Made by a program: the position numbers and the translations under genes
Assembly: GCA_041662665.1 (NCBI GenBank)
Contig: JBAZSC010000001.1
Location: 321,511 to 385,510 of the forward strand
DNA: 64,000 nt
Direction: 5' to 3'
Origin: Patescibacteria group bacterium
GTDB lineage: Bacteria; Patescibacteriota; JABMPQ01; JAQVVF01
The notes under the pieces: model-generated
The model's input: only the letters and a program-made list of their open reading frames with translations
What the model was told of the DNA's origin: nothing
The model's database searches: none
Part shown: piece by piece, positions 1 to 64,000 of the stretch
How the letters are laid out: each line of letters opens with the position of its first letter
How positions within the stretch are numbered: position 1 is the first letter of the stretch

Positions 1-1822
1 CAGATTCAAGCTGGAAGACACCGACAGTTTGCGCTTTTTGCAACAAATCATAAGTAGTTTTATCATCCATTTCTAATTTAGTGAAATCTACTTTTACACC
101 ATGTACTGCTTCGATAATTTCCAAAGCTTTTTCAATAATTGTTAAGTTTGCTAATCCTAAAAAGTCCATTTTAAGAAGCCCCAAATTTTCAATTGCATGC
201 ATCTCGTATTGCGTTGTGATTTCTTCGTCTCCTCTTGTAGAAAATTGATATGGCGTATAAGTGTCTAGTGGATCTTTAGTAATTACAACTCCGCAAGCAT
301 GAGTTGAAGAATGTCTTGCAACACCTTCTAATTTTTTCGCAGAATCAAATAATACTTTTGCTTGTGGATCGCCATTATAAAAAGCTGTTAATTCAGGATT
401 TATCTTTAAAGCTTCAGAAATAGTTGAGCCCAATGGAATCATCTTTGCTGCTTTATCGCAATAATCGTAAGGATAGCTCAAAACTCTTCCGCAATCGCGA
501 ACTGCAGCTTTTGCAGCCATTTTTCCAAAAGTAACAATTTGAGCTACATGATCAGCTCCGTATTTTCTTTTTACATATTGCAAAACTTCGCCTCTCCTTG
601 TGTCAGCAAAATCCATATCAATATCAGGCATGCTTATTCTTTCAGGATTCAAAAATCTTTCAAATAATAAATCATTTTTAATTGGATCAAGATCAGTAAT
701 TCTCAATAAATAGGCGATTAGTGAACCTGCCGCGGAACCCCTGCCTGGGCCGACCACTATGCCAGTATCTTTTGCCCAATTCACAAAATCAGAGACAATC
801 AAAAAATAAGAAGCAAAGCCAGTTTTTTCAATAACTGACATTTCATAATCTAGTCTTTCCACAATTATTTTATCAAGCTCATTTCTTCCTTTACCAAATC
901 TCTTTGTCAAGCCTTCCTCGCATTGTTGTTTTAAATAATCCATTGGAGTCAAATCCTTTGGCACAACAAAAAAAGGAAGCTTAGTTTTGCCTAATTCTAT
1001 TTCAACATTGCATTGCTCAGCGATTTTTAAAGTATTTGAAATTGCTTCTGGAGTATTAATAAAATCTCTTTCCATTTCTTCGGTCGGTTTCATTGAAAAA
1101 TCTTCACCCATCATTGACATTCTCTTCTTATCATCAACTTTTTTTTGCAATTGAATGCATAGCAAAATATCCTGGATTCTGTCATCTTCTTTTTTTAGAT
1201 AATGAATATCATTTGTTGCAACCAATGGTGCTCCAATTTCTTTTGCAATTGCAATTAATTTTTCATTTGCTTCAGCTTGTTTTTTGATAGTCGCATGATG
1301 TTGAAGTTCAAGATAATAATTTTCTTTACCAAATATTTCTTGATATTTCAAAGCAGTTTCTTTTGCTAAATTTACATTACTTAAAGCTTCTCGAGCAATC
1401 TGTCCTTCAATGCATGCCGAAAGTCCTATCAAGCCTTTGCAATTACTTTTTAGTAATTCAAAATCAATTCTTGGTTTATAATAAAAACCTTCAACATGTG
1501 CTTTTGAAATTAATTTCAGCAAATTTTGGTATCCTTCTTGGTTTCTTGCAAGTAAAATCAAATGGTAAGGTCTTACATCAATGTGAGCGCGTTTATCACT
1601 CATTTTGTTTGGCGCAACATATGTTTCAACGCCAAGTATAGGTTTAATGCCCGCATCCTTGCAAGCTTGATAAAATTCAACAATTCCATACATTACACCA
1701 TGATCAGTCAATGCTACAGCTGGCATGCCCAATTCTTTTGCACGCGAAACCAGCTCGTCAATTTTTGGCAAGCCATCAAGTAGGGAATAGTGGCTATGTG
1801 TGTGAAGATGAACGAAAGGCAT
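1..1822 (-). CDS. dnaE: DNA polymerase III alpha subunit, N-terminal part (continues past window start)
   Basis: Reverse-complement translation from ATG at 1822 gives MPFVHLHTHSHYSLLDGLPKIDELVSRAKELGMPAVALTDHGVMYGIVEFYQACKDAGIKPILGVETYV, a canonical PHP-domain N-terminus. There is no stop before the window edge. The + strand ORFs 1093-1896 are antisense artefacts. Confidence 0.85.
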   Translation of the reverse strand, partial: MPFVHLHTHSHYSLLDGLPKIDELVSRAKELGMPAVALTDHGVMYGIVEFYQACKDAGIKPILGVETYVAPNKMSDKRAHIDVRPYHLILLARNQEGYQNLLKLISKAHVEGFYYKPRIDFELLKSNCKGLIGLSACIEGQIAREALSNVNLAKETALKYQEIFGKENYYLELQHHATIKKQAEANEKLIAIAKEIGAPLVATNDIHYLKKEDDRIQDILLCIQLQKKVDDKKRMSMMGEDFSMKPTEEMERDFINTPEAISNTLKIAEQCNVEIELGKTKLPFFVVPKDLTPMDYLKQQCEEGLTKRFGKGRNELDKIIVERLDYEMSVIEKTGFASYFLIVSDFVNWAKDTGIVVGPGRGSAAGSLIAYLLRITDLDPIKNDLLFERFLNPERISMPDIDMDFADTRRGEVLQYVKRKYGADHVAQIVTFGKMAAKAAVRDCGRVLSYPYDYCDKAAKMIPLGSTISEALKINPELTAFYNGDPQAKVLFDSAKKLEGVARHSSTHACGVVITKDPLDTYTPYQFSTRGDEEITTQYEMHAIENLGLLKMDFLGLANLTIIEKALEIIEAVHGVKVDFTKLEMDDKTTYDLLQKAQTVGVFQLES

Positions 1823-1947
1823 ACGAATTTTCAATTATCAATTTACAATTTTCAATTAATTACTCAATTTTCAATTTTCAACTCGTCGTTTACTGAAAAT
1901 TGACGTTTGAAAATTTAATGGAAATTGGTCATTGATTATTGAAAATT

Positions 1948-2550
1948 TTATTTATGCTTGCTTTGAAAATAATAAACCGTTCCAACAACAAGAATTGCGA
2001 TTCCAGCTATTAATAAAATAATAAATAGAACCCAACTAAAAATCAGGTGGGAGAGCGAGACAAAAATATCGACTAGTATTCTGCCAAAACTTGTAGAATC
2101 AAGTAAAAAGATTGTTAAGAAAAAAATAAAAAAAATTAAAATATACTTTTTAAAAAAATCTTTTGGACTTGGCAAGAAAGTCTGTAAATATAGTTTTGTT
2201 TTTTTGAATGCTGATATTTTCTTTTTTCTATAATCACTCAAATCAGTTATCGCTTGATAATAAATTTCCAAGTTTTTAATTGTCTCAATTTTTGTCAGAG
2301 TAAAATTTTCTTTTTCGACAATTTTTTTGCATAATGCTCTTGTTTTTTCTAATTCATTTGCATCTGTATAAACAAAGCTTAAAGCCGAGATTTGTCTTTC
2401 TAAATCATCGCCTGGCAAATCAAAATCAGACACTGCTTCTTTAAAAAGTTTTTCAGTTTCAACTAAAGCCATCATATTTCCAGAATCAGTTTTTTCTGAT
2501 AAATATTTTTCTACTTTTTCCCATGACAATTCTTTGTTTTTTTCAGACAT
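1948..2550 (-). CDS. hypothetical protein with C-terminal transmembrane segments
   Basis: 200-aa ORF with a hydrophobic C-terminal half; no recognisable domain. Confidence 0.5.
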   Translation of the reverse strand: MSEKNKELSWEKVEKYLSEKTDSGNMMALVETEKLFKEAVSDFDLPGDDLERQISALSFVYTDANELEKTRALCKKIVEKENFTLTKIETIKNLEIYYQAITDLSDYRKKKISAFKKTKLYLQTFLPSPKDFFKKYILIFFIFFLTIFLLDSTSFGRILVDIFVSLSHLIFSWVLFIILLIAGIAILVVGTVYYFQSKHK

Positions 2551-2651
2551 TTTTTATGTGATTTACGAATTTACCTTACAGATTATTATATAATAAAACA
2601 TACTTAAACTCAAACAAAAAGCGGACCCTTCTGATCCGCTTTTTGGGAATT

Positions 2652-5393
2652 TTATTGTGCTACTTTACTGAAATCAGCGCTATTTAGGAATTCCTTTTTT
2701 ATTTCTTGAATTGATTTTTCAGTGCTATCCCAGTAGTTAACTCCGCCAACATCCGCTGCTCTAGCGTACAAAGTTTCATATAATTCTACAATTGCAGCTT
2801 TGCGGCCACTACTTTTTTCTATAGAAGCCAATCTATCATTATATTCTTTACTCGTCGCCAGTTTTTGTCTCATTTCTTTTGCATTTGATAATTTTGTCAA
2901 TGAAGCAATTCCAGTTTGGTCACCGCCACGTTTTAACACAATTTCATATGCAAGATTAGCTTGGGCTTTTTTCTGCTCATCTGCAGGCATTGCCGAAATA
3001 TTTCCAACTGATTCAGGGCTTACTGATATTGCAAATTTTGCGCCTACTATATCAATCTTATTATCATCATCTCTTTCAACTTGCTTTAGCCAATAATCAA
3101 CGCCATTCGGATCAGAAATTTTATCTAAATTATCAGCATAGATTCTATCATGTATTTTTCGATACAGCATTTCTATCGTTTTTTTATTGCCAATCTTTTT
3201 TTCAGTTGCTTGAATACGTTTGTCAAATTCTCCAAATTTTCTGTCATTTAGCAATGTAAACTGTACTCCTTTAAGACTTAATGGCTCTTGTCCTTCTGGT
3301 TTATAGAAAAAGCTTGGACCGCCAGCTCTTAAAGAGTTATCTGGTTGTTCATATTTTTCCAATTCAAAAGTATCGCCCAAAACTAAATTATAATAATAGA
3401 GAATAGTTTGAAATCTGTTTAAAGTTTTGAATTCTGAAGAATTTGAGGATTTATCGCCAAAACTTACTTGAAAATAATATGGTTTTCTACCATTTACAAA
3501 TCCGGCATCATTTTTATCTGACAATTGACCGCCTTGTAGATTTTCTAAAACGACATAATAAAGATCTTTTGTTTTATCATAATGCGTTTGTGCAGTTGTT
3601 TGATTTTCAAGAATAACAAAGCCATTAGCATCAGTTTGAATATTTTTTGGATCAACTGTTCCGTATGTAAATATTAAATCCTGATTTTTATAACTATCAT
3701 TGCCAACTTTCCATGTAATGATCTCACGATTTTCATTTCTTGGGATTACAGTTGGATTTACCATTAGAGCAGGTTCATTTCCATTATTTAAAACCGCCTC
3801 GCATTTATCATTTACCAAAACTTGACCTTCAGGACAATTGCCTTGAACTGATGTGCATTCTTCTGTACATCCATTTCGAGTCGTTCCAATAGGACAAACA
3901 AAATTATCCAAGCATACATTTCCTCCGTCATCTGGCGGTATAGGAGCTGTGCATTCTCCATTAACTATTTCTTGACCTTCTTCGCATTGTGTTGCGATAT
4001 TTGCGACAAATTTAATGGAAGTTAAAACTAAATGTGATGGCATTGTCACAACAACTGCAGAATTTACTTGTGTTGGTGGCATGCCTGGAACATCGCCCAA
4101 AGCGCCAACACAAGTATATAATTTTTGATAATTAGTAATTCCCGGATTTTTGGAGAAAAATTCTCCCATTAAGTAATCATTAAAATATTTAATTGGTTCT
4201 TTTAAGTGTTGTCCGGCAATACAAGTGGGCGCATCAACATTAATATCGGCATTGCCTTCAACTGGCAAATAGATCGGAGAAGTTCCACCCTGTCCTTCCA
4301 AAAGCCCAAAGTTATTACTGCCAAAATTATATCTTTGATTATAAACTTGCATAAAAGGACCGCTTCCATCTTTAGAATATTTATAAATTACAGCATATTG
4401 TAATTTTTTTCCTTGAGCATTTTGAGGCACATCATAAGCAAAATGATCTATATTATTTTGCATCGGAATCAACGGAATTCTCACCCATGTATTACCTTCA
4501 TTAAAGCTTACTAAAAATTTAATATTCTCAAAGAATGTCTTTTGATTGCTCGATGGGCTATAAGCAATGTCTCCTGTAACATTTCCAAAATTATTACTTG
4601 TATTTGCTAAATTATCTGAGAAAAAAAGACCATCAGTAAATTCTTTTTTAAAAGTACTATCAAAAAATGGTTGAACAGTACCAACGTTAGCATTTGAAAC
4701 ATTATTGAAAGTATAATCAGCCGGTTTGCCCTCATCTACTGTTAAAGCAATTTTATTGCTTACAATTCCGCAGATGCCAACTTGAATTTCAGAAGATCCT
4801 TGACCTATAGGCATTACTGTTCCATTGTTATAAACAAATAAAGCATCAGGATTATTTGATGACCATCTCAATAAATCGCTCCAGGCAACTGTGTCAAAAT
4901 TTACAAAATAATTTTTAAGATCAATATCTTGTATTGTTGAAGTATTTGCATCAATATCTTGAGAATTAATTTTTATCTTTACGAATTTATCAAGGCTTGG
5001 TTCATTTATTGAATTAGAATCAATTGCGGTCTGATTATTTGCAGTGCTAATTTCGATAGAAGATATTTTTTGTTTTAATTCATTAGGACAAAGATAGCCA
5101 ATTTTATCAGGACTCAAATCTCTATCAAAACTTGATTTATTGCTGTATATCGATAAATTTTTTTGAGCGAAACCTGCTTGAGGATTTAATTTTACATCAT
5201 CCTTCAAAACCAAATGTTCAGAATTAGAAAAATCTTCATCTACAGTTATTGACTGATCTAAAACTACTGCAGCAAAATACCAAATAGTAGTTCCAATTCC
5301 AACAGCAACTAGAATTGCTAAAACGATACCAGTTACAGTTCTGACTTTGCTGCTTGATGTCGTTTTTGTTATTGTTTTCTTTTGATTATTCAT
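2652..5393 (-). CDS. large cell-surface protein: N-terminal TM anchor, Cys-rich EGF-like linker, C-terminal DUF4214-like repeats
   Basis: 913 aa. N-terminal hydrophobic helix, a Cys-rich stretch (CEEGQEIVNGECTAP...CPEGQVLVNDKCEAV), and C-terminal repeats with the YxxxLxRxxDxxGxxYW motif (ELYETLYARAADVGGVNYWDS). It is a paralog of the next two genes. Confidence 0.8.
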   Translation of the reverse strand: MNNQKKTITKTTSSSKVRTVTGIVLAILVAVGIGTTIWYFAAVVLDQSITVDEDFSNSEHLVLKDDVKLNPQAGFAQKNLSIYSNKSSFDRDLSPDKIGYLCPNELKQKISSIEISTANNQTAIDSNSINEPSLDKFVKIKINSQDIDANTSTIQDIDLKNYFVNFDTVAWSDLLRWSSNNPDALFVYNNGTVMPIGQGSSEIQVGICGIVSNKIALTVDEGKPADYTFNNVSNANVGTVQPFFDSTFKKEFTDGLFFSDNLANTSNNFGNVTGDIAYSPSSNQKTFFENIKFLVSFNEGNTWVRIPLIPMQNNIDHFAYDVPQNAQGKKLQYAVIYKYSKDGSGPFMQVYNQRYNFGSNNFGLLEGQGGTSPIYLPVEGNADINVDAPTCIAGQHLKEPIKYFNDYLMGEFFSKNPGITNYQKLYTCVGALGDVPGMPPTQVNSAVVVTMPSHLVLTSIKFVANIATQCEEGQEIVNGECTAPIPPDDGGNVCLDNFVCPIGTTRNGCTEECTSVQGNCPEGQVLVNDKCEAVLNNGNEPALMVNPTVIPRNENREIITWKVGNDSYKNQDLIFTYGTVDPKNIQTDANGFVILENQTTAQTHYDKTKDLYYVVLENLQGGQLSDKNDAGFVNGRKPYYFQVSFGDKSSNSSEFKTLNRFQTILYYYNLVLGDTFELEKYEQPDNSLRAGGPSFFYKPEGQEPLSLKGVQFTLLNDRKFGEFDKRIQATEKKIGNKKTIEMLYRKIHDRIYADNLDKISDPNGVDYWLKQVERDDDNKIDIVGAKFAISVSPESVGNISAMPADEQKKAQANLAYEIVLKRGGDQTGIASLTKLSNAKEMRQKLATSKEYNDRLASIEKSSGRKAAIVELYETLYARAADVGGVNYWDSTEKSIQEIKKEFLNSADFSKVAQ

Positions 5394-5541
5394 ATTATTT
5401 TTTTATTTTTTTTGGCATTTAAAATTAAAATCATAAATTTAGTATACATTATTTTATAAAAATCGTAAACAAATATTTAGTAACAAAGGAAAAAAATCAA
5501 AATAAAAACGGGCTTAATTCAGCCCGTAATATTTTATCAAA

Positions 5542-8500
5542 CTATTCAGAAGCTGCAGTTCTAAATTCATCGCTATTTAGGAATTCTGCTTTGATCTCTG
5601 GTATCGATTGTCCTGTACTATCCCAGTAATCAACACCTGCTTTATCAGCTGGTCTTGCATAAATTGTCTCATATAATTCTGTAATTGCGCCTTTTTTGCC
5701 AGATGCTTTTTCAATATCTATTAATCTCTGATTATATTCCTGGCTATTAAACAGATTTTCTCTCATTCCTAGTTGGCTATCAAATGTATCCATTAAGTAT
5801 TTCACGCCATTTTTATCACCAGCGCGTTTTAGTACAACTATATAGGCAAATTCTGCTTGAGCTTCATTTTCACTAGCTGCCATTTCTGCTAATTGATCTC
5901 GATATTCATTACTTACAGAAATTCCGTATTTAACTGCTGATTTGTTCAAGCGATCTGCTTCAGCAATATCAGTCATTTGACTTAGCCAGAAATCAGCTCC
6001 TTCACCAGCAAACTTGTATAAATTATCATCGTAGATTCTATCCAAAATCTTTTTATACAACCAAGTCACCAAATTCATATTTTTCTTTTTCTTGTCCAAT
6101 GTTTCATCAAAGACTTTGAATTTGCGGTCATTGATCATTGCAAATCTGATGCCAGGCAAGCTTAGATTTGTATCGTACCAGAATTTTACGCCGCCATTTT
6201 GTTCTTTATTCCAGTCATAATCTTTAGTCAAATCATAATTTCTGTCAAAGATCCAATTGTAATAGTAGAGGACTGTTCTCATGCGATTTAGCGTTTTGAA
6301 GCTTGCTAGAGTAGTTGTTTTGTTGCTATCAACATACAAGCCCTTATCTCCAACCATGAAGCGATAATAATATTTCATTCTTCCATCAGTAAAGCCATTA
6401 TCATTGAATCCTTGCTTTTCTCCACCTTCCAATTTTCTTAATACCACATAATATTGATTAGCTTTATCATCATATCTTACTTCTGCTTCTTTGTTTAAAT
6501 TATTCTTATCAGTTCCATATTTGAATGTTAAAGTCTTAGCGTCAAAAGCAGTTTTAACTTCATTTTTTGAATTATCATCATTGCCTAAAATTTTCACAAT
6601 TACGCGATCACTGCCTCTGAAAATATTAGTTGCAGTTACAGAAACATTTGGCAATCCTTGCATTCCAGTTGTATCTGTTTCAATGTCGCTCGGATTCTGT
6701 GTGCCTGGATCAACTTGATCACCAACATTTTCTCCATCACTAGTAGATTCAGCAACATTGATTTGAATAGTATTTGAACTGATAGGTGAATTACCAAGAA
6801 AAGTCAATTTTGCATTATAAACACCTGGATTTTCATATGTATGTTTTGGAGATTTCAGATTTGTGAAACTAGCTGATCCTTGCTGATCTCCAAACACCCA
6901 TCCGTAAGAAGCTGAGTTAATGCTACCTTCTTTAATACCAAATTGAACTTCGCAAGGCGCTTTATCGCATGATGTAGGGGTTGCTGTAATCGTCGCTGCT
7001 TGTCCTACTGGAGTTGGCGTTGTTGCTGTCGCTGAAGTTGTAGCTACCTTAAATTTTAAATTAGTTAAAATCAAATCAGAAGGTAACGTTACTACTGCAA
7101 TCGATCTTAACTCAAAATCACCACCAGCGATATAGTTTTCTTTTTGATAGTTTGAAATACCTGGTTCTTTAGAAGCAAAAGGGCTCATTAAAAAATCATC
7201 ATAAAGTTCTGCATTATAAGCATGTCTGGCTAATTCTTGATCAGTAATACGCGTATAGTCATTTTGAAACTCAATATTTGAAGAAACATTATTCTGATTC
7301 AAAAACAAAACTTTATTTTGAGCAAGACCATCTGTATTATTGCCTGGTGTATAAAATATCCCTTTTACTTCTTCTCCTCCAAGAAGTGGTTTACTTTTTA
7401 CAACATTAGGAAGACTCTTGGAAATATCCTTATTATATTGATATGCCACAGCCCATTTCAATTTTTTACTTTTTAGTAAGCTGTCGTCTGGAACATTATA
7501 AGAAAATGAAAAACCATCTGTCGTTTTTGTGTTAGAAATTGGCACAAAATTCCAAGACTCTCCATCGTCAAAACTAAAATATAGTTGGACTTGTGATTTT
7601 ATTACTTGATCATCATTATATTTCAAGAAACCTTCTACATTTTTTATTACATTATTTTCATTTTTTATTTTTCCTGCAAGAGTATTTATTATATTATCAG
7701 AACTAATGCTTCCTGAAATTTCACCAATGTAATCTTTTGATGTAACTAATCTATTAGTATATTTATTAGCAAAAAAACTTTTTGTTGTGCCAATTCCAGC
7801 TGTTGTAGTATTATCAAAAGTATATTTCTCAGTTGGTTGAGAAACATTTTGCCCTGGATTAACATCAATGACAATATTCAATACATCCGTGTTTGATTTA
7901 TCGCACAAATTCATAAAAACACCAGCAGCACCTGGCATAACTGGCCATACAGATCCATTATTTTGTACGATTAATTTGGTTGGATCTGTTACCCATCGTA
8001 CTAAATCTGATAATTTTACATCAGGTTTATTCTTAATTAGTGTTTTTAAATCTATATTTGATCCTTTTAAATTAAAAGTACTTGAATTCAAATCAACATT
8101 GTTGCCATTAATTTTCAGCTTTATGAAATTTTCGAATTTTGTTGCGTTATTAGATAAATCACTAGTATTTATATGATAATAATTTTGATAATCCGGATCA
8201 CTTGAATGCTGTAAGGCTTCACTATCAACATAAAGTTCTACTGTATCTATTGCATCCTTTAACTGTTTCGGACAAATATTATTTTGTTCTCTATTCGAAA
8301 AACTTTTATCCGTACTTGGTAGAATTAATTTATCATCTCTGTCGCTACTATCTCGAATATTTAATGCTTCTTTTTTCAGATTCATATGATCTACTTTTCC
8401 AAAACTTTCATTTATGTATTCAGATGAAAATGTTGGCGCGACCGCAAAATTCCAAATCGCAAAACCAATTCCAGCTAAAGCTGCTACTCCCGCGACAATA

Positions 8501-8553
8501 CCCACAATCAAGCCGGTTTTTGACCGAGTCTTGACACTTGTATCAGTTGTCAT
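5542..8553 (-). CDS. large cell-surface protein with Thr-rich linker and C-terminal DUF4214-like repeats (paralog)
   Basis: 1003 aa. N-terminal TM, TSATATTPTPVGQAATITATPTS linker, and a C-terminal ~350 aa similar to neighbours (ELYETIYARPADKAGVDYWDS). Confidence 0.8.
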   Translation of the reverse strand: MTTDTSVKTRSKTGLIVGIVAGVAALAGIGFAIWNFAVAPTFSSEYINESFGKVDHMNLKKEALNIRDSSDRDDKLILPSTDKSFSNREQNNICPKQLKDAIDTVELYVDSEALQHSSDPDYQNYYHINTSDLSNNATKFENFIKLKINGNNVDLNSSTFNLKGSNIDLKTLIKNKPDVKLSDLVRWVTDPTKLIVQNNGSVWPVMPGAAGVFMNLCDKSNTDVLNIVIDVNPGQNVSQPTEKYTFDNTTTAGIGTTKSFFANKYTNRLVTSKDYIGEISGSISSDNIINTLAGKIKNENNVIKNVEGFLKYNDDQVIKSQVQLYFSFDDGESWNFVPISNTKTTDGFSFSYNVPDDSLLKSKKLKWAVAYQYNKDISKSLPNVVKSKPLLGGEEVKGIFYTPGNNTDGLAQNKVLFLNQNNVSSNIEFQNDYTRITDQELARHAYNAELYDDFLMSPFASKEPGISNYQKENYIAGGDFELRSIAVVTLPSDLILTNLKFKVATTSATATTPTPVGQAATITATPTSCDKAPCEVQFGIKEGSINSASYGWVFGDQQGSASFTNLKSPKHTYENPGVYNAKLTFLGNSPISSNTIQINVAESTSDGENVGDQVDPGTQNPSDIETDTTGMQGLPNVSVTATNIFRGSDRVIVKILGNDDNSKNEVKTAFDAKTLTFKYGTDKNNLNKEAEVRYDDKANQYYVVLRKLEGGEKQGFNDNGFTDGRMKYYYRFMVGDKGLYVDSNKTTTLASFKTLNRMRTVLYYYNWIFDRNYDLTKDYDWNKEQNGGVKFWYDTNLSLPGIRFAMINDRKFKVFDETLDKKKKNMNLVTWLYKKILDRIYDDNLYKFAGEGADFWLSQMTDIAEADRLNKSAVKYGISVSNEYRDQLAEMAASENEAQAEFAYIVVLKRAGDKNGVKYLMDTFDSQLGMRENLFNSQEYNQRLIDIEKASGKKGAITELYETIYARPADKAGVDYWDSTGQSIPEIKAEFLNSDEFRTAASE

Positions 8554-8710
8554 TTGTTTTAATTAATTTATTATTTAAAAATTTAATAAAAAATAAAAAT
8601 TTTTATTCAAATATTTACAAATATATTTTGCAATCAAACTTAAAATTGACTGAATATATTATATCATAAAAAATGAAACATCATATCAACAGCTTTAACA
8701 ATTCGTATTT

Positions 8711-11605
8711 TTATTTTAAAACATTTGTAAATTCATCGCTCTTTAAGAAATCCTCTTTAATTTGTGGGATTGTCTTATTGCTTTCTGCCCAATAATCAAC
8801 TCCAGCAACATCAGCAGGCCTTGAATACAATGTTTCATATAGTTCAGCAATTGCTGCTTTTCTGCCATTATCTTTTTCAATTGTTTCTAGTCTATTATTG
8901 TATTCAAAACTATTTGCCAAATCTTCGCGCATTCTTTTTTGAGAATCCTTGAAAGTATCAACTAAATAATTTACACCGCCTTGATCACCACCACGTTTCA
9001 AAACAACATTGTAAGAAAATTCTGCATTCGCTTCATTTTTTGCTGCAAATAATTCTTGCAATTCATTTCTTGATTCAGTGCTTGCGCTAATTGCAAATTT
9101 TACGCCTTCTCTGGAAATTCTATCTCTGGATCTTATTTTTGTCATTTGTCGATACCAATAATTTACTCCATCATCATCTGCGAATTTATACAAATTATCG
9201 TCATAAATTCTATCTAAACTTTTTTTATATAGCCAAGTTACTAATTTTTTAGTTACTTTTTTCTTATTTAAATAATTATTAAATTCTTTGTATTTTCGAT
9301 CATTTAACATCATAAATCTAATGCCAGGCAAGGTGATATTAGTATCGTACCAGAAATTTACGCCGCCATCTTGGACTTTTGCAAAATCATATTCTTTATT
9401 TAAATCATATTTTCTATCAAAGATCCAATTGTAATAATAGAGGATTGTTCTTTTTCTATTTAAAGTTAAAAATGTACCAAGAGTTGTTTTCTTTTCGCTA
9501 TCCAAGAAAATTCCTTTATCTCCAATAGAAAAGCGATAATAATATTTCATTCTGCCATCATTAAAGCCATCTTGATTAAATCCATCTTTTTCACCGCCTT
9601 GTAAATCTCTTAATACCGCATAATATTTATTTGCTTTACTATCAAAATATACCTTTGCATTTTTATCAAGATTATTCTTGTCAGTTCCATAATTAAATTT
9701 AAGATTATTGCTATCAAGAGCATTATCTAGTTTATTATTTGCATCAGTATCATTGCCAGAAATCTCTGCAATAACTCGATTTGCGCCTCTATAGATGTAT
9801 GTTGTTGTACCGGAAATATCACCATTTGGATTTGGATCATTTGGATCAGGTAATGGAGGATTAGGATCACCAGGTCCGTCAGGTCCATCAGGATCAACTT
9901 CGTCAGTTTTTGTAGCTGTGTAAGAAATATCTAAGTTATCAATATTTAAATATGTATTTGGAATAACCAAAATAGAAAATTCTTTTCTAGCCACTAATAC
10001 AGGAATTCCACCAGATATTATATAGGAAACTCTTATTTTTCCAAAACCAGATTTTTTTCCATTCATTGATACTCCAACTAACGGAAGGTTAGAAAGTTGT
10101 CCAACACGTTGAGAAGCGCTAACATTTTTGTTTTCTTTCGTATTATCAAAGACCTGAACAATATCCGGAGTCAAGCTTTCAATCGTTACATTTGCTTTTT
10201 CAAATCGTGAATCTATGTCATTAGGACCTAAATCTGGCCAAAAAGATTTTTCTAAAAAATAAAATTCTTTAGTTGCATCAGGGCTTGCGACTAAAATTCC
10301 TCCTGGTACTAAATCTTTTTCCAGCATTGGATTTTCGTCACTATTTTGATTTATATTAAAAACTTCAGAACCTGTCATTCCAATTTCAAAATTATCAGCA
10401 GCTCCGCCATTTTCAAAATTTTCATTTTCTTGAAGATTTTCAGCTTGTGCGAGAACTTGTGAATGAAGACCAGTTTCATCAGACTGAATAATTGCTGCCC
10501 ATTTTAGTTCATTACCATCAGAATTAGTGAAATCATAACGAAAACCTTTGCCTGGCATTTTATCTATCCAATTGTCAGATTCATTTGAGATATTATTCCA
10601 GTTTGTTCCGTCATTTGAAAAACTGGATGGAGTATACCAAGTCGCTCCATTATCATTAGAAGCTAATAAAATGATTGTTCCTTTTATATTTTTAGGGCTA
10701 TTTGGCAACAAGATACCGTCAATATCTGCTATTTTTAAATTAATTTCTGCAGATTTTATATTATAATTATCATTTAAATTAGTTGAAATATTCTTTGATA
10801 CAGTCAAGCCTTGGATAAATCTAGTATCCAAAATTTGATTTGTTGGATCAAAAATATCAAAACCAGAATTTTGCACTGGAAATTTATAATTATCTTTGTA
10901 TTCTCCGCAAGCGCTTAGTTGCAAAGTTGCTTCCGAATCAGGAGAAATCGGCAAAATACGCGGTTTTTTTGTTCCATAAAAATCATTATAGACAATTGCT
11001 GAAACAGGCGTCTGTGAATCAATCATTGCTAATGCATTTGGATTATTTTCGCCGTTGTCTCTTCTTGCTGTTAAATTAAGATCATATGGTAATGTTGTAT
11101 ATTGTCCTAAATGTGCATCATCAAAATTTAAAACTTGTTCTTGAAGTTGTACATTATTTTTAGTCAAAGGACTAGCTATGATAGTGGCCATTTGCGAAAG
11201 AGAAATATCATTTGTACAAGTGTCATTTGAACAAAAGGTACCGCAAAGTTGTTTTGTGTAGTTAACATTTCGATCTAAAGGAGCATTTTGCCTTTTTAGA
11301 TTTATCAAGACATTTGGTTTTAAAACATCTCTGCCACCTTCAACAACCATTTGTGCATCAGTTTTAGTTTGATCAATATTATTATTGTTCGCAAAGCTTT
11401 CCAAAAAACTGCATTTAAATGTTCCATCATCTTGAGTCTGGCATCCAGAGGGTGGAATAATTCCAGCGAAAAAAATCGCAGTTCCAATTGCTGTTATCAC
11501 AACCAGAGCAGTAACAATACCAACTACAACTCTTGATCGAGTAGAAACTCTAGTCTTTGTTTGGATGCTTTCTATTAGATTATTCGTATTGTTTTTGTTG
11601 TTCAT
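8711..11605 (-). CDS. large cell-surface protein with Pro/Asp-rich linker and C-terminal DUF4214-like repeats (paralog)
   Basis: 964 aa. N-terminal TM, PDGPDGPGDPNPPLPDPNDPNPNGD linker, and a C-terminal region nearly identical in architecture to 5542-8553 (ELYETLYSRPADVAGVDYWAES). Confidence 0.8.
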   Translation of the reverse strand: MNNKNNTNNLIESIQTKTRVSTRSRVVVGIVTALVVITAIGTAIFFAGIIPPSGCQTQDDGTFKCSFLESFANNNNIDQTKTDAQMVVEGGRDVLKPNVLINLKRQNAPLDRNVNYTKQLCGTFCSNDTCTNDISLSQMATIIASPLTKNNVQLQEQVLNFDDAHLGQYTTLPYDLNLTARRDNGENNPNALAMIDSQTPVSAIVYNDFYGTKKPRILPISPDSEATLQLSACGEYKDNYKFPVQNSGFDIFDPTNQILDTRFIQGLTVSKNISTNLNDNYNIKSAEINLKIADIDGILLPNSPKNIKGTIILLASNDNGATWYTPSSFSNDGTNWNNISNESDNWIDKMPGKGFRYDFTNSDGNELKWAAIIQSDETGLHSQVLAQAENLQENENFENGGAADNFEIGMTGSEVFNINQNSDENPMLEKDLVPGGILVASPDATKEFYFLEKSFWPDLGPNDIDSRFEKANVTIESLTPDIVQVFDNTKENKNVSASQRVGQLSNLPLVGVSMNGKKSGFGKIRVSYIISGGIPVLVARKEFSILVIPNTYLNIDNLDISYTATKTDEVDPDGPDGPGDPNPPLPDPNDPNPNGDISGTTTYIYRGANRVIAEISGNDTDANNKLDNALDSNNLKFNYGTDKNNLDKNAKVYFDSKANKYYAVLRDLQGGEKDGFNQDGFNDGRMKYYYRFSIGDKGIFLDSEKKTTLGTFLTLNRKRTILYYYNWIFDRKYDLNKEYDFAKVQDGGVNFWYDTNITLPGIRFMMLNDRKYKEFNNYLNKKKVTKKLVTWLYKKSLDRIYDDNLYKFADDDGVNYWYRQMTKIRSRDRISREGVKFAISASTESRNELQELFAAKNEANAEFSYNVVLKRGGDQGGVNYLVDTFKDSQKRMREDLANSFEYNNRLETIEKDNGRKAAIAELYETLYSRPADVAGVDYWAESNKTIPQIKEDFLKSDEFTNVLK

Positions 11606-11721
11606 TTAATTATTTTAAAAATATAATGCTTATACAAAATTAATAAATCCAAACTAAACTAAAAGTTTGTACTAAAAAATTATTTGAGAACAAAATTTAA
11701 ATTTTTTATAAACTTTATAAA

Positions 11722-12021
11722 CTAGGAATTTTCGATAGGTTTGCTAATTTCTTTTACAACTCTTCTAGCTCTTTTTTTAAATTCATTTACTCCAGTTTTT
11801 GTTTGCTCTGAAATTTCTTGCGCTTTTTTCATGCCTGCTTCTTTTAATTCATCAGCTTTTTCCATTCCAGCTTCTTTCCATTCATTAGCTTTTTTCTTAA
11901 TATCTTCTCTAGTTTCTTTTCCTGATTTTGGCGCATATAAAATTCCTAAGGCAGCTCCAATTAAAGCGCCTAAAACGATTCCTCCGATTAAACTGCCACC
12001 GTTGCAATTGTTGCATGACAT
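11722..12021 (-). CDS. YtxH-like small membrane-associated protein
   Basis: N-terminal GxxxGxxxGxLYAPKSGKETR motif followed by a K/E-rich coiled coil. Confidence 0.6.
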   Translation of the reverse strand: MSCNNCNGGSLIGGIVLGALIGAALGILYAPKSGKETREDIKKKANEWKEAGMEKADELKEAGMKKAQEISEQTKTGVNEFKKRARRVVKEISKPIENS

Positions 12022-12143
12022 AATGTTTGTTTTAATTTTTAAATTCTAATTAATAATTTCTATCTAATTTCTAATTAATTAATTTTCAATTCAATTTAAT
12101 GTTTGTTAAAAAATTAGAAATTGAAAATTAGAAATTTAGTAAT

Positions 12144-12449
12144 TTATTCTTGTTTAAAAGCTCCTACGATATTTCTAACTTTTTTAAAAACTTGCGAAAC
12201 AGATGCAATTGGTTTTAATAAATTGTTATTGATATCTTGGATCGTTGTTGTTAAACCATTAACTGTAGTTGTCAAATCGCGAACCATTGGATCAATTTCG
12301 TTTAATTTTCTGTTGACATCTTCAACAGTTTTTTTTGATTCTTGGACAATCTTTGTAAGATTGAATACAAGATGACACAAGAATCCTGTAAATGCCAAAA
12401 TTGCTATGCTCGACGCAATAAGCAAAATGTCGTTGCTTGTTTCTAACAT
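12144..12449 (-). CDS. DUF948-like membrane-anchored coiled-coil protein
   Basis: N-terminal TM helix plus coiled coil; commonly paired with YtxH-like proteins. Confidence 0.5.
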   Translation of the reverse strand: MLETSNDILLIASSIAILAFTGFLCHLVFNLTKIVQESKKTVEDVNRKLNEIDPMVRDLTTTVNGLTTTIQDINNNLLKPIASVSQVFKKVRNIVGAFKQE

Positions 12450-12620
12450 GTGTTTAATTGTTAATTTGTTTTAATAAAACATTTATTACATATATAATAA
12501 CATGATTAAATATAGTCAACAACTGTTGATAACCCGAGATTGTTTTATTGTTTTTTTGTTTTATTGTTTTTTATGTAAAATTATGTTATTTTAAAATCAA
12601 AATAAATATAAACAAAAATT

Positions 12621-13466
12621 ATGGCCAAACAAATTCCACATGAAGAATATATAGAATATGAACAAAAGCAAGTTTCAAAAGATTTTGATCGAAAAAGAAT
12701 GATTTTGAAATATGAAAAAACTGTTATGATAGCAATAATTGTTGTAGTTGTTTTAATTGTTTCGGCAACAATTGGTTTTCTAGTCTATCGCCAAAACAAA
12801 CCAATCGAAAATCAGGCAATCAATCAAACTGTTGAAGCTCCTCCAGCAGGTTTTGCAATCACTACCAAACAAGTTGACATTATAAAAGAAAGTGAAAATA
12901 AATATGATGCTTTTCTTAGAGTTGTTGATTCTGACCAGAATTGGGGAGTGTCAAAATTAGATTATAAAATTTCGTTGAAAGGAGCTGACAAAAGTGTTGT
13001 TGGCGAAAGAACAGGAGTAACCTACATTTTGCCAAATCAAGAAAAATCAATTATTGAACTTGGAATTGATACTACAGCAGCAGCAGCCTCAGTTACAACT
13101 GATTTACAAATTAAAGAAGTTCAAAAATTAACTGAATCGCCAGCATTAAATTTTACAACCGAAAATTTAGCTTATCAGGTCGCGGATAACAAAAGCAAAG
13201 TTACTGGCACAATTGTCAATCAAACACTTTTTGGTTTTCCTGAAATTATGATTAATGTCTTAGTTTATGAAGAAAATAAATTAGTTGGCTATAATTATAC
13301 AACTGTCAATGATTTGACTCCAAATCAAAAAAGAGATTTTACAGTTTTCTGGCGCAAAGATCTCAATGTTAAAAATCCCAAAATAGTAGTTGAACCATAC
13401 GTTAATCCATTTAATTCTCAGCCATTCTTAGATATTTACAGTCAAGGACAGATGCTGGAATATTAA
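12621..13466 (+). CDS. hypothetical membrane-anchored protein
   Basis: 281 aa with a single N-terminal TM; no known domain. Confidence 0.5.
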   Translation: MAKQIPHEEYIEYEQKQVSKDFDRKRMILKYEKTVMIAIIVVVVLIVSATIGFLVYRQNKPIENQAINQTVEAPPAGFAITTKQVDIIKESENKYDAFLRVVDSDQNWGVSKLDYKISLKGADKSVVGERTGVTYILPNQEKSIIELGIDTTAAAASVTTDLQIKEVQKLTESPALNFTTENLAYQVADNKSKVTGTIVNQTLFGFPEIMINVLVYEENKLVGYNYTTVNDLTPNQKRDFTVFWRKDLNVKNPKIVVEPYVNPFNSQPFLDIYSQGQMLEY

Positions 13467-13545
13467 CCATTAACAATTAACCTTTAACCTTTAACTTTTA
13501 ACAGCTGGTGTTAACTGTTGATTGTTAATTGTTAACTGTTGAATC

Positions 13546-14646
13546 GTGCTCAAGTTTCTCCAAATTTTTAAAAAACTTGATTGGTTTTTATTTTCGTCAA
13601 TGATTTTATTGGCGATTTTAGGTTTAGCAGCAATTATTAGCACTACTTATCAGCAAGGATTGCAGGATTTTGTTATTAAGCAAATTATTGCAGTGATCTT
13701 AGGCCTAGTCTTATTTTTTATATTAATAATATTAGATTATCGAATTTTTCAAAGCTATGCATATATTCTTTATGCCTTTTTCACAATTTCATTAGTTTTA
13801 GTACTTTTTTTCGGTACAATTTTTCAAGGTACAAAAGGCTGGTTTAATCTCGGATTCTTTCAGTTTCAGCCAGCAGAGTTTATAAAAATTGCCTTGATTA
13901 TTATTTTAGCTCGATATTTTGTCTATGCAAAAAAACAAAGTATTTTGAAACATGTAATTGTTTCCGGAATTATCATGGCTATTCCTTCCTTCTTAATTAT
14001 GTTGCAACCTGATATGGGTTCAGCATTAGTTCTGGTTGTTATTTGGTTTGGCATGTTGTTGATTTCTGGGTTAAAACGTTCTTATGTTATGACAATTGCC
14101 ATTATTGGTCTTGCACTCGCATCTATTGTCTGGAATTTCTTTTTATATGATTATCAAAAAAATAGAATTACTAGTTTTATTAATCCTGAAAATGATCCAT
14201 TAGGTCAAGGTTATAACATGATTCAAGCCAAAATTGCCATTGGTTCAGGTGAATTGTCTGGTCAAGGTTTAGGCCATGGCAGTCAAAGTCAATTAAAATT
14301 TTTGCCAGCCCAGCATACCGATTTTATTTATGCTGTAATTTGCGAAGAACTTGGTTTTATTGGCAGCGCATTTTTATTAGTTTTATTTTTCGTACTTATC
14401 TTTAGAATTCTAAGAACAGCTATGAAAGCGCGCGATGAATTTGGATTAATGGTTTGTTGTGGTATTGCAATTGGTTTCACTTTTCAGATTCTTGTTAATA
14501 TTGGAATGAATTTAAGTATAATGCCAATTGCTGGAGTTCCATTGCCATTAGTTAGCTATGGAGGTAGCGCCATGATTGCCAGCATGATTTCATTAGGAAT
14601 CGTTCAAAGCATCTTTGTAAGAATTAAAGGACTAGAATTCAAATAG
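13546..14646 (+). CDS. SEDS-family peptidoglycan glycosyltransferase (FtsW/RodA)
   Basis: Polytopic membrane protein with the SEDS signature KFLPAQHTDFIYAVICEELGFIGS. Confidence 0.85.
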   Translation: MLKFLQIFKKLDWFLFSSMILLAILGLAAIISTTYQQGLQDFVIKQIIAVILGLVLFFILIILDYRIFQSYAYILYAFFTISLVLVLFFGTIFQGTKGWFNLGFFQFQPAEFIKIALIIILARYFVYAKKQSILKHVIVSGIIMAIPSFLIMLQPDMGSALVLVVIWFGMLLISGLKRSYVMTIAIIGLALASIVWNFFLYDYQKNRITSFINPENDPLGQGYNMIQAKIAIGSGELSGQGLGHGSQSQLKFLPAQHTDFIYAVICEELGFIGSAFLLVLFFVLIFRILRTAMKARDEFGLMVCCGIAIGFTFQILVNIGMNLSIMPIAGVPLPLVSYGGSAMIASMISLGIVQSIFVRIKGLEFK

Positions 14647-14716
14647 TTGTCAAAATTGTTTTATTGTTTTATTATTAAATTGTTATGGGAACTTCTAGTT
14701 TAACCGATTTTTATTT

Positions 14717-15052
14717 ATGCTAAATAACTCTAAAAAAGAATCATCATTTTTAGATAAAGTCAAATGGTTATCCATTTGTCCATTTTGTAATACAAAATTC
14801 AGTATTGATCAAGCCAGAATTATTTCTGAAAAAAAGGATTCTTTCCTTTTACATGCTTATTGCCAAAAGTGCAAATGTTCAGTTTTAGCGAGTTTAATAG
14901 CTAATCCGATGGGTATTAGTTCTATTGGCCTAGTTACTGATTTAACATATGAAGATGTCTTAAGATTCAAAAAGGCAAGTGAAATAAATTCTGATGACAT
15001 TATTTGTGCATATCAAGATCTATCAAAAACAAAATATAAATTTAAAAATTAG
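14717..15052 (+). CDS. hypothetical zinc-ribbon protein
   Basis: CPFC...CQKCKC cysteine pairs. Confidence 0.45.
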   Translation: MLNNSKKESSFLDKVKWLSICPFCNTKFSIDQARIISEKKDSFLLHAYCQKCKCSVLASLIANPMGISSIGLVTDLTYEDVLRFKKASEINSDDIICAYQDLSKTKYKFKN

Positions 15053-15200
15053 TATTGCCAAAAAAAATAAAGATGCTATACTTATTCATGATTGATTTTG
15101 CGAAAAATAGTCTTTTTATTTTTATTAAATTTATAATTGTTAGCGGTTCTTAAGTTAAACTAATTCTGTTAACTGTTAACTGTTAACTGTTTACTAATCT

Positions 15201-15902
15201 ATGTCAGAACCAAAATTAGAAGCAAAGACCAGAGACCTAAAAAAATCTTTGAATGAATCTAGAAAAAACAAGATGATTCCAGCTGTTTTGTATGGAAAAA
15301 ATTTCAAACCATTACACATTGAGCTAAAATACAATAATTTCGTTAAGATTTATAAAGAAGAAGGCGAGAGTACAATTATTGCTTTGGATATTGATGGCAA
15401 AAAAGAAAACGCTCTTATTAAGGATGTTCAATTTGATCCGATCAAAGATACTGTTATTCATATTGACTTTTTAAGAGTTGACATGAATCAAAAAATCACT
15501 GCAAATGTTGAATTAAAATTTATCGGTCTATCAAAAGCTGTTAAAGATTTAGAAGGTATTTTAGTCAAAAATATCAATGAAATTGAAGTTGAATGTTTGC
15601 CAGCTAATTTGCCAAAAGAAATAATCGTTGATATTTCATCTCTTAACACATTTGAAGACGTTATTAAAATAAAAGATCTTCCTCTTCCTCAAGATGTTCA
15701 TACAGCATTAGATCAAGAAGAAGTTGTCGCAACAGTAACTCCTCCTCGTTCAGAAGCAGAGCTTGAATCTTTAAAAGAAGATGTTGAAGAAGATGTTGAA
15801 AAAGTAGAAGGTGTTAAAAAGGAAGAGCCAGAAGCAAAAGAAGAAGCTACAGAAACAGAAAGCAAAGCTGTTCCAGAAAAAAAAGAAGCTAAAAAAGAAT
15901 AA
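15201..15902 (+). CDS. rplY: 50S ribosomal protein L25 / general stress protein Ctc
   Basis: N-terminal L25 fold (IPAVLYGK...HIDFLRV) and an acidic C-terminal tail typical of the Ctc form. Confidence 0.85.
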   Translation: MSEPKLEAKTRDLKKSLNESRKNKMIPAVLYGKNFKPLHIELKYNNFVKIYKEEGESTIIALDIDGKKENALIKDVQFDPIKDTVIHIDFLRVDMNQKITANVELKFIGLSKAVKDLEGILVKNINEIEVECLPANLPKEIIVDISSLNTFEDVIKIKDLPLPQDVHTALDQEEVVATVTPPRSEAELESLKEDVEEDVEKVEGVKKEEPEAKEEATETESKAVPEKKEAKKE

Positions 15903-15952
15903 TTAAAAAGGCAAAAGCCAGATCATGGTTTTTGCCTTTATTTTTATAAAAG

Positions 15953-16213
15953 ATGCCTCAAAAACAAATAATCACACCGAAAGAATTTTCTGCTATTCGG
16001 CTTTCATTACAGTTTGGCTATACGATTATAATTCCTTTAATAATTTTTTTACTGATTGGCATTTTTCTTGATAATCGGTTCAAGACATCACCATTATTCA
16101 TTTTTATTGGTGTTATTCTCTCGATAGTTATCTCGACAATCGGTATCTATAAAGCAATTTTACCTTTTTTGGAAATATCTAAAAAAGATAATAATCCTAA
16201 AGATAAAAAATAA
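15953..16213 (+). CDS. ATP synthase protein I-like small membrane protein (AtpZ/AtpI)
   Basis: 86-aa two-TM protein immediately upstream of atpB. Confidence 0.55.
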   Translation: MPQKQIITPKEFSAIRLSLQFGYTIIIPLIIFLLIGIFLDNRFKTSPLFIFIGVILSIVISTIGIYKAILPFLEISKKDNNPKDKK

Positions 16214-16247
16214 ATAGGGAACAAGAAATTTTGTTCCAGATAAATAT

Positions 16248-17165
16248 ATGAAGATATCTTTAGTCGCAGAAGAATTATTTCATATCGGAGGTTTTCCTAT
16301 TACTAATACTCTAATTGTTTCTTGGATTGTAATGGCTGTTTTGGTTATTGTTTCAATTTTAGCGACTAGAAACATGAAGCTTGTTCCAACTGGTTTACAA
16401 AATTTGATGGAAACAGTTATCGAAATGCTTTTCAAGCTTTTTAATACAATCACTCAAAGCGAAAAATTGACTCGCAAGTTTTTTCCACTTGTTGCAACTA
16501 TCTTTTTATTTGTAATAATGTCTAATTGGACTGAAGCTTTACCAGGATTAGATAGTATTGGTTTAAAACCACAGCACGAGGTTACAGCTGAAAAAACAGT
16601 TAGCTCTGGCTTGCCAAGTTTAATTGCTATTGTCAAAGCCAGTAAAAATGAAGGACCAGAATCAATCAATGCATACGAGAATGCTGAAAAAGCTGATACT
16701 TTAAATATTGAATCAAAGCCAGGAGAGGAAGATGCCGAAGGTGCAACAGAATCAAAAGCAGAAGAGCACATTATTCCTTTTCTTCGTTCTCCAAGTTCTG
16801 ATTTAAACTTCACTTTAGCGTTAGCTATAATTGCTGTTGTTAGTATTCAAGTTTTTGGAGTTGTCTTGGTTGGCTTTAGAAATTATTCAAAAAAATTCTT
16901 TAATTTTTCTGGCCCAATTCAGTTTGCTGTTGGATTGCTTGAGCTTGTCTCAGAATTTTCAAAATTACTTTCATTCTCTCTTCGTCTCTTTGGCAATATT
17001 TTTGCTGGTGAAGTCTTATTGATTGTTATTTCATTTTTAGTTCCGTATTTAGTTCCAATTCCTTTTATGGGAATGGAATTATTTGTTGGCTTCATTCAAG
17101 CTTTGATTTTTTCAATGTTGACCTTAGTTTTTCTTACAATGGCTGCAACAGCTGAAGAACATTGA
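16248..17165 (+). CDS. atpB: F0F1 ATP synthase subunit a, with ~60-aa acidic insertion
   Basis: C-terminal signature LRLFGNIFAGEVLL. An acidic segment (ESINAYENAEKADTLNIESKPGEEDAEGATESKAEEH) is inserted in a periplasmic loop. Confidence 0.9.
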   Translation: MKISLVAEELFHIGGFPITNTLIVSWIVMAVLVIVSILATRNMKLVPTGLQNLMETVIEMLFKLFNTITQSEKLTRKFFPLVATIFLFVIMSNWTEALPGLDSIGLKPQHEVTAEKTVSSGLPSLIAIVKASKNEGPESINAYENAEKADTLNIESKPGEEDAEGATESKAEEHIIPFLRSPSSDLNFTLALAIIAVVSIQVFGVVLVGFRNYSKKFFNFSGPIQFAVGLLELVSEFSKLLSFSLRLFGNIFAGEVLLIVISFLVPYLVPIPFMGMELFVGFIQALIFSMLTLVFLTMAATAEEH

Positions 17166-17316
17166 TTCCAAGTAATTAGCAATCAGTAATTAGTAACTAG
17201 CAACCATTAAAAGTTTTTTGTTACTAATTACGGTTTACCAATTATTAATTCCTAGCAGTCAATTGCCGACTCAAAACAAAAACTTTTAGTCGTAAGCATG
17301 GCTGTTAGACAATAAC

Positions 17317-17544
17317 ATGGATTTAGCAGTAGCAAAGGTCGTGTTCGCTGGCATTACAATTGCCATCGGCGCAGTAGGCCCAGCATTGGGTATCGGATTA
17401 TTGGCTGGAAAAGGTTTGCAAGCGATTGGTCGCAATCCTGAAGCAGCTCCAAAAATTCAAACAGCTATGATTCTAGCTATGGCTTTCACTGAAGCCATCG
17501 CTATTTATGCATTAGTTGTTGCATTGATTATCAAATTCGTTTAG
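17317..17544 (+). CDS. atpE: F0F1 ATP synthase subunit c
   Basis: 75-aa hairpin proteolipid with GRNPEAAPKIQTAMILAMAFTEAIAIYALVVAL. Confidence 0.9.
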   Translation: MDLAVAKVVFAGITIAIGAVGPALGIGLLAGKGLQAIGRNPEAAPKIQTAMILAMAFTEAIAIYALVVALIIKFV

Positions 17545-17654
17545 TAAGTTTTACAGATCAGCACAAGTAACAAGATTAGTTACTTGTGCAAATTTGTAAG
17601 AATTGCGTTGAATATTTTTAATTTTTCATTTTTACTTTTTAATTTTTTAAAAAT

Positions 17655-18167
17655 ATGGAAGTCTTTACTCAACTAGGTATCAAGCCATTACTATTAGTAG
17701 CACAAATCATTAATTTTTTAATATTAATGTTTTTATTAAAAAGATTTTTATACAAACCTATTTTAAAAATGCTTGATGACAGAAAAAAGAAAGTTGAAGA
17801 AAGCATGCAACAAGCAAAAGATATTGAACAACAATTGCAGAATGCTGAAAAAATGAAATTAGAAAAGCAGGAAGAGGCAAAAAAGCAAGCTTCCAAAATT
17901 CTTGATCAAGCCAAAAAAGATGCGGAAATGGTCAGAAAAGATATTTTGACAAAATCAGATGATGATGCAAAAAGAGTTATAAAAAAAGCAACTGATGAGA
18001 TGAAAGGCGAAAAAGAAAAAATGTTAAGTGATGTAAAAAAACAAGCTGCTGATCTTACAATGCTTGCTACTCAGACAGTTCTAAAGAAGGGCTTAGATGA
18101 ACAAAGGCAACGTGAATTAATCGGTGAAGCAATCCAAGAAATTGACAATTTTAAAATTAAGTCTTAA
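17655..18167 (+). CDS. atpF: F0F1 ATP synthase subunit b
   Basis: N-terminal TM plus long charged coiled coil, in operon position. Confidence 0.85.
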   Translation: MEVFTQLGIKPLLLVAQIINFLILMFLLKRFLYKPILKMLDDRKKKVEESMQQAKDIEQQLQNAEKMKLEKQEEAKKQASKILDQAKKDAEMVRKDILTKSDDDAKRVIKKATDEMKGEKEKMLSDVKKQAADLTMLATQTVLKKGLDEQRQRELIGEAIQEIDNFKIKS

Positions 18168-18178
18168 AGAAAAAATTT

Positions 18179-18718
18179 GTGCAAAAAGGTTTATTAGAAA
18201 TTAAACAATATGTCGAAGCATTTTACAGTCTTGCCAAGCAAGAAAATATTTTGGATAAGATAAATTTAGAATTACAACTTTTTATTGCCAAAGTATCCGA
18301 AGATTTGAAATTAAAAAAATATCTTTCTAATCCAATTGAAAATATTGCTGATAAAAAAGCAACTATTAAAGATTTATTCCAGGATCAATTATCAACTTAT
18401 ACCCATAATTTTATTTACATTTTTTTGAAAAAGAATGAATTAGAAGTTTTAGAATCAGCTCAATTATATTTAGAGAAATTGATTAAGGAAAGACAGAATG
18501 TTATTGACGCCAAAATTGTTTCTGCAATTCCTTTGACAAAAGAAGAAGAAACCCAGATCAAAGAAAAATTAGCTTCTCAAACTAACAAAAAAATTAATTT
18601 AAATATTACTGTCGATCCAAATATTTTAGGCGGCTTAGTTATCCAAACTAAAGACCAAATGATCGATGCCAGTCTTTTAGGCAAAATCAACAATTTAAGA
18701 CATTCAATAGTTGACTAG
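18179..18718 (+). CDS. atpH: F0F1 ATP synthase subunit delta (GTG start)
   Basis: OSCP-like 179 aa in operon position; C-terminal LGG..I....D.SL.G.I..L motif. Confidence 0.8.
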   Translation: MQKGLLEIKQYVEAFYSLAKQENILDKINLELQLFIAKVSEDLKLKKYLSNPIENIADKKATIKDLFQDQLSTYTHNFIYIFLKKNELEVLESAQLYLEKLIKERQNVIDAKIVSAIPLTKEEETQIKEKLASQTNKKINLNITVDPNILGGLVIQTKDQMIDASLLGKINNLRHSIVD

Positions 18719-18817
18719 GGCTTAGTTTCTTAGGTACTTAGGTTTCATTTCCCTAGGTTCCTAAGTACCCAAGCCCTAAGTATCTAAAATAAGTAACTAA
18801 TCTAACACTTTAAATTT

Positions 18818-20404
18818 ATGGCAGAAACAATATTAGAATCATTAAAAGACAAGATTAAATCTTTTGAAGCGAAAACTAAATTAGATAAAATTGGCATTGT
18901 CACAAAAATCGGTGATGGCATTGCTCAAGTTTATGGCCTTTCCGACTGTGCAAGTTTAGAAATGCTTGAATTTGTAACATCTGAAAATGAATCAGTTTTT
19001 GGTGTTGCTTTGAACTTGGAAGAAGATAATGTTGGTGTCATTATTTTGGGAGATTATCTAAAGATTAAAGAAGGCGATACTGTAAAATCAACTGGTAGAA
19101 TTCTTGAAGTTAACGTCGGCAATAATTTAGTCGGTCGTGTTGTTAATGCATTAGGCGAGCCAATTGATGGCAAAGGTGAGATTAAAGCAGATAAGAATTA
19201 TCCAATTGAAAAAATTGCTCCTGGCGTTTTGGCCAGACAAAATGTTGATACCCCAGTTCAAACTGGTATTAAAGCTATTGATTCAATGATTCCTGTTGGT
19301 CGAGGACAAAGAGAATTAATTATTGGTGATCGTCAAACTGGAAAGACAGCTATTGCTTTGGATACAATTATTAATCAAAAAGGAAAAAATTTGATTTGTA
19401 TCTATGTTGCTATCGGCCAGAAAGAATCGAAGATTGCTAGAATTGTTAACGAGTTAGAAAAGAATGGTGCTATGGAGCACACAATTGTTGTTGTTGCTGG
19501 TGCATCTGATCCAGCTCCATTATGGTATATTGCACCATACACAGGTTGCGCAATGGGCGAGTATTTTATGGATAACAAAAAAGATGCTTTAATTATTTAT
19601 GATGATTTATCCAAGCATGCTTGGGCTTATCGTCAGATTTCATTATTACTTAGACGTCCACCAGGTCGCGAAGCTTATCCAGGCGATATTTTTTATCTTC
19701 ACTCCAGACTTTTGGAAAGAGCAGCTCGTCTTAATGAAAAATTAGGCGGAGGCTCATTAACGGCTCTTCCAATCATTGAAACTCAAGCTGGTGATATGTC
19801 TGCTTATATTCCTACAAACGTTATTTCTATTACTGATGGCCAGATTATTTTGGAATCAGATCTATTTTATGCAGGTACACGTCCAGCTGTAAATCCAGGT
19901 CTTTCAGTTTCACGTGTCGGTTCAGCTGCTCAAACAAAAGCCATGAAAAAAGTTGCTGGCAAAATCAGATTGGACTTGGCTCAATTTAGAGAATTAGCTG
20001 CTTTTGCTCAATTTGGTTCTGAATTAGACAAAGAAACACAAAACAAATTAGAGCGAGGTAAAAGAGTTACAGAAATTTTGAAGCAAGGACAATATAGTCC
20101 GCTTTCAGTTGGCAATCAAGTTACAATTATTTTTGCTGCCACAAAAGGTTTATTGGATGATATTAAGGTTGAAAAAGTCGCTGAATTTGAAAGTAAATTG
20201 CATGAAAATTTCAATAATGAAAGAAAAGAATTATTAAAAAAGATTGAAGAAACAAAAGATTTCGATACTGTTGAACCAGAATTAATTTCTGCAATTGAAG
20301 ATTTCAAAAAGAATGTTGTTCCAAAAGAATGGTTTGTTGTAAAAGAATCCGCCTCCGCTGATGCTTCGGCGGACAAGGAAGAAAAGCAAGATGAGAAAAA
20401 ATAA
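18818..20404 (+). CDS. atpA: F0F1 ATP synthase subunit alpha
   Basis: Walker A GDRQTGKT plus conserved alpha-subunit blocks. Confidence 0.95.
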
Positions 20405-20430
20405 TTTTTTTAAAAAATAGCTAAAAAAAT

Positions 20431-20799
20431 ATGGGAGAAGGAGAACCAAAAGAATTACCTAAAGAAATATACTCAGAAAATAGAAAAAAGATTCTGGAAT
20501 GCAAAAAATGGATAGAGGTTTTTCGTGAGCAAATAGATGGAGTATTGCAAAAAATTGAAGAGACCCAAAATGAAATGCAACAAATGTTAGAATCTGGTAG
20601 TGAGCTTTCTATTAATACAGAAAAAGGCAAAGAAAGATTTTCAGATTATCAGCAACGTTCCATTGATGGCTTGAAAGAATTATTAGAAGTATCCAAAAAG
20701 GAAAAAGAAAATCAAGAAAGATTACTTCAATATTTAGAAGAACAAGAAAAATATCTTACGGAGTTAGCAACTAGTGTTAGCGATCAGCAGAGTAATTAA
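20431..20799 (+). CDS. hypothetical coiled-coil protein inserted between atpA and atpG
   Basis: 122-aa E/K/Q-rich ORF inside the atp operon; no homolog recognised. Confidence 0.5.
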   Translation: MGEGEPKELPKEIYSENRKKILECKKWIEVFREQIDGVLQKIEETQNEMQQMLESGSELSINTEKGKERFSDYQQRSIDGLKELLEVSKKEKENQERLLQYLEEQEKYLTELATSVSDQQSN

Positions 20800-20894
20800 T
20801 TTATTTCTTAAAATAAAGGTTTTAAGAAATTAAAAATTTGTATTTTAAATTTATTTAGGGTTTAGGATTTATAGTTTGGAATTTTTATAATAAT

Positions 20895-21809
20895 ATGGCC
20901 TCAACTAGAGATATCAAAAGAAGAATAAAATCAATTAATAACACTCGCCAGATCACCAAAGCAATGCAGATGGTTTCTGCTGCTAAGATGAAAAAAGCGC
21001 AAGTGGCTGCTTTGCGTACTCGATATTATGCAAATACTGCACTAGAAGTTTTAGGAAGCATATCAGAAAATATGCAAAAAGGAGCTCATCCATTATTGAA
21101 TAAAAGAGATGTTAAAAAAATATTGTTGATTATTATTTCTCCTGACAAAGGTCTTTGTGGCGGATTAAATTCAAATCTTTTCAAAAAAGTTTTAAAATTT
21201 TTAGACAAAGCCAAAAAAGAAAACAAAGAATTAGATTTTATTTGTGTTGGCAAAAAGGGAATTGATTTTGCTAAAAAAATTGGCAATATTATTGCTGAAT
21301 ATGAAAAAATTGGCGATAAAATTAAAATTACTGATGCCACTTCCATTGCCCAAATTCCAATCAATAATTTTACGAATTCGAAATACGATCAAGTTAATAT
21401 TATTTTTACCGAATATGTTTCGACTCTGAAGCAAGAAGCTCGAGAACAACAGATTTTGCCATTCGAAAAAGACAAATTGATTGACCTGACAAAAGCTGGT
21501 AAAAAAGAAGAAGAAAAAATTGAAGAAAAGATTTTAAATAAATCAAAAGCAGATTACCTTTTTGAACCATCAGCCAGACAAATTTTAGCAACTTTATTGC
21601 CAAGATTAGTTGATATGCAAGTTTATCAAGCAATTGTTGAATCAAATGCTTCAGAACATTCTGCCAGAATGGTTGCCATGCAAAATGCGTCTGAAAATGC
21701 AAAAGACATGATTGCAGATTTAAGCTTCACATATAATCAAGCTCGCCAAGCAAACATTACTCGCGAATTATCAGAAATCACTGCTGGTGCCGAGGCATTG
21801 AAGAAATGA
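20895..21809 (+). CDS. atpG: F0F1 ATP synthase subunit gamma
   Basis: N-terminal MASTRDIKRRIKSINNTRQITKAMQMVSAAKMKKAQ and a conserved C-terminal helix. Confidence 0.9.
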   Translation: MASTRDIKRRIKSINNTRQITKAMQMVSAAKMKKAQVAALRTRYYANTALEVLGSISENMQKGAHPLLNKRDVKKILLIIISPDKGLCGGLNSNLFKKVLKFLDKAKKENKELDFICVGKKGIDFAKKIGNIIAEYEKIGDKIKITDATSIAQIPINNFTNSKYDQVNIIFTEYVSTLKQEAREQQILPFEKDKLIDLTKAGKKEEEKIEEKILNKSKADYLFEPSARQILATLLPRLVDMQVYQAIVESNASEHSARMVAMQNASENAKDMIADLSFTYNQARQANITRELSEITAGAEALKK

Positions 21810-21909
21810 TGTGTTAGTCACTAATATCTTAATATCCGAATTTCCGAATATCTTCGTGTTTAAATAATGAGATATTAAGAAATTCGGAAATTAAGAAATT
21901 ATAATTTAA

Positions 21910-23292
<1,383 letters not shown>

Positions 23293-23400
23293 CTAAATCC
23301 CAAATTACAAATTCCAAACAAATTACAAATAACAAGCCACAAAATAATTTTTGTAATTTGTATTTTGGATATTGTAATTTGTTTGGGATTTGAAATTTGT
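23293..23400. repeat. long imperfect palindrome, ATTACAAAT/CCCAAAT word family
   Basis: The left arm CCCAAATTACAAATTCCAAACAAATTACAAAT mirrors the right arm ATTTGTAATTTGTTTGGGATTTGAAATTTGTAAT. Related copies at 23842-23950, 46228-46330, 53930-54040 and 62160-62320. Confidence 0.8.
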
Positions 23401-23413
23401 AATTTTTTATAAA

Positions 23414-23839
23414 ATGTCTAAATTAATTTTAGAAATCATCAGTTTAGAAAAGCAGGTTTTTAATAACGAAGTTGACTCCGTTATTTTGCCAACCGAAGAA
23501 GGTGAGATCGGAATTTTGCCAAACCATGTCCATTTAGTTACCTCATTAGCTCCTGGAGAAATCAAAATTAAGCAAGGCAATGAAGAAACGGTTTTGGCTT
23601 GTTCTGGAGGTTTTGCGCAAATTAATCCAGATAAGGCAATTGTTTTAGCTGATGCTGCCGAACACGCCGAAGAAATTGATGAACAAAAAGCAGAAGAAGC
23701 GATAAAAAAAGCCAAAGAAACAATGGCAAAGAAAGATTTGAAAAAAGAAGAATATGAAGAAGCAGCTGCTGAAGTTCGTCGTTCATTGGCTAGACTTAAG
23801 GTTGTCAAGAAAAGAAGATCAAAGAAAGCCTATCGTTAA
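23414..23839 (+). CDS. atpC: F0F1 ATP synthase subunit epsilon
   Basis: MSKLILEIISLEKQVF... N-terminal beta-sandwich plus C-terminal helices. The track ORF starts 24 nt upstream at 23390; ATG at 23414 is preferred. Confidence 0.8.
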   Translation: MSKLILEIISLEKQVFNNEVDSVILPTEEGEIGILPNHVHLVTSLAPGEIKIKQGNEETVLACSGGFAQINPDKAIVLADAAEHAEEIDEQKAEEAIKKAKETMAKKDLKKEEYEEAAAEVRRSLARLKVVKKRRSKKAYR

Positions 23840-23965
23840 AATCCCAAATAACAAATCCCAAAAAACAAACAAATCACAAATTCCAAATCACAAACCTTCG
23901 CAGTCAACTTTTGTAATTTGTTTTTTGTAATTTGTTTGGGATTTGGGATTTGTAATTTTATTTTT

Positions 23966-24403
23966 ATGCCATACAATTTTATCAACGAACATCACGCCGA
24001 AGCAGCTGCATTATTTTGCATAGATTTTAGATTTAAAGATGCAGTAATCAAATTCTTAAGTCAAGAATTAAAATTAAAAAAAGCAGATATTATTGTTTTG
24101 GCTGGCGCTTCAAAAAATTTTGCTGATCCAAAAGATTTGGCCAATAAAAAAACAGCTTTGACTCAATTAGAAATTTCAGCAAAATTGCACGGCATTAAAA
24201 AAATTATTTTAATTGATCATGCTGATTGCGGTGCTTATGGCGGATTAAAAGCTTTTAACAATGATGCAGAATTAGAAAAAAAAGCTCATCTCAAAAATCT
24301 AAAAAAAGCGCAGAGCATTTTATCAAAGAAATTTAAAAGCATTGAAATAATTTTGTATTTCGCAAATCTTAAAAACAAAAAAATAATATTTGAGAAAGCC
24401 TAG
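23966..24403 (+). CDS. hypothetical protein with CxDxR...HxxCG metal-site-like motifs (possible minimal beta-carbonic-anhydrase-like fold)
   Basis: CIDFRF and IDHADCGAYGG spaced ~67 aa apart. Start taken at MPYNF (23966), not the upstream track start. Assignment is weak. Confidence 0.35.
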   Translation: MPYNFINEHHAEAAALFCIDFRFKDAVIKFLSQELKLKKADIIVLAGASKNFADPKDLANKKTALTQLEISAKLHGIKKIILIDHADCGAYGGLKAFNNDAELEKKAHLKNLKKAQSILSKKFKSIEIILYFANLKNKKIIFEKA

Positions 24404-24511
24404 TTACAGAAACTTATAACTGTCAACTGTTAACTTATAACTTTGCGGTTATTAACACCTGACAAAAAGTAATAAATATGTTATTTTAAATTTATCTACA
24501 AAGATAATTTT

Positions 24512-25096
24512 ATGTTAACAAAAAAAGACCTAAAAGAAATACTTAAAGAAGAATTTGATAAAAGAGATAAAAAATTAGATCAAAAGTTTGAAAAATCAGA
24601 AAATAAATTTGATCAAAAACTTAGTATTTTAGAAAAAAATTTTGATAACAAGCTAGATCTATTTGAGAAAAATATTGATATAAAATTAGGCGTTTTTCAG
24701 AAAAATGTTGATAAGAAGCTAGGTGTATTTGAGAATAAGATGGACAACAAAATTGATAATTTAGCTTTAATTGTCAAAAAAGGCTTTGATCAAGTTGATG
24801 AAAATTTCAAACTAGTATACAAAAAATTTGAACAAATTGATAAAGAATTTAGGCAGATCAGTAAACGATTTGACAATATGAACGTAGAGATATCTGAAAT
24901 TAAACAAAAAATAGAAATTATCGAATTAAGATTAACAAGTATTTCAAGCAAATTAGAACAATTAGAACGAGATGATTATAGAATCTCAAAAACAGAACAA
25001 GACGATGTTGATGTCTTAGCTTCAGATTTAGAGAATGTAAAAGGCAAAGTCAATGGTTTGGCATTACAAGTAAAAAAAATAGCTTTAAAACAATAA
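24512..25096 (+). CDS. hypothetical coiled-coil protein with tandem ~11-aa repeats
   Basis: Repeats of K(F/L)DxKLxxFEKN across residues 20-90. Confidence 0.5.
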   Translation: MLTKKDLKEILKEEFDKRDKKLDQKFEKSENKFDQKLSILEKNFDNKLDLFEKNIDIKLGVFQKNVDKKLGVFENKMDNKIDNLALIVKKGFDQVDENFKLVYKKFEQIDKEFRQISKRFDNMNVEISEIKQKIEIIELRLTSISSKLEQLERDDYRISKTEQDDVDVLASDLENVKGKVNGLALQVKKIALKQ

Positions 25097-25113
25097 TTAA
25101 TAAATTTTAAAAC

Positions 25114-26316
25114 ATGGACAAAAAACCAAGTTTAGACATTAAATCAGGAAAAACATTTCAAATGAAACCAACTTTAAATTCAAAAGAAGTTATTAAATCT
25201 GATCAAAAAGCTGATCCTAAAAAATCAGATCAAGTTGTAAAAAAACCAAACAAGATTATTCAATTCTTCAAAGACAATCGCTGGGCACAAATTGTCGGAA
25301 TTATCGTTGCAGTTTTATTATTAATTGGAATTGGTTTCGGTATCTATTGGCTTATTACAAAAGACAAAGGAGTAACATTCCAAGAACAGCTCAAGATGGC
25401 AAAAGATCAGCCAAAAGAAATGGCAAGACGACTTGATGGAGTTATCGTGCCAACTGCTGATGCTAATAAATATCCTGTAGCAGTAATGATTGAAAATCTT
25501 GTTGATGTCCGTCCACAGCACGCATTAAGCCAAGCTCAAGTTGTTTATGAAACAGTTGTTGAAGGTAATATTACTAGATTCATGGCGCTTTATGCTGGAA
25601 ATCAGGCCGACGAAATTCATCCTGTCAGATCAGCTCGCCCATATTACTTGCAATGGGCTTCAGAATATGATGCGCTATATGCTCATTGCGGCGGTTCTCA
25701 AGAAGCTCTTGATGCAATTCTAAGTTTTGGCATCAAAGATCTAGATCAGATTGGCGCTGGCGCTCCATATTTCTGGAGAGGCGAAGGCGAAGCTCCTCAT
25801 AATCTTTTTGCATCAACAAAAACTTTAAATTTAGCCTTGCGTGACCGAAAATTAGATACAGTCAAGCCAAAATATGATTCCTGGAAATTCAAAGATGAAA
25901 TCAGAAAAGAAAATCGTCCAACAACAATTCAAGATATTAAAATTAATTTTGCTGGCGATTATTCAGTAGAATACAAGTATGATCCAGAAACAAATACTTA
26001 TCTTCGTTTCAATCCAATTGGTGTTGAGCACAAAGACGCAGTCAATGACAGCCAGATTGCTCCAAAAAATGTTGTAATTCAATATGTTCCAAAAGAACAA
26101 GTTATGGATGATTATGGCAGATTGCAATTAGTCGTAACGGGCGAGGGCAAGGTTCAAGTTTTCCGCGATGGCGAAATGGTAGAAGGAGCTTGGAAGAAAA
26201 ATAGCAGAACTGACAGAACAAAATTCTACGATTCTACAGGTTCAGAAATAAAACTAAATCGCGGCCAGACTTGGATCACAGTTGTGCCTGACGGTTTCAG
26301 TGTCGAAGTCCTGTAA
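25114..26316 (+). CDS. DUF3048 (YerB-like) domain protein, membrane-anchored
   Basis: N-terminal TM, then PVAVMIENLVDVRPQHALSQAQVVYETVVEGNITRFMALY, typical of DUF3048. Confidence 0.7.
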   Translation: MDKKPSLDIKSGKTFQMKPTLNSKEVIKSDQKADPKKSDQVVKKPNKIIQFFKDNRWAQIVGIIVAVLLLIGIGFGIYWLITKDKGVTFQEQLKMAKDQPKEMARRLDGVIVPTADANKYPVAVMIENLVDVRPQHALSQAQVVYETVVEGNITRFMALYAGNQADEIHPVRSARPYYLQWASEYDALYAHCGGSQEALDAILSFGIKDLDQIGAGAPYFWRGEGEAPHNLFASTKTLNLALRDRKLDTVKPKYDSWKFKDEIRKENRPTTIQDIKINFAGDYSVEYKYDPETNTYLRFNPIGVEHKDAVNDSQIAPKNVVIQYVPKEQVMDDYGRLQLVVTGEGKVQVFRDGEMVEGAWKKNSRTDRTKFYDSTGSEIKLNRGQTWITVVPDGFSVEVL

Positions 26317-26321
26317 TTCGC

Positions 26322-26360
26322 GAATTGCACGAATGCCTTAAGACCACTAATCTCACGAAT
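26322..26360. promoter_or_regulatory. copy 1 (reverse orientation) of a ~36-bp motif centred on GCCTTAAG
   Basis: GAATTGCACGAATGCCTTAAGACCACTAATCTCACGAAT. Other copies at 30002-30038, 39646-39682 and 40788-40826. Confidence 0.6.
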
Positions 26361-26366
26361 ATATAA

Positions 26367-26390
26367 AACCACGCTTTAAGCGTGGTTTTT
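26367..26390 (+). terminator. rho-independent terminator after the DUF3048 gene
   Basis: ACCACGC-tttaa-GCGTGGT hairpin followed by TTTTT. Confidence 0.6.
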
Positions 26391-26411
26391 AGTTTGATTT
26401 TTGATACAAAA

Positions 26412-26440
26412 TTGACAAAAATAATGTTAAGTGTTATACT
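26412..26440 (+). promoter_or_regulatory. sigma70-like promoter TTGACA-17-TATACT
   Basis: Exact TTGACA at 26412, a 17-bp spacer, then TATACT. A GGAAGGAGGA RBS follows, 8 nt before the ATG at 26484. Confidence 0.6.
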
Positions 26441-26483
26441 CAAAAATACTGTTATCGTGGTCCAGGGAAGGAGGAAAGACAGA

Positions 26484-27383
26484 ATGGAAAAGGACGCACA
26501 ACCTCGTATCGCTCTTTTTATCGACTTTGATAATATGCTTGATTTTCTTACTCCTGATTCAATTTCCAGATTACTAAATAAGCTTCGTGATCTTGGTAGA
26601 ATAGAGCATGCAGGAATTTATACTGATGTTTGTTTTGTTGCGAACTCCGGTAAAACAAAAGACTATGGAATCATTCTTCGTGCCTATGAACAGGGTTGTA
26701 AAATCTTTCATTGCCCAAAGCTAAATGGTCGAGAAAAGCCGAAAGATACAGTGGATGAGAATATTATCACTGATATCCATACGTTGCTTGAAACTCGACC
26801 TGACATTAGTCACTTTGTTCTCGCTTCCCATGATTCAAATTTTCTTAGGTCTGCAAATGCAGTTAGTTTTCGAGGTAAAAATCTTGTTGTTGTCATGAAT
26901 GATCCAGCAGGTAATAGGAGACTAGAACAAATTGCGGATGATGTCATTTTTCTAAGTGAGCTAGAAACGCCAGAAAATAAGGAACCAGCCCCTCCGAATA
27001 ATCCCTTGGCTGAATTCTTAAACCAAAGATTTGCAGATCCAGAAAGCCTATACAAAGCTGTGAGAGAACTTGGCCTCAACAAAAACGATAGGTTAAGACT
27101 TGCCCTAGATGCTGTAATTAATATTAATAGTATGCCTCAAGGAGAATATCCTTACAAATACCTTGTAGATTACCTAGCTCATCAGGGTCAATTCACTTTT
27201 GCTCAGCGAACAGATGAAGGCGCAATTAGAGGTGCGATAAATGATTTGATCGGTTGTAACATTTTACTCAGACAAACAAAACCTGATTTCAAATTCTATG
27301 TTCTAGATCCAACTCATATGTTTGTAATCGTCGCACTCAATTCTGTACATCTTGAAGTCCTCAAAGCTCTTTTGCAAGATTAG
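26484..27383 (+). CDS. NYN (LabA-like/PIN-like) domain protein
   Basis: RIALFIDFDNM...FVLASHDSNF matches NYN nuclease-fold blocks. Start placed at the ATG after the strong SD. The gene is ~40% GC, higher than its neighbours. Confidence 0.65.
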   Translation: MEKDAQPRIALFIDFDNMLDFLTPDSISRLLNKLRDLGRIEHAGIYTDVCFVANSGKTKDYGIILRAYEQGCKIFHCPKLNGREKPKDTVDENIITDIHTLLETRPDISHFVLASHDSNFLRSANAVSFRGKNLVVVMNDPAGNRRLEQIADDVIFLSELETPENKEPAPPNNPLAEFLNQRFADPESLYKAVRELGLNKNDRLRLALDAVININSMPQGEYPYKYLVDYLAHQGQFTFAQRTDEGAIRGAINDLIGCNILLRQTKPDFKFYVLDPTHMFVIVALNSVHLEVLKALLQD

Positions 27384-27401
27384 ATCTACTCTAATCTTTT
27401 T

Positions 27402-28274
27402 TTATACCCAAATTATCATCACTCTCTCACATCCTCCTAAATCATTTTTGATTTCATATTTTGCTTCTGGCATTTTTTCTTTAACCAGATTTATCATTTT
27501 GTCTTTAAAAACTGGATCAATCTCAAAAAATATAATGCCATTTTTATTCAGATATCTTGGCGCTTGATCTAGTAATTCAGAATACAAAGTTGTTTCTTCT
27601 TTTACAATCAAAGCGGTTTTTGGTTCAAATTTTCTGACATCTTCTTCAGTTAAATCTAATTGTTCAACTGTAATATATGGTAAATTAGCGCAAATTATGT
27701 CAACTTTATTTTCAAGTAATGGTTCTAATAAATTTCCTTGCAATAACTCAACATTTGCTTTATTTTTTTCAACATTTATTTTTGCAACTTCTAGAGCATC
27801 ATAAGATAAATCAATTGCAAAAATTTTAGCATTTTCCAAATTTTTAGCCAGGCTTACAGCAATACATCCAGATCCAGTTCCGACGTCAGCAATTTTTAAT
27901 TCAAGTCTCGAAGACGCTCGGCTTTCTCCGGAAAAAGCCGAGCGTCTTAGTTTTTGTTCACGAATTACTTCTTCAACGAGTATTTCAGTTTCAGGTCTTG
28001 GAATTAAAACTCGTTTATCAACGTAAAAATTTAGTCCGAAAAATTCTTTATTATTAATAATATAGGCAATTGGCTCATGTTTCTTTCTTCTTTCTAAAAG
28101 CTGATTAAATTGTTCAATTTGTTTTTCGTTTAATTCAATTTCAGAATTCGCAAATAAATATTCTTTATTTTTTTTCAAAACAAAAGATAACAAAATTTCG
28201 CAATCCAAATCTGGAGAAGAAGAAATGCCTTTTAATTCTTTTATCGATTTATTTAATAAATTTTTTATAGACAT
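27402..28274 (-). CDS. prmC: peptide chain release factor N5-glutamine methyltransferase
   Basis: VGTGSGCIAVSLA SAM motif and NLPY(I) substrate motif; located near prfA. Confidence 0.8.
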   Translation of the reverse strand: MSIKNLLNKSIKELKGISSSPDLDCEILLSFVLKKNKEYLFANSEIELNEKQIEQFNQLLERRKKHEPIAYIINNKEFFGLNFYVDKRVLIPRPETEILVEEVIREQKLRRSAFSGESRASSRLELKIADVGTGSGCIAVSLAKNLENAKIFAIDLSYDALEVAKINVEKNKANVELLQGNLLEPLLENKVDIICANLPYITVEQLDLTEEDVRKFEPKTALIVKEETTLYSELLDQAPRYLNKNGIIFFEIDPVFKDKMINLVKEKMPEAKYEIKNDLGGCERVMIIWV

Positions 28275-28310
28275 TTTATTATTATGTTATTTTTAATTTT
28301 ATTATTCGCA

Positions 28311-29531
28311 TTATCCGATCCAATACCAGTTCGCGAGCATTACAGTAAACAAACTTAACATCATTGAAAATAGCATGATTATAAAATAATTTAACCATTC
28401 TCTTTTTATTGTAAATTTGGCAAGCAGAATAAAGACTGGAAATAAAACTAATGTAAATCTGGTCATAGAAATTAACGATCCAGTCAAGAAGGGAATTAAC
28501 AATGCCAAAAAACAATATAATCCATAAGACTTTCTTAATCTAAAAAATACAACAATAGATAAAATTAAAAAAGTTATAAAAAAGAAAAATTCAAAATCAT
28601 TTCTTAAAGAAAAAGCAAAATTTTGCGAAGGTTGAAAAATATCGTGGACATGATTTTTCAGATCAATCCATATGCCCCAAAAATCAAATCCAATCTTTCT
28701 GTCCCAAGCAGTTTGCGCCTGCATAAATAAAAAAGCATTTTTAAATTTGATCCATAAAAACAGCATATAACTTGCAAGACCAGCAGGCACCAGCAAAGTC
28801 CATAAAATATCTAATTTAATTTCTTTAAAACTAAATTTTCTTTGTTCAATATATTCTAAAATTAAAACCAGAAACAAGATAATGCCAATTGGACGACATG
28901 TGGCTACAAAAAAACCAAAGCTTGAAGCAATCGCAAATCTTCTAGTTCTCGCAAAATACAAACAAGCAACAGCTAAAAATATAAATAATGATTCAGTATA
29001 AATTGATGCCAGAAAAATCGCAGTTGGAAAAATCAAAAAATAAAAAACAGATTTTAGCGCAGAATTATTATCTTGCAATTCAATCTTAGCGAGCTTATAC
29101 AAAAAATAACAAACGCCAAAAGTAGCTAGCGTTGAAATGATTATTCCAGAAATTACTTGAGATTGAAAAACATAACTAAATATTTTAATCAACAACGGAT
29201 AAAGAGGGAAGAAAGCAGTATTGTACAAATTTTTTGCTTGATCAAAAAAATAACCAGATTTAGCAATTTCCAAATAAAAACCAGAATCCCATTTTACAAA
29301 ATACTGCAAAAATTCTGGTAGTTTATCAATAGACCAAGGACTTAAATGATCATAAGCATTATCTGTTGATAAAAAAAGTCTATATTTACCAAGAAAAGCA
29401 ATAAATTGTACAACAACACGCCAACCAATAAATAACAGAATGATGTTCCAGATTTCTTTTTTTGTTAGTTTTTGTTTCATATATTTTAAAAAAATGTTTT
29501 GACTTAATCGGTTTAGTAAAAAACTTGACAT
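28311..29531 (-). CDS. polytopic membrane protein, glycosyltransferase-like (PIG-V/mannosyltransferase-like)
   Basis: ~10 TM helices and a WDSGFYLEIAKSGY motif near the N-terminus. Confidence 0.5.
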   Translation of the reverse strand: MSSFLLNRLSQNIFLKYMKQKLTKKEIWNIILLFIGWRVVVQFIAFLGKYRLFLSTDNAYDHLSPWSIDKLPEFLQYFVKWDSGFYLEIAKSGYFFDQAKNLYNTAFFPLYPLLIKIFSYVFQSQVISGIIISTLATFGVCYFLYKLAKIELQDNNSALKSVFYFLIFPTAIFLASIYTESLFIFLAVACLYFARTRRFAIASSFGFFVATCRPIGIILFLVLILEYIEQRKFSFKEIKLDILWTLLVPAGLASYMLFLWIKFKNAFLFMQAQTAWDRKIGFDFWGIWIDLKNHVHDIFQPSQNFAFSLRNDFEFFFFITFLILSIVVFFRLRKSYGLYCFLALLIPFLTGSLISMTRFTLVLFPVFILLAKFTIKREWLNYFIIMLFSMMLSLFTVMLANWYWIG

Positions 29532-29553
29532 TTACATAGCTGTATGCTATAAT
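29525..29553 (+). promoter_or_regulatory. consensus sigma70-like promoter TTGACA-17-TATAAT
   Basis: Exact -35 and -10 hexamers with 17-bp spacing; GAGGAGGAAAG RBS before the ATG at 29594. Confidence 0.65.
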
Positions 29554-29593
29554 TAAAAAAGTTCAATCCAGCTGCAGCAGAGGAGGAAAGAAG

Positions 29594-29968
29594 ATGAGAA
29601 GAACACTAATAGCAGTGATTTTCTTCAATCTCATTGGATTTGGTTTTGGTTGTACTCTCAAACCACAGCAATGCCCGTCACAAGGTCTTAAGATTGATGA
29701 AGGACAAGAAAAAAAAAGCTTGCTCATTGTTGAAGAAGCAAAAACTAGCGATTGTTGTGATCCCATTACCCATGGATTGATGAGTACGATTCACGGACGA
29801 GAAACCTATTTCTTTGATAGTTGTCATGGAGACAAGCCATTATATCCTCTTTGCAAGTTTTCTGCAAAGCGCGAATGTTGCGACCGTGCAACAGGACGAT
29901 GGGTTGGTTCTGACGGTTATCTTTCGACGCTTGTAACATGTAGTGGAACAGTTTTTTGTACTTTGTAA
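29594..29968 (+). CDS. small secreted cysteine-rich protein (signal peptide, 12 Cys)
   Basis: MRRTLIAVIFFNLIGFGFGC signal/lipobox-like N-terminus; CC and CxxxxC pairs; strong RBS and promoter. Confidence 0.6.
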   Translation: MRRTLIAVIFFNLIGFGFGCTLKPQQCPSQGLKIDEGQEKKSLLIVEEAKTSDCCDPITHGLMSTIHGRETYFFDSCHGDKPLYPLCKFSAKRECCDRATGRWVGSDGYLSTLVTCSGTVFCTL

Positions 29969-30001
29969 GGGCCAATGTGGCTCTTTTTTTCTATAAAAAT
30001 T

Positions 30002-30038
30002 GGTGCAATTCGAGGCCTTAAGGCATTAGTGAGATTAG
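30002..30038. promoter_or_regulatory. copy 2 of the GGCCTTAAGGCATT motif
   Basis: GGTGCAATTCGAGGCCTTAAGGCATTAGTGAGATTAG. It shares the AATTGCAC and TAATCTCAC arm words with copy 1, each reverse-complemented in place. Confidence 0.6.
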
Positions 30039-31099
30039 TTTATCCCCATTTTGAGACGCTGATCTTCTTCTTTCAATTTATCAATTATTGGATCTAGGTC
30101 ACCGCCCAAAACATAGGGTATACCGTTAGTCGTAAATTTGATTCTATGATCAGTAACTCTATCTTGTGGAAAATTATAAGTTCTAATTTTTTCTGATCGA
30201 TCACCAGTTCCGATTTGCATTTTTCTTTCAGCTCCAGCTTTTTTTGTTCTCTCTTCTTCCTGTTGTGCTAGTACTCTTGATCTCAAAACTTTCATCGCTT
30301 TTGCTTTATTTTTTTGTTGAGATCTTTCATCTTGGCAGGAAGCAACAATGCCAGTAGGTAAGTGTGTAATTCTAATTGCTGAATAAGTTGTATTAACACT
30401 TTGTCCGCCAGCGCCTTGAGAACAAAAAGTATCAATTCTTAAATCTTTCGGTTCTATTTTAAATTCAACTTCTTCTACTTCTGGCAAAACAACAATTGTT
30501 ACAGTTGATGTTTGAATTCTACCTTGTTTTTCTGTTACTGGCACTCTTTGAACGCGATGAACGCCACTTTCATATTTTAAATCTCGATAAACATTATCGC
30601 CTTTGACCGCAAAAATAATTTCTTTAAAACCTCCAATACCTGTTCGATTAGAATTCATTATCTCAATTTTCCAACCTTTTTTTTCAGCAAATCTGGAATA
30701 CATTCTAAATAATTCTGCTGCAAATAAGGCAGCTTCCTCTCCACCAGCTCCAGCTCGAATTTCCATAATCGCATTTTTTGAATCATTTGGATCTTTTGGC
30801 AATAGCTCAACTTCTAAATCTTTCTTCAATTTTTCAAATTCTATTTTTAAATTAGTTAAATCTTCATTTGCCATTTCAATCAATTCTTTATCATTTTCAG
30901 ACTTAATTAATTCTTCATTATCTTTAATTTGTTTCGTTATTTCCTCATATTTATTTATCAAATCAACAGTATCTCTTAATTCAGCAGCTCTTTTAGATAA
31001 TTTTGTCAATTTTAAACTGTCTGAAACTATTTCAGGAGAGCTTAATTCTTGATTTATTTTATTATATTCTTCTTTAATCTTTTTTAATTTTTCTTCCAT
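30035..31099 (-). CDS. prfA: peptide chain release factor 1
   Basis: GGQ motif (SQGAGGQSVNTTYSAIRITHLPTG) and the RF1 domain layout. Confidence 0.9.
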   Translation of the reverse strand: MEEKLKKIKEEYNKINQELSSPEIVSDSLKLTKLSKRAAELRDTVDLINKYEEITKQIKDNEELIKSENDKELIEMANEDLTNLKIEFEKLKKDLEVELLPKDPNDSKNAIMEIRAGAGGEEAALFAAELFRMYSRFAEKKGWKIEIMNSNRTGIGGFKEIIFAVKGDNVYRDLKYESGVHRVQRVPVTEKQGRIQTSTVTIVVLPEVEEVEFKIEPKDLRIDTFCSQGAGGQSVNTTYSAIRITHLPTGIVASCQDERSQQKNKAKAMKVLRSRVLAQQEEERTKKAGAERKMQIGTGDRSEKIRTYNFPQDRVTDHRIKFTTNGIPYVLGGDLDPIIDKLKEEDQRLKMGIN

Positions 31100-31223
31100 A
31101 TAATTTAATTATTTTATTTATCTGTGTCTCTGTGTGCATCTGTAAAGTATCTGTGTAAGATTTGTGACACATTAATTATAACAAAAAACAGAGTATTAAT
31201 AAAAACACTCTGCTTTAAAATCG

Positions 31224-31490
31224 CTATTTATTTGCTGCTTTTTCTTTTCTAATTCTTGGCTTTTTTTCTTTCTTGTCTTGTGTAAATTTCAAGAATTTTT
31301 CTTGTCTTGCCTTGAATTTGTCAAGCATTCCAGCTGTATCAACAAATTTGGCTTTGCCAGTAAATGTTGGATGGCAAGCTGAGCAAATTTCAACATGCAT
31401 CTCCGGAATTGTAGATGCTGTTTTGATTGTATTCCCGCAAGCACATTTGATTGTTGCAGGACCAAATTTAGGATGGATTTTTTCTTTCAT
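31224..31490 (-). CDS. rpmE: 50S ribosomal protein L31
   Basis: MKEKIHPKF...CxCG...CSACHP zinc ribbon typical of L31. Confidence 0.85.
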   Translation of the reverse strand: MKEKIHPKFGPATIKCACGNTIKTASTIPEMHVEICSACHPTFTGKAKFVDTAGMLDKFKARQEKFLKFTQDKKEKKPRIRKEKAANK

Positions 31491-31600
31491 GAGCTTAAAA
31501 ATATAAAAACCTAAAAATATAAAAATTTAGATTTATAAAACAATTATACACAAAACACAGAAAAATGCAAGAGTAAATAAAAAAACCGCTTCAAAGCGAT

Positions 31601-31819
31601 TTAAAATCCGAAAGATCTTGATTTCTTTTTATCAAGGTACAATCGTACTTGTTCAGGGGTAACAAGAGAAACTTTCACAGCCATATCTGCGACACATGCA
31701 CCACAAAATATTTTATTGCCCAAGTTTTTTAATTGTACGCCACATTCAAAATGAAAACCGTTTCCACAAATTGAACATGTCATTGCCGAGTTACTGCCAC
31801 AAACTTTGCACAATGCCAT
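31601..31819 (-). CDS. small zinc-ribbon protein (paralogous to the N-terminal extension of Prs)
   Basis: MALCKVCGSNSAMTCSICGNGFHFECGVQL...FCGACVADM. Start placed at the ATG preceded by AAGGAGGAAAGGG. Confidence 0.5.
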   Translation of the reverse strand: MALCKVCGSNSAMTCSICGNGFHFECGVQLKNLGNKIFCGACVADMAVKVSLVTPEQVRLYLDKKKSRSFGF

Positions 31820-31917
31820 CCCTTTCCTCCTTTTCCTCTGCCAAAAGAACATTTATATTATACAAAAAATGCAAAGAATCGCAAGAGTAAATAAAAAAAC
31901 TGCCAAAAAGCAGTTAT

Positions 31918-33039
31918 CTAGTCAAAAAGTGCAGAAACAGAACCATACTCATAAATAGCCTTAATCGCATCAGCAATTAATTTATCAACAGACACAACTC
32001 TTATTTTTTCATGTAACTTTCTTTCTGGAATATGAACAGTATCAGTAACAGCTAGAAAATCTAGACAAGATAGTTGAATTCGTTCTGCTGCTCCTTCTGT
32101 CAATTCACCATGGATCCCACCTCCAACAACTTTTATTGCTCCATTTTTTAAGCAAGCTTGACCCATTTTAATCATTGTTCCAGCTGATTTCACAATATCA
32201 TCAATAATCAAAACAACTTTACCAGATACATTTCCAATAATCGTTATCTGATCAACTCTATCATCTGTAGTATCTCGACCTTCCTTGTGAGCAACGGCAA
32301 AGCCAACTCCGAATTTCCTAGCATAAGCGCCAACTACTTTGGCATAGCCTGCATCAGTCAAAAAAACAGTTCGATTAGAATCGATCAAATCAGCAAAAGC
32401 TTCTTTCAAAAGCAATGGTGTTGCCCAAAGATGATCAACCGGCTTGTTCGTAAAGCCTTGAATCGCACCAGCATGCAGATCCACAAAAACAAATCTATCG
32501 GCACCAGCTGTTTCAAACAAATCAATCATTAATCTTGCTGAAATAGCAATTCTTGGTTGAGTTTTTCTCTCTTGCCGTTGATAAGCAAAATCAGGAATCA
32601 CTACGCAAACTTCTTGAGCTGAAGCTTGTTTTGCGGCCCTTATCATTATTAGCAATTCTTCTCTAACCTTTGCACCAAGTTCATCTTCGCTAGCAACGGT
32701 TGGCTGAATAATAAAGACTCTTCTTCCTCTTAAGTTCTCAAGAAACTGAGGTCTCATTTCACTGCCTTCAAAATCAGTAAATCTCATTTTTCCAAGTTCA
32801 ACGCCCAGCTTATTACAAACTCTTTGTGCCAAAAGCTCATTAGATCTGCCAGAAAAGATTGCTAATTGATGAGGAGTAACAGATCTATAGAGAGTTTTGC
32901 CACAATCGCGACAAATAAATTTTTTTCCAATTTTTGTCAGGCATTGCGAACAAAAACATTGATCGCAGAACATACAAATTCCTTCTGCCGAATTTTCTTG
33001 ATGCAAGATGCAATGAACTCCAAAACTTTTTTCTGTCAT
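31918..33039 (-). CDS. prs: ribose-phosphate pyrophosphokinase with N-terminal Cys-rich zinc-ribbon extension
   Basis: PRPP synthetase blocks (VVLIIDDIVKSAGT, DLHAGAIQGF). An extra ~60 N-terminal residues carry CxxC...CxxC...CxxC. Start placed at MTEKSF after a GGAGGAG RBS. Confidence 0.8.
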   Translation of the reverse strand: MTEKSFGVHCILHQENSAEGICMFCDQCFCSQCLTKIGKKFICRDCGKTLYRSVTPHQLAIFSGRSNELLAQRVCNKLGVELGKMRFTDFEGSEMRPQFLENLRGRRVFIIQPTVASEDELGAKVREELLIMIRAAKQASAQEVCVVIPDFAYQRQERKTQPRIAISARLMIDLFETAGADRFVFVDLHAGAIQGFTNKPVDHLWATPLLLKEAFADLIDSNRTVFLTDAGYAKVVGAYARKFGVGFAVAHKEGRDTTDDRVDQITIIGNVSGKVVLIIDDIVKSAGTMIKMGQACLKNGAIKVVGGGIHGELTEGAAERIQLSCLDFLAVTDTVHIPERKLHEKIRVVSVDKLIADAIKAIYEYGSVSALFD

Positions 33040-33196
33040 TCTCTCCTCCTTGGCAAGGATTTCTCCTTGCATTAAACGGAATGAACTTCATTTCATAATC
33101 TACCTATTTTGTAACAATCAAAAAAGAAACAACCTAGAATTTATTGTCCGCCGTAGTCCCGCAGGACGAAGGCGGATTGAATTTTAAGGAACAAAA

Positions 33197-34843
33197 TTAT
33201 TTTATTTTTTTAATCATGTAGCTATCCTGAAATTTATATCCTTGTTTTCGATAATAATCTCTAACACCGACACCAGAAATAACTGCAATTTTGTTTAATC
33301 TAAATTCTTTTTTAACAATTTTTTCTGCTTCTTTCATCAAACTTTTACCTAAGCCCATGTGTTGTGAAGCCTTCAAATTTTTCTTATCAATTTCAACCAT
33401 TTGTCCTAAACTTTTCAATTCTCTAATTATAGCACAATTATTTAATACATTAATATAATGTTTTTCATGAGTAAAATATTGTGATGGAATTCTTAATCTA
33501 AGATAAGCTAATATTTTATTATTTTTTTCATCCTCATAGCTTAGAAAAATTTCTTTTCCATTTGAGGCATTATAATCCATCCTGGTTAATTTTATATCTC
33601 CCATTTCCCATTTCCCATTTCTCACTTCACGACATCGAATGCATTTGCACAACAAATTTTGTTCAATCATTTTTGCATGAACAACTTGTCTAATATTTGA
33701 CATTTTATTTCCAGCCACAATATCTGGAGCCGGAATATCTCGACCAAGTCTCATTATTCTAACATATTTTGGAATTTTTTGTTTAATTTTAATTAGCAAT
33801 TCAACAATTTCTTTATCGCTGTATGGTTTATATTTTCCTGCTTTCCAAACTTTATATAATTTAGAATTCTTCGTCAAAACACAAGGATAAATTTTTAACA
33901 TATCAGGCTGAAAAGAAGAATCAGAAAATAATTCTTCAAACATTTGCAAATCTTTATTATTATTACTTTTTGGTAAATTCGGCATCATGTGATAATTGAT
34001 TTTAAAACCTGCATCTTTCAGCAATTGTGTTGCCTGTATAGTTTTATCAATCAAATGTCCGCGATTATTGAACTTTAAAACATTATCATAAATACTTTGC
34101 ACGCCTAGTTCAATTCTGGTAGCTCCAAGTTTTCGCATTCTGATTACTTCTTTCTCATCAATCAAATCAGGTCTTGTTTCAAGAGTCATTCCAATAATTC
34201 TATGTTTCGCTTTTTCATTTCGCTTTTGTTCGTCAGTTAAAGTCGTTTGTTTATTTGTTTTATTGTTTTTTTGTTTATTAAAATGATTAGCCGTTTTAAA
34301 ACATTTTAACACAAAATTATTTTGATAATTTTTTGGTAGGGCAGTCCACGATCCTCCCATAATAATCAGCTCAATTTTATCAGTTTTATGTCCGCAAATA
34401 TTTAATGCTTCTAATCTTGTTTCAATCTGTTTTTTTGGCGAGTAATTACAAAGAATTGCTCTCATTACAGCTGGCTCATCATTCAAGTAGCTTTTTGGCA
34501 TTTTTGGTTGACTCGGACAATACAAACATTTTCCAGGACATTTGTATGGCTTTGTAAAAATTGCAATTGAAGCAATGCCAGATAATGTTCTGGTCTTTTG
34601 TTTTTTTAATAATTCCTCAAAATTTTTGTCTTGCTTAATCTTTTTCTCTTTGATTAAATTTCTATAAACTGATAAAATATTAATATTAGTTAGTAAATTG
34701 CATTTATATTTTTTCGAAATCTTTCTTTTTTCCAATTCAAATTTGGATCTTAAAAAAGATTTTTGCTTCAAAGTTTTAATTATAAGTTCTTCAACTGGTT
34801 TCATAAGACTAATTATATTATAATAATAAACCATTTTTGTCAA
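33197..34843 (-). CDS. Elp3-like radical SAM / GNAT acetyltransferase
   Basis: Radical SAM CxxxxCxxC (CPGKCLYCPS) and a C-terminal GNAT motif (QHMGLGKSLM). The true start may be an internal Met. Confidence 0.75.
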   Translation of the reverse strand: MTKMVYYYNIISLMKPVEELIIKTLKQKSFLRSKFELEKRKISKKYKCNLLTNINILSVYRNLIKEKKIKQDKNFEELLKKQKTRTLSGIASIAIFTKPYKCPGKCLYCPSQPKMPKSYLNDEPAVMRAILCNYSPKKQIETRLEALNICGHKTDKIELIIMGGSWTALPKNYQNNFVLKCFKTANHFNKQKNNKTNKQTTLTDEQKRNEKAKHRIIGMTLETRPDLIDEKEVIRMRKLGATRIELGVQSIYDNVLKFNNRGHLIDKTIQATQLLKDAGFKINYHMMPNLPKSNNNKDLQMFEELFSDSSFQPDMLKIYPCVLTKNSKLYKVWKAGKYKPYSDKEIVELLIKIKQKIPKYVRIMRLGRDIPAPDIVAGNKMSNIRQVVHAKMIEQNLLCKCIRCREVRNGKWEMGDIKLTRMDYNASNGKEIFLSYEDEKNNKILAYLRLRIPSQYFTHEKHYINVLNNCAIIRELKSLGQMVEIDKKNLKASQHMGLGKSLMKEAEKIVKKEFRLNKIAVISGVGVRDYYRKQGYKFQDSYMIKKIK

Positions 34844-34856
34844 AGGTAATTAATTT

Positions 34857-34940
34857 AACTTATCTAATTAGTCTAACTAATCTAACTTATCTAATTAGTC
34901 TAACTAATCTAACTTATCTAATTAGTCTAACTAATCTAAC
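34857..34940. repeat. tandem repeat, 27-bp unit x3 (AACTTATCTAATTAGTCTAACTAATCT)
   Basis: Three perfect head-to-tail copies read directly in the sequence. Confidence 0.85.
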
Positions 34941-34954
34941 TCGTATTTTAAACT

Positions 34955-35671
34955 ATGGACAAAGAATACGCTCAAAAATTAATAGATAAAACCAAGCAGG
35001 ACTACAAATCCTTGGCTAAAGAGTTTTCCGCAACTCGTGCTTTTTCATGGCAAGAATTAGAAGATCTCGTAAAATTTATAAAGCCAAATCAAAATGTTCT
35101 TGATGCGGGCTGTGGCAATGGACGTCTTTATCAATTACTGAAAAATAAAAATATTAAATATTTAGGTATTGATAATAGCGAGGCATTAATTAATGAAGCT
35201 AAAACAAAATATCAATTTGGAAATTTCAGACAAATGGATTTGTTAGATCAACATTTTGAAGCAGAAACTTTTGACATAATTTTTTGCATTGCTGCTTTGC
35301 AACATATTCCATCTAAAGAATTCCGCTTGCAAGTTTTGCGAGATTTTTATCACATCTTAAAACCAAATAGTTATTTATTAATGACTAATTGGAATCTTTG
35401 GCAAGCAAAATATTTTTGGCAAACTATTAAATATTCATTTTTAAGTATTGCTGGCAAGCACAAAGAATTAGATTTGAAAGATGTTTATATGCCATGGAAA
35501 GCAAGATTTGGCGTTGTTGATCGTTATTATCATGCTTTCACCAAAAAAGAATTGGCAAGTTTATTGCAAGAAGTTGGTTTTAAAGTAGAAGATCAGTATT
35601 ATGTTAAAAAAGGTGAAAAATCAAATTGGCGAAATGGATATAATCTAATTACGATTGCTAAAAAAATATAG
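34955..35671 (+). CDS. class I SAM-dependent methyltransferase
   Basis: VLDAGCGNGRL motif I. Confidence 0.75.
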   Translation: MDKEYAQKLIDKTKQDYKSLAKEFSATRAFSWQELEDLVKFIKPNQNVLDAGCGNGRLYQLLKNKNIKYLGIDNSEALINEAKTKYQFGNFRQMDLLDQHFEAETFDIIFCIAALQHIPSKEFRLQVLRDFYHILKPNSYLLMTNWNLWQAKYFWQTIKYSFLSIAGKHKELDLKDVYMPWKARFGVVDRYYHAFTKKELASLLQEVGFKVEDQYYVKKGEKSNWRNGYNLITIAKKI

Positions 35672-35673
35672 TA

Positions 35674-35702
35674 TTGACATTATTAGTATTTTTGTATAAA
35701 AT
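35674..35702 (+). promoter_or_regulatory. sigma70-like promoter TTGACA-17-TAAAAT
   Basis: Exact -35 hexamer with 17-bp spacing, followed by an AAGGAGGAGGAAGAG RBS. Confidence 0.55.
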
Positions 35703-35736
35703 AATTAGTCTTAATTCAGTCAAGGAGGAGGAAGAG

Positions 35737-36198
35737 ATGAGAAGAGCAGTTCTGATTGTTCTCTCTGCAATTATATTCAGTTCCAATGCCTTTGCACAAA
35801 AACAACTCACTGTTCCAAAAGAAATTGTTGTAGAAATGGAAAAAACTGGTTGTCAAGTTATCCCATCTTACGTTAGTACTCAGAGCAATTACATCAACTT
35901 TGACATTGATAACCAAAATATCCCAAAATGTGTTGTCATTCCGATCGCAGCCAATTTCTCAACGCTTACTTTCCTTGTCCAAGCGCCATACAATTATGAT
36001 GTTACGGCTGAATTTTCTGATGGCAATCTGCAATTTTACAGGCATCAGAAAGAACGAAGTAAGCTTCAAATCAATCTCTGGAATTGCTTCAATCTTGGTC
36101 GTAATAGTTGGCTATTCGTCAAAGTTTCTATCTATAATCAAGATCCCAAAGCTCAACCAAACCAGAAAATTTATTTCGGAGCTCGTGCCAGGCAATAG
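35737..36198 (+). CDS. small secreted hypothetical protein
   Basis: MRRAVLIVLSAIIFSSNAFAQ signal peptide. Start placed at the ATG after the strong RBS, not at the upstream track start 35674. Confidence 0.6.
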   Translation: MRRAVLIVLSAIIFSSNAFAQKQLTVPKEIVVEMEKTGCQVIPSYVSTQSNYINFDIDNQNIPKCVVIPIAANFSTLTFLVQAPYNYDVTAEFSDGNLQFYRHQKERSKLQINLWNCFNLGRNSWLFVKVSIYNQDPKAQPNQKIYFGARARQ

Positions 36199-36206
36199 CT
36201 CATTTC

Positions 36207-36230
36207 AGATCGGTTTACCGATCTTTTTTA
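36207..36230 (+). terminator. rho-independent terminator
   Basis: AGATCGG-ttta-CCGATCT hairpin plus TTTTTT immediately after the stop. Confidence 0.7.
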
Positions 36231-36328
36231 TTTCTCTTGCCAAAATTTTTTTCTCATGTTATATTGCTAACAGTAAACCATTAACACTTCACAGTTAACT
36301 GTTAAATGTTAAAAGTTAATTGTTAATA

Positions 36329-36456
36329 CACCACACGTTTTCCGACCACCAGCCTTCCTCTCATTAACAAATCTTGTTAAATTGAGTGGCATGGTGGAAT
36401 GACGAAAACGGCGGACTAAGGACAAATCTTCTTAGTTCGCCATGGGCGAATTTTTT
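36329..36456 (+). ncRNA. GC-enriched structured intergenic element upstream of rpsB (candidate leader/sRNA)
   Basis: About 50% GC over ~125 nt in a 30% GC background. Contains inverted repeats GGCGGACTAAG/CTTAGTTCGCC and a T-run. Confidence 0.3.
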
Positions 36457-36548
36457 AATTTTGTTATTAATTTTAGTTATTTATAATTTAGTTATTTTGT
36501 TATTTTTGTTATAATACAAAGTACTAGATTATATAATCAAATCTAATT

Positions 36549-37289
36549 ATGAAGACCCCAACGATTCAAGAGCTACTAAAGGCAGGTGCACATTTTGGCC
36601 ACAAAGCAGCAAAATGGAATCCAAAAATGAAACAATATGTCTTTGCAAAAAAAGAAGGCATTTATATTATCAACCTTTCCAAAACAAAAGAAATGCTTGA
36701 AAAAGCATTAGAATATGTTGCCGAAATTGCCAAAAAAGGCGGAAAAATTGTTTTTATCTGCACAAAAAGACAAGGCAAAGATATTGTTAAAAAAGCTGCA
36801 ATTTCTTGCAATATGCCTTATGTTACAACAAGATGGCTTGGCGGAACTTTGACAAATTTCAAAACAATTCACAACTTAATTCAAAAATTAAGAACATTGG
36901 AAAGAAAAAAAGAAACTGGTGAAATGGAAAAGAATTATACAAAATATGAAAAGCAATTAATGCTTGAAGATATTGAAAAATTAAATAACAAAATCGGTGG
37001 TTTGAAGAATTTAGACAAATTGCCAGAAGCTTTATTTTTAATCGATGTTATGGATAACAAATCAGCAGTTAAAGAAGCAAGAGTTGTCAATCTTCCAACA
37101 GTTGCATTAGTTGATGCAAATGCCAATCCAGAAATCATCAATTATCCAGTTCCTTGCAATGATGATGCTATCAAAGTTATTGATTTAATGGCAAATACAT
37201 TTGCAGAATGCATTAAAGAAAATTATAAAGAACAAAAGCCAACAGTAGGCAATGTAACAAAAGTTACAGGCCCACAAAATTTGAGATAA
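36549..37289 (+). CDS. rpsB: 30S ribosomal protein S2
   Basis: MKTPTIQELLKAGAHFGHKAAKWNPKM... canonical S2. Confidence 0.95.
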   Translation: MKTPTIQELLKAGAHFGHKAAKWNPKMKQYVFAKKEGIYIINLSKTKEMLEKALEYVAEIAKKGGKIVFICTKRQGKDIVKKAAISCNMPYVTTRWLGGTLTNFKTIHNLIQKLRTLERKKETGEMEKNYTKYEKQLMLEDIEKLNNKIGGLKNLDKLPEALFLIDVMDNKSAVKEARVVNLPTVALVDANANPEIINYPVPCNDDAIKVIDLMANTFAECIKENYKEQKPTVGNVTKVTGPQNLR

Positions 37290-37302
37290 ATAATAAAATA
37301 AA

Positions 37303-38715
37303 ATGGAAAATCAAAATCAAACATCCTATGATGCTTGGTTGAAAGAGTGTGATTTTCTAGCAAAAGTCAGAAAAGAAAACCCAAAAAAGATAGAACGACA
37401 AAACCCAATTATCGAGGATCAAAAATTACTTCAAGATTACGGAATTGAAATAATTTCTGATCTACCTTTGGGTTTTTTGCGTTTTTCGCCAGCTGATTTC
37501 ATTGTTGAAGAAATTACTCAAGATGGCAGAATTACAACTATTGATCCAGAAAATGATCCAAGCTTAGCAGATCAAGAAGGCGAGACAGTTTATGCTGATG
37601 TAGTTAAAATTGGCATTCCAACATTAGAAGCAATTGATCGTATTGCCAAAAAATTGAATGTAGGCTTAGGACAAATTGGCTATTCTGGCATGAAAGATGC
37701 CATTGCTATTACTTCTCAAAAATTTAGTTTTAGAAAAATATCCAGAGATAAAATAAAAGAATTAAAACTTCCAAATATTTATTTAAAAAATATAATTGTT
37801 AGCAAAGGCGCTTTGCAACCAGGAAATTTGATTGGTAATAGATTTAATATTTTTATCCGAACAAAAGGTTTGTACGATCCAAATTTGTTATTAGAAAAAT
37901 TAAACCATATTAAAGAAGTTGGCTTTTATAATTTTTTTGGCAGTCAACGATTTGGCGGAGCTAGGGGAATTGGCCACAAGCTTGGTATAATTTTACTTCG
38001 TGGTGATTATGAGTTAGCAGTTAAAGCATTTTTAATTGCTCAAGGCAAGAATGAAATTCCATTAATCCAAGAATTAAGAAACAAAGCCAAAGCAATTTAT
38101 GGCAATTGGAATGATATGATCAAAATTTATGAACAAATGCCATATACTTTTTCTGGCGAAATAAGAGTTTTAAAAGCTTTGACGCATGAACCAAGTGATT
38201 ATATTAATGCCTTATTAGCAATCAAAGAACAAGTCAAACTTTGGGCTTATGCTTACGGTAGCTATTTATTTAATAAAAAAATCTCACAATTAGTTCGCAA
38301 CAAAATTAATCTGCCAGCTAAATTGCCATTATTTTTGAGCAATGAAAGATCAGACAAAGATTTGTATGAAGACTTTTTAGAAAGCGATAAAACAAAAAAT
38401 TTCCGAGAATCAGCTCGTCCATTTCCATTTATCCAGTTGCGTCATTATGAAGTTCCAACATTATTATCTCCAAAAATTAATTCTTTTACTTGTACAGAAG
38501 ATGGAGTTGCCATTAATTTTGAATTACACAAAGGTGCCTATGCCACAACATTTTTATCTCATATCTTTACTTTGACAATGGGCTTGCCATTGCCAAGTTG
38601 GGTCTCACAAAAAGAAATTGATACCTTAAAAATATTAGAGCTAGGCACAATAGAAAATATCAAAAAAGTTTTTGAAGAATACTGGTCAAATGTTTTAACA
38701 AATTCTGGTAAATAA
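37303..38715 (+). CDS. truD: TruD/Pus7-family tRNA pseudouridine synthase
   Basis: GxKD motif (QIGYSGMKDAIAITSQKF) and the FxNYFGxQRFG block. Confidence 0.65.
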   Translation: MENQNQTSYDAWLKECDFLAKVRKENPKKIERQNPIIEDQKLLQDYGIEIISDLPLGFLRFSPADFIVEEITQDGRITTIDPENDPSLADQEGETVYADVVKIGIPTLEAIDRIAKKLNVGLGQIGYSGMKDAIAITSQKFSFRKISRDKIKELKLPNIYLKNIIVSKGALQPGNLIGNRFNIFIRTKGLYDPNLLLEKLNHIKEVGFYNFFGSQRFGGARGIGHKLGIILLRGDYELAVKAFLIAQGKNEIPLIQELRNKAKAIYGNWNDMIKIYEQMPYTFSGEIRVLKALTHEPSDYINALLAIKEQVKLWAYAYGSYLFNKKISQLVRNKINLPAKLPLFLSNERSDKDLYEDFLESDKTKNFRESARPFPFIQLRHYEVPTLLSPKINSFTCTEDGVAINFELHKGAYATTFLSHIFTLTMGLPLPSWVSQKEIDTLKILELGTIENIKKVFEEYWSNVLTNSGK

Positions 38716-38828
38716 TTCTGCGTTTTCTGCGTTCGATTCTGCGTATTTCTGCGGAATCGTTTTTAACGCAGACTAACGCAGAATCTAACGCAGAACGTGC
38801 AGAAAATAATCTACACGTTTTTTTTGTG

Positions 38829-38859
38829 CAAAAAAAAGACCGACTCGGACGAGTCAGTC
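38829..38859 (-). terminator. rho-independent terminator for the GC-rich gene
   Basis: GACTGACTC-gtcc-GAGTCGGTC hairpin on the minus strand followed by T8. Confidence 0.6.
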
Positions 38860-38905
38860 TAGGTAGGGTGCGAAAGGAACGGGTGTTGTGAGTGTGTGGG
38901 TAGGT

Positions 38906-39493
38906 CTATCGGGTGGGGGGGCTCAGCGTGTAGGTGTAGCGACCGGGGGCGAAGCTGATGTGCAGCTCTTCCTGGGTCACCATGCCGTCGCGGGGGACTG
39001 GCACGTTCACGGTGTCGAGCCTGTACAGCTCTTCACCCTTCTCGTTGACGTTGGCCCAGACGTTGCAGTAGGGTGTGGTCTGGTTGAAGAGGTTGACGAC
39101 ACGATCGGGCAGCTTGAGATCTTTTCCTGTCTGAGTGAGCACCAGCTGCAGGAACCTCTTCCTGCCACGCTTATCCTCACGCCAGAACCAGAAGGCATCC
39201 GTCACCTTGTAGCCAGCCATGCCGAGCTCGCTCAGGAGTGCGCTCATGTCGACCATCTGCCGATTGGCAGCGATGTTCGTGCCGGTGTCATCCATGCCGT
39301 CTCTCTTGACACCGAACTCGATTCCGAGATCCTTTGCCTCCTTGCGGTGCTTCGCAGCCACCGCCTTTGCATCGTACTCCTTCTGAGGGAGCAGAGCCTC
39401 GATCCAGCCGCCGATTCCGGCGACCTTCACGAGGATGATGAGGGGCATGAGCCCCAGACCTTCGAACTGATCAACCAGGACCGTGCGGCTCAT
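38906..39493 (-). CDS. hypothetical protein encoded by a GC-rich (~60%) gene with GC3-saturated codons
   Basis: Start at MSRTVL, preceded by AGGAGG, a 5-prime UTR and an exact TTGACA-17-TATGAT promoter. The antisense + ORF 38888-39583 is a GC artefact. No recognisable domain. Confidence 0.55.
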   Translation of the reverse strand: MSRTVLVDQFEGLGLMPLIILVKVAGIGGWIEALLPQKEYDAKAVAAKHRKEAKDLGIEFGVKRDGMDDTGTNIAANRQMVDMSALLSELGMAGYKVTDAFWFWREDKRGRKRFLQLVLTQTGKDLKLPDRVVNLFNQTTPYCNVWANVNEKGEELYRLDTVNVPVPRDGMVTQEELHISFAPGRYTYTLSPPTR

Positions 39494-39542
39494 CGGAAAC
39501 CTCCTGTCAGTGGTGGCACTCACCCCGATTCCAGGGCTTTTC

Positions 39543-39571
39543 ATCATATCACAGCACCCTATTTTTGTCAA
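39543..39571 (-). promoter_or_regulatory. consensus sigma70-like promoter TTGACA-17-TATGAT (minus strand)
   Basis: Seen as TGTCAA ... ATCATA on the + strand with 17-bp spacing. Confidence 0.6.
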
Positions 39572-39645
39572 TGGCATTTTTGAAGTGGGAAGTGGGATCT
39601 TGGGATATGAGAAATGGGAACCTTAAATAAGCCAAAAAAAGATAT

Positions 39646-39682
39646 TTGTGCGATTAGTGGCCTTAAGGCATTCGTGCGATTT
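39646..39682. promoter_or_regulatory. copy 3 of motif GTGCGATT-agt-GGCCTTAAGGCATT-c-GTGCGATT
   Basis: Direct 8-mer arms flank the palindromic CCTTAAGG core; located upstream of the promoter of the GC-rich gene. Confidence 0.6.
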
Positions 39683-39689
39683 GTAAGCA

Positions 39690-39712
39690 TAAAAAAAGAG
39701 GTAAAAACCTCT
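39690..39712 (-). terminator. rho-independent terminator for the MYG1 gene
   Basis: AGAGG-tttttac-CCTCT hairpin plus T7 on the minus strand. Confidence 0.6.
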
Positions 39713-39730
39713 ATCTAAAAGAACGCTTAA

Positions 39731-40708
39731 TTATGCTTTGAGTGCAACCTTCGCTAGTGCAATCGCTCCTTCTCTTGATTTCGCTACTACAATATGCCCA
39801 TCTTTATGGCAGTTATCAGCATCAGCAACTCCAGTCAATTTGACCAAAGTTGAGCCGCGCTGTCCATGCCATGCTTTTGGCAAGTTTTTACGATAGCGTT
39901 TGCCAGTCCCATATCCAGCATTCACAACATGTACCATCCAGCCATTGTTAACGCGATGAACAACAAATTTGATCAGCGGTAATTCTTTAACAACTGATGA
40001 CCAAGGCATCGGATCATTCAATACAACAATTCTTGGATCATCAGATTCAGGTACCGCTTTCAACACCAGCTCTTCAGCTCTGATGACGCCTGCAGCTCTT
40101 GCAATTGTCCTTTTTAGATAGACCTTGGCAAATTCCAAAGCTTCAAAAAAAGCAACATCTGGATCTCGATCATTTTCATCCCAAGCTGGATTATAATTAT
40201 CAATCACATTTGAAATAGTGTGTGCAGAGATATCTTCCACTTTTCCTTGAAAAATCTTGTAGCCATTGTCCTGTGCATCAATTGGAATCACCAGCCACTT
40301 TTCTACAAGCTTAGCTACTTTTTCATTTCCATCACAAATTGCTACTCCAAACTTTTTCCAGACCAATCCAAAAGAAGCATAGGGCAGATGTGCGGTCACT
40401 TTCTTGCCAAACAATTTCCACATCAGCAAGTTGATAATATGCTTGAAAATCCAAGCAAACCGCAAGACTTTGAAAAAGCCTTCACGTATTCCAGCTCCGC
40501 CAAACATGTGATGATCAAAGTCGCCAGTATTTGGATCATTTTCGCCGCCGACATCAACTCGAAAATCAGCCTTTTCGTAAACTTCCTGATCGCGAGTCCG
40601 AAAAATTTGAATGATAAAGAGCAATGCCAATGCTGCACACGCAAACACATCATCAGCATGAAACCTTCCATTATGCGTTGCAACAACCTTATGTTCCTTC
40701 TCAATCAT
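39731..40708 (-). CDS. MYG1/UPF0160-family metal-dependent hydrolase
   Basis: N-terminal ATHNGRFHADDVFACAALAL and C-terminal GWMVHVVNAGYGTGKRYR...HKDGHIVVAKSREGAIALA match MYG1 blocks. RBS GAGGAGGAAGAGG. Confidence 0.65.
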   Translation of the reverse strand: MIEKEHKVVATHNGRFHADDVFACAALALLFIIQIFRTRDQEVYEKADFRVDVGGENDPNTGDFDHHMFGGAGIREGFFKVLRFAWIFKHIINLLMWKLFGKKVTAHLPYASFGLVWKKFGVAICDGNEKVAKLVEKWLVIPIDAQDNGYKIFQGKVEDISAHTISNVIDNYNPAWDENDRDPDVAFFEALEFAKVYLKRTIARAAGVIRAEELVLKAVPESDDPRIVVLNDPMPWSSVVKELPLIKFVVHRVNNGWMVHVVNAGYGTGKRYRKNLPKAWHGQRGSTLVKLTGVADADNCHKDGHIVVAKSREGAIALAKVALKA

Positions 40709-40742
40709 TTCCTCTTCCTCCTCTTCGTTTTCGCAGCTAATT

Positions 40743-40771
40743 AAAATATCAGAAAATAACTAAAATGTCAA
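40743..40771 (-). promoter_or_regulatory. sigma70-like promoter TTGACA-17-TATTTT (minus strand)
   Basis: TGTCAA ... AAAATA on the + strand with a 17-bp spacer, ~35 nt upstream of the MYG1 ATG. Confidence 0.5.
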
Positions 40772-40787
40772 CTGAATGTAAAATATA

Positions 40788-40826
40788 TTTGTGTTATTTG
40801 TGGCCTTAAGGCATTTGTGCATATTC
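40788..40826. promoter_or_regulatory. copy 4 of the GGCCTTAAGGCATT motif
   Basis: TTTGTGTTATTTGTGGCCTTAAGGCATTTGTGCATATT, ~20 bp upstream of the -35 of the MYG1 promoter. Confidence 0.6.
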
Positions 40827-40847
40827 GAGAGTATAAAAAATCAGCCG

Positions 40848-42353
40848 TTATTTCGACTGATCAACTCGGTTAAAGGACATTCCAAATGCGACTCTGTAGG
40901 CCGCGTACGCAGGTTCAAGGTACTCTCTTTCATCTGAACAAATATGTTGTTCACAACAAGTCAAGAAATAGTCAGCCTGTTTTTTGTCATGTCTCTTCGG
41001 CATTGTGAAAAAGTAGACAAAAGGCAGATACATTTCTGGCCTGCGTTTGTCATCATCAACCAGCATTTCCAAAGCTTGCAAAGTCCTCAGCATTTCAGAT
41101 AGCTTTGATCTGCCAATTCTTGATTTCTCAAGATAGATGAACAGAAGATTAACAGAAATTGCAGCAATGATTTCAGTATCATCAAAGGCCTTGATTGCTT
41201 CTTTGCATGTTGTTGCAAGAACATCAAGCCTTGTTGCTTTCATTTCTGGATCCGGAAGATGAGCGATTGTATGCCGATGTTCTTTCAGATGTCCAAGAAA
41301 TGCGCGTGTTGCCTGAATTGACTTTTCATCATCAACTCCAGCTTCGCGGCATTTTACCAAGTACTCGATTGCTTTCGCAAAAGTGCTTGGCTTTCTGGCA
41401 TAGAAAAAGACAAAAGCTGCATAGATTCTTGGTGGAACTCTGACACTCAAACCTTCAGCTTTTGCAAGCAGTTCATGCATTTCTTTTGATTTATCATCTC
41501 TGAATTTCTTTGACCATTCCAGATAGACATACAACAATCCTTCTATGGCTTGAATCAAGAAAGTAGGCGAATCTTGTAGATAGCTGATCGCTTCCAAAAA
41601 GAGCATCTCAGCTTCAGCAAGCTTTAGTCTTTGTTCATCAAGATCTTCAATCTCTTTGACAGCTTTGCGTTGATGTTCAGCATAAGCAGAACAAGCAGTT
41701 CCAACAAAGCTCAAGGCCAGAGATCTATTTTCTTTGAACTGAACAAAGAAAATCAATGCATCAGCAAACTTGTCCTTGGCGATCATCACTTCAATGTAAT
41801 CTTTCACCAGATAACCAACTTGTTTATTTTCACCATAATACTTCAGTAAGTGGGCAAGTTGAACTTGCGCTTTTTCAAAATCATCTTGAGCAAGATAGAT
41901 TCTTGCCATCATGCAATTTGCCTGACAAGAGAAGGGATTGATTCTCAAGGCGTCTTCAGCGTATTGCCTTGCATCATCAAATCTCTTTTGCTCGAGGCAA
42001 GTCTTAGCCTGAATCAGATAGAAATCAGTATCTTCATCAGAATCGCTAAACAATGCAGTGAGTTCGCTGATTTTTGCATTTTCGCGATCAGGAAAGAATC
42101 TCATCAAATAGCTTAGCTTTGCCATCGCCTGATCTTTTTGACCAGATTTATGCAAAGCATGAATCTGAAGATTCATTGCCAAACCATTGCAAGGATCTTC
42201 TCCAAGAGCTTTTTCGCAATGAACTAATACACCAGCAAAATCATTCTGTCCTAAACAAGTCGCCGCTTTTGCACAAGAATCAGGTTCAAGTGTTGATGAA
42301 TCACCAAGCAATTCAAGTAAATCACCAAGATTAAGATCTTCTGGCTCAGCCAT
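40848..42353 (-). CDS. TPR-like helical repeat protein
   Basis: 501 aa of helical TPR-like repeats; RBS ACGAGGAGGAAGAGA before the ATG. Confidence 0.6.
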   Translation of the reverse strand: MAEPEDLNLGDLLELLGDSSTLEPDSCAKAATCLGQNDFAGVLVHCEKALGEDPCNGLAMNLQIHALHKSGQKDQAMAKLSYLMRFFPDRENAKISELTALFSDSDEDTDFYLIQAKTCLEQKRFDDARQYAEDALRINPFSCQANCMMARIYLAQDDFEKAQVQLAHLLKYYGENKQVGYLVKDYIEVMIAKDKFADALIFFVQFKENRSLALSFVGTACSAYAEHQRKAVKEIEDLDEQRLKLAEAEMLFLEAISYLQDSPTFLIQAIEGLLYVYLEWSKKFRDDKSKEMHELLAKAEGLSVRVPPRIYAAFVFFYARKPSTFAKAIEYLVKCREAGVDDEKSIQATRAFLGHLKEHRHTIAHLPDPEMKATRLDVLATTCKEAIKAFDDTEIIAAISVNLLFIYLEKSRIGRSKLSEMLRTLQALEMLVDDDKRRPEMYLPFVYFFTMPKRHDKKQADYFLTCCEQHICSDEREYLEPAYAAYRVAFGMSFNRVDQSK

Positions 42354-42425
42354 TCTCTTCCTCCTCGTTTTTGCCTTTGACTTTCTGCTTTCTTTCTGTT
42401 ATTCTGAATCTGGAAGTTATCAATT

Positions 42426-42494
42426 TTATCCGCGTGCAATCCGATAAATCCGCGTTATTCGAAAAGCTGATTTTAACGGATTACATGCGGATAA
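42426..42494. promoter_or_regulatory. pair of inverted 18-bp repeats TTATCCGC(G/A)TG(C/T)AATCCG (operator-like)
   Basis: Copies at 42426-42443 and, reverse-complemented, 42477-42494. They lie between the divergent TPR gene and tsf. Confidence 0.4.
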
Positions 42495-42583
42495 AACTGA
42501 AAAATTAGTTATTTTGTTAAGAGCAAGAAAAAAAGAGCACTAAACATTATATAATATAATTATTAATTTGTCAATTTAAACGT

Positions 42584-43174
42584 ATGACACAAATAAAAAT
42601 GGAAGACGTCAAAAAATTACGCGAAATGTGTGGAGCTGGTTTTATGGACTGCAAAAAAGCTCTAGATGAAGCAAACGGAAATTATAATGAAGCAGTAAAA
42701 TTATTAAAGAAAAGAGGACAAGAGATCATGGCCAAAAAAGCTGGACGTGAAGCAACAGAAGGAATTATTGATTGCTATGTTCATGCTAATAAAAAAATTG
42801 GTTCAATGGTTGAAATCTTATGCGAAACAGATTTTGTCGCTAGAAATTCTGATTTTCAAGCTATGGCTCATGATATTGCAATTCAAGTTGCAGCTTCTAA
42901 TCCAATTTGTGTTTCACCAAATGATGTTCCAGCAGAAAAGTTAGCTGAATTAAAAAAAGAATGGCAAGAAGAAATCAACAAAATGGGCAAGCCAAAAGAA
43001 ATTGCAGATAAAATTATGGAAGGCAAAATTAAAAAATATTGTGAAGAAAACGCTTTAACAACTCAAGCCTTAGTTAAAGATCCAGAAAAAACTGTTCAAG
43101 AATTGTTGACTGAAACAACTGCAAAGTTGGGAGAAAAACTCGTGATAAAACGATTTGAACGTTTTGAAATATAA
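42584..43174 (+). CDS. tsf: elongation factor Ts
   Basis: MTQIKMEDVKKLREMCGAGFMDCKKALDEANGNYNEAVKLLKKRG, a canonical EF-Ts N-terminus. Confidence 0.9.
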   Translation: MTQIKMEDVKKLREMCGAGFMDCKKALDEANGNYNEAVKLLKKRGQEIMAKKAGREATEGIIDCYVHANKKIGSMVEILCETDFVARNSDFQAMAHDIAIQVAASNPICVSPNDVPAEKLAELKKEWQEEINKMGKPKEIADKIMEGKIKKYCEENALTTQALVKDPEKTVQELLTETTAKLGEKLVIKRFERFEI

Positions 43175-43304
43175 ATTTAAAAATTAATAGTGTCATTCTG
43201 AGGCCTAAGCCGAAGAATCCCGTGATTGTTATCTGATTTACGGGATCCTTCACTGCGGTTCAGGATGACAGTATATTTTTCGTTATTACTTTTAAAACAA
43301 AATT

Positions 43305-44003
43305 ATGTACAACAGAATAATGCTCAAATTATCTGGTGAATTAATGATGGGCAACAAGGATTTTGGTATTGATCAAAAAACAGTTAGTAAATATGCTTCT
43401 CAAATTGTTGAATTAGTAAAAATGGGCAAACAAGTGATTGTTGAAATTGGAGCTGGAAATATTTATCGAGGTAGAGAAGAAAAAGAAATGAAAAGAACAA
43501 TTGCTGATAATTTAGGAATGTTAGGTAGTGTCATGAATGCAATAAATTTGCGAGAAGCTATTGATAAATTTGGCCATCAAGAAGCAAGAGCTTTGTCACA
43601 AATTTACATGCCATTTATTATTCAATATTACACTCCAGGAAAAGCAATTCATTATATGGATGAAAAAAAGATTGTTATTATGGGCGGAGGAACAGGAAAT
43701 CAATTTTTTTCAACTGACACTGGAGCAGTACTTCATGGATTGCAAACAGGATGCGATGTTGTTTTAAAAGCAACAAATGTTGATGGTGTTTATAATTCTG
43801 ATCCAAATGAAAATAAAGATGCAAAAAAATACGATACTCTTTCTTATGATGAAGTTTTGTCTAAAAAATTAGCAGTCATGGATCAAACAGCTTTTGCACT
43901 CGCTCGTGATAATGGATTGACAATCGTTGTTTTTAATGTTACAAAAGAAGGTAACTTGAAGAAAGCAGCAATGGGTGAGAAAATAGGAACGATTGTGAAG
44001 TAA
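43305..44003 (+). CDS. pyrH: UMP kinase
   Basis: MLKLSGE...VVFNV amino-acid-kinase-fold blocks. Confidence 0.9.
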   Translation: MYNRIMLKLSGELMMGNKDFGIDQKTVSKYASQIVELVKMGKQVIVEIGAGNIYRGREEKEMKRTIADNLGMLGSVMNAINLREAIDKFGHQEARALSQIYMPFIIQYYTPGKAIHYMDEKKIVIMGGGTGNQFFSTDTGAVLHGLQTGCDVVLKATNVDGVYNSDPNENKDAKKYDTLSYDEVLSKKLAVMDQTAFALARDNGLTIVVFNVTKEGNLKKAAMGEKIGTIVK

Positions 44004-44112
44004 ATTAATATAATACGAATCTACAAATGGATGCTAATCTACGAAAATACGAATACGACAATTCGCATATTTGTAGATTAGCATAAAATTCGTAGATTCG
44101 TATTACATATAT

Positions 44113-44904
44113 ATGAAAATAATTGCAGGTATCAAATTTAATGTTTTAGACAAGATCTATAATTTTGACCAAAATAATATTATACTAAATAAGGGTGATA
44201 AGGTCATTGTTGAGACAGAACAAGGTACAGAAATTGGCACCGTTGTTTTTGCTAACAAAAATGTTGATGAAACAAAGCTTGAATTTGCTTTAAAGCCAAT
44301 TTTAAGAAAAGCAACAACAACTGATACTGAAAAGCTTGATAATTATAAGATTAAGCAGGAAGAAGCTTTAAAAGTATGCAAAGAATTAGTTGGCAAACAC
44401 AATTTAGATATGAAAATAGTTGCTGCTAATTATACTTTTGATGGTTCAAAAATAATTTTTTATTTTACTGCTGAAAGCAGAGTTGACTTCAGAGAATTAG
44501 TAAAAGACTTAACAAAAAAATTTCAAAAATCAATTCGCTTGCAACAAGTAGGATCCAGAGATGTTGCTGCAAAATGCGGCGGATGCGGAATGTGCGGTAA
44601 GGAATTATGTTGCACAAAATTCTTAAAAGATTTTGCTAGCATCACAACAGATATGGCACGAGAACAACAAATGGTTCAGCGAGGATCAGATAGAATTTCA
44701 GGTTGTTGCGGAAGATTATTATGTTGTTTAGCATACGAAACAGAATTATATCAAGATTTAGCTAAAGATTTTCCAACAGTTGGCAAAAGAGTTAGAACAA
44801 AACAAGGAGTTGGAACAGTTATTGGCAGAAATCTATTAACCAGAAATTTGGATATATTGCTTGATGATAAGACAAGAATATCAGTTAAGCTCCCGGAGAG
44901 ATAA
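44113..44904 (+). CDS. PSP1-domain protein (YaaT/RicT-like) with Cys cluster
   Basis: N-terminal PSP1-like region and CGGCGMCGKELCC...CCGRLLCC. Confidence 0.55.
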   Translation: MKIIAGIKFNVLDKIYNFDQNNIILNKGDKVIVETEQGTEIGTVVFANKNVDETKLEFALKPILRKATTTDTEKLDNYKIKQEEALKVCKELVGKHNLDMKIVAANYTFDGSKIIFYFTAESRVDFRELVKDLTKKFQKSIRLQQVGSRDVAAKCGGCGMCGKELCCTKFLKDFASITTDMAREQQMVQRGSDRISGCCGRLLCCLAYETELYQDLAKDFPTVGKRVRTKQGVGTVIGRNLLTRNLDILLDDKTRISVKLPER

Positions 44905-45042
44905 TTTCTAATTATAAATTTCTAATTTCTATTAAATTCTTAATGAATTAATTTTCAAACCTAACGGCTAGTATAGACATTAGAAATTAATGCATTATTA
45001 ATTTAATAAAAATTAGAAATTAGAAATTGAAAATTAATAACG

Positions 45043-45678
45043 ATGTTTACATTGCAAACTTTAATTCCCGAAATAATTATTATTCTAGCCCTCGCTGGAA
45101 TTATTATGATTGCTGCAAAAAAATTTCCAGAAGTAGCGAAAATTAAAGTTGAGAATAAAAATAAAGAAAAATCATTATTTCAAAAAGCGGGCAAGTCAAT
45201 AATTGATTTTTCAGTAAGTGTAGCAAAAGCAGTTTTTGCTAGAATCGCTAATCTAAAAAATCTTAAAGATAAAATTAAAAAAGAAGAAAAAAAGGATGTT
45301 GATAATATCAGTAGACCAAGGCAAGAATTAAGAAAATTAATTCTCAATCGTCCAAAATCAAAACCGAAAGTTTTGCCAATTGCAAAAACGGAAACAAAAT
45401 CTCCAATCAGTTTGCGTGCAAAAGCTGAGCTTTTGACTGGAAAAAAAGAATACAAAGAAGCAGAAAAAGTTTATTTAGAATTAATTAAAAAAGATCCAAG
45501 AGATATAGTTGCATATAAAGGTTTAGGAAAAATATATTTTATTCAACAGATTTTAAGCGATGCGCAATCAGCTTATGAGCAAGCCGTAAAATTAAATCCA
45601 GATGATTTGGAATCTCAGACTGAAATTTACAAAATCAGAAATTTAAAAAAGGATTTGTCAATTAGAGGAAGGAAATAA
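45043..45678 (+). CDS. membrane-anchored TPR-repeat protein
   Basis: N-terminal TM helix; C-terminal TPR (AYKGLGKIYF...AQSAYEQAVKLNP). Confidence 0.6.
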   Translation: MFTLQTLIPEIIIILALAGIIMIAAKKFPEVAKIKVENKNKEKSLFQKAGKSIIDFSVSVAKAVFARIANLKNLKDKIKKEEKKDVDNISRPRQELRKLILNRPKSKPKVLPIAKTETKSPISLRAKAELLTGKKEYKEAEKVYLELIKKDPRDIVAYKGLGKIYFIQQILSDAQSAYEQAVKLNPDDLESQTEIYKIRNLKKDLSIRGRK

Positions 45679-45788
45679 AATTTCATTCTGTCATCGCTGG
45701 TTAAATTTGTTGGTGTCAACAAATTTAACCAGCGAAGGATCCCATGATTTATTGCTGATTAATGGAATAATTGCGTAAACTTTTAACG

Positions 45789-45971
45789 GGCCGTTGTAGC
45801 TCAGTCGGCAGACCTGCCCGCCATCGCCCGAGCCATTGTAGCTCAGTTGGTAGAGCAATTCCATGGTAAGGAGTAGGTCACCGGTTCAATTCCGGTCAAT
45901 GGCTCAGGCGAGGGCAGGCGGGGTAATTCCATGGTAAGGAGTAGGTCGGCGGTTCGATTCCGCCCAACGGC
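45789..45971 (+). tRNA. tRNA-Thr(GGT) interrupted in the D-arm by a ~109-nt insertion that carries a second complete tRNA-Thr(GGT)
   Basis: Outer acceptor GCCGTTG/CAACGGC; anticodon arm ATTCC-ATGGTAA-GGAGT; T-arm GGCGG-TTCGATT-CCGCC. The D-arm is broken after GGCAGA by CCTGCCCGCC...GGCGAGGGCAGGCGGG. Confidence 0.5.
45831..45903 (+). tRNA. tRNA-Thr(GGT), complete cloverleaf nested inside the outer tRNA
   Basis: Acceptor GCCATTG/CAATGGC, D-arm TAGCTCAGTTGGTAGAGC, anticodon loop ATGGTAA, T-arm ACCGG-TTCAATT-CCGGT. Confidence 0.7.
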
Positions 45972-46056
45972 TTTGCCCACCGAAGTTTTGCAAAGCAAAA
46001 CGAAGGAGGGCTTTGTCTTGATATTTTTTTAAAAAAAGATTAAAATATTAACAATT

Positions 46057-46139
46057 GGGTAGGTACCAAAGCGGTCAAATGGATCAGGCTGTAAACCTGA
46101 TGCCCTCGGGCTTCGCAGGTTCGAACCCTGCCCTACCCA
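46057..46139 (+). tRNA. tRNA-Tyr(GTA)
   Basis: Acceptor GGGTAGG/CCTACCC, anticodon loop CTGTAAA, long variable arm. Confidence 0.8.
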
Positions 46140-46155
46140 AACGTGAATTTAAATC

Positions 46156-46226
46156 GCCCTCTTAGTTCAGTGGCAGAACAGCAGTTTTGTAAACTGCATA
46201 TGTCAGTTCGATTCTGACAGAGGGCT
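46156..46226 (+). tRNA. tRNA-Thr(TGT)
   Basis: Acceptor GCCCTCT/AGAGGGC, anticodon loop TTTGTAA, T-arm GTCAG-TTCGATT-CTGAC. Confidence 0.75.
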
Positions 46227-46336
46227 TTCGAAAATTACAAATGTCAAATTCCAAATTCCAAACAAATTACAAATCACAATATACAAAATCTTTGTAATTT
46301 GTTTGGAATTTGTTATTTGTAATTTTATTTAATCTC

Positions 46337-47089
46337 ATGTCTCTTTTATCACAGGAGCTAATTAAATTAGGTCTATCTGACAAAGAAGCAAAAGTATATT
46401 TGGCTTCATTGGAATTAGGATATGACACAGTTTTAAATATTGCAAAAAAAGCAGGGATCAATCGACCAACTGCTTATTTTATTTTAGAGTCATTACAAAA
46501 AAAGGGGATTGTTACAACTTTTGAAAAAGATAAAAAAACTTATTTTGCATCCGAATCTCCTGACAAGTTAGTTACATTATTAAATCAGCAAAAAGAAGAT
46601 CTTAATCAAAAGCAAAAAGAATTTGAAAATATTTTGCCAGAATTTAAAGCTTTATTTAATTTGCCAACAGAAAAACCAACTGTCAGATTCTTTGAAGGCA
46701 GGCAAGGATTGTTATCAATGCGCGAGGATTTTTTGAAAACTACAGACAAAAAAATTGAGGCAATGTATTGTCTAGATGATCTTAACAAAGTTTTTACTCC
46801 TGAAGAAAATGCAAAGTTTACAGACAGAAGAGCTGAAAAAAATATTGAAACTTTCGCTATATATACTTCAATCAATGGTCCAACAAAAAGACCAAAGGCT
46901 CCAGGTGAAAGACGTTTTATTCCTTTCGATAAATTTCCTGTGACTGCTGATATTACAATATATAATAATAAAGTTGCCATTGCATCTTTGAAAGGAAAGC
47001 TATCAGGAGTAATTATTGAAAATAAAGAAATTGCTAATACAGTACGTTCACTATTTTATTTAGGTTGGGAATCAGCCAAAAAAGTATAA
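46337..47089 (+). CDS. TrmB-family HTH transcriptional regulator
   Basis: MSLLSQELIKLGLSDKEAKVYLASLELGYDTVLNIAKKAGINRPTAYFILESLQKKGIV winged-helix N-terminus. Confidence 0.7.
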   Translation: MSLLSQELIKLGLSDKEAKVYLASLELGYDTVLNIAKKAGINRPTAYFILESLQKKGIVTTFEKDKKTYFASESPDKLVTLLNQQKEDLNQKQKEFENILPEFKALFNLPTEKPTVRFFEGRQGLLSMREDFLKTTDKKIEAMYCLDDLNKVFTPEENAKFTDRRAEKNIETFAIYTSINGPTKRPKAPGERRFIPFDKFPVTADITIYNNKVAIASLKGKLSGVIIENKEIANTVRSLFYLGWESAKKV

Positions 47090-47098
47090 GAACATGCT

Positions 47099-47963
47099 AG
47101 AAACTCGGTTTTCTATTAATCAAAAAAATAAACTTATTGTAAGTAAAAACAAGGTATAAAAAATAATCATTTAATTAAGATAAAACCGAGTTTCGCGTGA
47201 ATTCAAAAATAGAAATGCGCAAAACAAATTTTACAAATGAATCATTTTATCATATCTACAATCGCGGTACTGAAAAACGCGATATTTTTTTGCAAAATTA
47301 TGATTATTTTCAATTTATTAAATTATTAAGAAAATATAAAAATAATTTAGTTGAAATAATCTGCTATTGCTTAATGCCGAATCATTTTCATTTATTGCTA
47401 AAACAATTAAATAATAATGGAATCAGCAAGTTCATGCATTTATTAACAATAAGTTATGCAAAATATTTTAACAAAAAATATGATCATAGCGGAGTTTTAT
47501 TTCAGGGAAAATTTAAAGATGTCCAGATTTTGAGCTATATTCAATTGCTAAATATTTCAAAATACATCCATATAAATCCAGCTAAAGATCAGAATATTTT
47601 ATTAAAACAAAAAATAATTACATTAGAAAATTATCCTTGGTCTTCTTATAAAGATTATATAAATATCAGAAACGGAACATTATGTAATAAAACCGAAATA
47701 ATAAATTGTGTAGAAGGTAATTTTGTAAAAGAGTATAAAGAATTAATAAAGGCACATTTGATGAATTATAATGAGAGAAATTTGGATAAATTAATACTTG
47801 AATGAGTGAAATAGAAACTCGGTTTTCTATTAATCAAAAAAATAAACTTAATGTAAGTAAGAACAAGGTATGAAAAATAATCATTTAATTAAGATAAAAC
47901 CGAGTTTCATCATGTTGTAAATAATTGACACACGAAACTCGGTTTCTTCGGAAACCGAGTTTC
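47099..47963 (+). mobile_element. IS200/RAYT-like element: Y1 transposase gene flanked by 97-bp direct repeats plus a terminal REP-like hairpin
   Basis: Copies at 47099-47194 and 47813-47908 share 94 of 97 bases. Each carries GAAACTCGGTTTT ... AAAACCGAGTTTC. An extra perfect hairpin GAAACTCGGTTTC-ttcg-GAAACCGAGTTTC lies at 47934-47963. Confidence 0.65.
47197..47805 (+). CDS. tnpA: IS200-like / REP-associated tyrosine (Y1, HUH) transposase
   Basis: FYHIYNRGTEKRDIF, HUH motif CLMPNHFHLLL, and catalytic-Tyr region YIHINP. The start is GTG at 47197 or ATG at 47215. Confidence 0.8.
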   Translation: MNSKIEMRKTNFTNESFYHIYNRGTEKRDIFLQNYDYFQFIKLLRKYKNNLVEIICYCLMPNHFHLLLKQLNNNGISKFMHLLTISYAKYFNKKYDHSGVLFQGKFKDVQILSYIQLLNISKYIHINPAKDQNILLKQKIITLENYPWSSYKDYINIRNGTLCNKTEIINCVEGNFVKEYKELIKAHLMNYNERNLDKLILE

Positions 47964-48481
47964 AAAGAATGTGTTAATTTTCGCGCAAAATAAAACCGGG
48001 CAAAAGCTCGGTTAAGGGAACAAAGGGCAAAAAATCGATTCATCCAATTGGCGTTCATTTTATTGTCTTCTCCGTCAGGAGTTGGGGGAGTCGCTTGGCA
48101 CTTATAACTGTTAACTTTCAACTGTTAACTAGTTTTCAGTCGCCCATGACGTCCTCCTCTACCAATGGGGTAGAGGTTAGCATCGCCATAGTTTCAGGCG
48201 CGCCTTCCTCGACCCAGGGAACCAAAGATCAAGATGATTTATAACAATGTATTATAGCAAGCCTGTAGTATTTGTCAATAGATTTGGACAATTTAGTGTA
48301 ATTAGTAATGAGTAACTAGTAATTAGGCGAAAAAACTTGCAAAATTATTAATACCTGATATTATCAAAATTGTCAGTAATAATAGACAAAATAAGCTAAA
48401 ATAGCTTGTTTTTATTTTGCCTTGTTTAAAGCAAAATATGTCAAAATATCGAAAAAGATAATAAATATTTGTAAAAACCTC

Positions 48482-48510
48482 TTGACATGATAAAAATAGA
48501 GTAATATAAT
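48482..48510 (+). promoter_or_regulatory. perfect consensus sigma70 promoter TTGACA-17-TATAAT
   Basis: Exact hexamers with a 17-bp spacer. Downstream lies a non-coding stretch with 32-bp tandem repeats rather than a long ORF. Confidence 0.6.
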
Positions 48511-48574
48511 GCAGAGTTCTAAGCTCAAACCAAGCTCATTCCAAAATGTCAATCAGAGCAAACTAGTTTAACAG

Positions 48575-48654
48575 TCTAACCAGTTTAGGTTAACCAGTCT
48601 AACTAGTCTAACCAGTTTAGGTTAACCAGTCTAACTAGTCTAACCAGTTTAACC
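48575..48654. repeat. tandem repeat, 32-bp unit x2.5 (TCTAACCAGTTTAGGTTAACCAGTCTAACTAG)
   Basis: Two perfect units plus a partial third. Confidence 0.8.
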
Positions 48655-48974
48655 GCATTTCCGTCTATTTATTAGAGGAGGTGAAATGGTCTCCAGGGAA
48701 TAAATCTTTTCTTTAGTCCTTGCTGAGCCACTTCGGCCTCTAATAAATGGGCAGAATGAAATTTCCAATTACCAATTTCCAATTCACAATAAATTTTCAA
48801 TAAGCAATTTTCAATGACGACAGTGACGATTTGAAAATTAGTAATTGGTCATTTATTGTAAATTGATAATTGGAAATTAGAGATATGTAATCAGTAACTA
48901 GTAATCAAAAAATTGATTCCTAAATACTGATTGCGTGCGAGAGGGGACCAAGAGTCCTCGAGGAGGAAAGGACA

Positions 48975-49196
48975 ATGGCGAATTGCATCATCTGCCACCA
49001 GCGCGTTGCGAGCGGCGGTGACCGGCATGCCAAGGGGCAGTGTCCGGCGAAGAAGAAGGAGCGCGAGCAGAAGGAGAACGAGGTGCAGGCCGGCGATCTC
49101 GCGACCCCGGGTCGCGGAGACGTCGTGCCGCTGGCCGGCAAGACCAGCACCCAGCTCTCCAACAAGGGCAAGTCCCGGGGGTCCAAGTCGGGCTGA
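48975..49196 (+). CDS. small basic protein with CCHC-like zinc knuckle, encoded by a ~65% GC gene
   Basis: MANCIICHQRVASGGDRHAKGQC... K/R-rich tail, with CGAGGAGGAAAGGACA RBS. Third codon positions are almost all G/C. Overlapping ORFs in the other five frames are GC artefacts. Confidence 0.5.
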   Translation: MANCIICHQRVASGGDRHAKGQCPAKKKEREQKENEVQAGDLATPGRGDVVPLAGKTSTQLSNKGKSRGSKSG

Positions 49197-49379
49197 GCCT
49201 GACACGACCCACAAGACGAGCCCAAGTACTAGGTTCTAGTGTCGTTCCGTTTCATCCCCAAGTTCCCCAGATTTTTCTTCAGTTTTCCGCCAGTACCTTC
49301 CATGCCAGACTCTTGTCTGGCCCCACCTGAAATAATAATGATTACATTGTTATTTGAGGCGGTACATTAAAAAATGATC

Positions 49380-49550
49380 AATTTACAATTTTTCACCCTT
49401 CGGGTGACCACCCGCAGGGTGGCAATAAATTACCAATTACCAATTTTCAAAGCGACGATGGTCGTAATTGGAAATTGTTCATTGAAAATTTATTGGAAAT
49501 TGCAAAATTGGTAATTGCCACCCTACGGGTGGTCACCCGAAGGGTGAGAA
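49380..49550. repeat. composite palindrome: CCAATTT/TTCAATT word arms with GC-rich terminal inverted repeats
   Basis: CACCCTTCGGGTGACCACCCGCAGGGTGGC on the left pairs with GCCACCCTACGGGTGGTCACCCGAAGGGTGAG on the right. Same word family at 1830-1947, 48760-48900, 49920-50050 and 50850-50940. Confidence 0.75.
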
Positions 49551-49638
49551 ATTAGGGTTTGCGGTAAAGCAAAGATCTTAAAAAAGATTTTCGCCTTGCT
49601 GCAAAGTGCAGCCTATAGCAGAGAAGGAAAAGTAAACG

Positions 49639-49815
49639 ATGAACGATCAGATGGACGCGGCGGACCGGCGGATCATGGACGAAACGACTGTTCGGCTCGA
49701 AGGCCGGCAGGTCAAGTCCAGCCAGGGAGCTGGTTCCAGGTCGGCAGAAGTGCCAATCTGGAAGATCCGCGCGAGCCGTCGTGCTCTCCCCGCCATGGCA
49801 GTCTACGGCGACTAG
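49639..49815 (+). CDS. small basic hypothetical protein (58 aa) in a GC-rich segment
   Basis: ATG preceded by AGAAGGAAAAG, with GC3-rich codons. Below the track size cut-off. Frame chosen by RBS and GC3; the alternative track frame 49596-49886 starts with TTG. Confidence 0.35.
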   Translation: MNDQMDAADRRIMDETTVRLEGRQVKSSQGAGSRSAEVPIWKIRASRRALPAMAVYGD

Positions 49816-50148
49816 ACCTACCCCCAACTCTTCAGTTTTCCGCTCGTACCCTCCTGTGGTCACTTTTCGTGGCCACCTCAGCTTAAGCAACGATGTGATC
49901 GTTGAGTAAGTAGAGAACGTTACAAAATTATCAATTTCCAATTTACAATTCTCAATAAATTTTCAATGAACGATTTCCAATGGCGATACTCGGTCTGAAA
50001 ATTGAAAATTGGTAATTTATTGGAAATTGTAAAATTGATAATTGGAAATTAAATCTAGCTTTCAGCAGTTTGCCTCAAATTATTTTGAGACACACTATTG
50101 ATAGCTACATCTCGTCCTTTCACCAACTGAAGCACACAAGGAGGAAAA

Positions 50149-50814
50149 ATGCCAAGTAAAGACAAGCCAAGACATGTTTTTGTTAATTGCTTGTTTCATG
50201 AAAACGAAAGGCTTACAGTCACCAACAAGGATGGTGAATTAAAAGCCTGGGGATTTGATGGCGATGTAATAAGTATCATCTCGGAATCCATGTTGCTTAG
50301 CATATCGGGTTCCAATCTGCAACTTGATAAAAGAAAAAAAGCATTGTGTAGATATTTAAAGCTTTTCTTCAACGAAGGAAAACAACCTCCAGCAATTTGT
50401 TTTGAGCATGCAAGGAAGTTGGAATCTGTGTTGTTGCAAATGCGACGATTTCTTCCTAAGGAAAAAGCTAATGTCCAGATTTCTATGATTCCATATCAAG
50501 AAAGTCTGGATAAATGGGCAATCTGGGTAGCCGAAGTAAAAAGAAATAGAGATATTGAAGCTACGAGATTGTGGCGTGAGATTATTTCTAAGCATTTTCC
50601 AGATGATGAAAGTATTGCAGACGAGCAAGACGCAAAAGTGCTTGCTGATCGTCTGTCTTCTGAATGTGTTAGAGAATTATTTGATAAGATACGCAATACT
50701 GCACTTTACCGCAAATCAGAAAAATCTGAATTGCTGAAACAGATCGGATTGTACTTAGCAGAAAAAGCGTATGAAGAAGCAAAAATAAAACATGAAATAG
50801 ATTCTTGGAAGTAG
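50149..50814 (+). CDS. hypothetical protein (221 aa)
   Basis: AAGGAGGAAAA RBS; ~40% GC; no recognisable domain. Confidence 0.5.
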   Translation: MPSKDKPRHVFVNCLFHENERLTVTNKDGELKAWGFDGDVISIISESMLLSISGSNLQLDKRKKALCRYLKLFFNEGKQPPAICFEHARKLESVLLQMRRFLPKEKANVQISMIPYQESLDKWAIWVAEVKRNRDIEATRLWREIISKHFPDDESIADEQDAKVLADRLSSECVRELFDKIRNTALYRKSEKSELLKQIGLYLAEKAYEEAKIKHEIDSWK

Positions 50815-51247
50815 ATGACTGCATTTTAACCTCTGTATGTTTCCAGTTTTTATCAAGTTTTTAATGAATAATTTGCAATAGTTTGAAAATTAATTCATTG
50901 AAAATTTAATAAAAATTAATAATTAGAAATTAAAAATTCGCTGTCAGCCTTTTGCCTCAAATCATTTGGAGACAAAAGATTGATAGCCTGTCCCGTACTA
51001 TGTTTCTGGTGAATATAAAAAAACATTGATTACTTTAGGAATTTAATCAATGCAACAAACAATATTTATTAGATACTTAGTATGGGATTAATGCTAGAAC
51101 ACTGACAACTTGGAAGGTAAAAATAATAGTCAAAAGTGTTAACTGTTAAGTGTTAATGGTTAACTGTTTGAAGTTGGCACATCGCGGCCAGGCAAGGCCG
51201 CGTTCGCGCGCGAGTAGATTCCGCTTGTGTCAGAGGAGGAGAGCGAC

Positions 51248-53515
51248 ATGTCGACCAACTGCGAGCCGAAGAGCGTCAGCACCGTCAACACCGTCACCGA
51301 GGAGAAGGAGGTGAAGCCCGCCCGGGTGCGCAAGCCCCGGGTGAAGGTCGAGAAGGAAGAGCAGGAGCAGTTCAACGAGGATGGCACGAAGAAGGATGTG
51401 AAGGACGAGGCCCCGCCCAAGAAGCGGAGCCACCACAAGAAGGTCGAGAAGTCCGTCGCCGTCGAGACCGAGACCGCCGAGCCCGCCCCGCCCGCCGAGT
51501 CCACCCCCAAGGTGGCGTCGGTGGCGGTGGTCGAGCAGCCGGTCCAGGTCGCCCCGCCCGCCGCGCCCCAGCCCGAGCCCCCCAAGAAGGGCGAGGTCGA
51601 GGACGTCAACGAGGACGAGGACAAGGACGGCGAGAGCGAGGGTGAGGACGAGGAGCAGGAGACCAGCGAGGAGGCGCTGGAGGACGCCCAGATCAACGAC
51701 CTGGAGTTCCAGAAGAAGATGAGCGAGCTCCCCCGGCACGAGCAGATCCGGCGGCAGAAGGCCCGCAACCGGGTCATCACGAGCAACCGGCGCAGCCGCA
51801 AGACGGCGGCGCAGGACAAGAACCGCGCGGAGCACAACGAGATGCGCGAGGCCGGGCGGCCGGAGGTGAAGATCACCATCCCGGACCCCCTGATCTGCAG
51901 CGCCCACGCCGGTGAAGTCCTGAAGCTCGAGGACGCCTACTCGCTGAACAGCAGCGTGGTCTACGAGCTGACCCAGGTGAGCCAGGAAGGCAAGACCGAG
52001 GCGCAGACCAAGATCCTGAAGTTCGTGGTGAGCAAGCTCGCTCCGCTGTTCCGGTTCAACTGCGAGACCATCCCGGCCTACTGCAAGACGGTGGTGGACG
52101 TGCTGGCGAAGAACATCGCGGCCGTCCAGCCCCTCATCGCGCACGAGAAGAAGGCGCGGTGGGAGAGCCGGATCGTCATGCCCTACGCGGCCGCGCTCCG
52201 GCACTTCGCCGAGAGCAAGGCCGCGGTCGAGGGCAAGCAGCAGAACGTCAAGGACCGGCAGAACAAGGAGGCGTGGGCCTGGTTCGACGAGAACATCGGC
52301 AAGTTTCACGCCGAGCTGGTCGGGCTGCGCAGCGTCGAGGAGATCGTCGGCAAGATCGACATCCTGAACGGCCTGAACGACAAGTGTCTCGACACCTTGC
52401 GCCACCACTTCCTCGAGACCCTGCCCGTGATGCGCTACAGCGAGCCCGGCAAGATGCTGGGTCAGCTGCTGCGCGAGCGGGGCAAGAAGTACGAGCAGGT
52501 GCAGATCGAGGAGCAGCGGGCCCGCAAGGCCGAGGCCGACGAGAAGCGCAGGAAGGAGGAAGAGAAGGCTCTGGCCGGGCTGGGCGAGCTCGAAGGGCTG
52601 TTCGGTGGCGAGGAGAAGCAGGGCGAGGAGCAGGACGAGGAGCCCAGCGAGCGTGACGAGAACGAGAAGCGGATCGGCAAGTGGCTGGAGAAGCTTGTCG
52701 GCGGGAAGATGCACAGCGCGGCCGGGCTGATGACGCCCAGCGCCCTGCGCGAGATCTTCGCCGCGGATCCGGGCGCCGAGGTCTACTCGGCCTGCCCGTT
52801 CAGCCAGCAGGCGCCGGGGACCCAGTACTCCACCTACGTGAACCGGAAGGGCGACAACGAGCCCCTCTTCGCGACGGTGACGGTCCCGACCCTCGTGGTC
52901 GAGACCGACGACGAGGGTCAACCGATCTGCGACGGCAAGGGGCGGCCCAAGCCGTGGATCAACCCCCGTACGAGCAAGACGCAGTACGAGGGGCAGATCG
53001 CGGTGCTGACGAAGCACGAGGCCCGCTGGGCCGCGTCGATCCGCATCCGCCAGATGGCCGAGGAGCAGGTGAACAACGGCCGGTACGACTCGCTGGAGGA
53101 GGCCATCAACGGCATCCATCAGGAAGTCAACCAGGCCAAGACCAACCTCTGGGCGGCCAAGAAGGAGTTCAACGAGGCCAAGGTCTCCGGCGACCAGAGC
53201 CGCATCGACGCGGCCGAGGAGCGCCTGAACCAGGCCAAGGAGGTCATGAACCATCTGAGCGACGACCGTCGTCCGTGGTACCAGGGGATGCTCGAGGGAA
53301 GCCTCGGTGTCCTCAAGTACTACGATCTCAAGAACACGGTCGAGATGCTCAACAAGCCCCGTGAAGAGCGGCCCGCCAAGCGCAACACGCGCGGCGGCGG
53401 GACCCACGGCAACTACGAGCAGGAGCAGTCCCAGGGCGCGAGCGCGGAAGAGCAGGAGGCCTTCTTCCGCAGCCAGAACAACCAGAGCTTCGCCAACAAG
53501 GCCCGCCAGGTCTGA
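51248..53515 (+). CDS. large hypothetical protein (755 aa) with K/E/P/A-rich disordered N-terminus and coiled-coil segments, encoded by a ~65% GC, GC3-saturated gene
   Basis: ATG at 51248, 6 nt after GAGGAGGAG. Codons are almost exclusively NNC/NNG. The antisense 785-aa ORF (51230-53587) is a GC artefact (L/G/R/A-rich). Confidence 0.6.
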   Translation: MSTNCEPKSVSTVNTVTEEKEVKPARVRKPRVKVEKEEQEQFNEDGTKKDVKDEAPPKKRSHHKKVEKSVAVETETAEPAPPAESTPKVASVAVVEQPVQVAPPAAPQPEPPKKGEVEDVNEDEDKDGESEGEDEEQETSEEALEDAQINDLEFQKKMSELPRHEQIRRQKARNRVITSNRRSRKTAAQDKNRAEHNEMREAGRPEVKITIPDPLICSAHAGEVLKLEDAYSLNSSVVYELTQVSQEGKTEAQTKILKFVVSKLAPLFRFNCETIPAYCKTVVDVLAKNIAAVQPLIAHEKKARWESRIVMPYAAALRHFAESKAAVEGKQQNVKDRQNKEAWAWFDENIGKFHAELVGLRSVEEIVGKIDILNGLNDKCLDTLRHHFLETLPVMRYSEPGKMLGQLLRERGKKYEQVQIEEQRARKAEADEKRRKEEEKALAGLGELEGLFGGEEKQGEEQDEEPSERDENEKRIGKWLEKLVGGKMHSAAGLMTPSALREIFAADPGAEVYSACPFSQQAPGTQYSTYVNRKGDNEPLFATVTVPTLVVETDDEGQPICDGKGRPKPWINPRTSKTQYEGQIAVLTKHEARWAASIRIRQMAEEQVNNGRYDSLEEAINGIHQEVNQAKTNLWAAKKEFNEAKVSGDQSRIDAAEERLNQAKEVMNHLSDDRRPWYQGMLEGSLGVLKYYDLKNTVEMLNKPREERPAKRNTRGGGTHGNYEQEQSQGASAEEQEAFFRSQNNQSFANKARQV

Positions 53516-53622
53516 ACCTTCCAACAACCCGCCCCCGGGACAAGTCCAAGCTTTAAGCTTGTAACCTTGCTCCCTGGCGCGCGGCACACTACCATTCCAG
53601 TTCTTTCATTCCCGTTCCTTCA

Positions 53623-53650
53623 GAAGACCCTTACCGGTCTTCTTTTTTTT
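53623..53650 (+). terminator. rho-independent terminator after the 755-aa gene
   Basis: GAAGACC-cttacc-GGTCTTC hairpin plus T8. Confidence 0.7.
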
Positions 53651-53773
53651 CACTAAGTTATCAGTTAACAGTTGAAAGTTATAAGTTACGTCAATTTACT
53701 CTTGCCATTTTTCAAGATTCCTGCTATCATTGCAGTATAGCTTATAACTTACAACTTTTAACTTATAACTTCG

Positions 53774-53929
53774 ATGCCACAAGATAATCTCATTAAATTA
53801 GAATGCACTGTTTGCAAGAGCATTAATTATTATTCTCGCAAGAACAAAAAAGTTCTTAAAAATAAAATTGAGATCAAAAAATTCTGCAAGAAATGCAAGA
53901 AACATACTCTACACAAAGAGACTAAATAA
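53774..53929 (+). CDS. rpmG: 50S ribosomal protein L33
   Basis: MPQDNLIKLECTVCKSINYYSRKNKKVLKNKIEIKKFCKKCKKHTLHKETK. Below the track size cut-off; classic L33 zinc ribbon. Confidence 0.85.
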   Translation: MPQDNLIKLECTVCKSINYYSRKNKKVLKNKIEIKKFCKKCKKHTLHKETK

Positions 53930-54043
53930 CAAATTCCAAATTCCAAACAAATCCCAAATTACAAAAAACAAACCAATAAAACAATTTTGTAGTTTGTGAT
54001 TTGTAATTTGTTTGTGTTTTTGGGATTTGGGATTTTAACACAA

Positions 54044-54114
54044 GGGGATGTAGTTAAATGGTATAACTGCGGTCTCCAAAACCGCTGTCGAGGGTTCGAT
54101 TCCTTCCATCCCCG
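54044..54114 (+). tRNA. tRNA-Trp(CCA)
   Basis: Acceptor GGGGATG/CATCCCC, anticodon loop CTCCAAA, T-arm GAGGG-TTCGATT-CCTTC. Confidence 0.85.
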
Positions 54115-54337
54115 TTCTATTTATGCTACAATATTAATATGAGCACAAATAGTCGGGAAAATTTTTTAAAGATCTATGCCAATATACCATTGAGTATTAG
54201 GCAAGAGATTGTTATAACTTTAGATGATAAGCCAATCACATGGGATGTGGCTTTTTTTTGAGATTCAAAATAGTACTAAGAAAAGCAAAATAATTTTAGA
54301 AAAATTAGAATTATTAGAAATTATTTAAGATAATAAT

Positions 54338-54616
54338 ATGAAAAATAACGACACTTTAATTAAAAAAGCTGATGTTCAAAAAATCGCTGACAACGGAACA
54401 AGAATTTACGAAAAAGTAAAAACAGAATATGATCCAAAAGAAAAAGGAAAATTTTTAGCAATTGATATTGATAGCAAAAAATTATATTTAGGAAAAACAA
54501 GCATTGAGGCAGTTGAAAAGGCAAAGCAAGTACATCCAAACAAAGTTTTTTTTGTTGTTAAAATAGGCTACGATACCGTAGAATCAATGGCAAGATTATT
54601 TTCTAAAACAAAATAA
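54338..54616 (+). CDS. small hypothetical protein (often found upstream of retropepsin-like proteases)
   Basis: 92 aa; translationally coupled (3-nt gap) to the next gene. Confidence 0.5.
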   Translation: MKNNDTLIKKADVQKIADNGTRIYEKVKTEYDPKEKGKFLAIDIDSKKLYLGKTSIEAVEKAKQVHPNKVFFVVKIGYDTVESMARLFSKTK

Positions 54617-54618
54617 AA

Positions 54619-54987
54619 ATGATTAAGGGAATTTTTATTGAAAATACGCCTTTCATTAAAATTATTATTGGCTGGGAACAATCAATACAAACGCCTTTTG
54701 CAATACTTGATACAGGATTTACCGGTGATTTACAAGTTACTCCAAAAATTGCCAAAGAATTAGGATTAGAAGTAATTGAAGTTATCAAGATGCAAATGGC
54801 AAACGGACAAATTGTTGAAATTCCAGCTGCTCATGCCGTAGTTGTAATGGAAGGCAAAAAGGAATTAGTTCAAGTTTTAATTTCTGAAAATCTGCCTTTA
54901 ATTGGCATCAGCTTATTATCGAAATTTAAGTACAAAGCTATTCTAAATTGCAAACATAAAACAGTTGAATTAGAAAAAGCTAAATAA
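54619..54987 (+). CDS. retropepsin-like (clan AA) aspartic protease
   Basis: ILDTGFTGDL contains the D-T/S-G active-site motif, inside a ~120-aa fold. Confidence 0.65.
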   Translation: MIKGIFIENTPFIKIIIGWEQSIQTPFAILDTGFTGDLQVTPKIAKELGLEVIEVIKMQMANGQIVEIPAAHAVVVMEGKKELVQVLISENLPLIGISLLSKFKYKAILNCKHKTVELEKAK

Positions 54988-55006
54988 ATTTCAATAAAAC
55001 AAAAAA

Positions 55007-55372
55007 ATGACAAAAGAAGACATAAAAGAAATGCGTAAGATAGTTTCTGAAACAACTGGAAAATTAATTAAGGATTCAGAAGAAAGAATGGAGAAAAAAA
55101 TGCGCATAGTTTTTTGCGAAGGCGCAGAAAAATTGATTTTGCCAAGTGTTAAAAGTATGATTAAAGATTCAGAAAATAAAATAGATCTTAAGTTGGAAAA
55201 ACAAAAAAAAGAAATTGTGCATGAATTACAAGATAGCAATGATGCTTTGGCTAAAGAAGTAAAAGATTTCAGAGAAGAACAGGCTTCGAAGAGTTATGTT
55301 TTGGAACAATTAGACGAAAAATATATTGATCATGAAAAGCGCATTATCGTTTTGGAAGAAAAAACAGCTTAA
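55007..55372 (+). CDS. hypothetical coiled-coil protein
   Basis: 121 aa, K/E-rich. Confidence 0.45.
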   Translation: MTKEDIKEMRKIVSETTGKLIKDSEERMEKKMRIVFCEGAEKLILPSVKSMIKDSENKIDLKLEKQKKEIVHELQDSNDALAKEVKDFREEQASKSYVLEQLDEKYIDHEKRIIVLEEKTA

Positions 55373-55391
55373 ATTTTAATATAAAACAAAA

Positions 55392-56783
55392 ATGACAAAA
55401 AAATTATCAACAATTTTAGCGCTAATTTTCGGGCTATTTTTTTTGTTTCAAAATTCTCATGCAGCTAATCCTTGGCCAGCTGGAACTGGCACTGATATTG
55501 GCACAAATTTACCGCCAGACCCTATAGTTTATGAACCAAGCGGTCTTGCGTGGCAAAGCAGATTAGGTACTTTGTTTGTCGTAGGCGATTCAGGCAATAT
55601 TACAGAAATGACTAACGATGGCAGTATTTTACATAATTGGTATTATGGCAGCGCCTTTGATTTAGAAGGCATCGCCGTTGCCAATCCAGATTCTAATTAT
55701 GTTTATGTCGGTCGTGAAGATAATCGCACAATTTATGAATTTGATTTAAATACTTGGCAATTATCTGGAAAATCTTGGGATTTGTCATCTTGGATGCCGG
55801 ATATTCCAAATCAAGGCTTAGAGGCATTAACATATGTTCCAAATGGGGATCATCCATATTCTAATTCTGCTTCAGGTGGTTTATTTTACGCCGGTCATCA
55901 AAGTGATGGCAAAATTTATGTTTTTGATGTCAATTTAAGTGCTAGCGGTTCAGTCAATTTTATCAGCACAATTACTCCTCAAGCTGGAACAACAGATTTA
56001 TCAGGTCTTGATTTTGAGCCATCAACCCAAATTTTATATGCCATTTTTGATAGTTCAGATTTATTAGTAGAAATGCAAGCAAATGGCACAGTTTTAAATA
56101 GCTATAATGTGCCAGGAACAGCACAAGAGGGAATTTCTGTACAACCAAATTGTCCAAACACAACTACAAATATTTATTTAGCAGAAGATGCTACTCCACA
56201 GATTTTTAAATATTCAAATTATCCAAATTATTATCAAAATTGTACACAAGTTATTGAAGAGGAAGAAAGACAACAAGAAGAAGAGAATCTTCAAGACGAT
56301 TCAAGAATAACTTTAGTGCAAGCTTTAAATGGCTATACTTTAACTGGTCAAAAATTAATAATTTATTTCAAGAATTTACCAAGCAATTTAACAAAAGATT
56401 CAGCCTATTGGATGAAATGGACACAATATAATAAATATCCTCCAAAATGGATTAATAAAGAAAATAAGACTCTAAAAAGATATTGGCGTCTTGAAACAAA
56501 TCTCAAAAATTACGTTCCAGCTGATTCTACACAAAAATATAAGATTCAAGTTACTTTTAAATATAATAAAAAGCTTTATAATAATTTAAAGAAAAAACAA
56601 AGTGATCTAAAAAAATCAGATTTAATTTTAAAATTTAGAACAAAAAAAACAGAATGGAAAAAATTAACTAAATACTGGAAGAACACAAAAATTGTTCACG
56701 TCAAAAATAAAAGACAAATTAAAGTTAAATATTTTACGAAATTCAAAAAGACAAATTACTATTTCGGCATTGGCGTTGAATAG
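55392..56783 (+). CDS. secreted beta-propeller-like protein with Lys-rich C-terminal tail
   Basis: Signal peptide, repeated hydrophobic/Gly/Asp blades (SdiA-regulated/SMP-30-like feel), and a K-rich tail. Confidence 0.5.
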   Translation: MTKKLSTILALIFGLFFLFQNSHAANPWPAGTGTDIGTNLPPDPIVYEPSGLAWQSRLGTLFVVGDSGNITEMTNDGSILHNWYYGSAFDLEGIAVANPDSNYVYVGREDNRTIYEFDLNTWQLSGKSWDLSSWMPDIPNQGLEALTYVPNGDHPYSNSASGGLFYAGHQSDGKIYVFDVNLSASGSVNFISTITPQAGTTDLSGLDFEPSTQILYAIFDSSDLLVEMQANGTVLNSYNVPGTAQEGISVQPNCPNTTTNIYLAEDATPQIFKYSNYPNYYQNCTQVIEEEERQQEEENLQDDSRITLVQALNGYTLTGQKLIIYFKNLPSNLTKDSAYWMKWTQYNKYPPKWINKENKTLKRYWRLETNLKNYVPADSTQKYKIQVTFKYNKKLYNNLKKKQSDLKKSDLILKFRTKKTEWKKLTKYWKNTKIVHVKNKRQIKVKYFTKFKKTNYYFGIGVE

Positions 56784-56940
56784 TTTTTTTACGAGAATTA
56801 TGAATAATGAATCAGGAATCATGACTTGAATAATGAGTAATGAATTTAGAATTCGATATTCTTAATTCATGCTTCAAATCATGATTCATAATTCGTTATT
56901 CATAATTCTTTTTTGATTGACTTTATTTTAATCTCAGAAT
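56784..56940. repeat. long imperfect palindrome, ATTCATAATTC/GAATTATGAAT word family
   Basis: A second copy of the family lies at 63410-63510. Confidence 0.75.
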
Positions 56941-56954
56941 AAACTATACCAGTT

Positions 56955-58148
56955 ATGACAAGAAAACCAGAAATAATGAGCCCAATTCGCGATTTTGCCT
57001 CACTAGCCGCCTGCAAAAATTATGCAGATGCAGTCTATTTTGGCATCTCTGATAGTCTAAGCATGCGCGCTCATTCAGGTATTAAGATAGGCTATATGGC
57101 TAAATTCATTAAAAAATGCCACTCCTTTAAGATCAAGGCCTATCTAACAATTAATAGCGCTATCTATAATAACGATTTAACTAGAGCAGAAAAACTGATA
57201 AAAAAGGCTAAGGCATCAAAAATAGATGCCATTATCATCTGGGATTTGAGTTTAATTGAAATAGCTAAAAAATACCGCCTACCTTTTTTCATCTCAACTC
57301 AAGCCAATATTTGTAATTTTAAAACAGCCCAATTTTACCAAAAATTAGGCGCCAAAAGAATCGTTTTAGCGAGAGAAATGTCTTTAAAACAAATTAAAGA
57401 ATTAAGAAAAAAAGTTAAAATTGAAATAGAAACATTTGTTCATGGCGCAATGTGTTTGGCAATTTCTGGACGCTGTATTCTATCAAGCTATTTATATGAC
57501 ACATCTGCAAATTGCGGAGCCTGTGCACAGCCTTGCCGTAAAGAATGGATTTTGCAAGATTCAGAAGGAAACAAATTAGTTAATCAAGGCCAATATTTTA
57601 TGTCTGCCAAAGATTTGTGCATGATTAAATATGTTCCAGAATTAATTAAAGCAGGTATAGATTCATTTAAGATTGAAGGCAGACGCAGAGATCCAAGATA
57701 TATTGAAGTTACTTCTCGCTGTTATAAAGAAGCAGTTGATTCATATTTTGATAAAACCTTTAGCTTAGAAAAAGTAAAAAAATGGCAATCAGAATTAAAT
57801 ACTGTTTATAATCGAGGCTATTCAACTGGTTTTTATTTTAGCAAACCAGATAAGTCAGGCATTAGTTATGAAAAAGCTGATAATGCAAGCATTGTTAAAA
57901 AAGTTTTAATTGGCTATGTCACAAATTATTATGCTAATATAAATGTTGCTGAAATTGATTTAAAACATCATTCGCTAAAAATTGGTGATAAAATTTTAGT
58001 AGAAGGCAAGACTTCTTTCTTTGAACTAAAAATTAGTTCACTTGAAAATAATCATCATAAAATTCAGAAAGCTAAAAAAGGCGAAATTGTCGCTGTTAAA
58101 ATGGATAAGAGAGTAAGAAAAAATGACAAAATTTTTATTTTAGAATAA
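56955..58148 (+). CDS. peptidase U32 family protein
   Basis: GAMCLAISGRCILSSYL...CGACAQPCRKEW, the U32 signature region. Confidence 0.75.
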   Translation: MTRKPEIMSPIRDFASLAACKNYADAVYFGISDSLSMRAHSGIKIGYMAKFIKKCHSFKIKAYLTINSAIYNNDLTRAEKLIKKAKASKIDAIIIWDLSLIEIAKKYRLPFFISTQANICNFKTAQFYQKLGAKRIVLAREMSLKQIKELRKKVKIEIETFVHGAMCLAISGRCILSSYLYDTSANCGACAQPCRKEWILQDSEGNKLVNQGQYFMSAKDLCMIKYVPELIKAGIDSFKIEGRRRDPRYIEVTSRCYKEAVDSYFDKTFSLEKVKKWQSELNTVYNRGYSTGFYFSKPDKSGISYEKADNASIVKKVLIGYVTNYYANINVAEIDLKHHSLKIGDKILVEGKTSFFELKISSLENNHHKIQKAKKGEIVAVKMDKRVRKNDKIFILE

Positions 58149-58150
58149 TT

Positions 58151-58226
58151 TGTCATTCTGAGCGAAGCGAAGAATCCCATTAATGAGCAATATAATCATG
58201 GGATCCTTCGCTTCGCTCAGGATGAC
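58151..58226. repeat. palindromic dispersed repeat, GTCATTCTGAGCGAAGCGAAGAATCC...GGATCCTTCGCTTCGCTCAGGATGAC family
   Basis: Near-perfect ~28-bp arms. Other copies at 43190-43271, 45682-45750 and 59016-59094. Confidence 0.8.
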
Positions 58227-58286
58227 CGTAATAAAAAGGTCGAACCTTACACAAATTCCCCCGTAGAAAAAAAGGAGGGACGAGCA

Positions 58287-58592
58287 ATGGAGGGAATCAA
58301 TAACAGATATGTATTGATGGCTCTAATTGCCGATCCATACAATTCATCATATGGCAAAGCATTGAAGTCAGGTTTAGAAATTGAATTTCAGCTTTGGGAC
58401 GGTCGAATTATTTCAGTTAGCAATTTCAAAGAAGAGGGAAAAATTCCTGATTTTCGCACTTCAAACTATTGGTTTCCTGACCACATTGTTGTGCCATTGA
58501 TGGACAAGCTCATTATCGAAAATCGTTCCTTTGTTCTGAGTGCTGGACGCGGCGATTTGCGTTGTACTATTATTTGGCAGGTCAAGAGTTGA
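58287..58592 (+). CDS. small hypothetical protein, paralog A (QLWDGRII motif)
   Basis: AAAGGAGGGACGAGCA RBS. Shares QLWDGRII and a C-terminal C..IIWQVK motif with the next ORF. Confidence 0.5.
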   Translation: MEGINNRYVLMALIADPYNSSYGKALKSGLEIEFQLWDGRIISVSNFKEEGKIPDFRTSNYWFPDHIVVPLMDKLIIENRSFVLSAGRGDLRCTIIWQVKS

Positions 58593-58622
58593 GCAAGTTT
58601 TCCACATACAAAGGAGTGAGAA

Positions 58623-58931
58623 ATGCTGATAAAAATGAAAGACAAGAAGGATCTGGCCTCATGGATTGTATTTCATCATGAATATCAAATAGATATAGAT
58701 AAAACTGATGAATTACAGCTTTGGGATGGTAGGATTATAGTAGGCAGACTTTTACCAGAGAATCCAGAAAAAGTTGACCTTTGGATAGAAAGAAACAACG
58801 TGCGTAGCAAGAGAAAGCTATTTAATCAACTTCTCGATCGATTGCTAAGCTCCAGATCTTCTTTTACAATCCAATGTGAAAATATTTTGAAGGTGTGCAG
58901 GTTTACTGTTATTTGGGAATTCAAAAAATAA
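58623..58931 (+). CDS. small hypothetical protein, paralog B (QLWDGRII motif)
   Basis: CAAAGGAGTGAGAA RBS; QLWDGRIIVGRLL ... CRFTVIWEFKK. Confidence 0.5.
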   Translation: MLIKMKDKKDLASWIVFHHEYQIDIDKTDELQLWDGRIIVGRLLPENPEKVDLWIERNNVRSKRKLFNQLLDRLLSSRSSFTIQCENILKVCRFTVIWEFKK

Positions 58932-59015
58932 TTAAATGTACTTTTGTATCTAAGGCTTGATCATTTTTGATAGCCTTTTTTATTTACGCAAAGTAAAATT
59001 TAAGGTAAAATAACA

Positions 59016-59094
59016 CTGTCATCCTGAGCCACAGCGAAGGATCCCGTTAATGAACAATGGTCTCGAGATTCTTCACTGCGGTTCAGAATGACGG
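59016..59094. repeat. palindromic dispersed repeat (same family as 58151-58226)
   Basis: CTGTCATCCTGAGCCACAGCGAAGGATCCC ... CTTCACTGCGGTTCAGAATGACGG. Confidence 0.75.
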
Positions 59095-59106
59095 ATTATA
59101 AATATC

Positions 59107-60573
59107 ATGAATCAAAATCCTACAGAAAATTTAAAAAAATATTTAGATTTAGCGAGAAAATCAAAAACTTTTGAATTTCTTAATATCTTAATATCAGAAT
59201 ATCCGAAGGCTAGTATCTATTTAGTCGGTGGTTTTGTGCGTGACCAAATTTTAGGTTTAGAATCCAAAGATTTAGATTTTGTTGTTACAAAAATTAAGGC
59301 AGATGATCTGAAAAAATTTTTAGGAAAATATGGTTCTGTAGAATTAGTCGGTGCTTCGTTTGGTGTTTTTAAATTTGTGCCAAAAGAATCAGAATTTATG
59401 AATCAGAAAATGGAAGCTTTTGATATTGCTCTTCCTCGAACAGAAAAATCTTTAGGAACTGGCGCATATCGAGATTTTGATGTCCAATCAGATCCAGAAT
59501 TGCCAATAGATGTTGATTTATCAAGACGCGATTTGACAATCAATGCCATTGCTTATGATATCAAAAATGATTCTATAGTTGATCCATATTTTGGTCAAAA
59601 AGATTTAGCTAATAAAATAATCAAAGCAGTTGGCGAGCCAAAACAAAGATTCCAAGAAGATTATTCCAGAATTTTAAGGGCAATAAGATTTGCTCTAAAA
59701 TTTAATTTTCAAATTGAAGATAATACTTGGCAAGCAATTAAAGATGACGCTCCAAAAATTTTAGATGCAGTTCCATTTGAAACAATTTCTAAAGAATTAT
59801 TGAAATCTTTAGACGCAAATCCAGTTAGATTTTTAGATCTTTATGATCAAAGCAAATTATTAAATATAATTTTGCCAGAAGTAGAAGAATGCAAAGGTGT
59901 TATTCAGCCAAAAGAATTTCATGAAGAAGGCGATGTTTATGAACATACAAAATTAGCGTTAACTTTTATTCCCAAAAATTCTACTGTCAGATTTAAACTA
60001 GCAACTTTATTGCATGACATTGGCAAACCAAGCACAACTAAAACTCCAGAAAAAGATGGTGTTGAAAGAGTGCGCTCTGACGAACATGCCGAAGTCGGTG
60101 CAGAAATTACTGGCTATATATGCAATCGCTTAAAATTGCCAAATAATTTATCAAACGAAATAGTTTGGCTGGTAAAATACCACATGTTTTTTGTTTCAGG
60201 AAAAGTTGAAGATATGCGTCCAAACACAATCAAAAAATATTTTATTGATAATCCAAAATTAGGTGATGAACTTTTGGATTTATATTATGTTGATACAAAG
60301 GCATCATTTGGTCCAACTCAAGAAAAAAATTTAGCAAGAATTACTGAAGTTCGCGATTATATTAATAATATGCGTGAACAATTTAGAAAATCAGAAATAA
60401 AAACTTTCCGACATGTTATCGATGGACAAGATATTATGAAAGAATTTAATTTAAAACCTGGAAAAGAAATTGGAGAATATTTGGAAAAAGCAGATAAATT
60501 TATTTTGGAATTTGTTACCAAAAATGGGGAAGAGCCTAGTAAAGAAGAAGTCCTAAAAAGTCTAAAATCCTAA
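59107..60573 (+). CDS. cca: CCA-adding tRNA nucleotidyltransferase with HD domain
   Basis: GGFVRDQILG...DLDF head motif, RRDLTINAIAYD, and an HD region HDIGK. Confidence 0.85.
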   Translation: MNQNPTENLKKYLDLARKSKTFEFLNILISEYPKASIYLVGGFVRDQILGLESKDLDFVVTKIKADDLKKFLGKYGSVELVGASFGVFKFVPKESEFMNQKMEAFDIALPRTEKSLGTGAYRDFDVQSDPELPIDVDLSRRDLTINAIAYDIKNDSIVDPYFGQKDLANKIIKAVGEPKQRFQEDYSRILRAIRFALKFNFQIEDNTWQAIKDDAPKILDAVPFETISKELLKSLDANPVRFLDLYDQSKLLNIILPEVEECKGVIQPKEFHEEGDVYEHTKLALTFIPKNSTVRFKLATLLHDIGKPSTTKTPEKDGVERVRSDEHAEVGAEITGYICNRLKLPNNLSNEIVWLVKYHMFFVSGKVEDMRPNTIKKYFIDNPKLGDELLDLYYVDTKASFGPTQEKNLARITEVRDYINNMREQFRKSEIKTFRHVIDGQDIMKEFNLKPGKEIGEYLEKADKFILEFVTKNGEEPSKEEVLKSLKS

Positions 60574-60702
60574 ATTCTAAATCCTAAACAAATTCAAATG
60601 ACTAAAATCAAAATGATCAAAAGTCGATTTGAAATTTAGTATTTGAATTTTTAATTTGTTTAGAGTTTAGGATTTAGTGCTTTGAGTTTTAATTAAAAAA
60701 AT

Positions 60703-61611
60703 ATGTTATACGATTTAATTATAATTGGTGCCGGACCAGCAGGTTACACATCAGCAATTTACGCAGCTAGATACAAAATCAATACTTTAGTTTTGGCAAA
60801 AGAAATCGGTGGTCTAGCAATGTCTGCTCCGAAAGTAGAGAACTGGCCAGGTGTTTTAGGAAAAACAGGAATTGAATTAATGGCTGATTTTAAAAAACAC
60901 GTTGAGCATTATGGTGTTAAAATTTTAATGGAAGAAATTTCAGATATTAAAAAAGAAAATAATCTTTTCACAATTTTAACAGAAACTCAACATTATCAAG
61001 CAAAGTCAATAATCTTAGCGCTAGGTTCAGAAAGACGAAAATTAAATATTCCTGGCGAAAAAGAATTAACTGGCAAAGGTGTTGCTTATTGCGCCACTTG
61101 TGATGCAATTTTCTGCAAAAATAAAATCATTGCAGTAGTTGGTGGTGGAAATTCAGCTGCTGTTTCAGCATTACTTTTATCTGAATATGTGAGCAAAGTT
61201 TACATGATTTATCGTAAATCAAAATTAAAAGCCGAACCAATATGGGTTGACCAGATTTTAAAAAATAAAAAAATAGAAATTATATATAATGCAAATGTAA
61301 TTGAAGCAAAGGGTGAAAAATTTTTAGAAAAAATTGTTTTAGACAATAAAAAAGAATTACAAGTTGGCGGATTATTTATAGAAATTGGAGCTAAACCTCA
61401 AACAGAATTAGCAAAATGTTTAAATGTTAAATTAGATAAAAATAATTTAATCATTATTGATCAAGCTTGCAAAACAAATGTTGACGGCGTATTTGCAGCT
61501 GGCGATATTACAACTGGCTCAAATGAATTAAAACAAATTGTAACTGCAGCATCCGAAGGTGCAATTTCCGCTACATCAGTTTATGAATACTTAAAGGCGA
61601 GTAACAAGTAA
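60703..61611 (+). CDS. trxB: thioredoxin-disulfide reductase
   Basis: IIGAGPAGYTSAIYAAR (FAD), CATCDA redox-active site, VVGGGNSA (NADPH). Confidence 0.9.
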   Translation: MLYDLIIIGAGPAGYTSAIYAARYKINTLVLAKEIGGLAMSAPKVENWPGVLGKTGIELMADFKKHVEHYGVKILMEEISDIKKENNLFTILTETQHYQAKSIILALGSERRKLNIPGEKELTGKGVAYCATCDAIFCKNKIIAVVGGGNSAAVSALLLSEYVSKVYMIYRKSKLKAEPIWVDQILKNKKIEIIYNANVIEAKGEKFLEKIVLDNKKELQVGGLFIEIGAKPQTELAKCLNVKLDKNNLIIIDQACKTNVDGVFAAGDITTGSNELKQIVTAASEGAISATSVYEYLKASNK

Positions 61612-61730
61612 CTAGTAACAAGTAACTAGGATGAGATAATACTGTCATTTAGTTTTTTATCGACAAAAATATTATTTTGTAATATATTTATATATCGTAC
61701 TTTTTGATCGAGCCAAAGGAGGAGGAGAAA

Positions 61731-62111
61731 ATGGAAGAACGAATAACACAAAGTCTAGTAAAAACATGTTCTCTCTGTTTAAATAATTTTGCAGATTTGG
61801 TGGAAGTTTCAAAGATAGCCGGCTATGATTTTATGCTTCCAGATGATAAAGAAAAACATGTTATTGGTTTGATTCCAGATTGTGTAACTTATTTAGTTTT
61901 CATTCTCACAGAAGGAAAGTTCGAACTCAAGTCTGCAAATCAGATCTTCTCATCTCGTGGATTAGATTTTGTCGCAAGTGTAATGGAACGATTTGCCGGA
62001 GATTTTCATATCATTTATATCAAAGACAGCAGTTTCATTTACGAATTAAAGATTGAAAAAGGCAAAAGAACAGTTGAAAGAAGAGTCGAATTAGATGAGT
62101 TCCTTCATTAG
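61731..62111 (+). CDS. hypothetical protein (127 aa) with strong RBS
   Basis: ATG preceded by CAAAGGAGGAGGAGAAA. A weak TCGACA-17-TATATT promoter lies at 61660-61688. No domain recognised. Confidence 0.5.
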   Translation: MEERITQSLVKTCSLCLNNFADLVEVSKIAGYDFMLPDDKEKHVIGLIPDCVTYLVFILTEGKFELKSANQIFSSRGLDFVASVMERFAGDFHIIYIKDSSFIYELKIEKGKRTVERRVELDEFLH

Positions 62112-62323
62112 ATGATTAATTTCATCTTTTTTTATTTCTTGTCTCAATCCGTCAAATTTGGTAAAATAACTATATAAAAATTCAATAAACAAATTCCAAA
62201 TCCTAAACAATTTACAAATTACAAAACACAAAATATCTTTGTAATTTGATTAAAAAAATTGTATTCCAATTTTTTTAATTGTGGTTTGTTTGGAATTTGA
62301 GATTTGTAATTTAATTTAACTTT

Positions 62324-63409
62324 ATGTTAAAAATTGTAATTCTAGCAGGAGGAACAGGAACTCGTTTTTGGCCACAAAGTAGAGAATCAACTCCAAAACA
62401 ATTCAGTAAAATCATTGCTGACAAGACAATGATTGAATTAACTTATGAAAGGTTTTTGGCTGATTTCAAAAAAGAAGATATCTATTTTTCAACCAATCAA
62501 AAATTCGCCAAAATTATTAAAAAAATATTTCCAAAAGTTAGCAAGGAAAATATTATTATTGAGCCAGAAAAAAGAGATACAGCACCAGCAATGGGTTTTG
62601 TTGCTGCATATTTAGACAACAAATTTCCAAATGATCCTATGGTTTTTATTCCATCAGATCATTATATTGCAGATGTTAAAAAATTTATCCAATCATTAAA
62701 GTTGGCAAGTAAATTTATTGAAAAAACTGGCAAGATGATGGACATTGCAATTACTCCAAATTTTCCAAGCACCGTTTTAGGATACACTCATATTGGCAAA
62801 AAAAGCCAAGAAACAAATGGCATTAAAATTTATGAATTTAAAGGTCATGTTGAAAAGCCAGATTACAAAACAGCAGAACGATATTTAAAAGCTGGCGATT
62901 ATTTATGGCATGCTAATTTTTATATGTGGACTCCAAAATTATTTTTAGAAGCTTACAAAAAATATTCACCAATCCATTACAAATCTTTAGCCAAAATTAA
63001 AGAATATTTAAAAAACAAAGATCTAAAAAAGGCAGATGATGAATTTAAGAAAATGCCAAAAGATTCAATTGATTATGCTATTACTGAAAAAATGGATCCA
63101 AAAGATGTCTTAATTATCAAAGGTGAATTTGGCTGGAGTGATATTGGCGCTTGGGATGTTTTGTATGATCAATTATCAAAAGAACAAGATGCTTCAAAGA
63201 ATATGGTCAAAGCAGTTTGGGAAGGTTTAGATACAACAGGCTGTTTAGTTTACGGCCCAAAGGATAAAATCATTGCCACAATTGGTGTAGATGATATGAT
63301 CATTATCGACACTCCTGATGCCTTATTAGTCTGTCCGCAAAGCAGAGCCCAAGATGTCAAGAAAATTGTGGAGAGTTTGAAAGCGAAGAAGAAGGAGAAA
63401 TATTTATAA
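62324..63409 (+). CDS. manC: mannose-1-phosphate guanylyltransferase
   Basis: MLKIVILAGGTGTRFWPQSRESTPKQF nucleotidyltransferase N-terminus. Confidence 0.85.
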   Translation: MLKIVILAGGTGTRFWPQSRESTPKQFSKIIADKTMIELTYERFLADFKKEDIYFSTNQKFAKIIKKIFPKVSKENIIIEPEKRDTAPAMGFVAAYLDNKFPNDPMVFIPSDHYIADVKKFIQSLKLASKFIEKTGKMMDIAITPNFPSTVLGYTHIGKKSQETNGIKIYEFKGHVEKPDYKTAERYLKAGDYLWHANFYMWTPKLFLEAYKKYSPIHYKSLAKIKEYLKNKDLKKADDEFKKMPKDSIDYAITEKMDPKDVLIIKGEFGWSDIGAWDVLYDQLSKEQDASKNMVKAVWEGLDTTGCLVYGPKDKIIATIGVDDMIIIDTPDALLVCPQSRAQDVKKIVESLKAKKKEKYL

Positions 63410-63510
63410 TGAAGTATGAATAATGAATTATGAATTATGACTAGAATAATGAATCTAGAATAGAGAATCATTCTTTATTCATTATTCTTAATTCATAATT
63501 CTTGATTTAA

Positions 63511-64000
63511 CATGGACATCATCAAAAAAGCAATCAGTAAAAATAATATTCAAGCAAATAAGCCATCAAAATATCTTAACCAAAAGAATTACAATCTCTC
63601 TAGGTTAATAATTGTTGCAGTTATTGCTGTTTTGTTTTTGTTTGCAATATATTTTAACCATCAATTTTATAAATCAAATAGCAAAACAAGCAAATTTATA
63701 GAATTCAATGTTTCGCAAGGAGAAAATATTTCACAAATTGCTAAAGATTTGCATAGCCAAAATTTAATTCGCAGCGAATTTTATTTTAAAACTTATGTTT
63801 CTTTGAAGCATGCAAGCCAAAAAATTAATCCAGGCAAATATGAGCTTAATCAAAAAATGAGCGTTGCTGATATTGCTGGCATGATCATCGGCAACAAATC
63901 TTCAAAGCAACAAAAAATAGTGATTATAGAGGGCTGGAATTCCAAACAAATTGCAGAATATCTTGGCGATCTATATGCAAAAATAATGCCAGCAAGAATG
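63511..64000 (+). CDS. mltG: endolytic murein transglycosylase MltG (YceG-like), N-terminal part; continues past window end
   Basis: N-terminal TM, then ...FIEFNVSQGENISQIAKDLHSQNLIRSEF..., typical of the MltG N-terminal region. Confidence 0.65.

Follow-up and report, generated by a model that had tools for sequence, protein, structure and literature searches.

Bacterial MITEs that fold as long hairpins, such as Correia, Nezha and RUP, are one well-known class of intergenic palindrome. In Nostoc and Anabaena, 7-bp repeats called STRR form intergenic hairpins (PMC2670836); the tandem 7-nt units of these heterocystous cyanobacteria lie in intergenic or intercistronic DNA, and hairpins form where arrays are inverted, as between hupS and hupL, for which a role in transcript stability or translational coupling was proposed (PMC2670836). 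Among the long simple repeats of bacteria, heptamers are the most frequent, and polymerase slippage has been named as their cause (Mrazek 2007, summarised in PMC4679880). Other heptamer arrays lie a few nucleotides before start codons without a Shine-Dalgarno sequence, namely the TAACTGA direct repeats of Beggiatoaceae, Cyanobacteria and Bacteroidetes (MacGregor 2015, PMC4679880) and the TTTTGAA heptamers of Nostoc 7120 (bioRxiv 10.1101/2022.06.06.494920). The patchy distribution of TAACTGA-type heptamers across phyla suggests either transfer or a common mutational cause. REPs are described in PMC3733652 as units of 20-40 nt, usually with a GTAG or CGTC tag. Finally, CPR phyla had the highest densities in a survey of perfect inverted repeats (PMC13155455). 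A full-text literature search on the GTCAT motif described below, and on REPs, terminators and hairpins of CPR bacteria, found no description of such elements.

We analysed a 64-kb stretch of a Patescibacteria genome (hereafter the window, or W when compared with the relatives' loci L001, L085, L086, L002, L094 and L096). A gapped palindrome scan with a score of at least 30 found 28 long hairpins of 38-167 nt in the window, against 0.5 on average and never more than 2 in block-wise dinucleotide shuffles; with a score of at least 34, the counts were 23 and 0. The sequence-only reading, according to which nearly every gene end is followed by a long imperfect palindrome, was thus partly confirmed, the palindromes being real but overstated: at the score threshold of the scan, 19 of the 65 gene or tRNA 3' ends (about 30%) have a long hairpin within 40 nt downstream, and perhaps about 25 when weaker hairpins are also counted. 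Many other gene ends in the window carry ordinary short terminators with a GC stem and a T run, or nothing. Of the 28 hairpins, 24 lie mostly in non-coding DNA, which is about 16-18% of the window. Together the hairpins account for 4.1% of the 64 kb and for 23% of the intergenic DNA. The stems begin 0-15 nt past stop codons, and many stop 2-10 nt short of the next start codon, or in one case 8 nt short of tRNA-Trp. Many span the stop-to-start spacer, with 0-12 nt free on each side and no visible Shine-Dalgarno sequence. Hairpins are present between the genes of the atp operon, and also in divergent promoter regions, in 5' leaders, at convergent ends and after tRNAs. No Rfam family matched at gathering thresholds, and permissive scans gave only sub-threshold matches to miRNA-precursor models, which reflect generic long hairpins.

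The arms are built mainly from heptamers. The mean lag-7 self-identity of the left arms is 0.48, compared with 0.275 in coding controls, the best lag is 7 in 17 of 28 arms, and Tandem Repeats Finder independently reported period-7 arrays in the arms, in agreement with the earlier proposal that each arm is a concatenation of short words. A period of 7 is lacking in the GTCAT family, in the repeats flanking the RAYT-like gene and in the hairpins at 42.4 and 44.0 kb. The word hairpins of the window have small loops. When folded, the sense strand is no more stable than the antisense strand and few G·U pairs occur on either; a sense-strand G·U bias, looked for in the hairpins as a test of RNA-level selection, was not found. 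The arms match at the DNA level, without sense-strand bias. The GTTAAC clusters noted earlier do occur, but at 15.2, 24.4, 48.1 and 51.1 kb the heptamers are arrayed directly and have no inverted counterpart.

An all-vs-all blastn comparison of the window hairpins gave 23 related pairs at E<1e-6 and none against reversed-sequence decoys, which preserve composition and periodicity. The elements and their families are as follows, with the strand given for the direct arrays and no strand assigned to the palindromes.

23295-23405: F1 hairpin (AAATTCC/AAATTAC words, CCAAACAAAT core), between atpD and atpC, identical in four same-species metagenome contigs
23846-23958: F1 hairpin 3' of atpC
46239-46325: F1 hairpin, 12 nt past tRNA-Thr
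53924-54035: F1 hairpin that overlaps the stop codon of rpmG, its end 8 nt short of tRNA-Trp
60565-60675: F1-related hairpin (AAATCCT words) with three C-G to T-A changes, paired on both arms
62178-62317: F1 hairpin whose right half contains a second small palindrome
1826-1947: F2 hairpin (AATTTTC/CCAATTT words), convergent gene end
48761-48884: F2 hairpin at the edge of a high-GC island
49387-49553: composite nested hairpin enclosing a complete F2 heptamer hairpin (49424-49516)
49926-50050: F2 hairpin
12041-12145: F3 hairpin (TTCTAATT/AATTAGAA words), convergent gene end
44902-45036: F3 hairpin, beginning within the stop codon of the PSP1 gene and ending 6 nt before the next start
50847-50938: F3/F2-like hairpin after a 221-aa island gene
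21822-21901: F4 hairpin (TAATATC/CCGAATTT words), between atpG and atpD
56794-56909: F5 hairpin (GAATTAT/GAATAAT words; G-rich arm first)
63406-63501: F5 hairpin
13463-13540: TTAAC-word hairpin, starting in a stop codon and ending about 10 nt before an ftsW-like start
36268-36326: TTAAC-word palindrome just downstream of a promoter-like site, upstream of rpsB
53655-53771: AGTTATC/AGTTAAC-word hairpin with a promoter-like site in its 49-nt loop, upstream of rpmG
15154-15195, forward strand: TTAACTG heptamers in direct, not inverted, array immediately ahead of the L25 start, conserved in relatives
24411-24443, forward strand: direct heptamer array (ACTTATA/ACTGTTA) past a stop codon
38716-38804: TTCTGCG-word hairpin directly 3' of truD; L001 has a direct array of these words
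17173-17244: TAATTAG/TAACTAG-word hairpin 3' of atpB, absent from L085 and L086
18718-18776: CTTAGGT-word hairpin between atpH and atpA
43192-43269: GTCAT-family palindrome, non-periodic, with conserved GTCATYCTGA...TCAGRATGAC ends
58152-58226: GTCAT-family palindrome, 93% complementary
59018-59092: GTCAT-family palindrome
45682-45768: degenerate GTCAT element with a perfect 17-bp hairpin in its left arm
44008-44108: ATACGAA/TCTAC-word hairpin filling the spacer between pyrH and the PSP1 gene, 4 nt free on each side

Every word family reported from the sequence alone, and nearly every position given for it, was recovered; for the GTCAT family the copies at 43.2, 58.2 and 59.0 kb hold, and the one at 45.7 kb is a degenerate fragment. 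Identity between members of a family in the window is only 84-95%, over 23-95 nt, and no near-identical full-length pair, which would prove recent movement, was found among them. The six F1 copies align in register around an invariant AAACAA core, the irregular conserved core of the family being CCAAACAAAT...ATTTGTTTGG. In several families the copies align end to end, in F1 with this irregular core included, and they therefore descend from one another and did not originate independently. The word hairpins as a whole fall into at least six unrelated sequence families without a shared conserved head. It is true that AT-rich repetitive words easily give spurious matches, and about 40% of the metagenome matches to an 18-mer of the F1 core are non-periodic chance matches; however, the dinucleotide shuffles and the reversed decoys refute a low-complexity coincidence in AT-rich spacers, an explanation to which we give practically no weight. 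The scan and the clustering point instead to recurrent families.

In the composite element, the outer GC-rich arms (49387-49426 and 49514-49553) are 95% complementary and each forms two small stem-loops. Three F2 copies lie in one island together with other duplicated segments, and these three could have originated by segmental duplication. An exact look-up of the 762-aa island protein and of the RAYT-like protein in a contig index gave no usable match, and a tblastn search of the island ORF against phages gave no match.

Two further identities were considered and rejected. Integron attC sites have a core of the form RYYYAAC...GTTRRRY (R''/R'), which GTTAACT, as read from the sequence, does not fit; moreover, there is no tyrosine recombinase among the window ORFs scanned against Pfam, and the hairpins flank core genes (atp, rpmG). 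The stem-loop arrays of TIGR-Tas systems have box C/D motifs, two spacers in large loops and an adjacent Tas gene, whereas the hairpins here are small-looped.

A RAYT-type transposase, the class of enzyme that mobilises REPs, had been noticed in the window and linked to the palindromes. The gene and its surroundings are organised as follows, again with no strand for the palindromes.

47197-47805, forward strand: RAYT-like Y1 (HUH) transposase ORF of 202 aa (Pfam Y1_Tnp, E=3e-10)
47098-47194: inverted pair of GAAACTCGGTTTT, forming a 97-nt unit upstream of the gene
47812-47908: second copy of the 97-nt unit, 97% identical, downstream of the gene
47934-47963: perfect REP-like hairpin, GAAACTCGGTTTC-TTCG-GAAACCGAGTTTC

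By eye, the PNHFHLL (HUH) and YIHINP motifs can be recognised in the protein sequence, and inverted REP-like pairs around such an ORF are the canonical RAYT arrangement; the hairpin with GAAACTCGGTTTC indeed adjoins the gene, as had been noted. The ORF is Y1/RAYT-like, but the protein scores 45.6 bits against the NCBIfam model REP_Tyr_transpos, under the RAYT cut-off of 80. Could the dispersed hairpins be REP/REPIN elements mobilised by this enzyme? HUH enzymes take hairpins of single-stranded DNA as substrates, the window hairpins show DNA-level symmetry, and in L085 a Y1 gene that passes the NCBIfam RAYT cut-off adjoins a GC-rich REPIN-like palindrome. As in REP/REPIN-RAYT systems, the window combines dispersed families of intergenic palindromes with a RAYT-like gene that has inverted REP pairs of its own. 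In REP systems, however, the copies flanking the gene match the dispersed ones, and this is not the case here. The flanking REP, GAAACTCGGTTTY, occurs at 6 sites in the 64-kb window, all within 47100-47963, and was not found in 251 other fetched loci; it has no similarity to the F1-F5 or GTCAT families. In addition, the word hairpins are heptamer repeats of 70-170 nt and not 20-40-nt REPs, belong to several unrelated families and lack the GTAG or CGTC head of the REPs described in PMC3733652. Because GAAACTCGGTTTY, in the window and these loci, is confined to the flanks of the gene, the RAYT link is unsupported, and mobilisation of the word hairpins by this enzyme appears very unlikely.

The comparison with relatives bears on whether the hairpins are mobile. 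In the orthologous atpD-atpC, atpG-atpD and X-ftsW spacers, a hairpin is present in 4-5 lineages but is made of 3-4 unrelated word sets. Certain sites are occupied by a long hairpin in all the relatives that were compared, yet by different families, even with flanking genes about 97% identical. Between L085 and L086, the TTAAC words at X-ftsW are swapped for TTCTAATT words (an F3 hairpin in L086); the differences are confined to positions 706-778, over a background difference of about 3% (flanking genes about 97% identical). As both genomes are mosaics with 87-100% identity, this swap could be a short recombination import. At the atpH-atpA site, W has the CTTAGGT hairpin, L001 a GTCAT element, and L085 and L086 none. 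L001 carries a TTCCCAT direct array in place of that at 24411-24443, and a ATTGTTTT direct array of W corresponds to the left arm of an L001 hairpin. The F4 and GTCAT families recur at non-orthologous sites in relatives, the F4 arm sequence lying at 18908-18985 in L001 with its arm order swapped. According to these alignments, the hairpins turn over faster than anything around them, and their gain, loss and replacement among relatives are what would be expected of mobile or rapidly regenerating DNA. The REP/MITE-like behaviour ascribed to the palindromes therefore holds as regards dispersed families and turnover, but not as regards the RAYT link and a terminator role.

Conventional MITEs, that is, IS deletion derivatives moved in trans and bounded by terminal inverted repeats and target-site duplications, would share several of these properties. 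Like Correia, Nezha and RUP elements (80-170 bp), the hairpins, here 70-170 bp, have hairpin potential over their whole length, are intergenic, show presence/absence polymorphism between relatives and would be co-transcribed with their neighbours; GTCAT elements in particular are cleanly inserted in L001 relative to W and L085, and one hairpin copy, of F2, is nested. On the other hand, no target-site duplication or fixed termini were recognisable when filled and empty sites were compared at atpF-atpH, atpB-atpE, atpH-atpA and X-ftsW, and conserved termini were not seen in the word-family alignments. The window ORFs scanned against Pfam include no parent IS and no transposase besides the Y1 gene. 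Nor is a 7-nt periodicity, or the occurrence of the same words in direct arrays with no inverted counterpart, characteristic of MITEs, and we consider a MITE origin distinctly unlikely.

The long hairpins had also been read as terminators. Intrinsic terminators evolved in place might need very long stems in an AT-rich genome, and their shared words would then result from composition and slippage. In line with this, the stem-loops lie directly downstream of stop codons, both convergent gene ends without a classic terminator carry a hairpin, the sites are occupied throughout the lineages, and some F1 copies are followed by T-rich tails. Yet the 9 nt past the stem contain 4.0 T on average, without enrichment over the 40% background, and only 2 of 18 have at least 6 T; nearby classic terminators have 5-7 T in the same tract. 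The genome does possess ordinary short GC-rich terminators, and those at 15.9 and 26.3 kb, with a GC stem and a T run, are conserved in relatives. The stems here are AT-rich, 30-55 bp long and located inside operons. Because many of them end 2-10 nt before the next start, or in one case 8 nt before tRNA-Trp, and lie between genes of the atp operon, there is no room for a promoter and the downstream gene must be transcribed through them. Moreover, the irregular core is common to copies across loci and genomes, and hairpins also occupy divergent promoter regions and 5' leaders. The lack of a T-tract, the lack of a sense-strand G·U advantage and the abutting starts indicate that these are not canonical terminators, and the position of the stems argues against efficient termination. 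Independent terminators are therefore an unlikely origin for the families, although partial termination, or a REP-like protection of mRNA ends, would be possible.

Selection for RNA- or protein-binding elements is a further, still doubtful, explanation. According to it, the arrays next to start codons would be candidate binding sites for S1, Csp, Csr-like proteins or the ribosome, masked by the complementary arm, so that downstream translation would need a ribosome terminating at the upstream stop codon (hairpin-mediated coupling). The stop-to-start geometry without a visible Shine-Dalgarno sequence and the conserved direct TTAACTG repeats abutting the L25 start fit this idea, and the same proposals have been published for the Beggiatoaceae TAACTGA and Nostoc heptamers near starts (PMC4679880; bioRxiv 10.1101/2022.06.06.494920) and for the hupS-hupL STRR hairpins (PMC2670836). 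The geometry is not independent evidence, however, since insertion into the short spacers of a compact genome would force it. Differing word families at orthologous sites are hard to reconcile with one sequence-specific binder, and hairpins lie at convergent ends, after tRNAs and around promoters too. Position by position, orthologous pairs show mostly broken base pairs and few compensatory changes, folding energy being kept through word redundancy, although this test is weak in both directions, one member of each pair having supplied the structure. Between relatives, hairpin arms change less than loops. Persistent site occupancy, the two-sided changes at 60.6 kb and this conservation of arms over loops would be equally expected under functional-RNA selection.

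We therefore return to the heptamer repeats. The reading we favour, with a probability of roughly 0.55, is that the hairpins consist of degenerate heptanucleotide tandem repeats arranged as inverted arrays, a Patescibacteria counterpart of the cyanobacterial STRR and heptamer repeats. They have more in common with STRR than with classical REP elements or terminators, a likeness of structure only. The phylum is different, the genome is tiny (about 645 kb), the words are AT-rich and the arrays degenerate. Furthermore, the arrays of the window mostly pair up as long palindromes filling the stop-to-start space, and the fast replacement at orthologous sites documented above also sets them apart. 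The TTAACTG word of the window is one base off TAACTGA, in register; however, TAACTGA arrays are nearly all direct repeats of one word, with 169 direct sets and one indirect (PMC4679880), whereas the window has many words, mostly in inverted pairs.

In such a scenario, replication slippage would create and lengthen the heptamer arrays, and fold-back or template switching would make the inverted copy; alternatively, a whole hairpin may be copied to another site by some DNA-level route. The apex of an existing hairpin may be an insertion target; this would account for the nested hairpin as well as for sites being occupied again and again. In the window and the compared loci, we found no mobilising enzyme for the word hairpins, no target-site duplication and no defined termini, and copying to new sites is thus deduced from family structure. 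As many hairpins fill the stop-to-start spacer, they would be transcribed inside polycistronic mRNAs. There, judging from their placement, they most plausibly act as structural punctuation, either as barriers to 3' exonucleases or as partial pause or termination sites; alternatively, the stems may couple translation by placing the stop codon close to the start that follows. RNA effects of this kind would be secondary to the existence of the hairpins as self-propagating repeats.

Word hairpins are present in L002, L094 and L096, at 51-61% protein identity, and mostly absent from Verrucomicrobia control loci, where 5 of 7 have none. In metagenomes, the 18-mer of the F1 core lies within heptamer-periodic arrays in 46 of 122 matches; one of these 46 contigs is named Patescibacteria and another is 707 kb long. 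The same hairpin architecture occurs in other Patescibacteria.

One may go further and speculate, although this joint reading is also doubtful, that the hairpins are Patescibacteria-wide, self-propagating single-strand elements with no dedicated transposase, which insert at hairpin apices, spread horizontally and have become necessary to the cell. A preference for the apex would explain the concentric, onion-like structure as well as site re-occupation, and the swapped arm order of F4 would suggest a circular intermediate. In genomes where Shine-Dalgarno sites are few, the cell might depend on the stop-to-start RNA hairpins for translational coupling and mRNA stability, and the F1 core in genomes of 31-56% GC would reflect a phylum-wide horizontal spread of one family.

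Patescibacteria genomes are among the smallest and most compact, yet about 4% of the sequence here, and about a quarter of the spacer DNA, consists of hairpin repeats. If these are purely selfish, a class of repeats that can do without a dedicated enzyme would have survived even strong genome reduction, which would also explain the top densities of perfect inverted repeats in CPR phyla (PMC13155455). If the cell uses them, they would constitute a general device to punctuate and couple genes in organisms that are difficult to handle experimentally. By linking the heptamer repeats of cyanobacteria and Beggiatoa to a third, unrelated lineage, the comparison would favour a general mutational cause for such repeats. 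On the practical side, the hairpins break metagenome assemblies and create spurious small ORFs, and they offer a fast-evolving marker to distinguish strains. Several 60-150 aa ORFs of the window overlap hairpin arms.

The window has a GC content of 31% and carries, besides the F-type ATP synthase operon (15.9-23.8 kb), rpsB, tsf, pyrH, four tRNAs and many proteins without known family. Within a span of 250 nt, a repeat finder returned 67 inverted pairs; arms in the longest measure 50-58 nt, at 71-95% complementarity. With a gapped palindrome scan, 28 non-overlapping hairpins scored at least 30, against a mean of 0.5 and a maximum of 2 in 20 shuffles of the window that kept dinucleotide content within 500-nt blocks; at a score of at least 34 the counts were 23 and 0. 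The hairpins account for 4.1% of the window's sequence and 23% of the intergenic part, and 24 of the 28 lie mostly within the non-coding 16-18%. Lag-7 self-identity of the left arms was 0.48 (0.275 in coding controls), with a lag-7 peak in 17/28, and period-7 arrays in the arms were reported independently by Tandem Repeats Finder. When the hairpins of the window were clustered with those of four relatives, 23 related pairs emerged at E<1e-6 and none with a decoy database of the same sequences reversed, in which composition and periodicity are both preserved. This rules out unrelated low-complexity coincidences, which the sequence-only reading had named as the result that would count against it. 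The hairpins are a real, strongly non-random feature of this genome.

That reading had also listed word families, which, with their coordinates, proved accurate on re-inspection; some of its word clusters are indeed hairpins, but others are direct arrays without an inverted partner. Its description was essentially right in kind and exaggerated in frequency, since a hairpin follows not nearly every gene end but 19 of 65 gene or tRNA 3' ends. Many of the remaining ends carry ordinary short GC-stem/T-run terminators. Several listed ORFs of 60-150 aa, among them 1711-1896, 47885-48121 and the stretch from 23390 that extends atpC upstream, run into hairpin arms and are artefacts.

The majority of the window's hairpins are of the heptamer-word type, that is, long imperfect palindromes whose arms are runs of degenerate heptamer words, and non-periodic palindromes form a minority:

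F1, words AAATTCC/AAATTAC
F2, words AATTTTC/CCAATTT
F3, words TTCTAATT
F4, words TAATATC/CCGAATTT
F5, word GAATTAT
Further heptamer word sets, TTAAC, TTCTGCG, CTTAGGT, TAATTAG and TACGAA
GTCAT family, non-periodic, 75-88 nt, with conserved ends GTCATYCTGA...TCAGRATGAC
Flanking repeat of the RAYT-like gene, a non-periodic palindrome of its own type
49387-49426 and 49514-49553, a GC-rich, non-periodic pair that encloses a complete F2 hairpin

Six F1 copies can be aligned end to end and have in common the irregular core CCAAACAAAT ... ATTTGTTTGG, which breaks the 7-nt phase at an identical position in 6/6 copies. Because slippage alone could not reproduce this irregular break, the copies are related by descent. 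The GTCAT half-site (GTCATYCTGAGC..GAAGRATCCC, at 58152-58226) is a widespread motif, found in the distant relative L002 and in 35 IMG/VR contigs (37-67% GC), where it is usually a lone half (palindrome in 4/40); it has no match in Rfam, and our literature search found no description of it. Two tandem repeats are composed of 9-nt sub-units, for example TAACCAGTC and TAACTAATC: a 32-nt unit repeated 2.9 times (48561-48651, 95% matches) directly downstream of a perfect promoter, and a 27-nt unit repeated 3.5 times (34847-34941, 97% matches) that fills a divergent promoter region.

The most informative result is the comparison with relatives. The window belongs to a small CPR genome, and the genomes closest to it by AtpG carry the labels of Patescibacteria or Saccharibacteria MAGs. 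We compared the window with syntenic loci of the same species (L081-L084, 99-100% identity), with syntenic lineages at about 75-87% nucleotide identity (L001, L085/L086 and L091, L085 and L086 being a close pair at about 95%) and with the more distant L002, L094 and L096. Hairpins are identical within the species. The two spacers next to atpC illustrate what is found between lineages:

Between atpD and atpC: F1 in the window; AATAACC words in L001, L085 and L086; CAAATGT words in L091
Between atpC and the next gene: F1 in the window; ACTAATT/TTCTAATT words in L001 and L091; no hairpin in L085

The first of these sites is occupied in the four closest genomes, by unrelated word sets. Across 15 orthologous spacers in six genomes, the atpG-atpD spacer and that between the ftsW-like gene and its upstream neighbour (gene X) have a hairpin in nearly every lineage, again with unrelated word sets; the atpF-atpH and atpI-atpB spacers almost never have one. 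The sharpest case of replacement lies 3' of gene X, where L085 has TTAAC words homologous to those of the window and L086 has TTCTAATT words. All differences between the two in this spacer fall within positions 706-778, and the flanking genes differ by 2-3%. Unlike the hairpins, the classic terminators 3' of the L25 and DUF3048 genes are well conserved in relatives, as are two leaders: that of L25 (15053-15200), closed at the start codon by TTAACTG in three repeats, and a structured one ahead of atpE (17245-17316).

Families also recur where the sites are not orthologous. The window has F4 in its atpG-atpD spacer, and L001 has it between two minus-strand genes; the arm TAATATCT.AATATC.GAATTTCCGAATATCT is the 5' arm in the window (21822-21901) and the 3' arm in L001 (18908-18985). 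This swapped order is a circular permutation, which simple palindrome inversion cannot yield. GTCAT elements occupy the atpF-atpH and atpH-atpA spacers in L001 only. Family swaps at orthologous sites, together with the same families at non-orthologous ones, make the hairpins the fastest-changing DNA in these genomes, and they change by gain, loss and replacement of whole elements. The same observations support the earlier view of them as mobile-like repeat families. Other differences were seen in these loci: between atpA and atpG the window encodes a 122-aa ORF, where L001 has another gene and L085 and L086 have none. Taken gene by gene, L085 and L086 are 87% to 100% identical, with the values falling into blocks, a pattern indicative of recombination between lineages.

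The sequence-only reading had further proposed that the hairpins double as terminators. For 18 stems in co-directional contexts, the 9 nt that follow contain a mean of 4.0 T, at a background T fraction of 40%; at least 6 T follow 2/18 hairpins, and the five classic terminators of the window have 5-7 T. Stems frequently start 0-15 nt from a stop codon and leave 2-10 nt up to the next start codon, or in one case 8 nt up to mature tRNA-Trp, too little to hold a promoter. Hairpins separate the genes of the atp operon, and are also present around promoter-like sites and in leaders. The missing T-tract, the tight spacing and these intra-operon and leader positions argue that the downstream genes are transcribed through the hairpins, so that termination in the canonical sense is unlikely; as a class, the hairpins lack the U-tract that defines an intrinsic terminator. 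One F1 hairpin overlaps the stop codon of a short ORF (53777-53932, below the ORF-list cut-off) read by eye as ribosomal protein L33 (rpmG), and tRNA-Trp starts 8 nt past this hairpin.

A role in RNA was considered from the folding of the elements. The sense strand has no folding advantage over the antisense strand and G·U pairs are rare on both, which argues that arm symmetry is kept at the DNA level and not by wobble-tolerant RNA selection. In orthologous hairpin pairs, most stem substitutions disrupt the base pairing predicted from the other member; even so, total folding energy is kept because the repeated words can pair in alternative registers. Three two-sided C-G to T-A changes in the F1 copy at 60.6 kb indicate that the arms are able to change together. 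The geometry would fit protection of 3' ends, as by REPs, partial pausing, or stop-to-start translational coupling, the last of which was proposed earlier for STRR and TAACTGA repeats (PMC2670836, PMC4679880). In the stretch 36237-36460, upstream of rpsB, a promoter-like site (TTGCCA-17-TATATT, preceded by a TG) comes before a TTAAC palindrome; about 130 nt that fold strongly come next, and then a classic terminator (36434-36452). The stretch is a candidate small RNA or leader, with no Rfam match.

Mobilisation by a RAYT had also been suggested, and the window encodes a candidate enzyme:

47197-47805 (+), RAYT-like gene, Y1 (HUH) transposase of 202 aa

The ORF matches Pfam Y1_Tnp (E=3e-10), contains the motifs HFH and YIHINP, and scores 45.6 bits against the NCBIfam RAYT model (cut-off 80), for which the Y1 gene of L085 reaches 113.5 bits. 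A 97-nt unit lies on either side of it as direct copies that are 97% identical, each composed of GAAACTCGGTTTT as an inverted pair, and a single perfect GAAACTCGGTTTC hairpin comes after the second copy, as would be expected of a RAYT with its REPs. The flanking motif, however, is confined to the surroundings of the gene, with no further site in the window or in 251 other fetched loci, and clustering found it unrelated to every hairpin family. On the sequence comparisons made here, nothing connects this enzyme to the word hairpins, and the proposal of RAYT-mobilised REPs is not supported. The REP/REPIN class was rejected, the hairpins having neither RAYT-matching flanks nor a short tagged unit.

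Two sites point to generation of the elements in place. The window has a direct ACTTATA/ACTGTTA heptamer array 3' of the carbonic-anhydrase-like gene and L001 a direct TTCCCAT array, followed in both by a conserved promoter-like stretch. The second site, at 12.5 kb, is a divergent region where ATTGTTTT is directly repeated in the window; in L001 related words, ATTGCTA/ATTGTTA, make up the left arm of a hairpin. Since direct arrays stand where L001 has arrays or a hairpin arm, the primary unit seems to be the heptamer array, with the hairpin composed of two such arrays in inverted orientation. The published reason why 7-nt units are the commonest long simple bacterial repeat, as given in PMC4679880 and traced there to Mrazek 2007, is replication slippage. 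Heptamer arrays could likewise arise by slippage, and the inverted partner could be added via fold-back or template switching; what is said here on the route of spread and on the role of the hairpins is inferred.

The nearest described systems are the cyanobacterial STRR, tandem arrays of a 7-bp unit that give intergenic hairpins, for example between hupS and hupL, with a proposed role in transcript stability or translational coupling (PMC2670836), the TAACTGA direct repeats of Beggiatoaceae, Cyanobacteria and Bacteroidetes, located just 5' of start codons without Shine-Dalgarno (PMC4679880), and the TTTTGAA heptamers known in Nostoc (bioRxiv 10.1101/2022.06.06.494920). We classify the window hairpins as STRR-like heptamer repeats in a new phylum, distinguished by being mostly long palindromes and by rapid replacement at fixed sites. 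The MITE class was rejected on terminal repeats and target duplication, and on the Y1 gene being the only transposase among the window ORFs scanned against Pfam, which leaves no parent element there; attC sites were rejected on their defining tests. A 2026 survey found perfect-inverted-repeat density to be highest in CPR phyla of all phyla and left the nature of these repeats undescribed (PMC13155455); our literature search found no paper describing CPR heptamer-word hairpins, REPs or unusual terminators.

Word hairpins are present in relatives down to 51-61% protein identity (L002, L094 and L096). Verrucomicrobia control loci had none in 5/7, and 5 and 2 in the remaining two. An exact 18-mer of the F1 core occurs in at least 120 metagenome stretches, a figure that speaks of occurrence and not frequency, as the query selects the core by construction. 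Among the matches listed, the context is heptamer-periodic in 46/122, and 17 of these 46 lie inside a strong hairpin (contig GC 31-56%). Also among the matches listed, the contigs assignable to a name include one of Patescibacteria and one, with a direct array only, of Dehalococcoidales.

Two segments of the window differ in composition. The first (38800-42400) has 40-44% GC, unlike the surrounding genome, and contains:

39731-40708 (-), MYG1-family gene
40848-42353 (-), TPR protein
a 223-aa ORF of no family

The second (48900-53600) reaches 58% GC within a 31% GC genome:

48976-49197 (+), ORF of 73 aa
49640-49816 (+), ORF of 58 aa
50149-50814 (+), ORF of 221 aa
51227-53515 (+), ORF of 762 aa

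Several of these ORFs have clear Shine-Dalgarno sites, and host-type AT-rich heptamer hairpins separate successive ones. The 762-aa protein has no match in Pfam, NCBIfam or phages, and a search of 5.8 billion proteins gave a single match, 100% identical, on a JGI contig of 7,960 nt. The island looks like a recent foreign acquisition already invaded by hairpins. At its head sit two back-to-back perfect sigma-70 consensus promoters, TTGACA-16/17-TATAAT (48278-48251, minus strand; 48482-48510, plus strand), and two further 12-of-12 matches are found at 29525-29553 (+) and 42574-42546 (-). Two copies of a structured 60-nt motif, GCTnTCAGC..TTTGCCTCAAATnATTTnGAGACA..ATTGATAGC, are present (50046-50105 and 50928-50987); each comes right behind a word hairpin and precedes an island gene.

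Follow-up and report, generated by a model that had tools for sequence, protein, structure and literature searches.

A short interspersed motif at gene ends in a narrow clade of Patescibacteria, tentatively a truncated REP-like repeat

Background

REP sequences have been described as lying downstream of open reading frames, where the neighbouring genes are unidirectional or convergent; they occur as single units or dimers, and GTGG heads and G-T pairs are known among them (PMC3733652, PMC2817692). The motif considered here was found four times in a 64-kb stretch of Patescibacteria DNA, the whole of which is referred to as the window. Like REPs and REPINs, which are short (20-40 bp) extragenic sequences at many unrelated loci, it recurs outside genes at such loci, though at low density. 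It has a GT(A/G)G-type head abutting a GC-rich palindrome, lies past stop codons both singly and as inverted dimers, and is patchy among close relatives. It differs in that its stem is 3 bp, where published stems are 5-13 bp, and in that it occurs about once per 16 kb, where published families usually exceed 100 copies per genome. Uniform polarity with respect to the upstream gene is not a described property of REPs, and the direct-repeat 9-nt arms of the motif have no counterpart in those described.

BIMEs and BOX elements are mosaic or modular intergenic repeats of short sub-motifs. The motif resembles them in being modular, with a conserved centre and a variable number of short flanking units, and in lying between genes at 3' ends; the sub-motif sequences are unrelated, however, and BOX elements are much longer. 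DNA uptake sequences (DUS/USS) are also short conserved words common to related genomes and often near terminators, but they occur about once per kb and inside genes as well, whereas the motif is confined to spacers, save for an overlap with the last codons of prfA, and its four copies in 64 kb fall short of the density of an uptake sequence. No link between Saccharibacteria and uptake sequences was found in the literature searched. A MITE was considered and rejected: its terminal repeats would be inverted, whereas the arms here are direct, and no target-site duplication is common to the flanks of the copies.

Results

The first-pass annotation, made from the letters alone, had reported four copies of a composite motif, and the positions found here (Table 1) agree with it within 3 nt. 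The consensus of the four is nAATCkCAC-n-AATGCCTTAAGGCCAC-n-AATCkCAC-nAAT. A degenerate 34-mer (core plus arms) with up to 3 mismatches matched exactly four places in the window, against 0.00 in 100 dinucleotide shuffles. A position weight matrix (PWM) was built from 7 copies and used to score them; at a threshold of 12 bits it gave no additional copy in the window. Copies 2-4 match the 14-mer core GGCCTTAAGGCATT exactly, while copy 1 (GGTC) differs from it at a single position, with GAC in place of GGC; the strand called forward is that of AATGCC...CCAC. CCTTAAGG occurs 3 times in the window, each time within the motif. Two details depart from the earlier description: GAGG, not GTGG, precedes the core in copy 2, and copy 4 has the arms GTGTTATT and GTGCATATT, the latter longer by one base.

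Table 1. Positions of the motif copies and of other features in the window. PWM, position weight matrix.
Feature	Positions	Strand	Sequence or remark	PWM score (bits)
Copy 1	26322..26360	+	GAATTGCAC-G-AATGCCTTAAGACCAC-TAATCTCAC-GAAT	58.3
Copy 2	29999..30037	-	TAATCTCAC-T-AATGCCTTAAGGCCTC-GAATTGCAC-CAAT	54.6
Copy 3	39644..39682	-	AAATCGCAC-G-AATGCCTTAAGGCCAC-TAATCGCAC-AAAT	64.3
Copy 4	40787..40825	-	AATATGCAC-A-AATGCCTTAAGGCCAC-AAATAACAC-AAAT	55.6
DUF3048 gene	25114..26316	+	ends just ahead of copy 1
DUF3048 intrinsic terminator	26365..26389	+	directly downstream of copy 1
Terminator of convergent 124-aa ORF	29967..29985	+	adjoins copy 2
prfA	30035..31099	-	stop codon inside copy 2
196-aa gene terminator	38860-38837	-
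GC-rich 196-aa gene	38906..39496	-	downstream of copy 3
196-aa gene promoter	39571-39543	-
MYG1 terminator	39697..39712	-	directly upstream of copy 3 in the direction of transcription
MYG1 gene	39731..40708	-	flanked by copies 4 and 3, direct orientation
TPR-gene terminator	40839..40862	-	directly upstream of copy 4 in the direction of transcription
TPR-repeat gene	40848..42353	-	ends before copy 4
TrmB-family helix-turn-helix gene	46310-47089
Y1 gene	47197-47805		only Y1 gene in the window

The repeat unit is better described as 39-48 bp built of 9-nt units (nAAT-NN-CAC). Its central unit contains the perfect 10-bp palindrome GCCTTAAGGC. Read on the GTG strand, each copy consists of ATT-N-GTGG, CC-TTAA-GG and C-ATT, inside 2-4 of the 9-nt units (GTG-NN-ATT-N). 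Copies 1, 3 and 4, L012 and L013a have GTGG as the head (relatives' loci are given as L numbers) and, with GTTG in L013b counted alongside, this form accounts for 6/10 copies; the others are GAGG in copy 2 and L016a, GATG in L032a and GCGG in L034. The stem of the palindrome, GCC-TTAA-GGC, has 3 bp only. The long arms are direct repeats. The inverted dyad extends only 3-4 bp per side, and DNA folding of the four copies on both strands gave none that beats shuffles (z -1.6 to +1.0). The 14-nt core is nevertheless exact in 8 copies from three genomes, though no good hairpin is possible, and variation in the arms falls mostly at the N and NN positions. The arm words form a small vocabulary which recurs across genomes (AATCTCAC five times, AATCGCAC five times and AATTGCAC twice). 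Copies 1 and 2 have their arm words in common but swapped, an earlier observation that the sequence bears out.

All four window copies are intergenic in a stretch of which about 16% is intergenic (0.16^4 = 7e-4). Each lies just past a stop codon, that of the DUF3048 protein, prfA, MYG1 or the TPR protein, and has the polarity of that gene. The polarity is the same for all single copies and the arrangement is the same for all three pairs, making 7/7 independent cases. Copy 1 starts 6 nt past the DUF3048 stop codon, ahead of the terminator, and L012 is likewise before its terminator; copies 3 and 4, L016a and L034 come after theirs. Copy 2 and L032a overlap the coding end of prfA, the first TAA of copy 2 being the stop codon itself, and the site lies between convergent gene ends. 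As two of the window copies are before and two after an intrinsic terminator, the motif does not keep a set position relative to a promoter. Only short terminators are present in the four motif-bearing spacers, while long array hairpins are present in 17/35 window spacers. No Rfam 15 family matched over the motif at the gathering threshold. Rfam scans of both regions at E<=5 gave only weak amino-acid-leader matches nearby, with bits well below gathering and centred on the terminator hairpin beside copy 1; one of these (Trp_leader, 26277-26393) spans copy 1.

Copies were found in the three closest genomes (prfA at least 85% identical) and in no others. When 185,579 species genomes were scanned for the core plus GTG, there were 26 matches, only three of them with arms, in two genomes (L012 and L016 in GCA_028699085.1, L013 in GCA_964574655.1) which proved to be the nearest relatives. 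No copy was present in about 70 kb from relatives further removed (prfA at most 70% or MYG1 at most 69% identical). Six comparisons of orthologous sites found the motif present in 2, arms only in 1 and nothing in 3. The copy 1 site is empty in L032, where 12 nt rather than 46 nt separate the same stop codon from the same terminator, and in L034 the left arm is the same but the GC hairpin differs; the DUF3048 terminator is conserved in both, motif present or not. L032 has a copy at the copy 2 site (11049-11087), whereas the corresponding sites of L034 and L044 are empty. At the copy 3 site L032, L030 and L031 have none, and L034 has a degenerate one (1841-1879; 30/39 identical to copy 3, or 77%). 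The core of that L034 copy is broken (GCCTTACGAC), so the motif is not maintained there. Copy 4 and the non-orthologous L013a are 37/39 identical, ie closer than this orthologous pair, and similarity between copies ends at the element boundaries.

The motif-bearing spacers also differ between relatives in gene content, the variable genes being MYG1, the TPR gene, NYN, and a PDDEXK_3 gene or the 124-aa ORF. MYG1 is absent at the corresponding site in L034 and L032, and in L030 and L031 it is present without the motif. The 196-aa protein is 65% identical to that of L034, and in L030, L031 and L034 gene callers put its homologue and MYG1, or the TPR gene, on one strand. The copies are multi-copy and non-orthologous, come and go at orthologous sites, and are not tied to promoters or rearrangement breakpoints.

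Discussion

The explanation we favour, and hold tentatively, is that the motif is a truncated REP-like repeat, a short interspersed extragenic repeat family of 39-48 bp confined to a narrow Patescibacteria clade. Two L032 genes, in a sister genome, score 122 and 127 bits on the NCBIfam model NF047646 (REP-associated tyrosine transposase, RAYT; cut-off 80). On their flanks, GTGG or GTAG is followed by a 7-bp stem, a TTTA loop, the return stem and then CCAC-G-AAT, and the REP beside one of the genes, GGCCTTTAGGCAT, matches the motif core at 12/13 positions; with up to 2 mismatches L032 has 3 matches against 0.23 expected. This type of REP recurs at L034 4235-4252 and in L037. The motif corresponds to these REPs in the GTGG head and in the stem-loop apex (GGCC-TTWA-GGCC), and lacks the lower 4 bp of their stem. 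Its inverted pairs in L013, L016 and L032, one of which encloses a PDDEXK_3 ORF, have their heads facing inward, an arrangement like that of REPINs. In the window itself, no transposase gene flanked by the motif and no canonical GTGG REP was seen. The Y1 gene there scores 45.6 bits, under the 80-bit cut-off, and its flanking repeats are unrelated; a close homologue of the L032 RAYT was not found on the 645-kb contig that holds the window.

An exact 14-nt core without a good hairpin would suit sequence-specific binding to double-stranded DNA no less well. The motif could be a functional, polar gene-end signal, at which a dimeric host protein would bind GCCTTAAGGC on double-stranded DNA, and perhaps the phased CAC-N-AAT arms too, or else a factor would bind the C-rich transcript. 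Its role would be to end or insulate transcription units, or to mark 3' ends, in a very compact genome. Both forms and this role, taken jointly, seem unlikely to us; in their favour, the core is conserved despite there being no hairpin to conserve, the arms vary chiefly where the consensus is free, polarity and arrangement are uniform, and the motif spacers lack the long array hairpins common elsewhere in the window. A signal of this kind is harder to reconcile with inconsistent placement relative to the terminator, which the motif may precede or follow, and with the overlap of copy 2 and L032a with the prfA coding end. It has been freely lost at orthologous sites where genes and terminators stay (copy 1 in L032, copy 2 in L034 and L044, copy 3 in L032), besides the broken core in L034. 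The genes upstream (DUF3048, prfA, MYG1, TPR and pheT) are mutually unrelated, and no candidate binding protein was identified.

More doubtful is the proposal that the motif represents an arm, or half-site, from the array hairpins of the lineage, with the window copies as solo arms left after loss or replacement of the element; a link to RAYTs would then not be required. In an array hairpin the spacer consists of short units in two arrays inverted to each other, and in relatives the loops carry ORFs for PDDEXK_3 or 23S-rRNA-IVS proteins. The L032 orthologue of copy 2 is in fact the 5' arm of a hairpin, with its 3' arm being a degenerate copy in inverted orientation (GCGG-GCGAAGC-CATT-T-GTGAAATT) and encoding the last 13 codons of a PDDEXK_3 gene. 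PDDEXK_3 genes (L030, L034 and L038) and the IVS-protein gene (L032) are likewise nested inside other array types, ORF-free inverted pairs are present in L013 and L016, and the arrays flanking PDDEXK_3 in L030 hold CTC-TAATGCC words resembling the motif. However, neither an inverted partner nor a PDDEXK_3 remnant is found near any of the four window copies, and other array families are without a conserved GC-rich core common to genomes. The proposal also overlaps with a truncated REP and is compatible with it.

It is highly improbable that the motif is a site-specific recombination site at cassette junctions, with inversion, excision or integration of the intervening segments by a recombinase acting on the CCTTAAGG core; that reading is already largely refuted. 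MYG1 between two direct copies, an L034 locus which lacks MYG1 and keeps one copy, and the variable presence of genes adjoining the copies would all suit it, and an inversion between P-core-P and Q-core-Q sites would give the arm words seen in copies 1 and 2. The absence of MYG1 in L034 is the one indel that can be mapped, however, and the L034 copy retains both the left (GCTTAC) and the right flank of copy 3, which places the junction in the TTTTTTAT runs of the two terminators, outside the motif and not in its core. Between copies 1 and 2 lie NYN, prmC, a PIG-V-like gene and the 124-aa ORF. With prmC inside this interval, the segment does not come between prmC and prfA, contrary to the first-pass annotation. 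The order prfA, PIG-V, small ORF and prmC, followed on the opposite strand by NYN and DUF3048, is the same in L034, which lacks copy 2, and thus no inversion has taken place between copies 1 and 2. The arm pattern is older than the splits, since the copy 2 arms are already in L032 and the copy 1 left arm in L034, and the arms are drawn from a small cross-genome vocabulary.

Sites of tyrosine or serine recombinases, and attC sites, have breakpoints inside the site and inverted arms with a cognate recombinase. Here the dyad has only 3-4 bp per side, the long arms are direct repeats, and no integrase or recombinase Pfam match was obtained among the approximately 45 window ORFs scanned. An integron attC would share the 3' gene end, the fixed orientation and one gene (MYG1) between two direct copies, but it has an extended imperfect hairpin and R''/R' boxes, which the motif does not; the upstream genes here include the essential housekeeping genes prfA and pheT, which are not cassette genes.

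Least probable of all is an operator for a palindrome-binding transcription factor controlling the NYN, 196-aa and MYG1 promoters: the palindrome, the strong sigma-70-like promoters downstream of copies 1, 3 and 4 and the TrmB-family gene in the window speak for it, but the gaps to the -35 box vary, lying within the proposed 20-90 bp for copies 1 (51 nt, with the terminator between) and 3 (72 nt) and outside it for copy 4 (15 nt), copy 2 has no promoter, the L012, L013 and L016 copies face gene ends, the 196-aa promoter block is almost invariant in the window, L034 and L032 while the motif upstream of it is degenerate in L034 and absent in L032, the MYG1 promoters of L030 and L031 have no motif, and the downstream genes are functionally incoherent. 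The operator, inversion and cassette-boundary readings are not supported. What stands of the first description is the motif itself, its swapped arms and the variable gene content of its spacers; neither of the two functions proposed for it does.

If the motif is a truncated REP-like repeat, the family would derive from the REPs that flank RAYT genes, and a Y1 (HUH) transposase would deposit, or would once have deposited, copies in trans as single-stranded DNA. Copies would land immediately beyond stop codons and terminators, with a single polarity relative to the preceding gene, and each locus may then have kept, degraded or lost its copy independently. The copies occupy places where small selfish genes (PDDEXK_3, Y1 transposase) also land.

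Sequence and distribution of the motif

The first-pass annotation had noticed a composite motif at four places, and the same word was indeed read at each of them (c1 to c4 in the table). A degenerate 34-mer comprising core and arms, with up to three mismatches allowed, gave four matches in the window and none in 100 dinucleotide shuffles. The copies are written on the strand reading AATGCC...CCAC, here called forward; its complement is the GTG strand. The unit is a series of 9-nt modules, nAAT-NN-CAC, and in the central module a perfect 10-bp palindrome, GCCTTAAGGC, stands in place of NN. The 14-nt core is exact in three of the window copies and has one mismatch in c1. With a threshold of 12 bits, a weight matrix built from seven copies found no further copy in the window. 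The arm words are drawn from a limited set which recurs across genomes (AATCTCAC and AATCGCAC five times each, AATTGCAC twice).

Locations of the motif copies (sequences on the forward strand) and of associated features in the window and in loci of other genomes (L numbers)
Feature	Position	Strand	Sequence or remark
c1	26322-26360	+	GAATTGCAC G AATGCCTTAAGACCAC TAATCTCAC GAAT
c2	29999-30037	-	TAATCTCAC T AATGCCTTAAGGCCTC GAATTGCAC CAAT
c3	39644-39682	-	AAATCGCAC G AATGCCTTAAGGCCAC TAATCGCAC AAAT
c4	40787-40825	-	AATATGCAC A AATGCCTTAAGGCCAC AAATAACAC AAAT
196-aa gene promoter region	window 39497-39640; L034 1880-2014; L032 2500-2585	- in window	near-invariant block
Genuine RAYT genes and REPs	L032 4880-5600 and 7285-8015; L034 4235-4252; L037 1600-2360		L034: solo REP
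Array-hairpin spacers, examples	window 13467-13545, 18719-18817, 21810-21927, 23293-23405		
Array-hairpin spacers, further examples	window 38716-38810, 44004-44112, 56784-56910, 60574-60702		
ORF-bearing array hairpins	L030 587-1118; L032 11049-11535 and 1300-1850; L034 20040-20640; L038 2330-2900		
(T)GTCATYCTGAGC hairpin family	window 43175-43304, 58149-58286, 58932-59106; L032 about 3360-3450		at least three window spacers and the sister genome

One genome from each of 185,579 species was scanned with GGCCTTAAGGCATTNGTG. Of the 26 matches, 23 were chance occurrences with no arms, and the three with the full motif came from GCA_028699085.1 (L012 and L016) and GCA_964574655.1 (L013). Protein searches with MYG1 and prfA independently identified these two genomes as the closest sampled relatives of the window (prfA 91% and 85% identical). 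The protein searches also provided syntenic loci, L032 and L033 from the former genome and L034 from the latter, together with loci from more distant relatives, namely L030 and L031 (MYG1 66-69% identical), L038 (prfA 70%), L044 (68%) and L042 (64%). Among the loci scanned with the weight matrix, copies were found only in the three closest genomes, and the loci of the more distant relatives, about 70 kb in all, contained none at 8 bits or more. In the JGI metagenome contigs, a pattern of 21 specified bases had no match and the lineage-specific 196-aa protein found no relatives; the window's lineage is absent from the contigs searched. Other assemblies of the same organism (L027-L029 and L045) were 100% identical in the MYG1 region and equal in gene arrangement at prfA, ie no strain-level polymorphism was seen there.

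Turnover at orthologous sites

The DUF3048 stop codon and terminator (ATAAAACCACGC) which enclose the c1 site are common to the window, L032 and L034. The interval between them is 46 nt in the window, where it holds the motif, compared to 12 unrelated nucleotides in L032; in L034 the left arm is as in the window (TCGCGAATcTGCACGAAT) and is followed by a different GC hairpin, CCTGCCTGCCGGTAGGCAGG. At the c2 site L032 has an orthologous copy, identical at 35 of 39 positions, and its prfA reading frame crosses the first motif arm and ends at the TAA of the core. The same site holds an unrelated hairpin in L034, a 15-nt gap in L044 and, in L038, a Y1 transposase gene inserted into the prfA terminator. 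The copy in L034 at the c3 site, recognised by the common flanks GCTTAC and TTTTTGGCTTATT, is identical at 30 of 39 positions and has a broken core (GCCTTACGAC); L032, L030 and L031 have no motif there. Copy c4 is identical at 37 of 39 positions to L013a, a non-orthologous copy in another genome, and the likeness of non-orthologous copies ends at the element boundaries. Being multi-copy, patchy at fixed loci and alike at unrelated loci, the motif behaves as an interspersed repeat family does; conserved regulatory sites would be distributed differently.

The change of GGCC to GGTC (GTG strand) arose independently in c1 (window 26332-26345) and in the L034 copy (1855-1866). It could reflect deamination of methylated GGCC, or a G-T pair tolerated in a single-stranded hairpin.

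Likeness to REPs

Short extragenic palindromic repeats (REPs) and the REP-associated tyrosine transposases (RAYTs) have been described mainly in Proteobacteria, and literature searches for REP/RAYT systems in Patescibacteria found nothing. L032 contains two Y1 transposase genes, with scores of 122 and 127 bits against NF047646, the RAYT model of NCBIfam (cut-off 80 bits). Both lie between REPs in which GT(A/G)G precedes a hairpin with a GC-rich 7-bp stem and a TTTA loop, often with CCAC-G-AAT next, on the other strand. The solo REP in L034 is of this type and occupies the junction of TruD and S2, where L032 has a RAYT; in L037 REPs of the L032 type surround a RAYT which is 69% identical.

Judged on sequence and architecture, the motif resembles these genuine RAYT-flanking REPs of the sister genome. 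Its GTG strand, ATT-N-GTGG-CC-TTAA-GG-C-ATT, reads as a REP head fused to the REP apical GGCC-TTWA-GGCC. The REP beside one L032 RAYT, GGCCTTTAGGCAT, matches the motif at 12 of 13 positions, and comparison of motif core and REP gave three matches in L032 at no more than two mismatches, where 0.23 were expected. Inverted motif pairs with their heads inward, as in inverted REP pairs (REPINs), occur in the relatives: L013a is separated from L013b by 2 nt, L016b and L016a flank a terminator, and L032a and L032b flank a PDDEXK_3 gene. The motif has the head, the position and the dimer of a REP, but not the stem, its own being only 3 bp long; shuffled sequences fold as well as any of the copies, whichever strand is taken. 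It is best classed as a REP-like repeat rather than as an established REP.

We tentatively regard the motif as a truncated interspersed repeat of the REP type, belonging to this clade and mobilised in trans by a Y1 (HUH) transposase, a reading which is plausible if somewhat short of probable. Its descent from REPs, its spread by such an enzyme and the cause of the polarity described below are what we infer. The enzyme would copy, or would have copied, the motif in trans as single-stranded DNA, which would land just past stop codons and terminators, and the copies would afterwards decay or vanish, locus by locus.

The window contains no canonical REP, and no RAYT flanked by the motif was found in the sequences covered, a homology search with the L032 RAYT returning nine proteins, none of them on the window's contig. 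The sole Y1 gene of the window (47197-47805), at 45.6 bits, falls short of the cut-off of the RAYT model, and its flanking repeats are unrelated to the motif. This gene is IS200-like (Pfam E = 3e-10), with 97-nt direct repeats on both sides (47098-47194 and 47812-47908, 97% identical) and a perfect hairpin with a 13-bp stem at 47934-47963. The hairpin word AAACCGAGTTTC is confined to the Y1 element, and a link between that element and the motif was rejected. A homologue in L038 and L039 lies in the prfA terminator with a 26-bp target duplication. A TrmB-family helix-turn-helix gene (46310-47089) is directly upstream of the window's Y1 gene.

Position relative to gene ends

All four copies lie in spacers, which make up about 16% of this 32% GC window (chance probability 7e-4). 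Copy c1 starts 6 nt past the DUF3048 stop codon, ahead of the terminator of that gene (26365-26389). The prfA stop codon is inside c2. A 124-aa ORF is convergent with prfA, and c2 lies opposite its terminator (29967-29985). Copies c3 and c4 are downstream of the terminators of MYG1 (39712-39697) and of a TPR-repeat gene (40862-40839), respectively. Each of the four has the polarity of the gene ending just upstream, and polarity was uniform in all seven independent cases (four single copies and three pairs), a small sample. A functional gene-end signal would be consistent with this polarity, with a 14-nt core that is exact in eight copies despite no real hairpin being possible, and with arm variation that falls mostly at the N positions. 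These observations fit the REP-like reading less comfortably. We consider such a signal unlikely, though it deserves some weight.

Array hairpins

Of the 35 window spacers of 60-260 nt, 17 fold much more stably than shuffled sequence (z at most -3), owing to two inverted arrays of 7-9-nt locus-specific units. The units include TTAAC, TCTGCGT, AAATNNC and GAATNAT, with several unit types found at several loci, and the arm transcribed first is as a rule rich in C and poor in G. We know of no description of spacers of this kind. In the relatives, PDDEXK_3 genes and one 23S_rRNA_IVP gene (23S-rRNA-IVS protein) lie within array hairpins. One array is upstream of the ORF and its reverse complement overlaps the 3' end, so that the last 10-15 codons are repeat-encoded (C-termini ...IRDIRGRSHL, ...SIRDSIREIDIRA and ...SSASSALASA).

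The 9-nt arms of the motif are in the same style as the array units, and at the c1 site of L034 arms are kept around a different hairpin; the four motif-bearing spacers are not themselves of the array-hairpin type. That the motif is an arm of the lineage's array hairpins hosting selfish ORFs, a reading which overlaps the REP-like one, seems to us rather improbable. We give similarly little credence to the motif as a word of an undescribed system of the lineage, in which polar phased arrays would mark gene ends and carry or receive selfish ORFs. The arrays could then be landing pads or carriers for the PDDEXK_3, IVS protein and Y1 transposase ORFs, whose last codons could be read from the array itself, and GCCTTAAGGC with its CAC-N-AAT units could be a conserved recognition site for a putative protein of the system.

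Other repeats were noted in the window. A separate hairpin family has the form (T)GTCATYCTGAGC...GAAGGATCCC / GGGATCC...GCTCAGRATGAC. The spacer between divergent radical-SAM and methyltransferase genes is filled by a tandem array (34847-34941) of 10.6 copies of the 9-nt TAACTAATC, with a higher-order period of 27 nt (97% match). Three tandem paralogous genes of 913-1003 aa occupy 2652-11605, and DUF4214 was detected in both of those scanned (2652-5393 and 8711-11605).

Promoters and rearrangements

The motif is independent of promoters and of rearrangement breakpoints, and neither proposal of the first-pass annotation, a transcription-factor operator or a recombination site bounding cassettes, withstood the comparison. 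The next -35 box is 51 nt from c1 (with a terminator between), 72 nt from c3 and 15 nt from c4. No promoter follows c2, which, like several copies in the relatives, faces gene ends only. In front of the 196-aa gene, the promoter block (TTTTTGGCTTATT...TTGACA-N17-TATGAT) is near-invariant in the window, L034 and L032, while the adjoining upstream motif is degenerate in L034 and absent from L032. No motif accompanies the MYG1 promoters in L030 and L031.

The 196-aa gene, GC-rich and downstream of c3, had been correctly assumed to be on the minus strand, which holds its promoter and its terminator. Homologues are called on the strand of MYG1 or of the TPR gene in L030, L031 and L034 (65% identity to the L034 protein). 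Islands of 50-66% GC, compared to 32% for the genome, lie at 38906-39577, 49000-50000 and 51230-53587 and take in this gene and a 785-aa ORF without a Pfam match; both strands are open in them, which is why gene callers differ between assemblies (L027 and L029) on the strand of the 196-aa gene. Its promoter region (TTTTTGGCTTATT...AAATGGCATTGACAAAAATAAGGTGCTGTGATATGAT) is near-invariant in three genomes whose other spacers have diverged, which suggests that the promoter, or an upstream site, is under strong constraint. Inspection by eye showed a similar -35/-10 block ahead of the L030 and L031 homologues.

The segment bracketed by c1 and c2 does not separate prmC from prfA, as had been stated, since prmC is inside it, as are NYN, the 124-aa ORF and a PIG-V-like gene. 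The last of these, situated between prfA and prmC, is an ancestral feature of the clade (L044, L038, L034 and L032). Inversion between c1 and c2 was rejected: L034, which is without c2, agrees with the window in gene order and orientation, the c2 arms are already in L032 and the c1 left arm is already in L034. MYG1, which has direct motif copies on both sides, is missing in L034; its 65% identity to L030 is inside the 44-87% range of its neighbours, indicating vertical inheritance. Deletion of MYG1 by recombination of c4 with c3 was rejected because the L034 copy retains the left flank of c3. Both c3 flanks being kept, the junction lies in the TTTTTTAT runs of two terminators, outside the motif. 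A scan of about 45 ORFs found no recombinase. What stood of the earlier proposal was the correlation with variable gene content, motif-bearing spacers being hot spots of gene gain and loss.

The NYN protein (26382-27383) is only 43% identical to that of L034 (13655-14575), compared to 75-89% for neighbouring genes, and the gene is missing at that position in L032, L038 and L044. It has either evolved rapidly or been replaced.

The remaining candidates were dismissed: a phage or plasmid origin (only two chance matches without arms, in high-GC DNA, among viral contigs, and nothing by blastn against phage and plasmid records), an origin or parS-like cluster (the cumulative GC-skew minimum is at about 12 kb, but the skew tracks the orientation of the genes, and neither dnaA nor parB lies close by), an RNA element (no fold, inconsistent position relative to terminators, and no Rfam match attributable to the motif, the only ones being weak leader-model matches on the adjoining terminator), a CRISPR remnant (copies 1-10 kb apart and no array) and a DNA uptake sequence (density too low, and relevant literature not found).

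Implications

At present the finding modestly extends a known class, the REP-like repeats. The motif and the surrounding array hairpins mark hot spots at which close genomes of an uncultured lineage differ in gene content. If the motif is a stem-less REP derivative which still spreads, or is kept, with strict polarity at gene ends, then either Y1 transposases would handle much smaller substrates than has been thought, or a very small genome would have taken over decayed REPs to signal the ends of its genes.

Follow-up and report, generated by a model that had tools for sequence, protein, structure and literature searches.

Strong Shine-Dalgarno Gene Units Among Shine-Dalgarno-less Core Genes in the Genome of a Patescibacterium

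The 64-kb stretch of DNA analyzed here (hereafter, the window) is from a tiny, AT-rich, uncultured bacterium with a genome of ~30% GC. Sequence relationships place this host among the Patescibacteria (candidate phyla radiation, CPR) near Moranbacteria; its atpD is 100% identical to a protein from a MAG labeled 'Patescibacteria group bacterium', and the next relatives of atpD are 78-80% identical and include Moranbacteria and Parcubacteria. In addition to the window, we examined a further 3 kb from this strain and ~130 kb from relatives, with related stretches from genomes L001, L002, L031, L035, L043, and L044 used for comparison. A preliminary description had claimed GGAGG-type Shine-Dalgarno (SD) sequences for at least 15 genes in the window, and these are listed in Table 1 together with a reference set of core genes, the leaders of which are A-rich, G-depleted, and devoid of GGAGG. 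The SD class comprises about 22-25% of the genes in the window. However, its first 26 kb contain no SD genes and, given the 64-kb scope, the genome-wide fraction of SD genes is uncertain.

Table 1. SD genes and the SD-less core reference set, with their expression signals (window positions).
Feature	Coordinates	Strand	Product	Promoter	SD motif	SD strength	ATG	Terminator
SD cassette 1	26412..27383	+	NYN/LabA-like nuclease-domain protein, 299 aa	TTGACA-17-TATACT 26412-26440	GGAGG 26470	strong	26484	
SD cassette 2	29525..29985	+	Cys-rich putative lipoprotein, 124 aa	perfect, 29525-29553	GGAGG 29582	strong	29594	29967-29985
SD cassette 3	31583..31884	-	72-aa zinc-finger-like protein	TTGCGA-16-TATAAT 31884-31857	GGAGG 31830	strong	31819	31602-31583
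SD gene 4	31898..33049	-	ribose-phosphate pyrophosphokinase, Cys-rich N-terminal extension, 373 aa		GGAGG 33049	strong	33039	31915-31898
SD cassette 5	35674..36224	+	secreted protein, 153 aa	TTGACA-17-TAAAAT 35674-35702	GGAGGAGG 35724	strong	35737	36207-36224
SD cassette 6	38837..39571	-	GC-rich orphan hyp195, 195 aa	TTGACA-17-TATGAT 39571-39543	GGAGG 39504	strong	39493	38860-38837
SD cassette 7	39697..40771	-	MYG1/UPF0160 family protein, 325 aa	TTGACA-17-TATTTT 40771-40743	GGAGG 40721	strong	40708	39712-39697
SD cassette 8	40839..42574	-	TPR protein (TPR501), 501 aa	perfect, 42574-42546	GGAGG 42364	strong	42353	40862-40839
SD gene 9	48962..49196	+	hyp73, 73-aa basic CxxC protein, GC3 0.89		GGAGG 48962	strong	48975	
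hyp58 (membership doubtful)	49639..49815	+	58-aa GC-rich ORF, GC3 0.74		SD-like AAGGA	weak	49639	
SD gene 11	50140..50814	+	hyp221, 221 aa, GC3 0.31		GGAGG	strong	50149	
SD gene 12	51235..53643	+	GC-rich orphan hyp755, 755 aa		GGAGG 51235	strong	51248	53622-53643
SD genes 13, 14	58274..58931	+	tandem paralogs, 101 + 102 aa		GGAGG 58274; AAGGAG	strong; partial	58287; 58623	
SD cassette 15	61660..62111	+	hyp126, 126 aa	TCGACA-17-TATATT 61660-61688	GGAGGAGG 61718	strong	61731	
SD-less core reference set	12621..26316	+	FtsW, rplY, atpIBEFHAGDC, carbonic anhydrase, DUF3048					

No common function was found among the SD genes. The 72-aa protein of cassette 3 has a C4HC3 Cys/His pattern when read by eye and had no match in a Pfam search, while searches of the PDB with AlphaFold models of hyp195 (pLDDT 68.6) and hyp221 (pLDDT 82) returned no match. 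hyp221 corresponds to the central domain of hyp755-family proteins, of which it is a stand-alone paralog.

SD pairing was scored as the RNA duplex energy between positions -20 to -1 and ACCUCCUUA for 59 genes, comprising the 15 claimed SD genes and 44 core or other genes. Predicted pairing was bimodal: all 44 core or other genes had energies of -4.2 kcal/mol or weaker, whereas 13 of the 15 claimed genes (strong in Table 1) had energies of -11.0 to -12.1 kcal/mol and an exact GGAGG (AGGAGG) 3-9 nt before the ATG. The contrast originally drawn between GGAGG genes and SD-less housekeeping genes is therefore real. Of the other two claimed motifs, that at 58623 is only partial (-8.2 kcal/mol) and that at 49639 is weak (GAAGGAAAAG, -5.7 kcal/mol), as it is in the L001 ortholog; it is doubtful that the 58-aa ORF at 49639 is a member of the SD class.

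GGAGG occurs 52 times on both strands of the window. In 15 of these occurrences (at 13 genes), all confined to 26-62 kb, an ATG follows at SD spacing and starts an ORF of 72 aa or longer. The placement of GGAGG relative to ATG is far from chance. The SD consensus is R-AGGAGG-A-RRRR, with A before GGAGG in 18 of 18 cases and a spacer that is 90% purine, while core leaders contain 57-68% A at positions -6 to -2 and at most 9% G over most of -15 to -1. Initiation regions of SD genes are also more structured (median MFE of -9.4 versus -3.9 kcal/mol in others; p = 2e-4), with hyp221 (-1.8 kcal/mol) and hyp126 (-2.3 kcal/mol) having weakly structured, AT-rich starts. In sampled stretches of two wider relatives, SD sequences were detected in 0 of 19 genes (46% GC) and 0 of 21 genes (39% GC).

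Six of the SD genes had been credited with exact or near-exact TTGACA-17-TATAAT promoters. Five of these promoters lie near SD genes and match the consensus at 12 (29525), 11 (26412, 35674, and 39571-39543rc), or 10 (40771-40743rc) of 12 positions. The sixth, at 48482, matches at 12 of 12 positions but is 465 nt away from the downstream ATG at 48975 and instead heads a conserved hairpin RNA. Two additional perfect promoters were identified, one at 42574-42546rc, separated from the gene at 42353rc by a leader of 192 nt, and one at 48278-48251rc. Overall, the window contains eight matches of at least 11/12, versus 3.6 expected, and seven of the eight fall either at SD genes or within the 48-kb island. 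Matches of this quality were detected within 250 nt upstream of 5 of 15 SD genes versus 0 of 44 others (Fisher p = 6e-4); roughly half of the SD genes lack a convincing promoter. An intrinsic terminator is present at the end of most SD genes. TATAAT-like -10 boxes were also identified upstream of the core genes rpmE, rpsB, prfA, and tsf, and the promoters of SD genes are strong versions of the sigma-70 type that core genes appear to use, with no separate transcription logic.

Comparison with relatives confirmed that SD genes lie between conserved neighbors. Four related genomes, in one of which truD is only 60% identical, have orthologs at corresponding loci. The SD, the promoter, and a raised GC3 characteristic of each gene are retained by the orthologs in L001, L002, L031/L044, L035, and L043. 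For example, cassette 1 orthologs in L043 and L044 are only 43-45% identical and retain strong SD pairing (-11.8 and -11.4), as do L002 orthologs of gene 4 (75% identity, -10.8), cassette 5 (44%, -12.0), and gene 9 (70%, -11.7). Orthologs of TPR501 in L002 (67%) and L035 (50%) have SD energies near -11.7 and GC3 of 0.36-0.38. Distribution of the class is nevertheless patchy, with some close relatives lacking MYG1, TPR501, prs, hyp72, and hyp124. MYG1 with an SD is present in the more distant L035 (66% identity) and missing in L001, L002, and L031, and gene 4 was not found between rpmE and Elp3 in L001 or L031. The site of cassette 2 is empty in L044 (35-nt gap between prfA and PIG-V) and is occupied by a different gene, an SD-less PDDEXK_3, in L001. 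L002 has extra SD genes at other intergenic sites, namely a pentapeptide-repeat gene, a PDDEXK_3 gene, and hyp94.

Median amino acid identity to L002 is 65% for seven SD genes versus 86.5% for 12 core genes (p = 3e-4), and dN/dS is 0.14-0.47 for SD genes (one saturated comparison left out) versus 0.05-0.18 for core genes. The SD genes encode fast-evolving and mostly lineage-restricted proteins. However, IS200-like transposases and two PDDEXK_3 inserts are variable yet SD-less, so that the SD class cannot be equated with accessory genes in general. GC3 agrees across genomes for a given gene (TPR501, 0.33/0.36/0.38; hyp755, 0.96/0.93/0.93), while four-fold sites of conserved residues show 44-56% identity, where independence would give 29-45%. 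Silent sites have thus largely turned over between orthologs and are close to randomized. The suggestion that these genes form an accessory pool with its own initiation logic holds in that the class is distinct and less conserved; a foreign or recently acquired status is not supported, since the genes are syntenic and their signals are kept in four genomes. Rather, the comparisons indicate that SD genes are syntenic residents and not recent imports, and that the class is likely old in the clade with its signals under purifying selection.

The elevated GC content noted for SD genes was borne out but is uneven. GC3 is extreme in hyp755 (0.96), hyp73, hyp195 (0.81), and hyp58 and is 0.22-0.38 in the other SD genes, versus 0.16-0.32 in SD-less genes and about 0.2 in the genome; the difference is still significant without the four extremes (p = 5e-6), and GC1 is raised in the class as well. 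Overall GC is 66% in hyp755, with GC2 of 0.38, and 60% in hyp195. In the GC-extreme units, GC rises ~100 nt upstream of the ATG and falls at roughly the terminator, whereas intergenic DNA in the island and hyp221, which sits between GC-extreme genes, are AT-rich. Both hyp195 and hyp755 have leader hairpins, that of hyp195 near the 5' end and that of hyp755 in a GC-rich leader. Four-fold sites of hyp755 retain about 95% G/C despite turnover.

hyp195 is syntenic in L001, L002, L031, and L035 with dN/dS of 0.34-0.43, and its alleles in L001 and L031 are 32% identical versus 91-100% for core genes. Syntenic hyp755 orthologs have GC3 of 0.93 in L002 and L031, and that of L001 is GC-rich (65% GC). 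The allele phylogenies of hyp195 and hyp755 conflict with those of core genes, indicating that alleles were swapped between close relatives.

Such features could also be read as recent horizontal acquisition, in which SD genes would be foreign DNA from GC-richer, SD-using donors, with donor promoters, SD sequences, and codons not yet adjusted to the composition of the host. Unusual GC and codon usage, variable presence among relatives, and the discordant allele phylogenies favor such an origin, as does the 48-54 kb GC island, which is flanked by tRNA genes and adjoins an IS200-like transposase. We nevertheless consider it quite improbable. Orthologs are syntenic in five genomes that span truD identities down to 60%, their GC3 agrees, and their four-fold sites are near-randomized. 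The hyp195 family has eight members in 5.8 billion proteins and the hyp755 family has three cluster representatives in 1.84 billion, all from this clade, and no phage, viral, or defense-system relatives of either were found in the collections searched. Moreover, the encoded proteins are rich in K/E/N/Q, unlike those of high-GC organisms, flanks and intergenic DNA within the island are AT-rich, and every SD is at full consensus, unlike in native genes of SD-using donors. Acquired genes are said, under the amelioration model of Lawrence and Ochman, to drift gradually toward host composition. The SD genes resemble ameliorating islands in composition, patchiness, and adjacent tRNA and transposase genes, but differ in their gene-specific GC3 steady state among orthologs with turned-over silent sites, in that no donor homologs were found, and in the restriction of GC richness to the transcribed unit. 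A GC tract that extends from the leader to about the terminator points to a force on the transcript or on codon choice rather than to foreign ancestry.

Allele exchange and GC enrichment might alternatively be linked by GC-biased gene conversion, whereby GC-biased mismatch repair at recombination-hot loci under diversifying selection would lift GC3, with the SD arising secondarily to offset the mRNA structure that results. Consistent with this, the 5' and 3' ends of the cassette are conserved between L001 and L031 but DNA similarity is lost in between, GC3 and GC1 are up across the whole class, and C- and G-ending codons are both favored with no tRNA-specific pattern. However, GC tracks the transcription unit and not the recombination block, since the conserved ends and the replaced middle are both rich and the richness stops near the promoter and terminator. 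hyp221 and the spacers between GC-extreme genes of the same island remain AT-rich, and hyp121, which adjoins the island and is equally divergent (47%, L001 versus L031), has GC3 of 0.24 and no SD. A GC3 of 0.96 where the equilibrium is near 0.2 would far exceed the conversion effects that are known from bacteria, and we regard this explanation as unlikely.

An artifact of chance GGAGG motifs, wrong starts, or chimeric assembly with GC-rich contaminant DNA would be suggested by GC-rich stretches with long ORFs on both strands, and chimeras are possible in metagenome-assembled genomes. This reading, to which we assign next to no probability, is refuted by assemblies made independently (JGI, NCBI, ENA, and Logan), in which these genes are found at the same loci with the same signals. 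In addition to the non-random placement of GGAGG, the SD strand is supported as the coding one by dN/dS values below 1, and the long antisense ORF at 51230-53587 is accounted for by GC3 near 1, because reverse-frame codons then cannot begin with T.

We favor, with somewhat better than even confidence, an explanation in which two initiation regimes operate in one genome, namely an SD-independent core and a resident class of SD cassettes. It builds on the observed bimodality and cassette anatomy and on the findings that the class is conserved, evolves fast, exchanges alleles, and has turned over its silent sites. Core genes would initiate independently of an SD from A-rich, G-depleted, unstructured leaders, as in Bacteroidia. 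A typical SD unit is a self-contained single gene, placed in a gap between core genes in either orientation. Its strong sigma-70-type promoter has a -10 box ending 34-49 nt before the ATG and is followed by a short leader; an invariant AGGAGG is separated from the ATG by 3-9 nt of about 90% purine, and an intrinsic terminator follows the ORF. AGGAGG would base-pair with an anti-SD of the canonical type at the 3' end of 16S rRNA and may act as a portable, context-independent module for ribosome recruitment, with the purine spacer leaving it unpaired. The class may need an SD because its starts lie in sequence that is richer in GC and folds more strongly than the A-rich leaders sufficient for core genes, although such compensation fails for the AT-rich, weakly structured starts of hyp221 and hyp126. 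For the subset with GC3 of 0.74-0.96, the most plausible force is selection acting on the mRNA itself, for example on its stability or structure.

In Flavobacterium johnsoniae (Bacteroidia), the anti-SD is sequestered by bS21/bS18/bS6, and rpsU, a rare strong-SD gene, is translated by ribosomes without bS21 (PMC7797042, PMC9976891, PMC13000453). The window is similar in that most genes are SD-less with A-rich, G-poor leaders and a smaller set of strong-SD genes would constitute a separate channel. Unlike in Bacteroidia, the SD class is about a quarter of sampled genes rather than one or few, it comprises fast-evolving lineage-specific genes rather than rpsU, the host is a CPR bacterium, and the comparison is one of mRNA leaders. 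The anti-SD motif was lost in a subgroup of Parcubacteria, with about half of Parcubacteria 16S sequences reportedly lacking it (Tsurumaki et al., 2022; PMC9297842). The present host is of the same broad lineage, SD pairing is likewise implied to be unused for most genes, and two wider relatives have SD-less cores; unlike in that rRNA-based report, the evidence here is from mRNA leaders. A conserved, perfect-consensus SD class argues that this clade probably still has a functional anti-SD.

An explanation compatible with two regimes, and not exclusive of them, is a post-transcriptional regulon, in which GGA-rich SD leaders would be CsrA-type targets or would respond to switchable anti-SD availability, as through the bS21-less ribosomes of Bacteroidia, such that the class is translated only in a particular state. 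CsrA/RsmA proteins repress translation at GGA motifs that overlap the SD. Two tandem CsrA paralogs (Pfam CsrA, 53 and 56 bits; cutoff 27), both SD cassettes themselves, are encoded in this strain ~3 kb beyond the end of the window. Every SD leader has AGGAGGA with overlapping GGA, often with more GGA in the purine spacer, and the all-or-none use of SD is what a switch would predict. Precedent exists in F. johnsoniae, where rare SD genes in an SD-less genome form a regulatory channel (PMC9976891, PMC7797042). However, GGA motifs follow automatically from GGAGGA, neither a multi-loop-GGA sponge (antagonist) RNA nor FliW was found, and the CsrA proteins here have a ~45-aa insertion. The resemblance to CsrA/RsmA systems is one of sequence, and such a regulon is possible but doubtful.

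In Firmicutes, STAB-SD sequences and 5'-hairpins stabilize mRNA (e.g., cryIIIA). hyp195 and hyp755 are similar in having a perfect SD near the mRNA 5' end, a 5' stem-loop, and a strong terminator, but their SD is at initiation distance from the ATG and the coding body is also GC-rich; a role in stability is putative. If SD-independent core genes and resident SD cassettes do coexist as proposed, one genome would harbor both two expression regimes and two codon regimes.

Each of 59 genes was scored for the predicted pairing energy (dG) between its positions -20 to -1 and the 16S tail ACCUCCUUA, which is the canonical tail rather than one read from the host's own 16S end. The distribution of dG over the 59 genes was bimodal. 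Forty-four genes, all housekeeping genes among them, had values of +2 to -4.2 kcal/mol. This upholds the statement in the preliminary description that housekeeping genes lack a Shine-Dalgarno (SD) sequence, and the opposing pattern named there, core genes that also carry GGAGG, was not seen in the window. The claim that 15 genes carry strong ribosome-binding sites held for 13 of them, which had dG values of -11.0 to -12.1 kcal/mol and an exact GGAGG 3-9 nt 5' of ATG. Gene 58623 has a partial SD (AAGGAG, -8.2 kcal/mol), and the SD of gene 49639 is weak (-5.7 kcal/mol), as is that of its ortholog in the related locus L001. Hereafter, these 15 are termed SD genes and the SD-less housekeeping genes are termed core genes.

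GGAGG occurs 52 times on the two strands of the window, and 15 of these occurrences (at 13 genes) are SD-spaced from the ATG of an ORF of at least 72 aa. Aligned on GGAGG, the SD consensus is R-AGGAGG-A-RRRR, with A preceding GGAGG in 18 of 18 cases, and the 3-9 nt spacer to ATG is 90% purine although T is abundant in the genome. Based on its positions, spacing, and conservation, SD-anti-SD pairing is the most likely reading of AGGAGG. The leaders of core genes comprise 57-68% A at positions -6 to -2 and no more than 9% G at most positions from -15 to -1, and the median predicted folding energy (MFE) of the initiation region is -9.4 kcal/mol in SD genes versus -3.9 kcal/mol in core genes (p = 2e-4). 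Leaderless translation of core genes was also considered, but their -10 boxes show no clear positional peak directly 5' of start codons.

The window averages ~30% GC but is richer in GC at 38-42 kb and at 48-54 kb, and was analyzed together with ~130 kb from relatives. Its ordinary cellular genes include rplY, the atpIBEFHAGDC cluster, prfA, prmC, rpmE, rpsB, tsf, pyrH, rpmG, cca, and trxB. It also encodes TruD, an Elp3-like radical-SAM protein, a PIG-V-type mannosyltransferase, TrmB, and giant DUF4214/PKD proteins, all of which are frequent in CPR bacteria. The giant proteins, which are probably surface proteins, are three SD-less tandem paralogs of 913, 1003, and 964 aa at 2652-11605 (-) with mutual identities of 31-62%. 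AtpD matches a protein from a 'Patescibacteria group bacterium' MAG at 100% identity, and the next matches (78-80%) include Candidatus Moranbacteria and Parcubacteria.

An EF-Ts scan of the genome collection identified the close relatives L001 (92% identity) and L002 (87%), and protein look-ups added L031/L044, L032, L035, L042, and L043. Genes without an SD are also the majority in the relatives' loci. In two wider relatives (46% and 39% GC), none of 40 genes in the 20-kb stretch sampled from each had an SD, which suggests that the SD-less core is a clade trait that is independent of GC content. It also fits the report that about half of Parcubacteria 16S sequences lack an anti-SD motif (PMC9297842). 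No rRNA gene was found, either in the window or at the loci of seven relatives.

To our knowledge, SD-less translation has been well studied only in Bacteroidia, where essentially a single gene makes use of the anti-SD that was retained. In those bacteria, the 16S rRNA retains CCUCC, but this anti-SD is sequestered on the ribosome by bS21/bS18/bS6, mRNAs use upstream adenines, and rpsU has a rare strong SD, linked to its autoregulation (PMC7797042, PMC9976891, PMC13000453). Judged from mRNA leaders, through which the system described here is known, Bacteroidia appear to be the closest known system: an SD-less, A-rich core is combined with an SD channel, most genes (44/59) lack an SD, and leaders are A-enriched, G-depleted, and weakly structured (median MFE -3.9 kcal/mol). 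Unlike in Bacteroidia, the SD class here is large and conserved, differs in content, and belongs to a CPR lineage. No small ORF matched Ribosomal_S21 in Pfam, and rpsU is absent from the window.

[quoted passage not shown] Ortholog GC3 is 0.93 for hyp755 (orphan proteins are named by their length in aa), 0.36-0.38 for the TPR protein TPR501, 0.35 for MYG1, and 0.31-0.36 for NYN; that of hyp195 is 0.73-0.82 in L002 and L031, and its L001 ortholog has an overall GC content of ~60%. The TPR501-MYG1-hyp195 trio lies between tsf and truD in the most distant relative, L035 (truD 60% identical), suggesting that these genes are old residents, with lineage-specific losses of TPR501 and MYG1 in L001 and L031 and of MYG1 in L002. 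The promoter (cATTGACAaaaataaggtgctgTGaTATGAT), leader hairpin, and GGAGG of hyp195 are kept while the rest of its leader diverges, and in the raw hyp755 alignment, both arms of the leader hairpin carry paired changes. Extra SD genes occupy other gaps in L002, namely a pentapeptide-repeat gene, a PDDEXK_3 gene within the atp cluster, and hyp94. Variable genes without an SD also occur, namely the IS200-like transposases and a further two PDDEXK_3 inserts, suggesting that the SD class is not simply one of mobile or accessory genes.

In this clade, the atp cluster is a hotspot of insertion. An SD-less 122-aa ORF without known function lies between atpA and atpG at 20431-20799 (+); the same spot holds a PDDEXK_3 gene with an SD in L043 and a glycosyltransferase gene in L041 and is empty in L042 and L044, and in L040 a NUDIX gene separates atpG from atpD.

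Matches of at least 11 of 12 positions to TTGACA-16..18-TATAAT number eight in the window versus 3.6 expected, and SD genes and the 48-kb island, the GC-rich patch at 48-54 kb, account for seven of these. Such a promoter lies no more than 250 nt upstream of 5 of 15 SD genes versus 0 of 44 others (p = 6e-4). At a threshold of 10 of 12 positions, eight SD genes have a promoter match, the -10 box of which ends 34-49 nt 5' of ATG, and the TPR gene has a perfect promoter at 42574-42546 on the reverse strand that had been overlooked. The promoter claim is thus upheld for about half of the class. The promoter at 48482 lies 465 nt from the ATG at 48975. TATAAT-like -10 boxes are present at core genes too, which suggests that SD-gene promoters are stronger versions of the same type and argues against a separate promoter logic. 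Most SD genes end in an intrinsic terminator.

The higher GC content that had been ascribed to SD genes was confirmed, although it is uneven. GC3 is 0.16-0.32 (median 0.21) in SD-less genes, 0.96 in hyp755, 0.89 in hyp73, 0.81 in hyp195, and 0.74 in hyp58, and 0.22-0.38 in the other 11 SD genes, in which the rise is mild but significant (median 0.31 vs. 0.21; p = 5e-6). In the four extreme genes, AAG outnumbers AAA 90:1 and CAG outnumbers CAA 58:1, ATC:ATT:ATA is 38:0:0, Leu is encoded by CTC and CTG only, and Arg by CGC and CGG. Their proteins are rich in K, E, N, and Q, with a second-position GC content of 0.38, which sets them apart from the proteins of high-GC organisms. The rise in GC content at hyp755 starts ~100 nt 5' of ATG and stops around the terminator, and spacer DNA between island genes returns to 27-32% GC. 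Further, the central domain of the hyp755 family has a free-standing paralog, hyp221 (GC3 0.31), such that one family occurs in both codon states. A transcript-delimited GC tract, together with an AT-rich paralog and AT-rich spacers in the island, argues against both a foreign origin and biased gene conversion acting across the tract.

Two other causes of high GC3 were rejected. Adenine mutagenesis of the type associated with diversity-generating retroelements (DGRs) would deplete A, but third-position T is depleted as strongly. Selection for tRNA-matched codons is at odds with both G- and C-ending codons being favoured and with a GC3 of ~0.2 in ribosomal and ATP-synthase genes. Selection on mRNA or codon choice is the favoured explanation of the extreme GC3, as judged from these compositional patterns.

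Antisense ORFs span the GC-rich genes at 51230-53587 (-; 785 aa) and 38888-39583 (+; 231 aa). These arise because, with GC3 near 1, reverse-frame codons all begin with G or C and stops are impossible; gene callers may easily choose the wrong strand here. A PDB fold search on predicted structures gave no function for the hyp755/hyp221 or hyp195 families. Among other SD proteins, the 72-aa product of 31601-31819 (-) has, by eye and without Pfam support, a PHD/treble-clef zinc-finger-like pattern (C-x2-C-x8-C-x2-C-x4-H-x2-C-x12-C-x2-C), and the PRPP synthase has a B-box-like Cys/His-rich N-terminal extension of ~50 aa at 32900-33039 (-), likewise by eye and without Pfam support.

Median amino acid identity to L002 is 65% for SD genes versus 86.5% for core genes (p = 3e-4); NYN orthologs, for example, are 43-45% identical while the adjoining DUF3048 gene is 87-90% identical. 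Ratios of dN/dS are 0.14-0.47 for SD genes versus 0.05-0.18 for core genes, excluding the saturated hyp755 pair of the window and L001 (33% identity, 1.21), which suggests that SD genes are coding and constrained, though less tightly than core genes. Core proteins of L001 and L031 are 91-100% identical, yet identity falls to 32% between their hyp195 alleles and to 36% between their hyp755 alleles, whereas the more distant pair L002 and L031 shares 62% and 69%, respectively. DNA similarity between L001 and L031 breaks off within the cassette (the single-gene unit of promoter, leader, SD, ORF, and terminator), the 5' and 3' ends of which are conserved. Collectively, these observations suggest that whole alleles were exchanged or were kept as old allelic classes. 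At conserved residues, four-fold sites are 44-56% identical versus 29-45% if independent, about the same as in core genes, and those of hyp755 are still ~95% G or C. Turnover of silent sites with retention of G or C suggests that high GC3 is actively maintained and is not a residue of recent import.

An origin of the class as a genomic island must be weighed against this, since its composition and codon usage are atypical of the host. However, the SD class fails two defining tests of a recently acquired genomic island, namely homologs in a donor and ongoing drift toward host composition. For hyp755 and hyp195, the two families traced, no homologs in a donor lineage or mobile element were found. 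Among 1.84 billion proteins, hyp755 has three cluster representatives, namely itself plus an allele of the L001 type and one of the L002/L031 type, and hyp195 has eight relatives among 5.8 billion, all within this clade. Neither has relatives in 50,697 phage records (tblastn) or in two IMG/VR scans, which argues against origin from a phage or plasmid, and none were found with PHROG and PADLOC. Recent arrival is opposed by syntenic orthologs in five genomes with equal GC3 despite silent-site turnover, although some members vary in presence. An IS200-like Y1 transposase (47197-47805) and tRNAs (at 45.8-46.2 and 54.0 kb) flank or lie near the island, and the other cassettes are dispersed singly. 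Integron cassettes are a poor fit as well: each unit has a promoter and a terminator of its own, the units are scattered in either orientation, and Pfam matched no integrase. The earlier view of an accessory pool with its own logic is thus partly supported: distinctness and lower conservation stand, but the class is resident in the lineage and not a recent import.

A possible link to CsrA emerged in sequence of the same strain (L036) that lies ~3 kb from the end of the window. Two tandem CsrA paralogs there are themselves SD cassettes, and both combine a perfect SD with a TTGACA promoter and a terminator located upstream. Because GGA motifs at SD sites are bound by CsrA, a CsrA regulon is a testable possibility for the SD class. 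Targets of CsrA have two or more GGA motifs, one of which overlaps the SD, and typically present them in hairpin loops. SD leaders do contain GGA motifs, but GGA is automatic from GGAGGA. Neither FliW nor a sponge RNA with multiple GGA motifs, either of which would antagonize CsrA, was noticed. Near 5425 (-) in L036, an SD-led small membrane ORF adjoins an L10 leader (Rfam RF00557, 5406-5547).

Locations of the CsrA genes, the candidate RNA, and intergenic repeats
Feature	Location	Strand	Description
CsrA genes	L036 4163-4918	-	109 and 115 aa; ~45-aa insertion each vs. canonical CsrA
Candidate RNA	window 48482-48752	+	perfect TTGACA-17-TATAAT, conserved 5' segment, variable AT-rich repeat insert, conserved 98-nt hairpin
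Repeat/palindrome gaps (examples)	34847-34941, 48561-48651, 48760-48880, 49388-49552, 49920-50050, 23350-23400, 23839-23895, 53924-53979
Dispersed ~80-nt palindrome, GTCATTCTGAGCGAAGCGAAGAATCC ... GGATCCTTCGCTTCGCTCAGGATGAC	43191-43270, 45731-45765, 58146-58226, ~59040-59100		gaps between core genes

The promoter at 48482 leads into a candidate RNA with counterparts in L001 (~15750-16060), L002 (~15410-15650), and L031 (~4270-3960). Its conserved hairpin (48655-48752; -38 kcal/mol) has only two GGA motifs and includes GAGGAGGUGA, which matches the canonical 16S tail over 10 nt. A short ORF 3' of the hairpin encodes 5 aa in the window and 24-38 aa in relatives, and this lack of conservation suggests a non-coding RNA or leader; the RNA matched no Rfam family, and no covariation was detected among the four sequences. 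A perfect TTGACA-16-TATAAT promoter at 48278-48251 (-) points away from it, and its transcript (~42-45% GC) has a hairpin-embedded GAGGAGGA and a 3-codon ORF. The unit may be a small RNA or else an SD cassette that was truncated. The adjoining IS200/IS605-like element (47100-47960) has its transposase between GAAACTCGGTTTC hairpins. At this position, L031 has a gene (4769-5134, -) for a 121-aa 23S-rRNA-intervening-sequence/bAvd-like four-helix bundle, a family linked to DGRs; no reverse transcriptase was seen near it.

Many intergenic gaps have tandem short-period repeats (e.g., a 27-nt unit x3.5 between Elp3 and a methyltransferase gene), and others have AT-rich imperfect palindromes of 100-165 nt with motifs such as CCAATTAC, TTGTAATTTG, and GTTAACTG. 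Intergenic repeats and GC-rich pieces gave only spurious matches in Rfam, to miRNA precursors as generic long hairpins. The GTCATTCTGAGCGAAGCGAAGAATCC palindrome, several copies of which are in L031, resembles a miniature inverted repeat; it was dropped as a lineage-specific probe because its motif is, we presume, widespread in other phyla.

A mechanism may be sketched in which A-rich unstructured leaders would suffice for core genes, whereas GC-richer and fast-changing genes would need a portable recruiting signal, which the purine spacer would protect from pairing. The more structured starts of SD genes (-9.4 vs. -3.9) fit the idea of a portable recruiting signal. However, compensation for structure leaves SD genes with unstructured starts unexplained, and the all-or-none pattern of SDs thus also suggests regulation. 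That leader hairpins, perfect SDs, and strong terminators form a design for mRNA stability is our preferred guess, but only a guess. A broader reading, which we consider rather unlikely, is a two-channel system in which SD-independent housekeeping translation would run beside an SD channel for a conserved set of fast-evolving, lineage-specific genes, switchable for instance through the CsrA paralogs or ribosome heterogeneity, with selection on the mRNA (its stability, structure, or decoding rate) holding the GC3 of some of these genes at ~0.95 against strong AT mutation pressure. If true, it would constitute a within-genome natural experiment that parts selection from mutation bias in GC content.

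The finding is an SD-poor variant of translation with an unusual dichotomy in codon usage. The cassettes provide ready strong promoter, ribosome-binding-site, and terminator parts for this bacterial group, for which we know of no genetic tools. Orphan genes with GC3 of 0.74-0.96 in single transcription units allow selection to be tested against mutation or conversion bias inside one genome. The results also bear on why such lineages retain the anti-SD and on the use of the SD as a separate regulatory channel.
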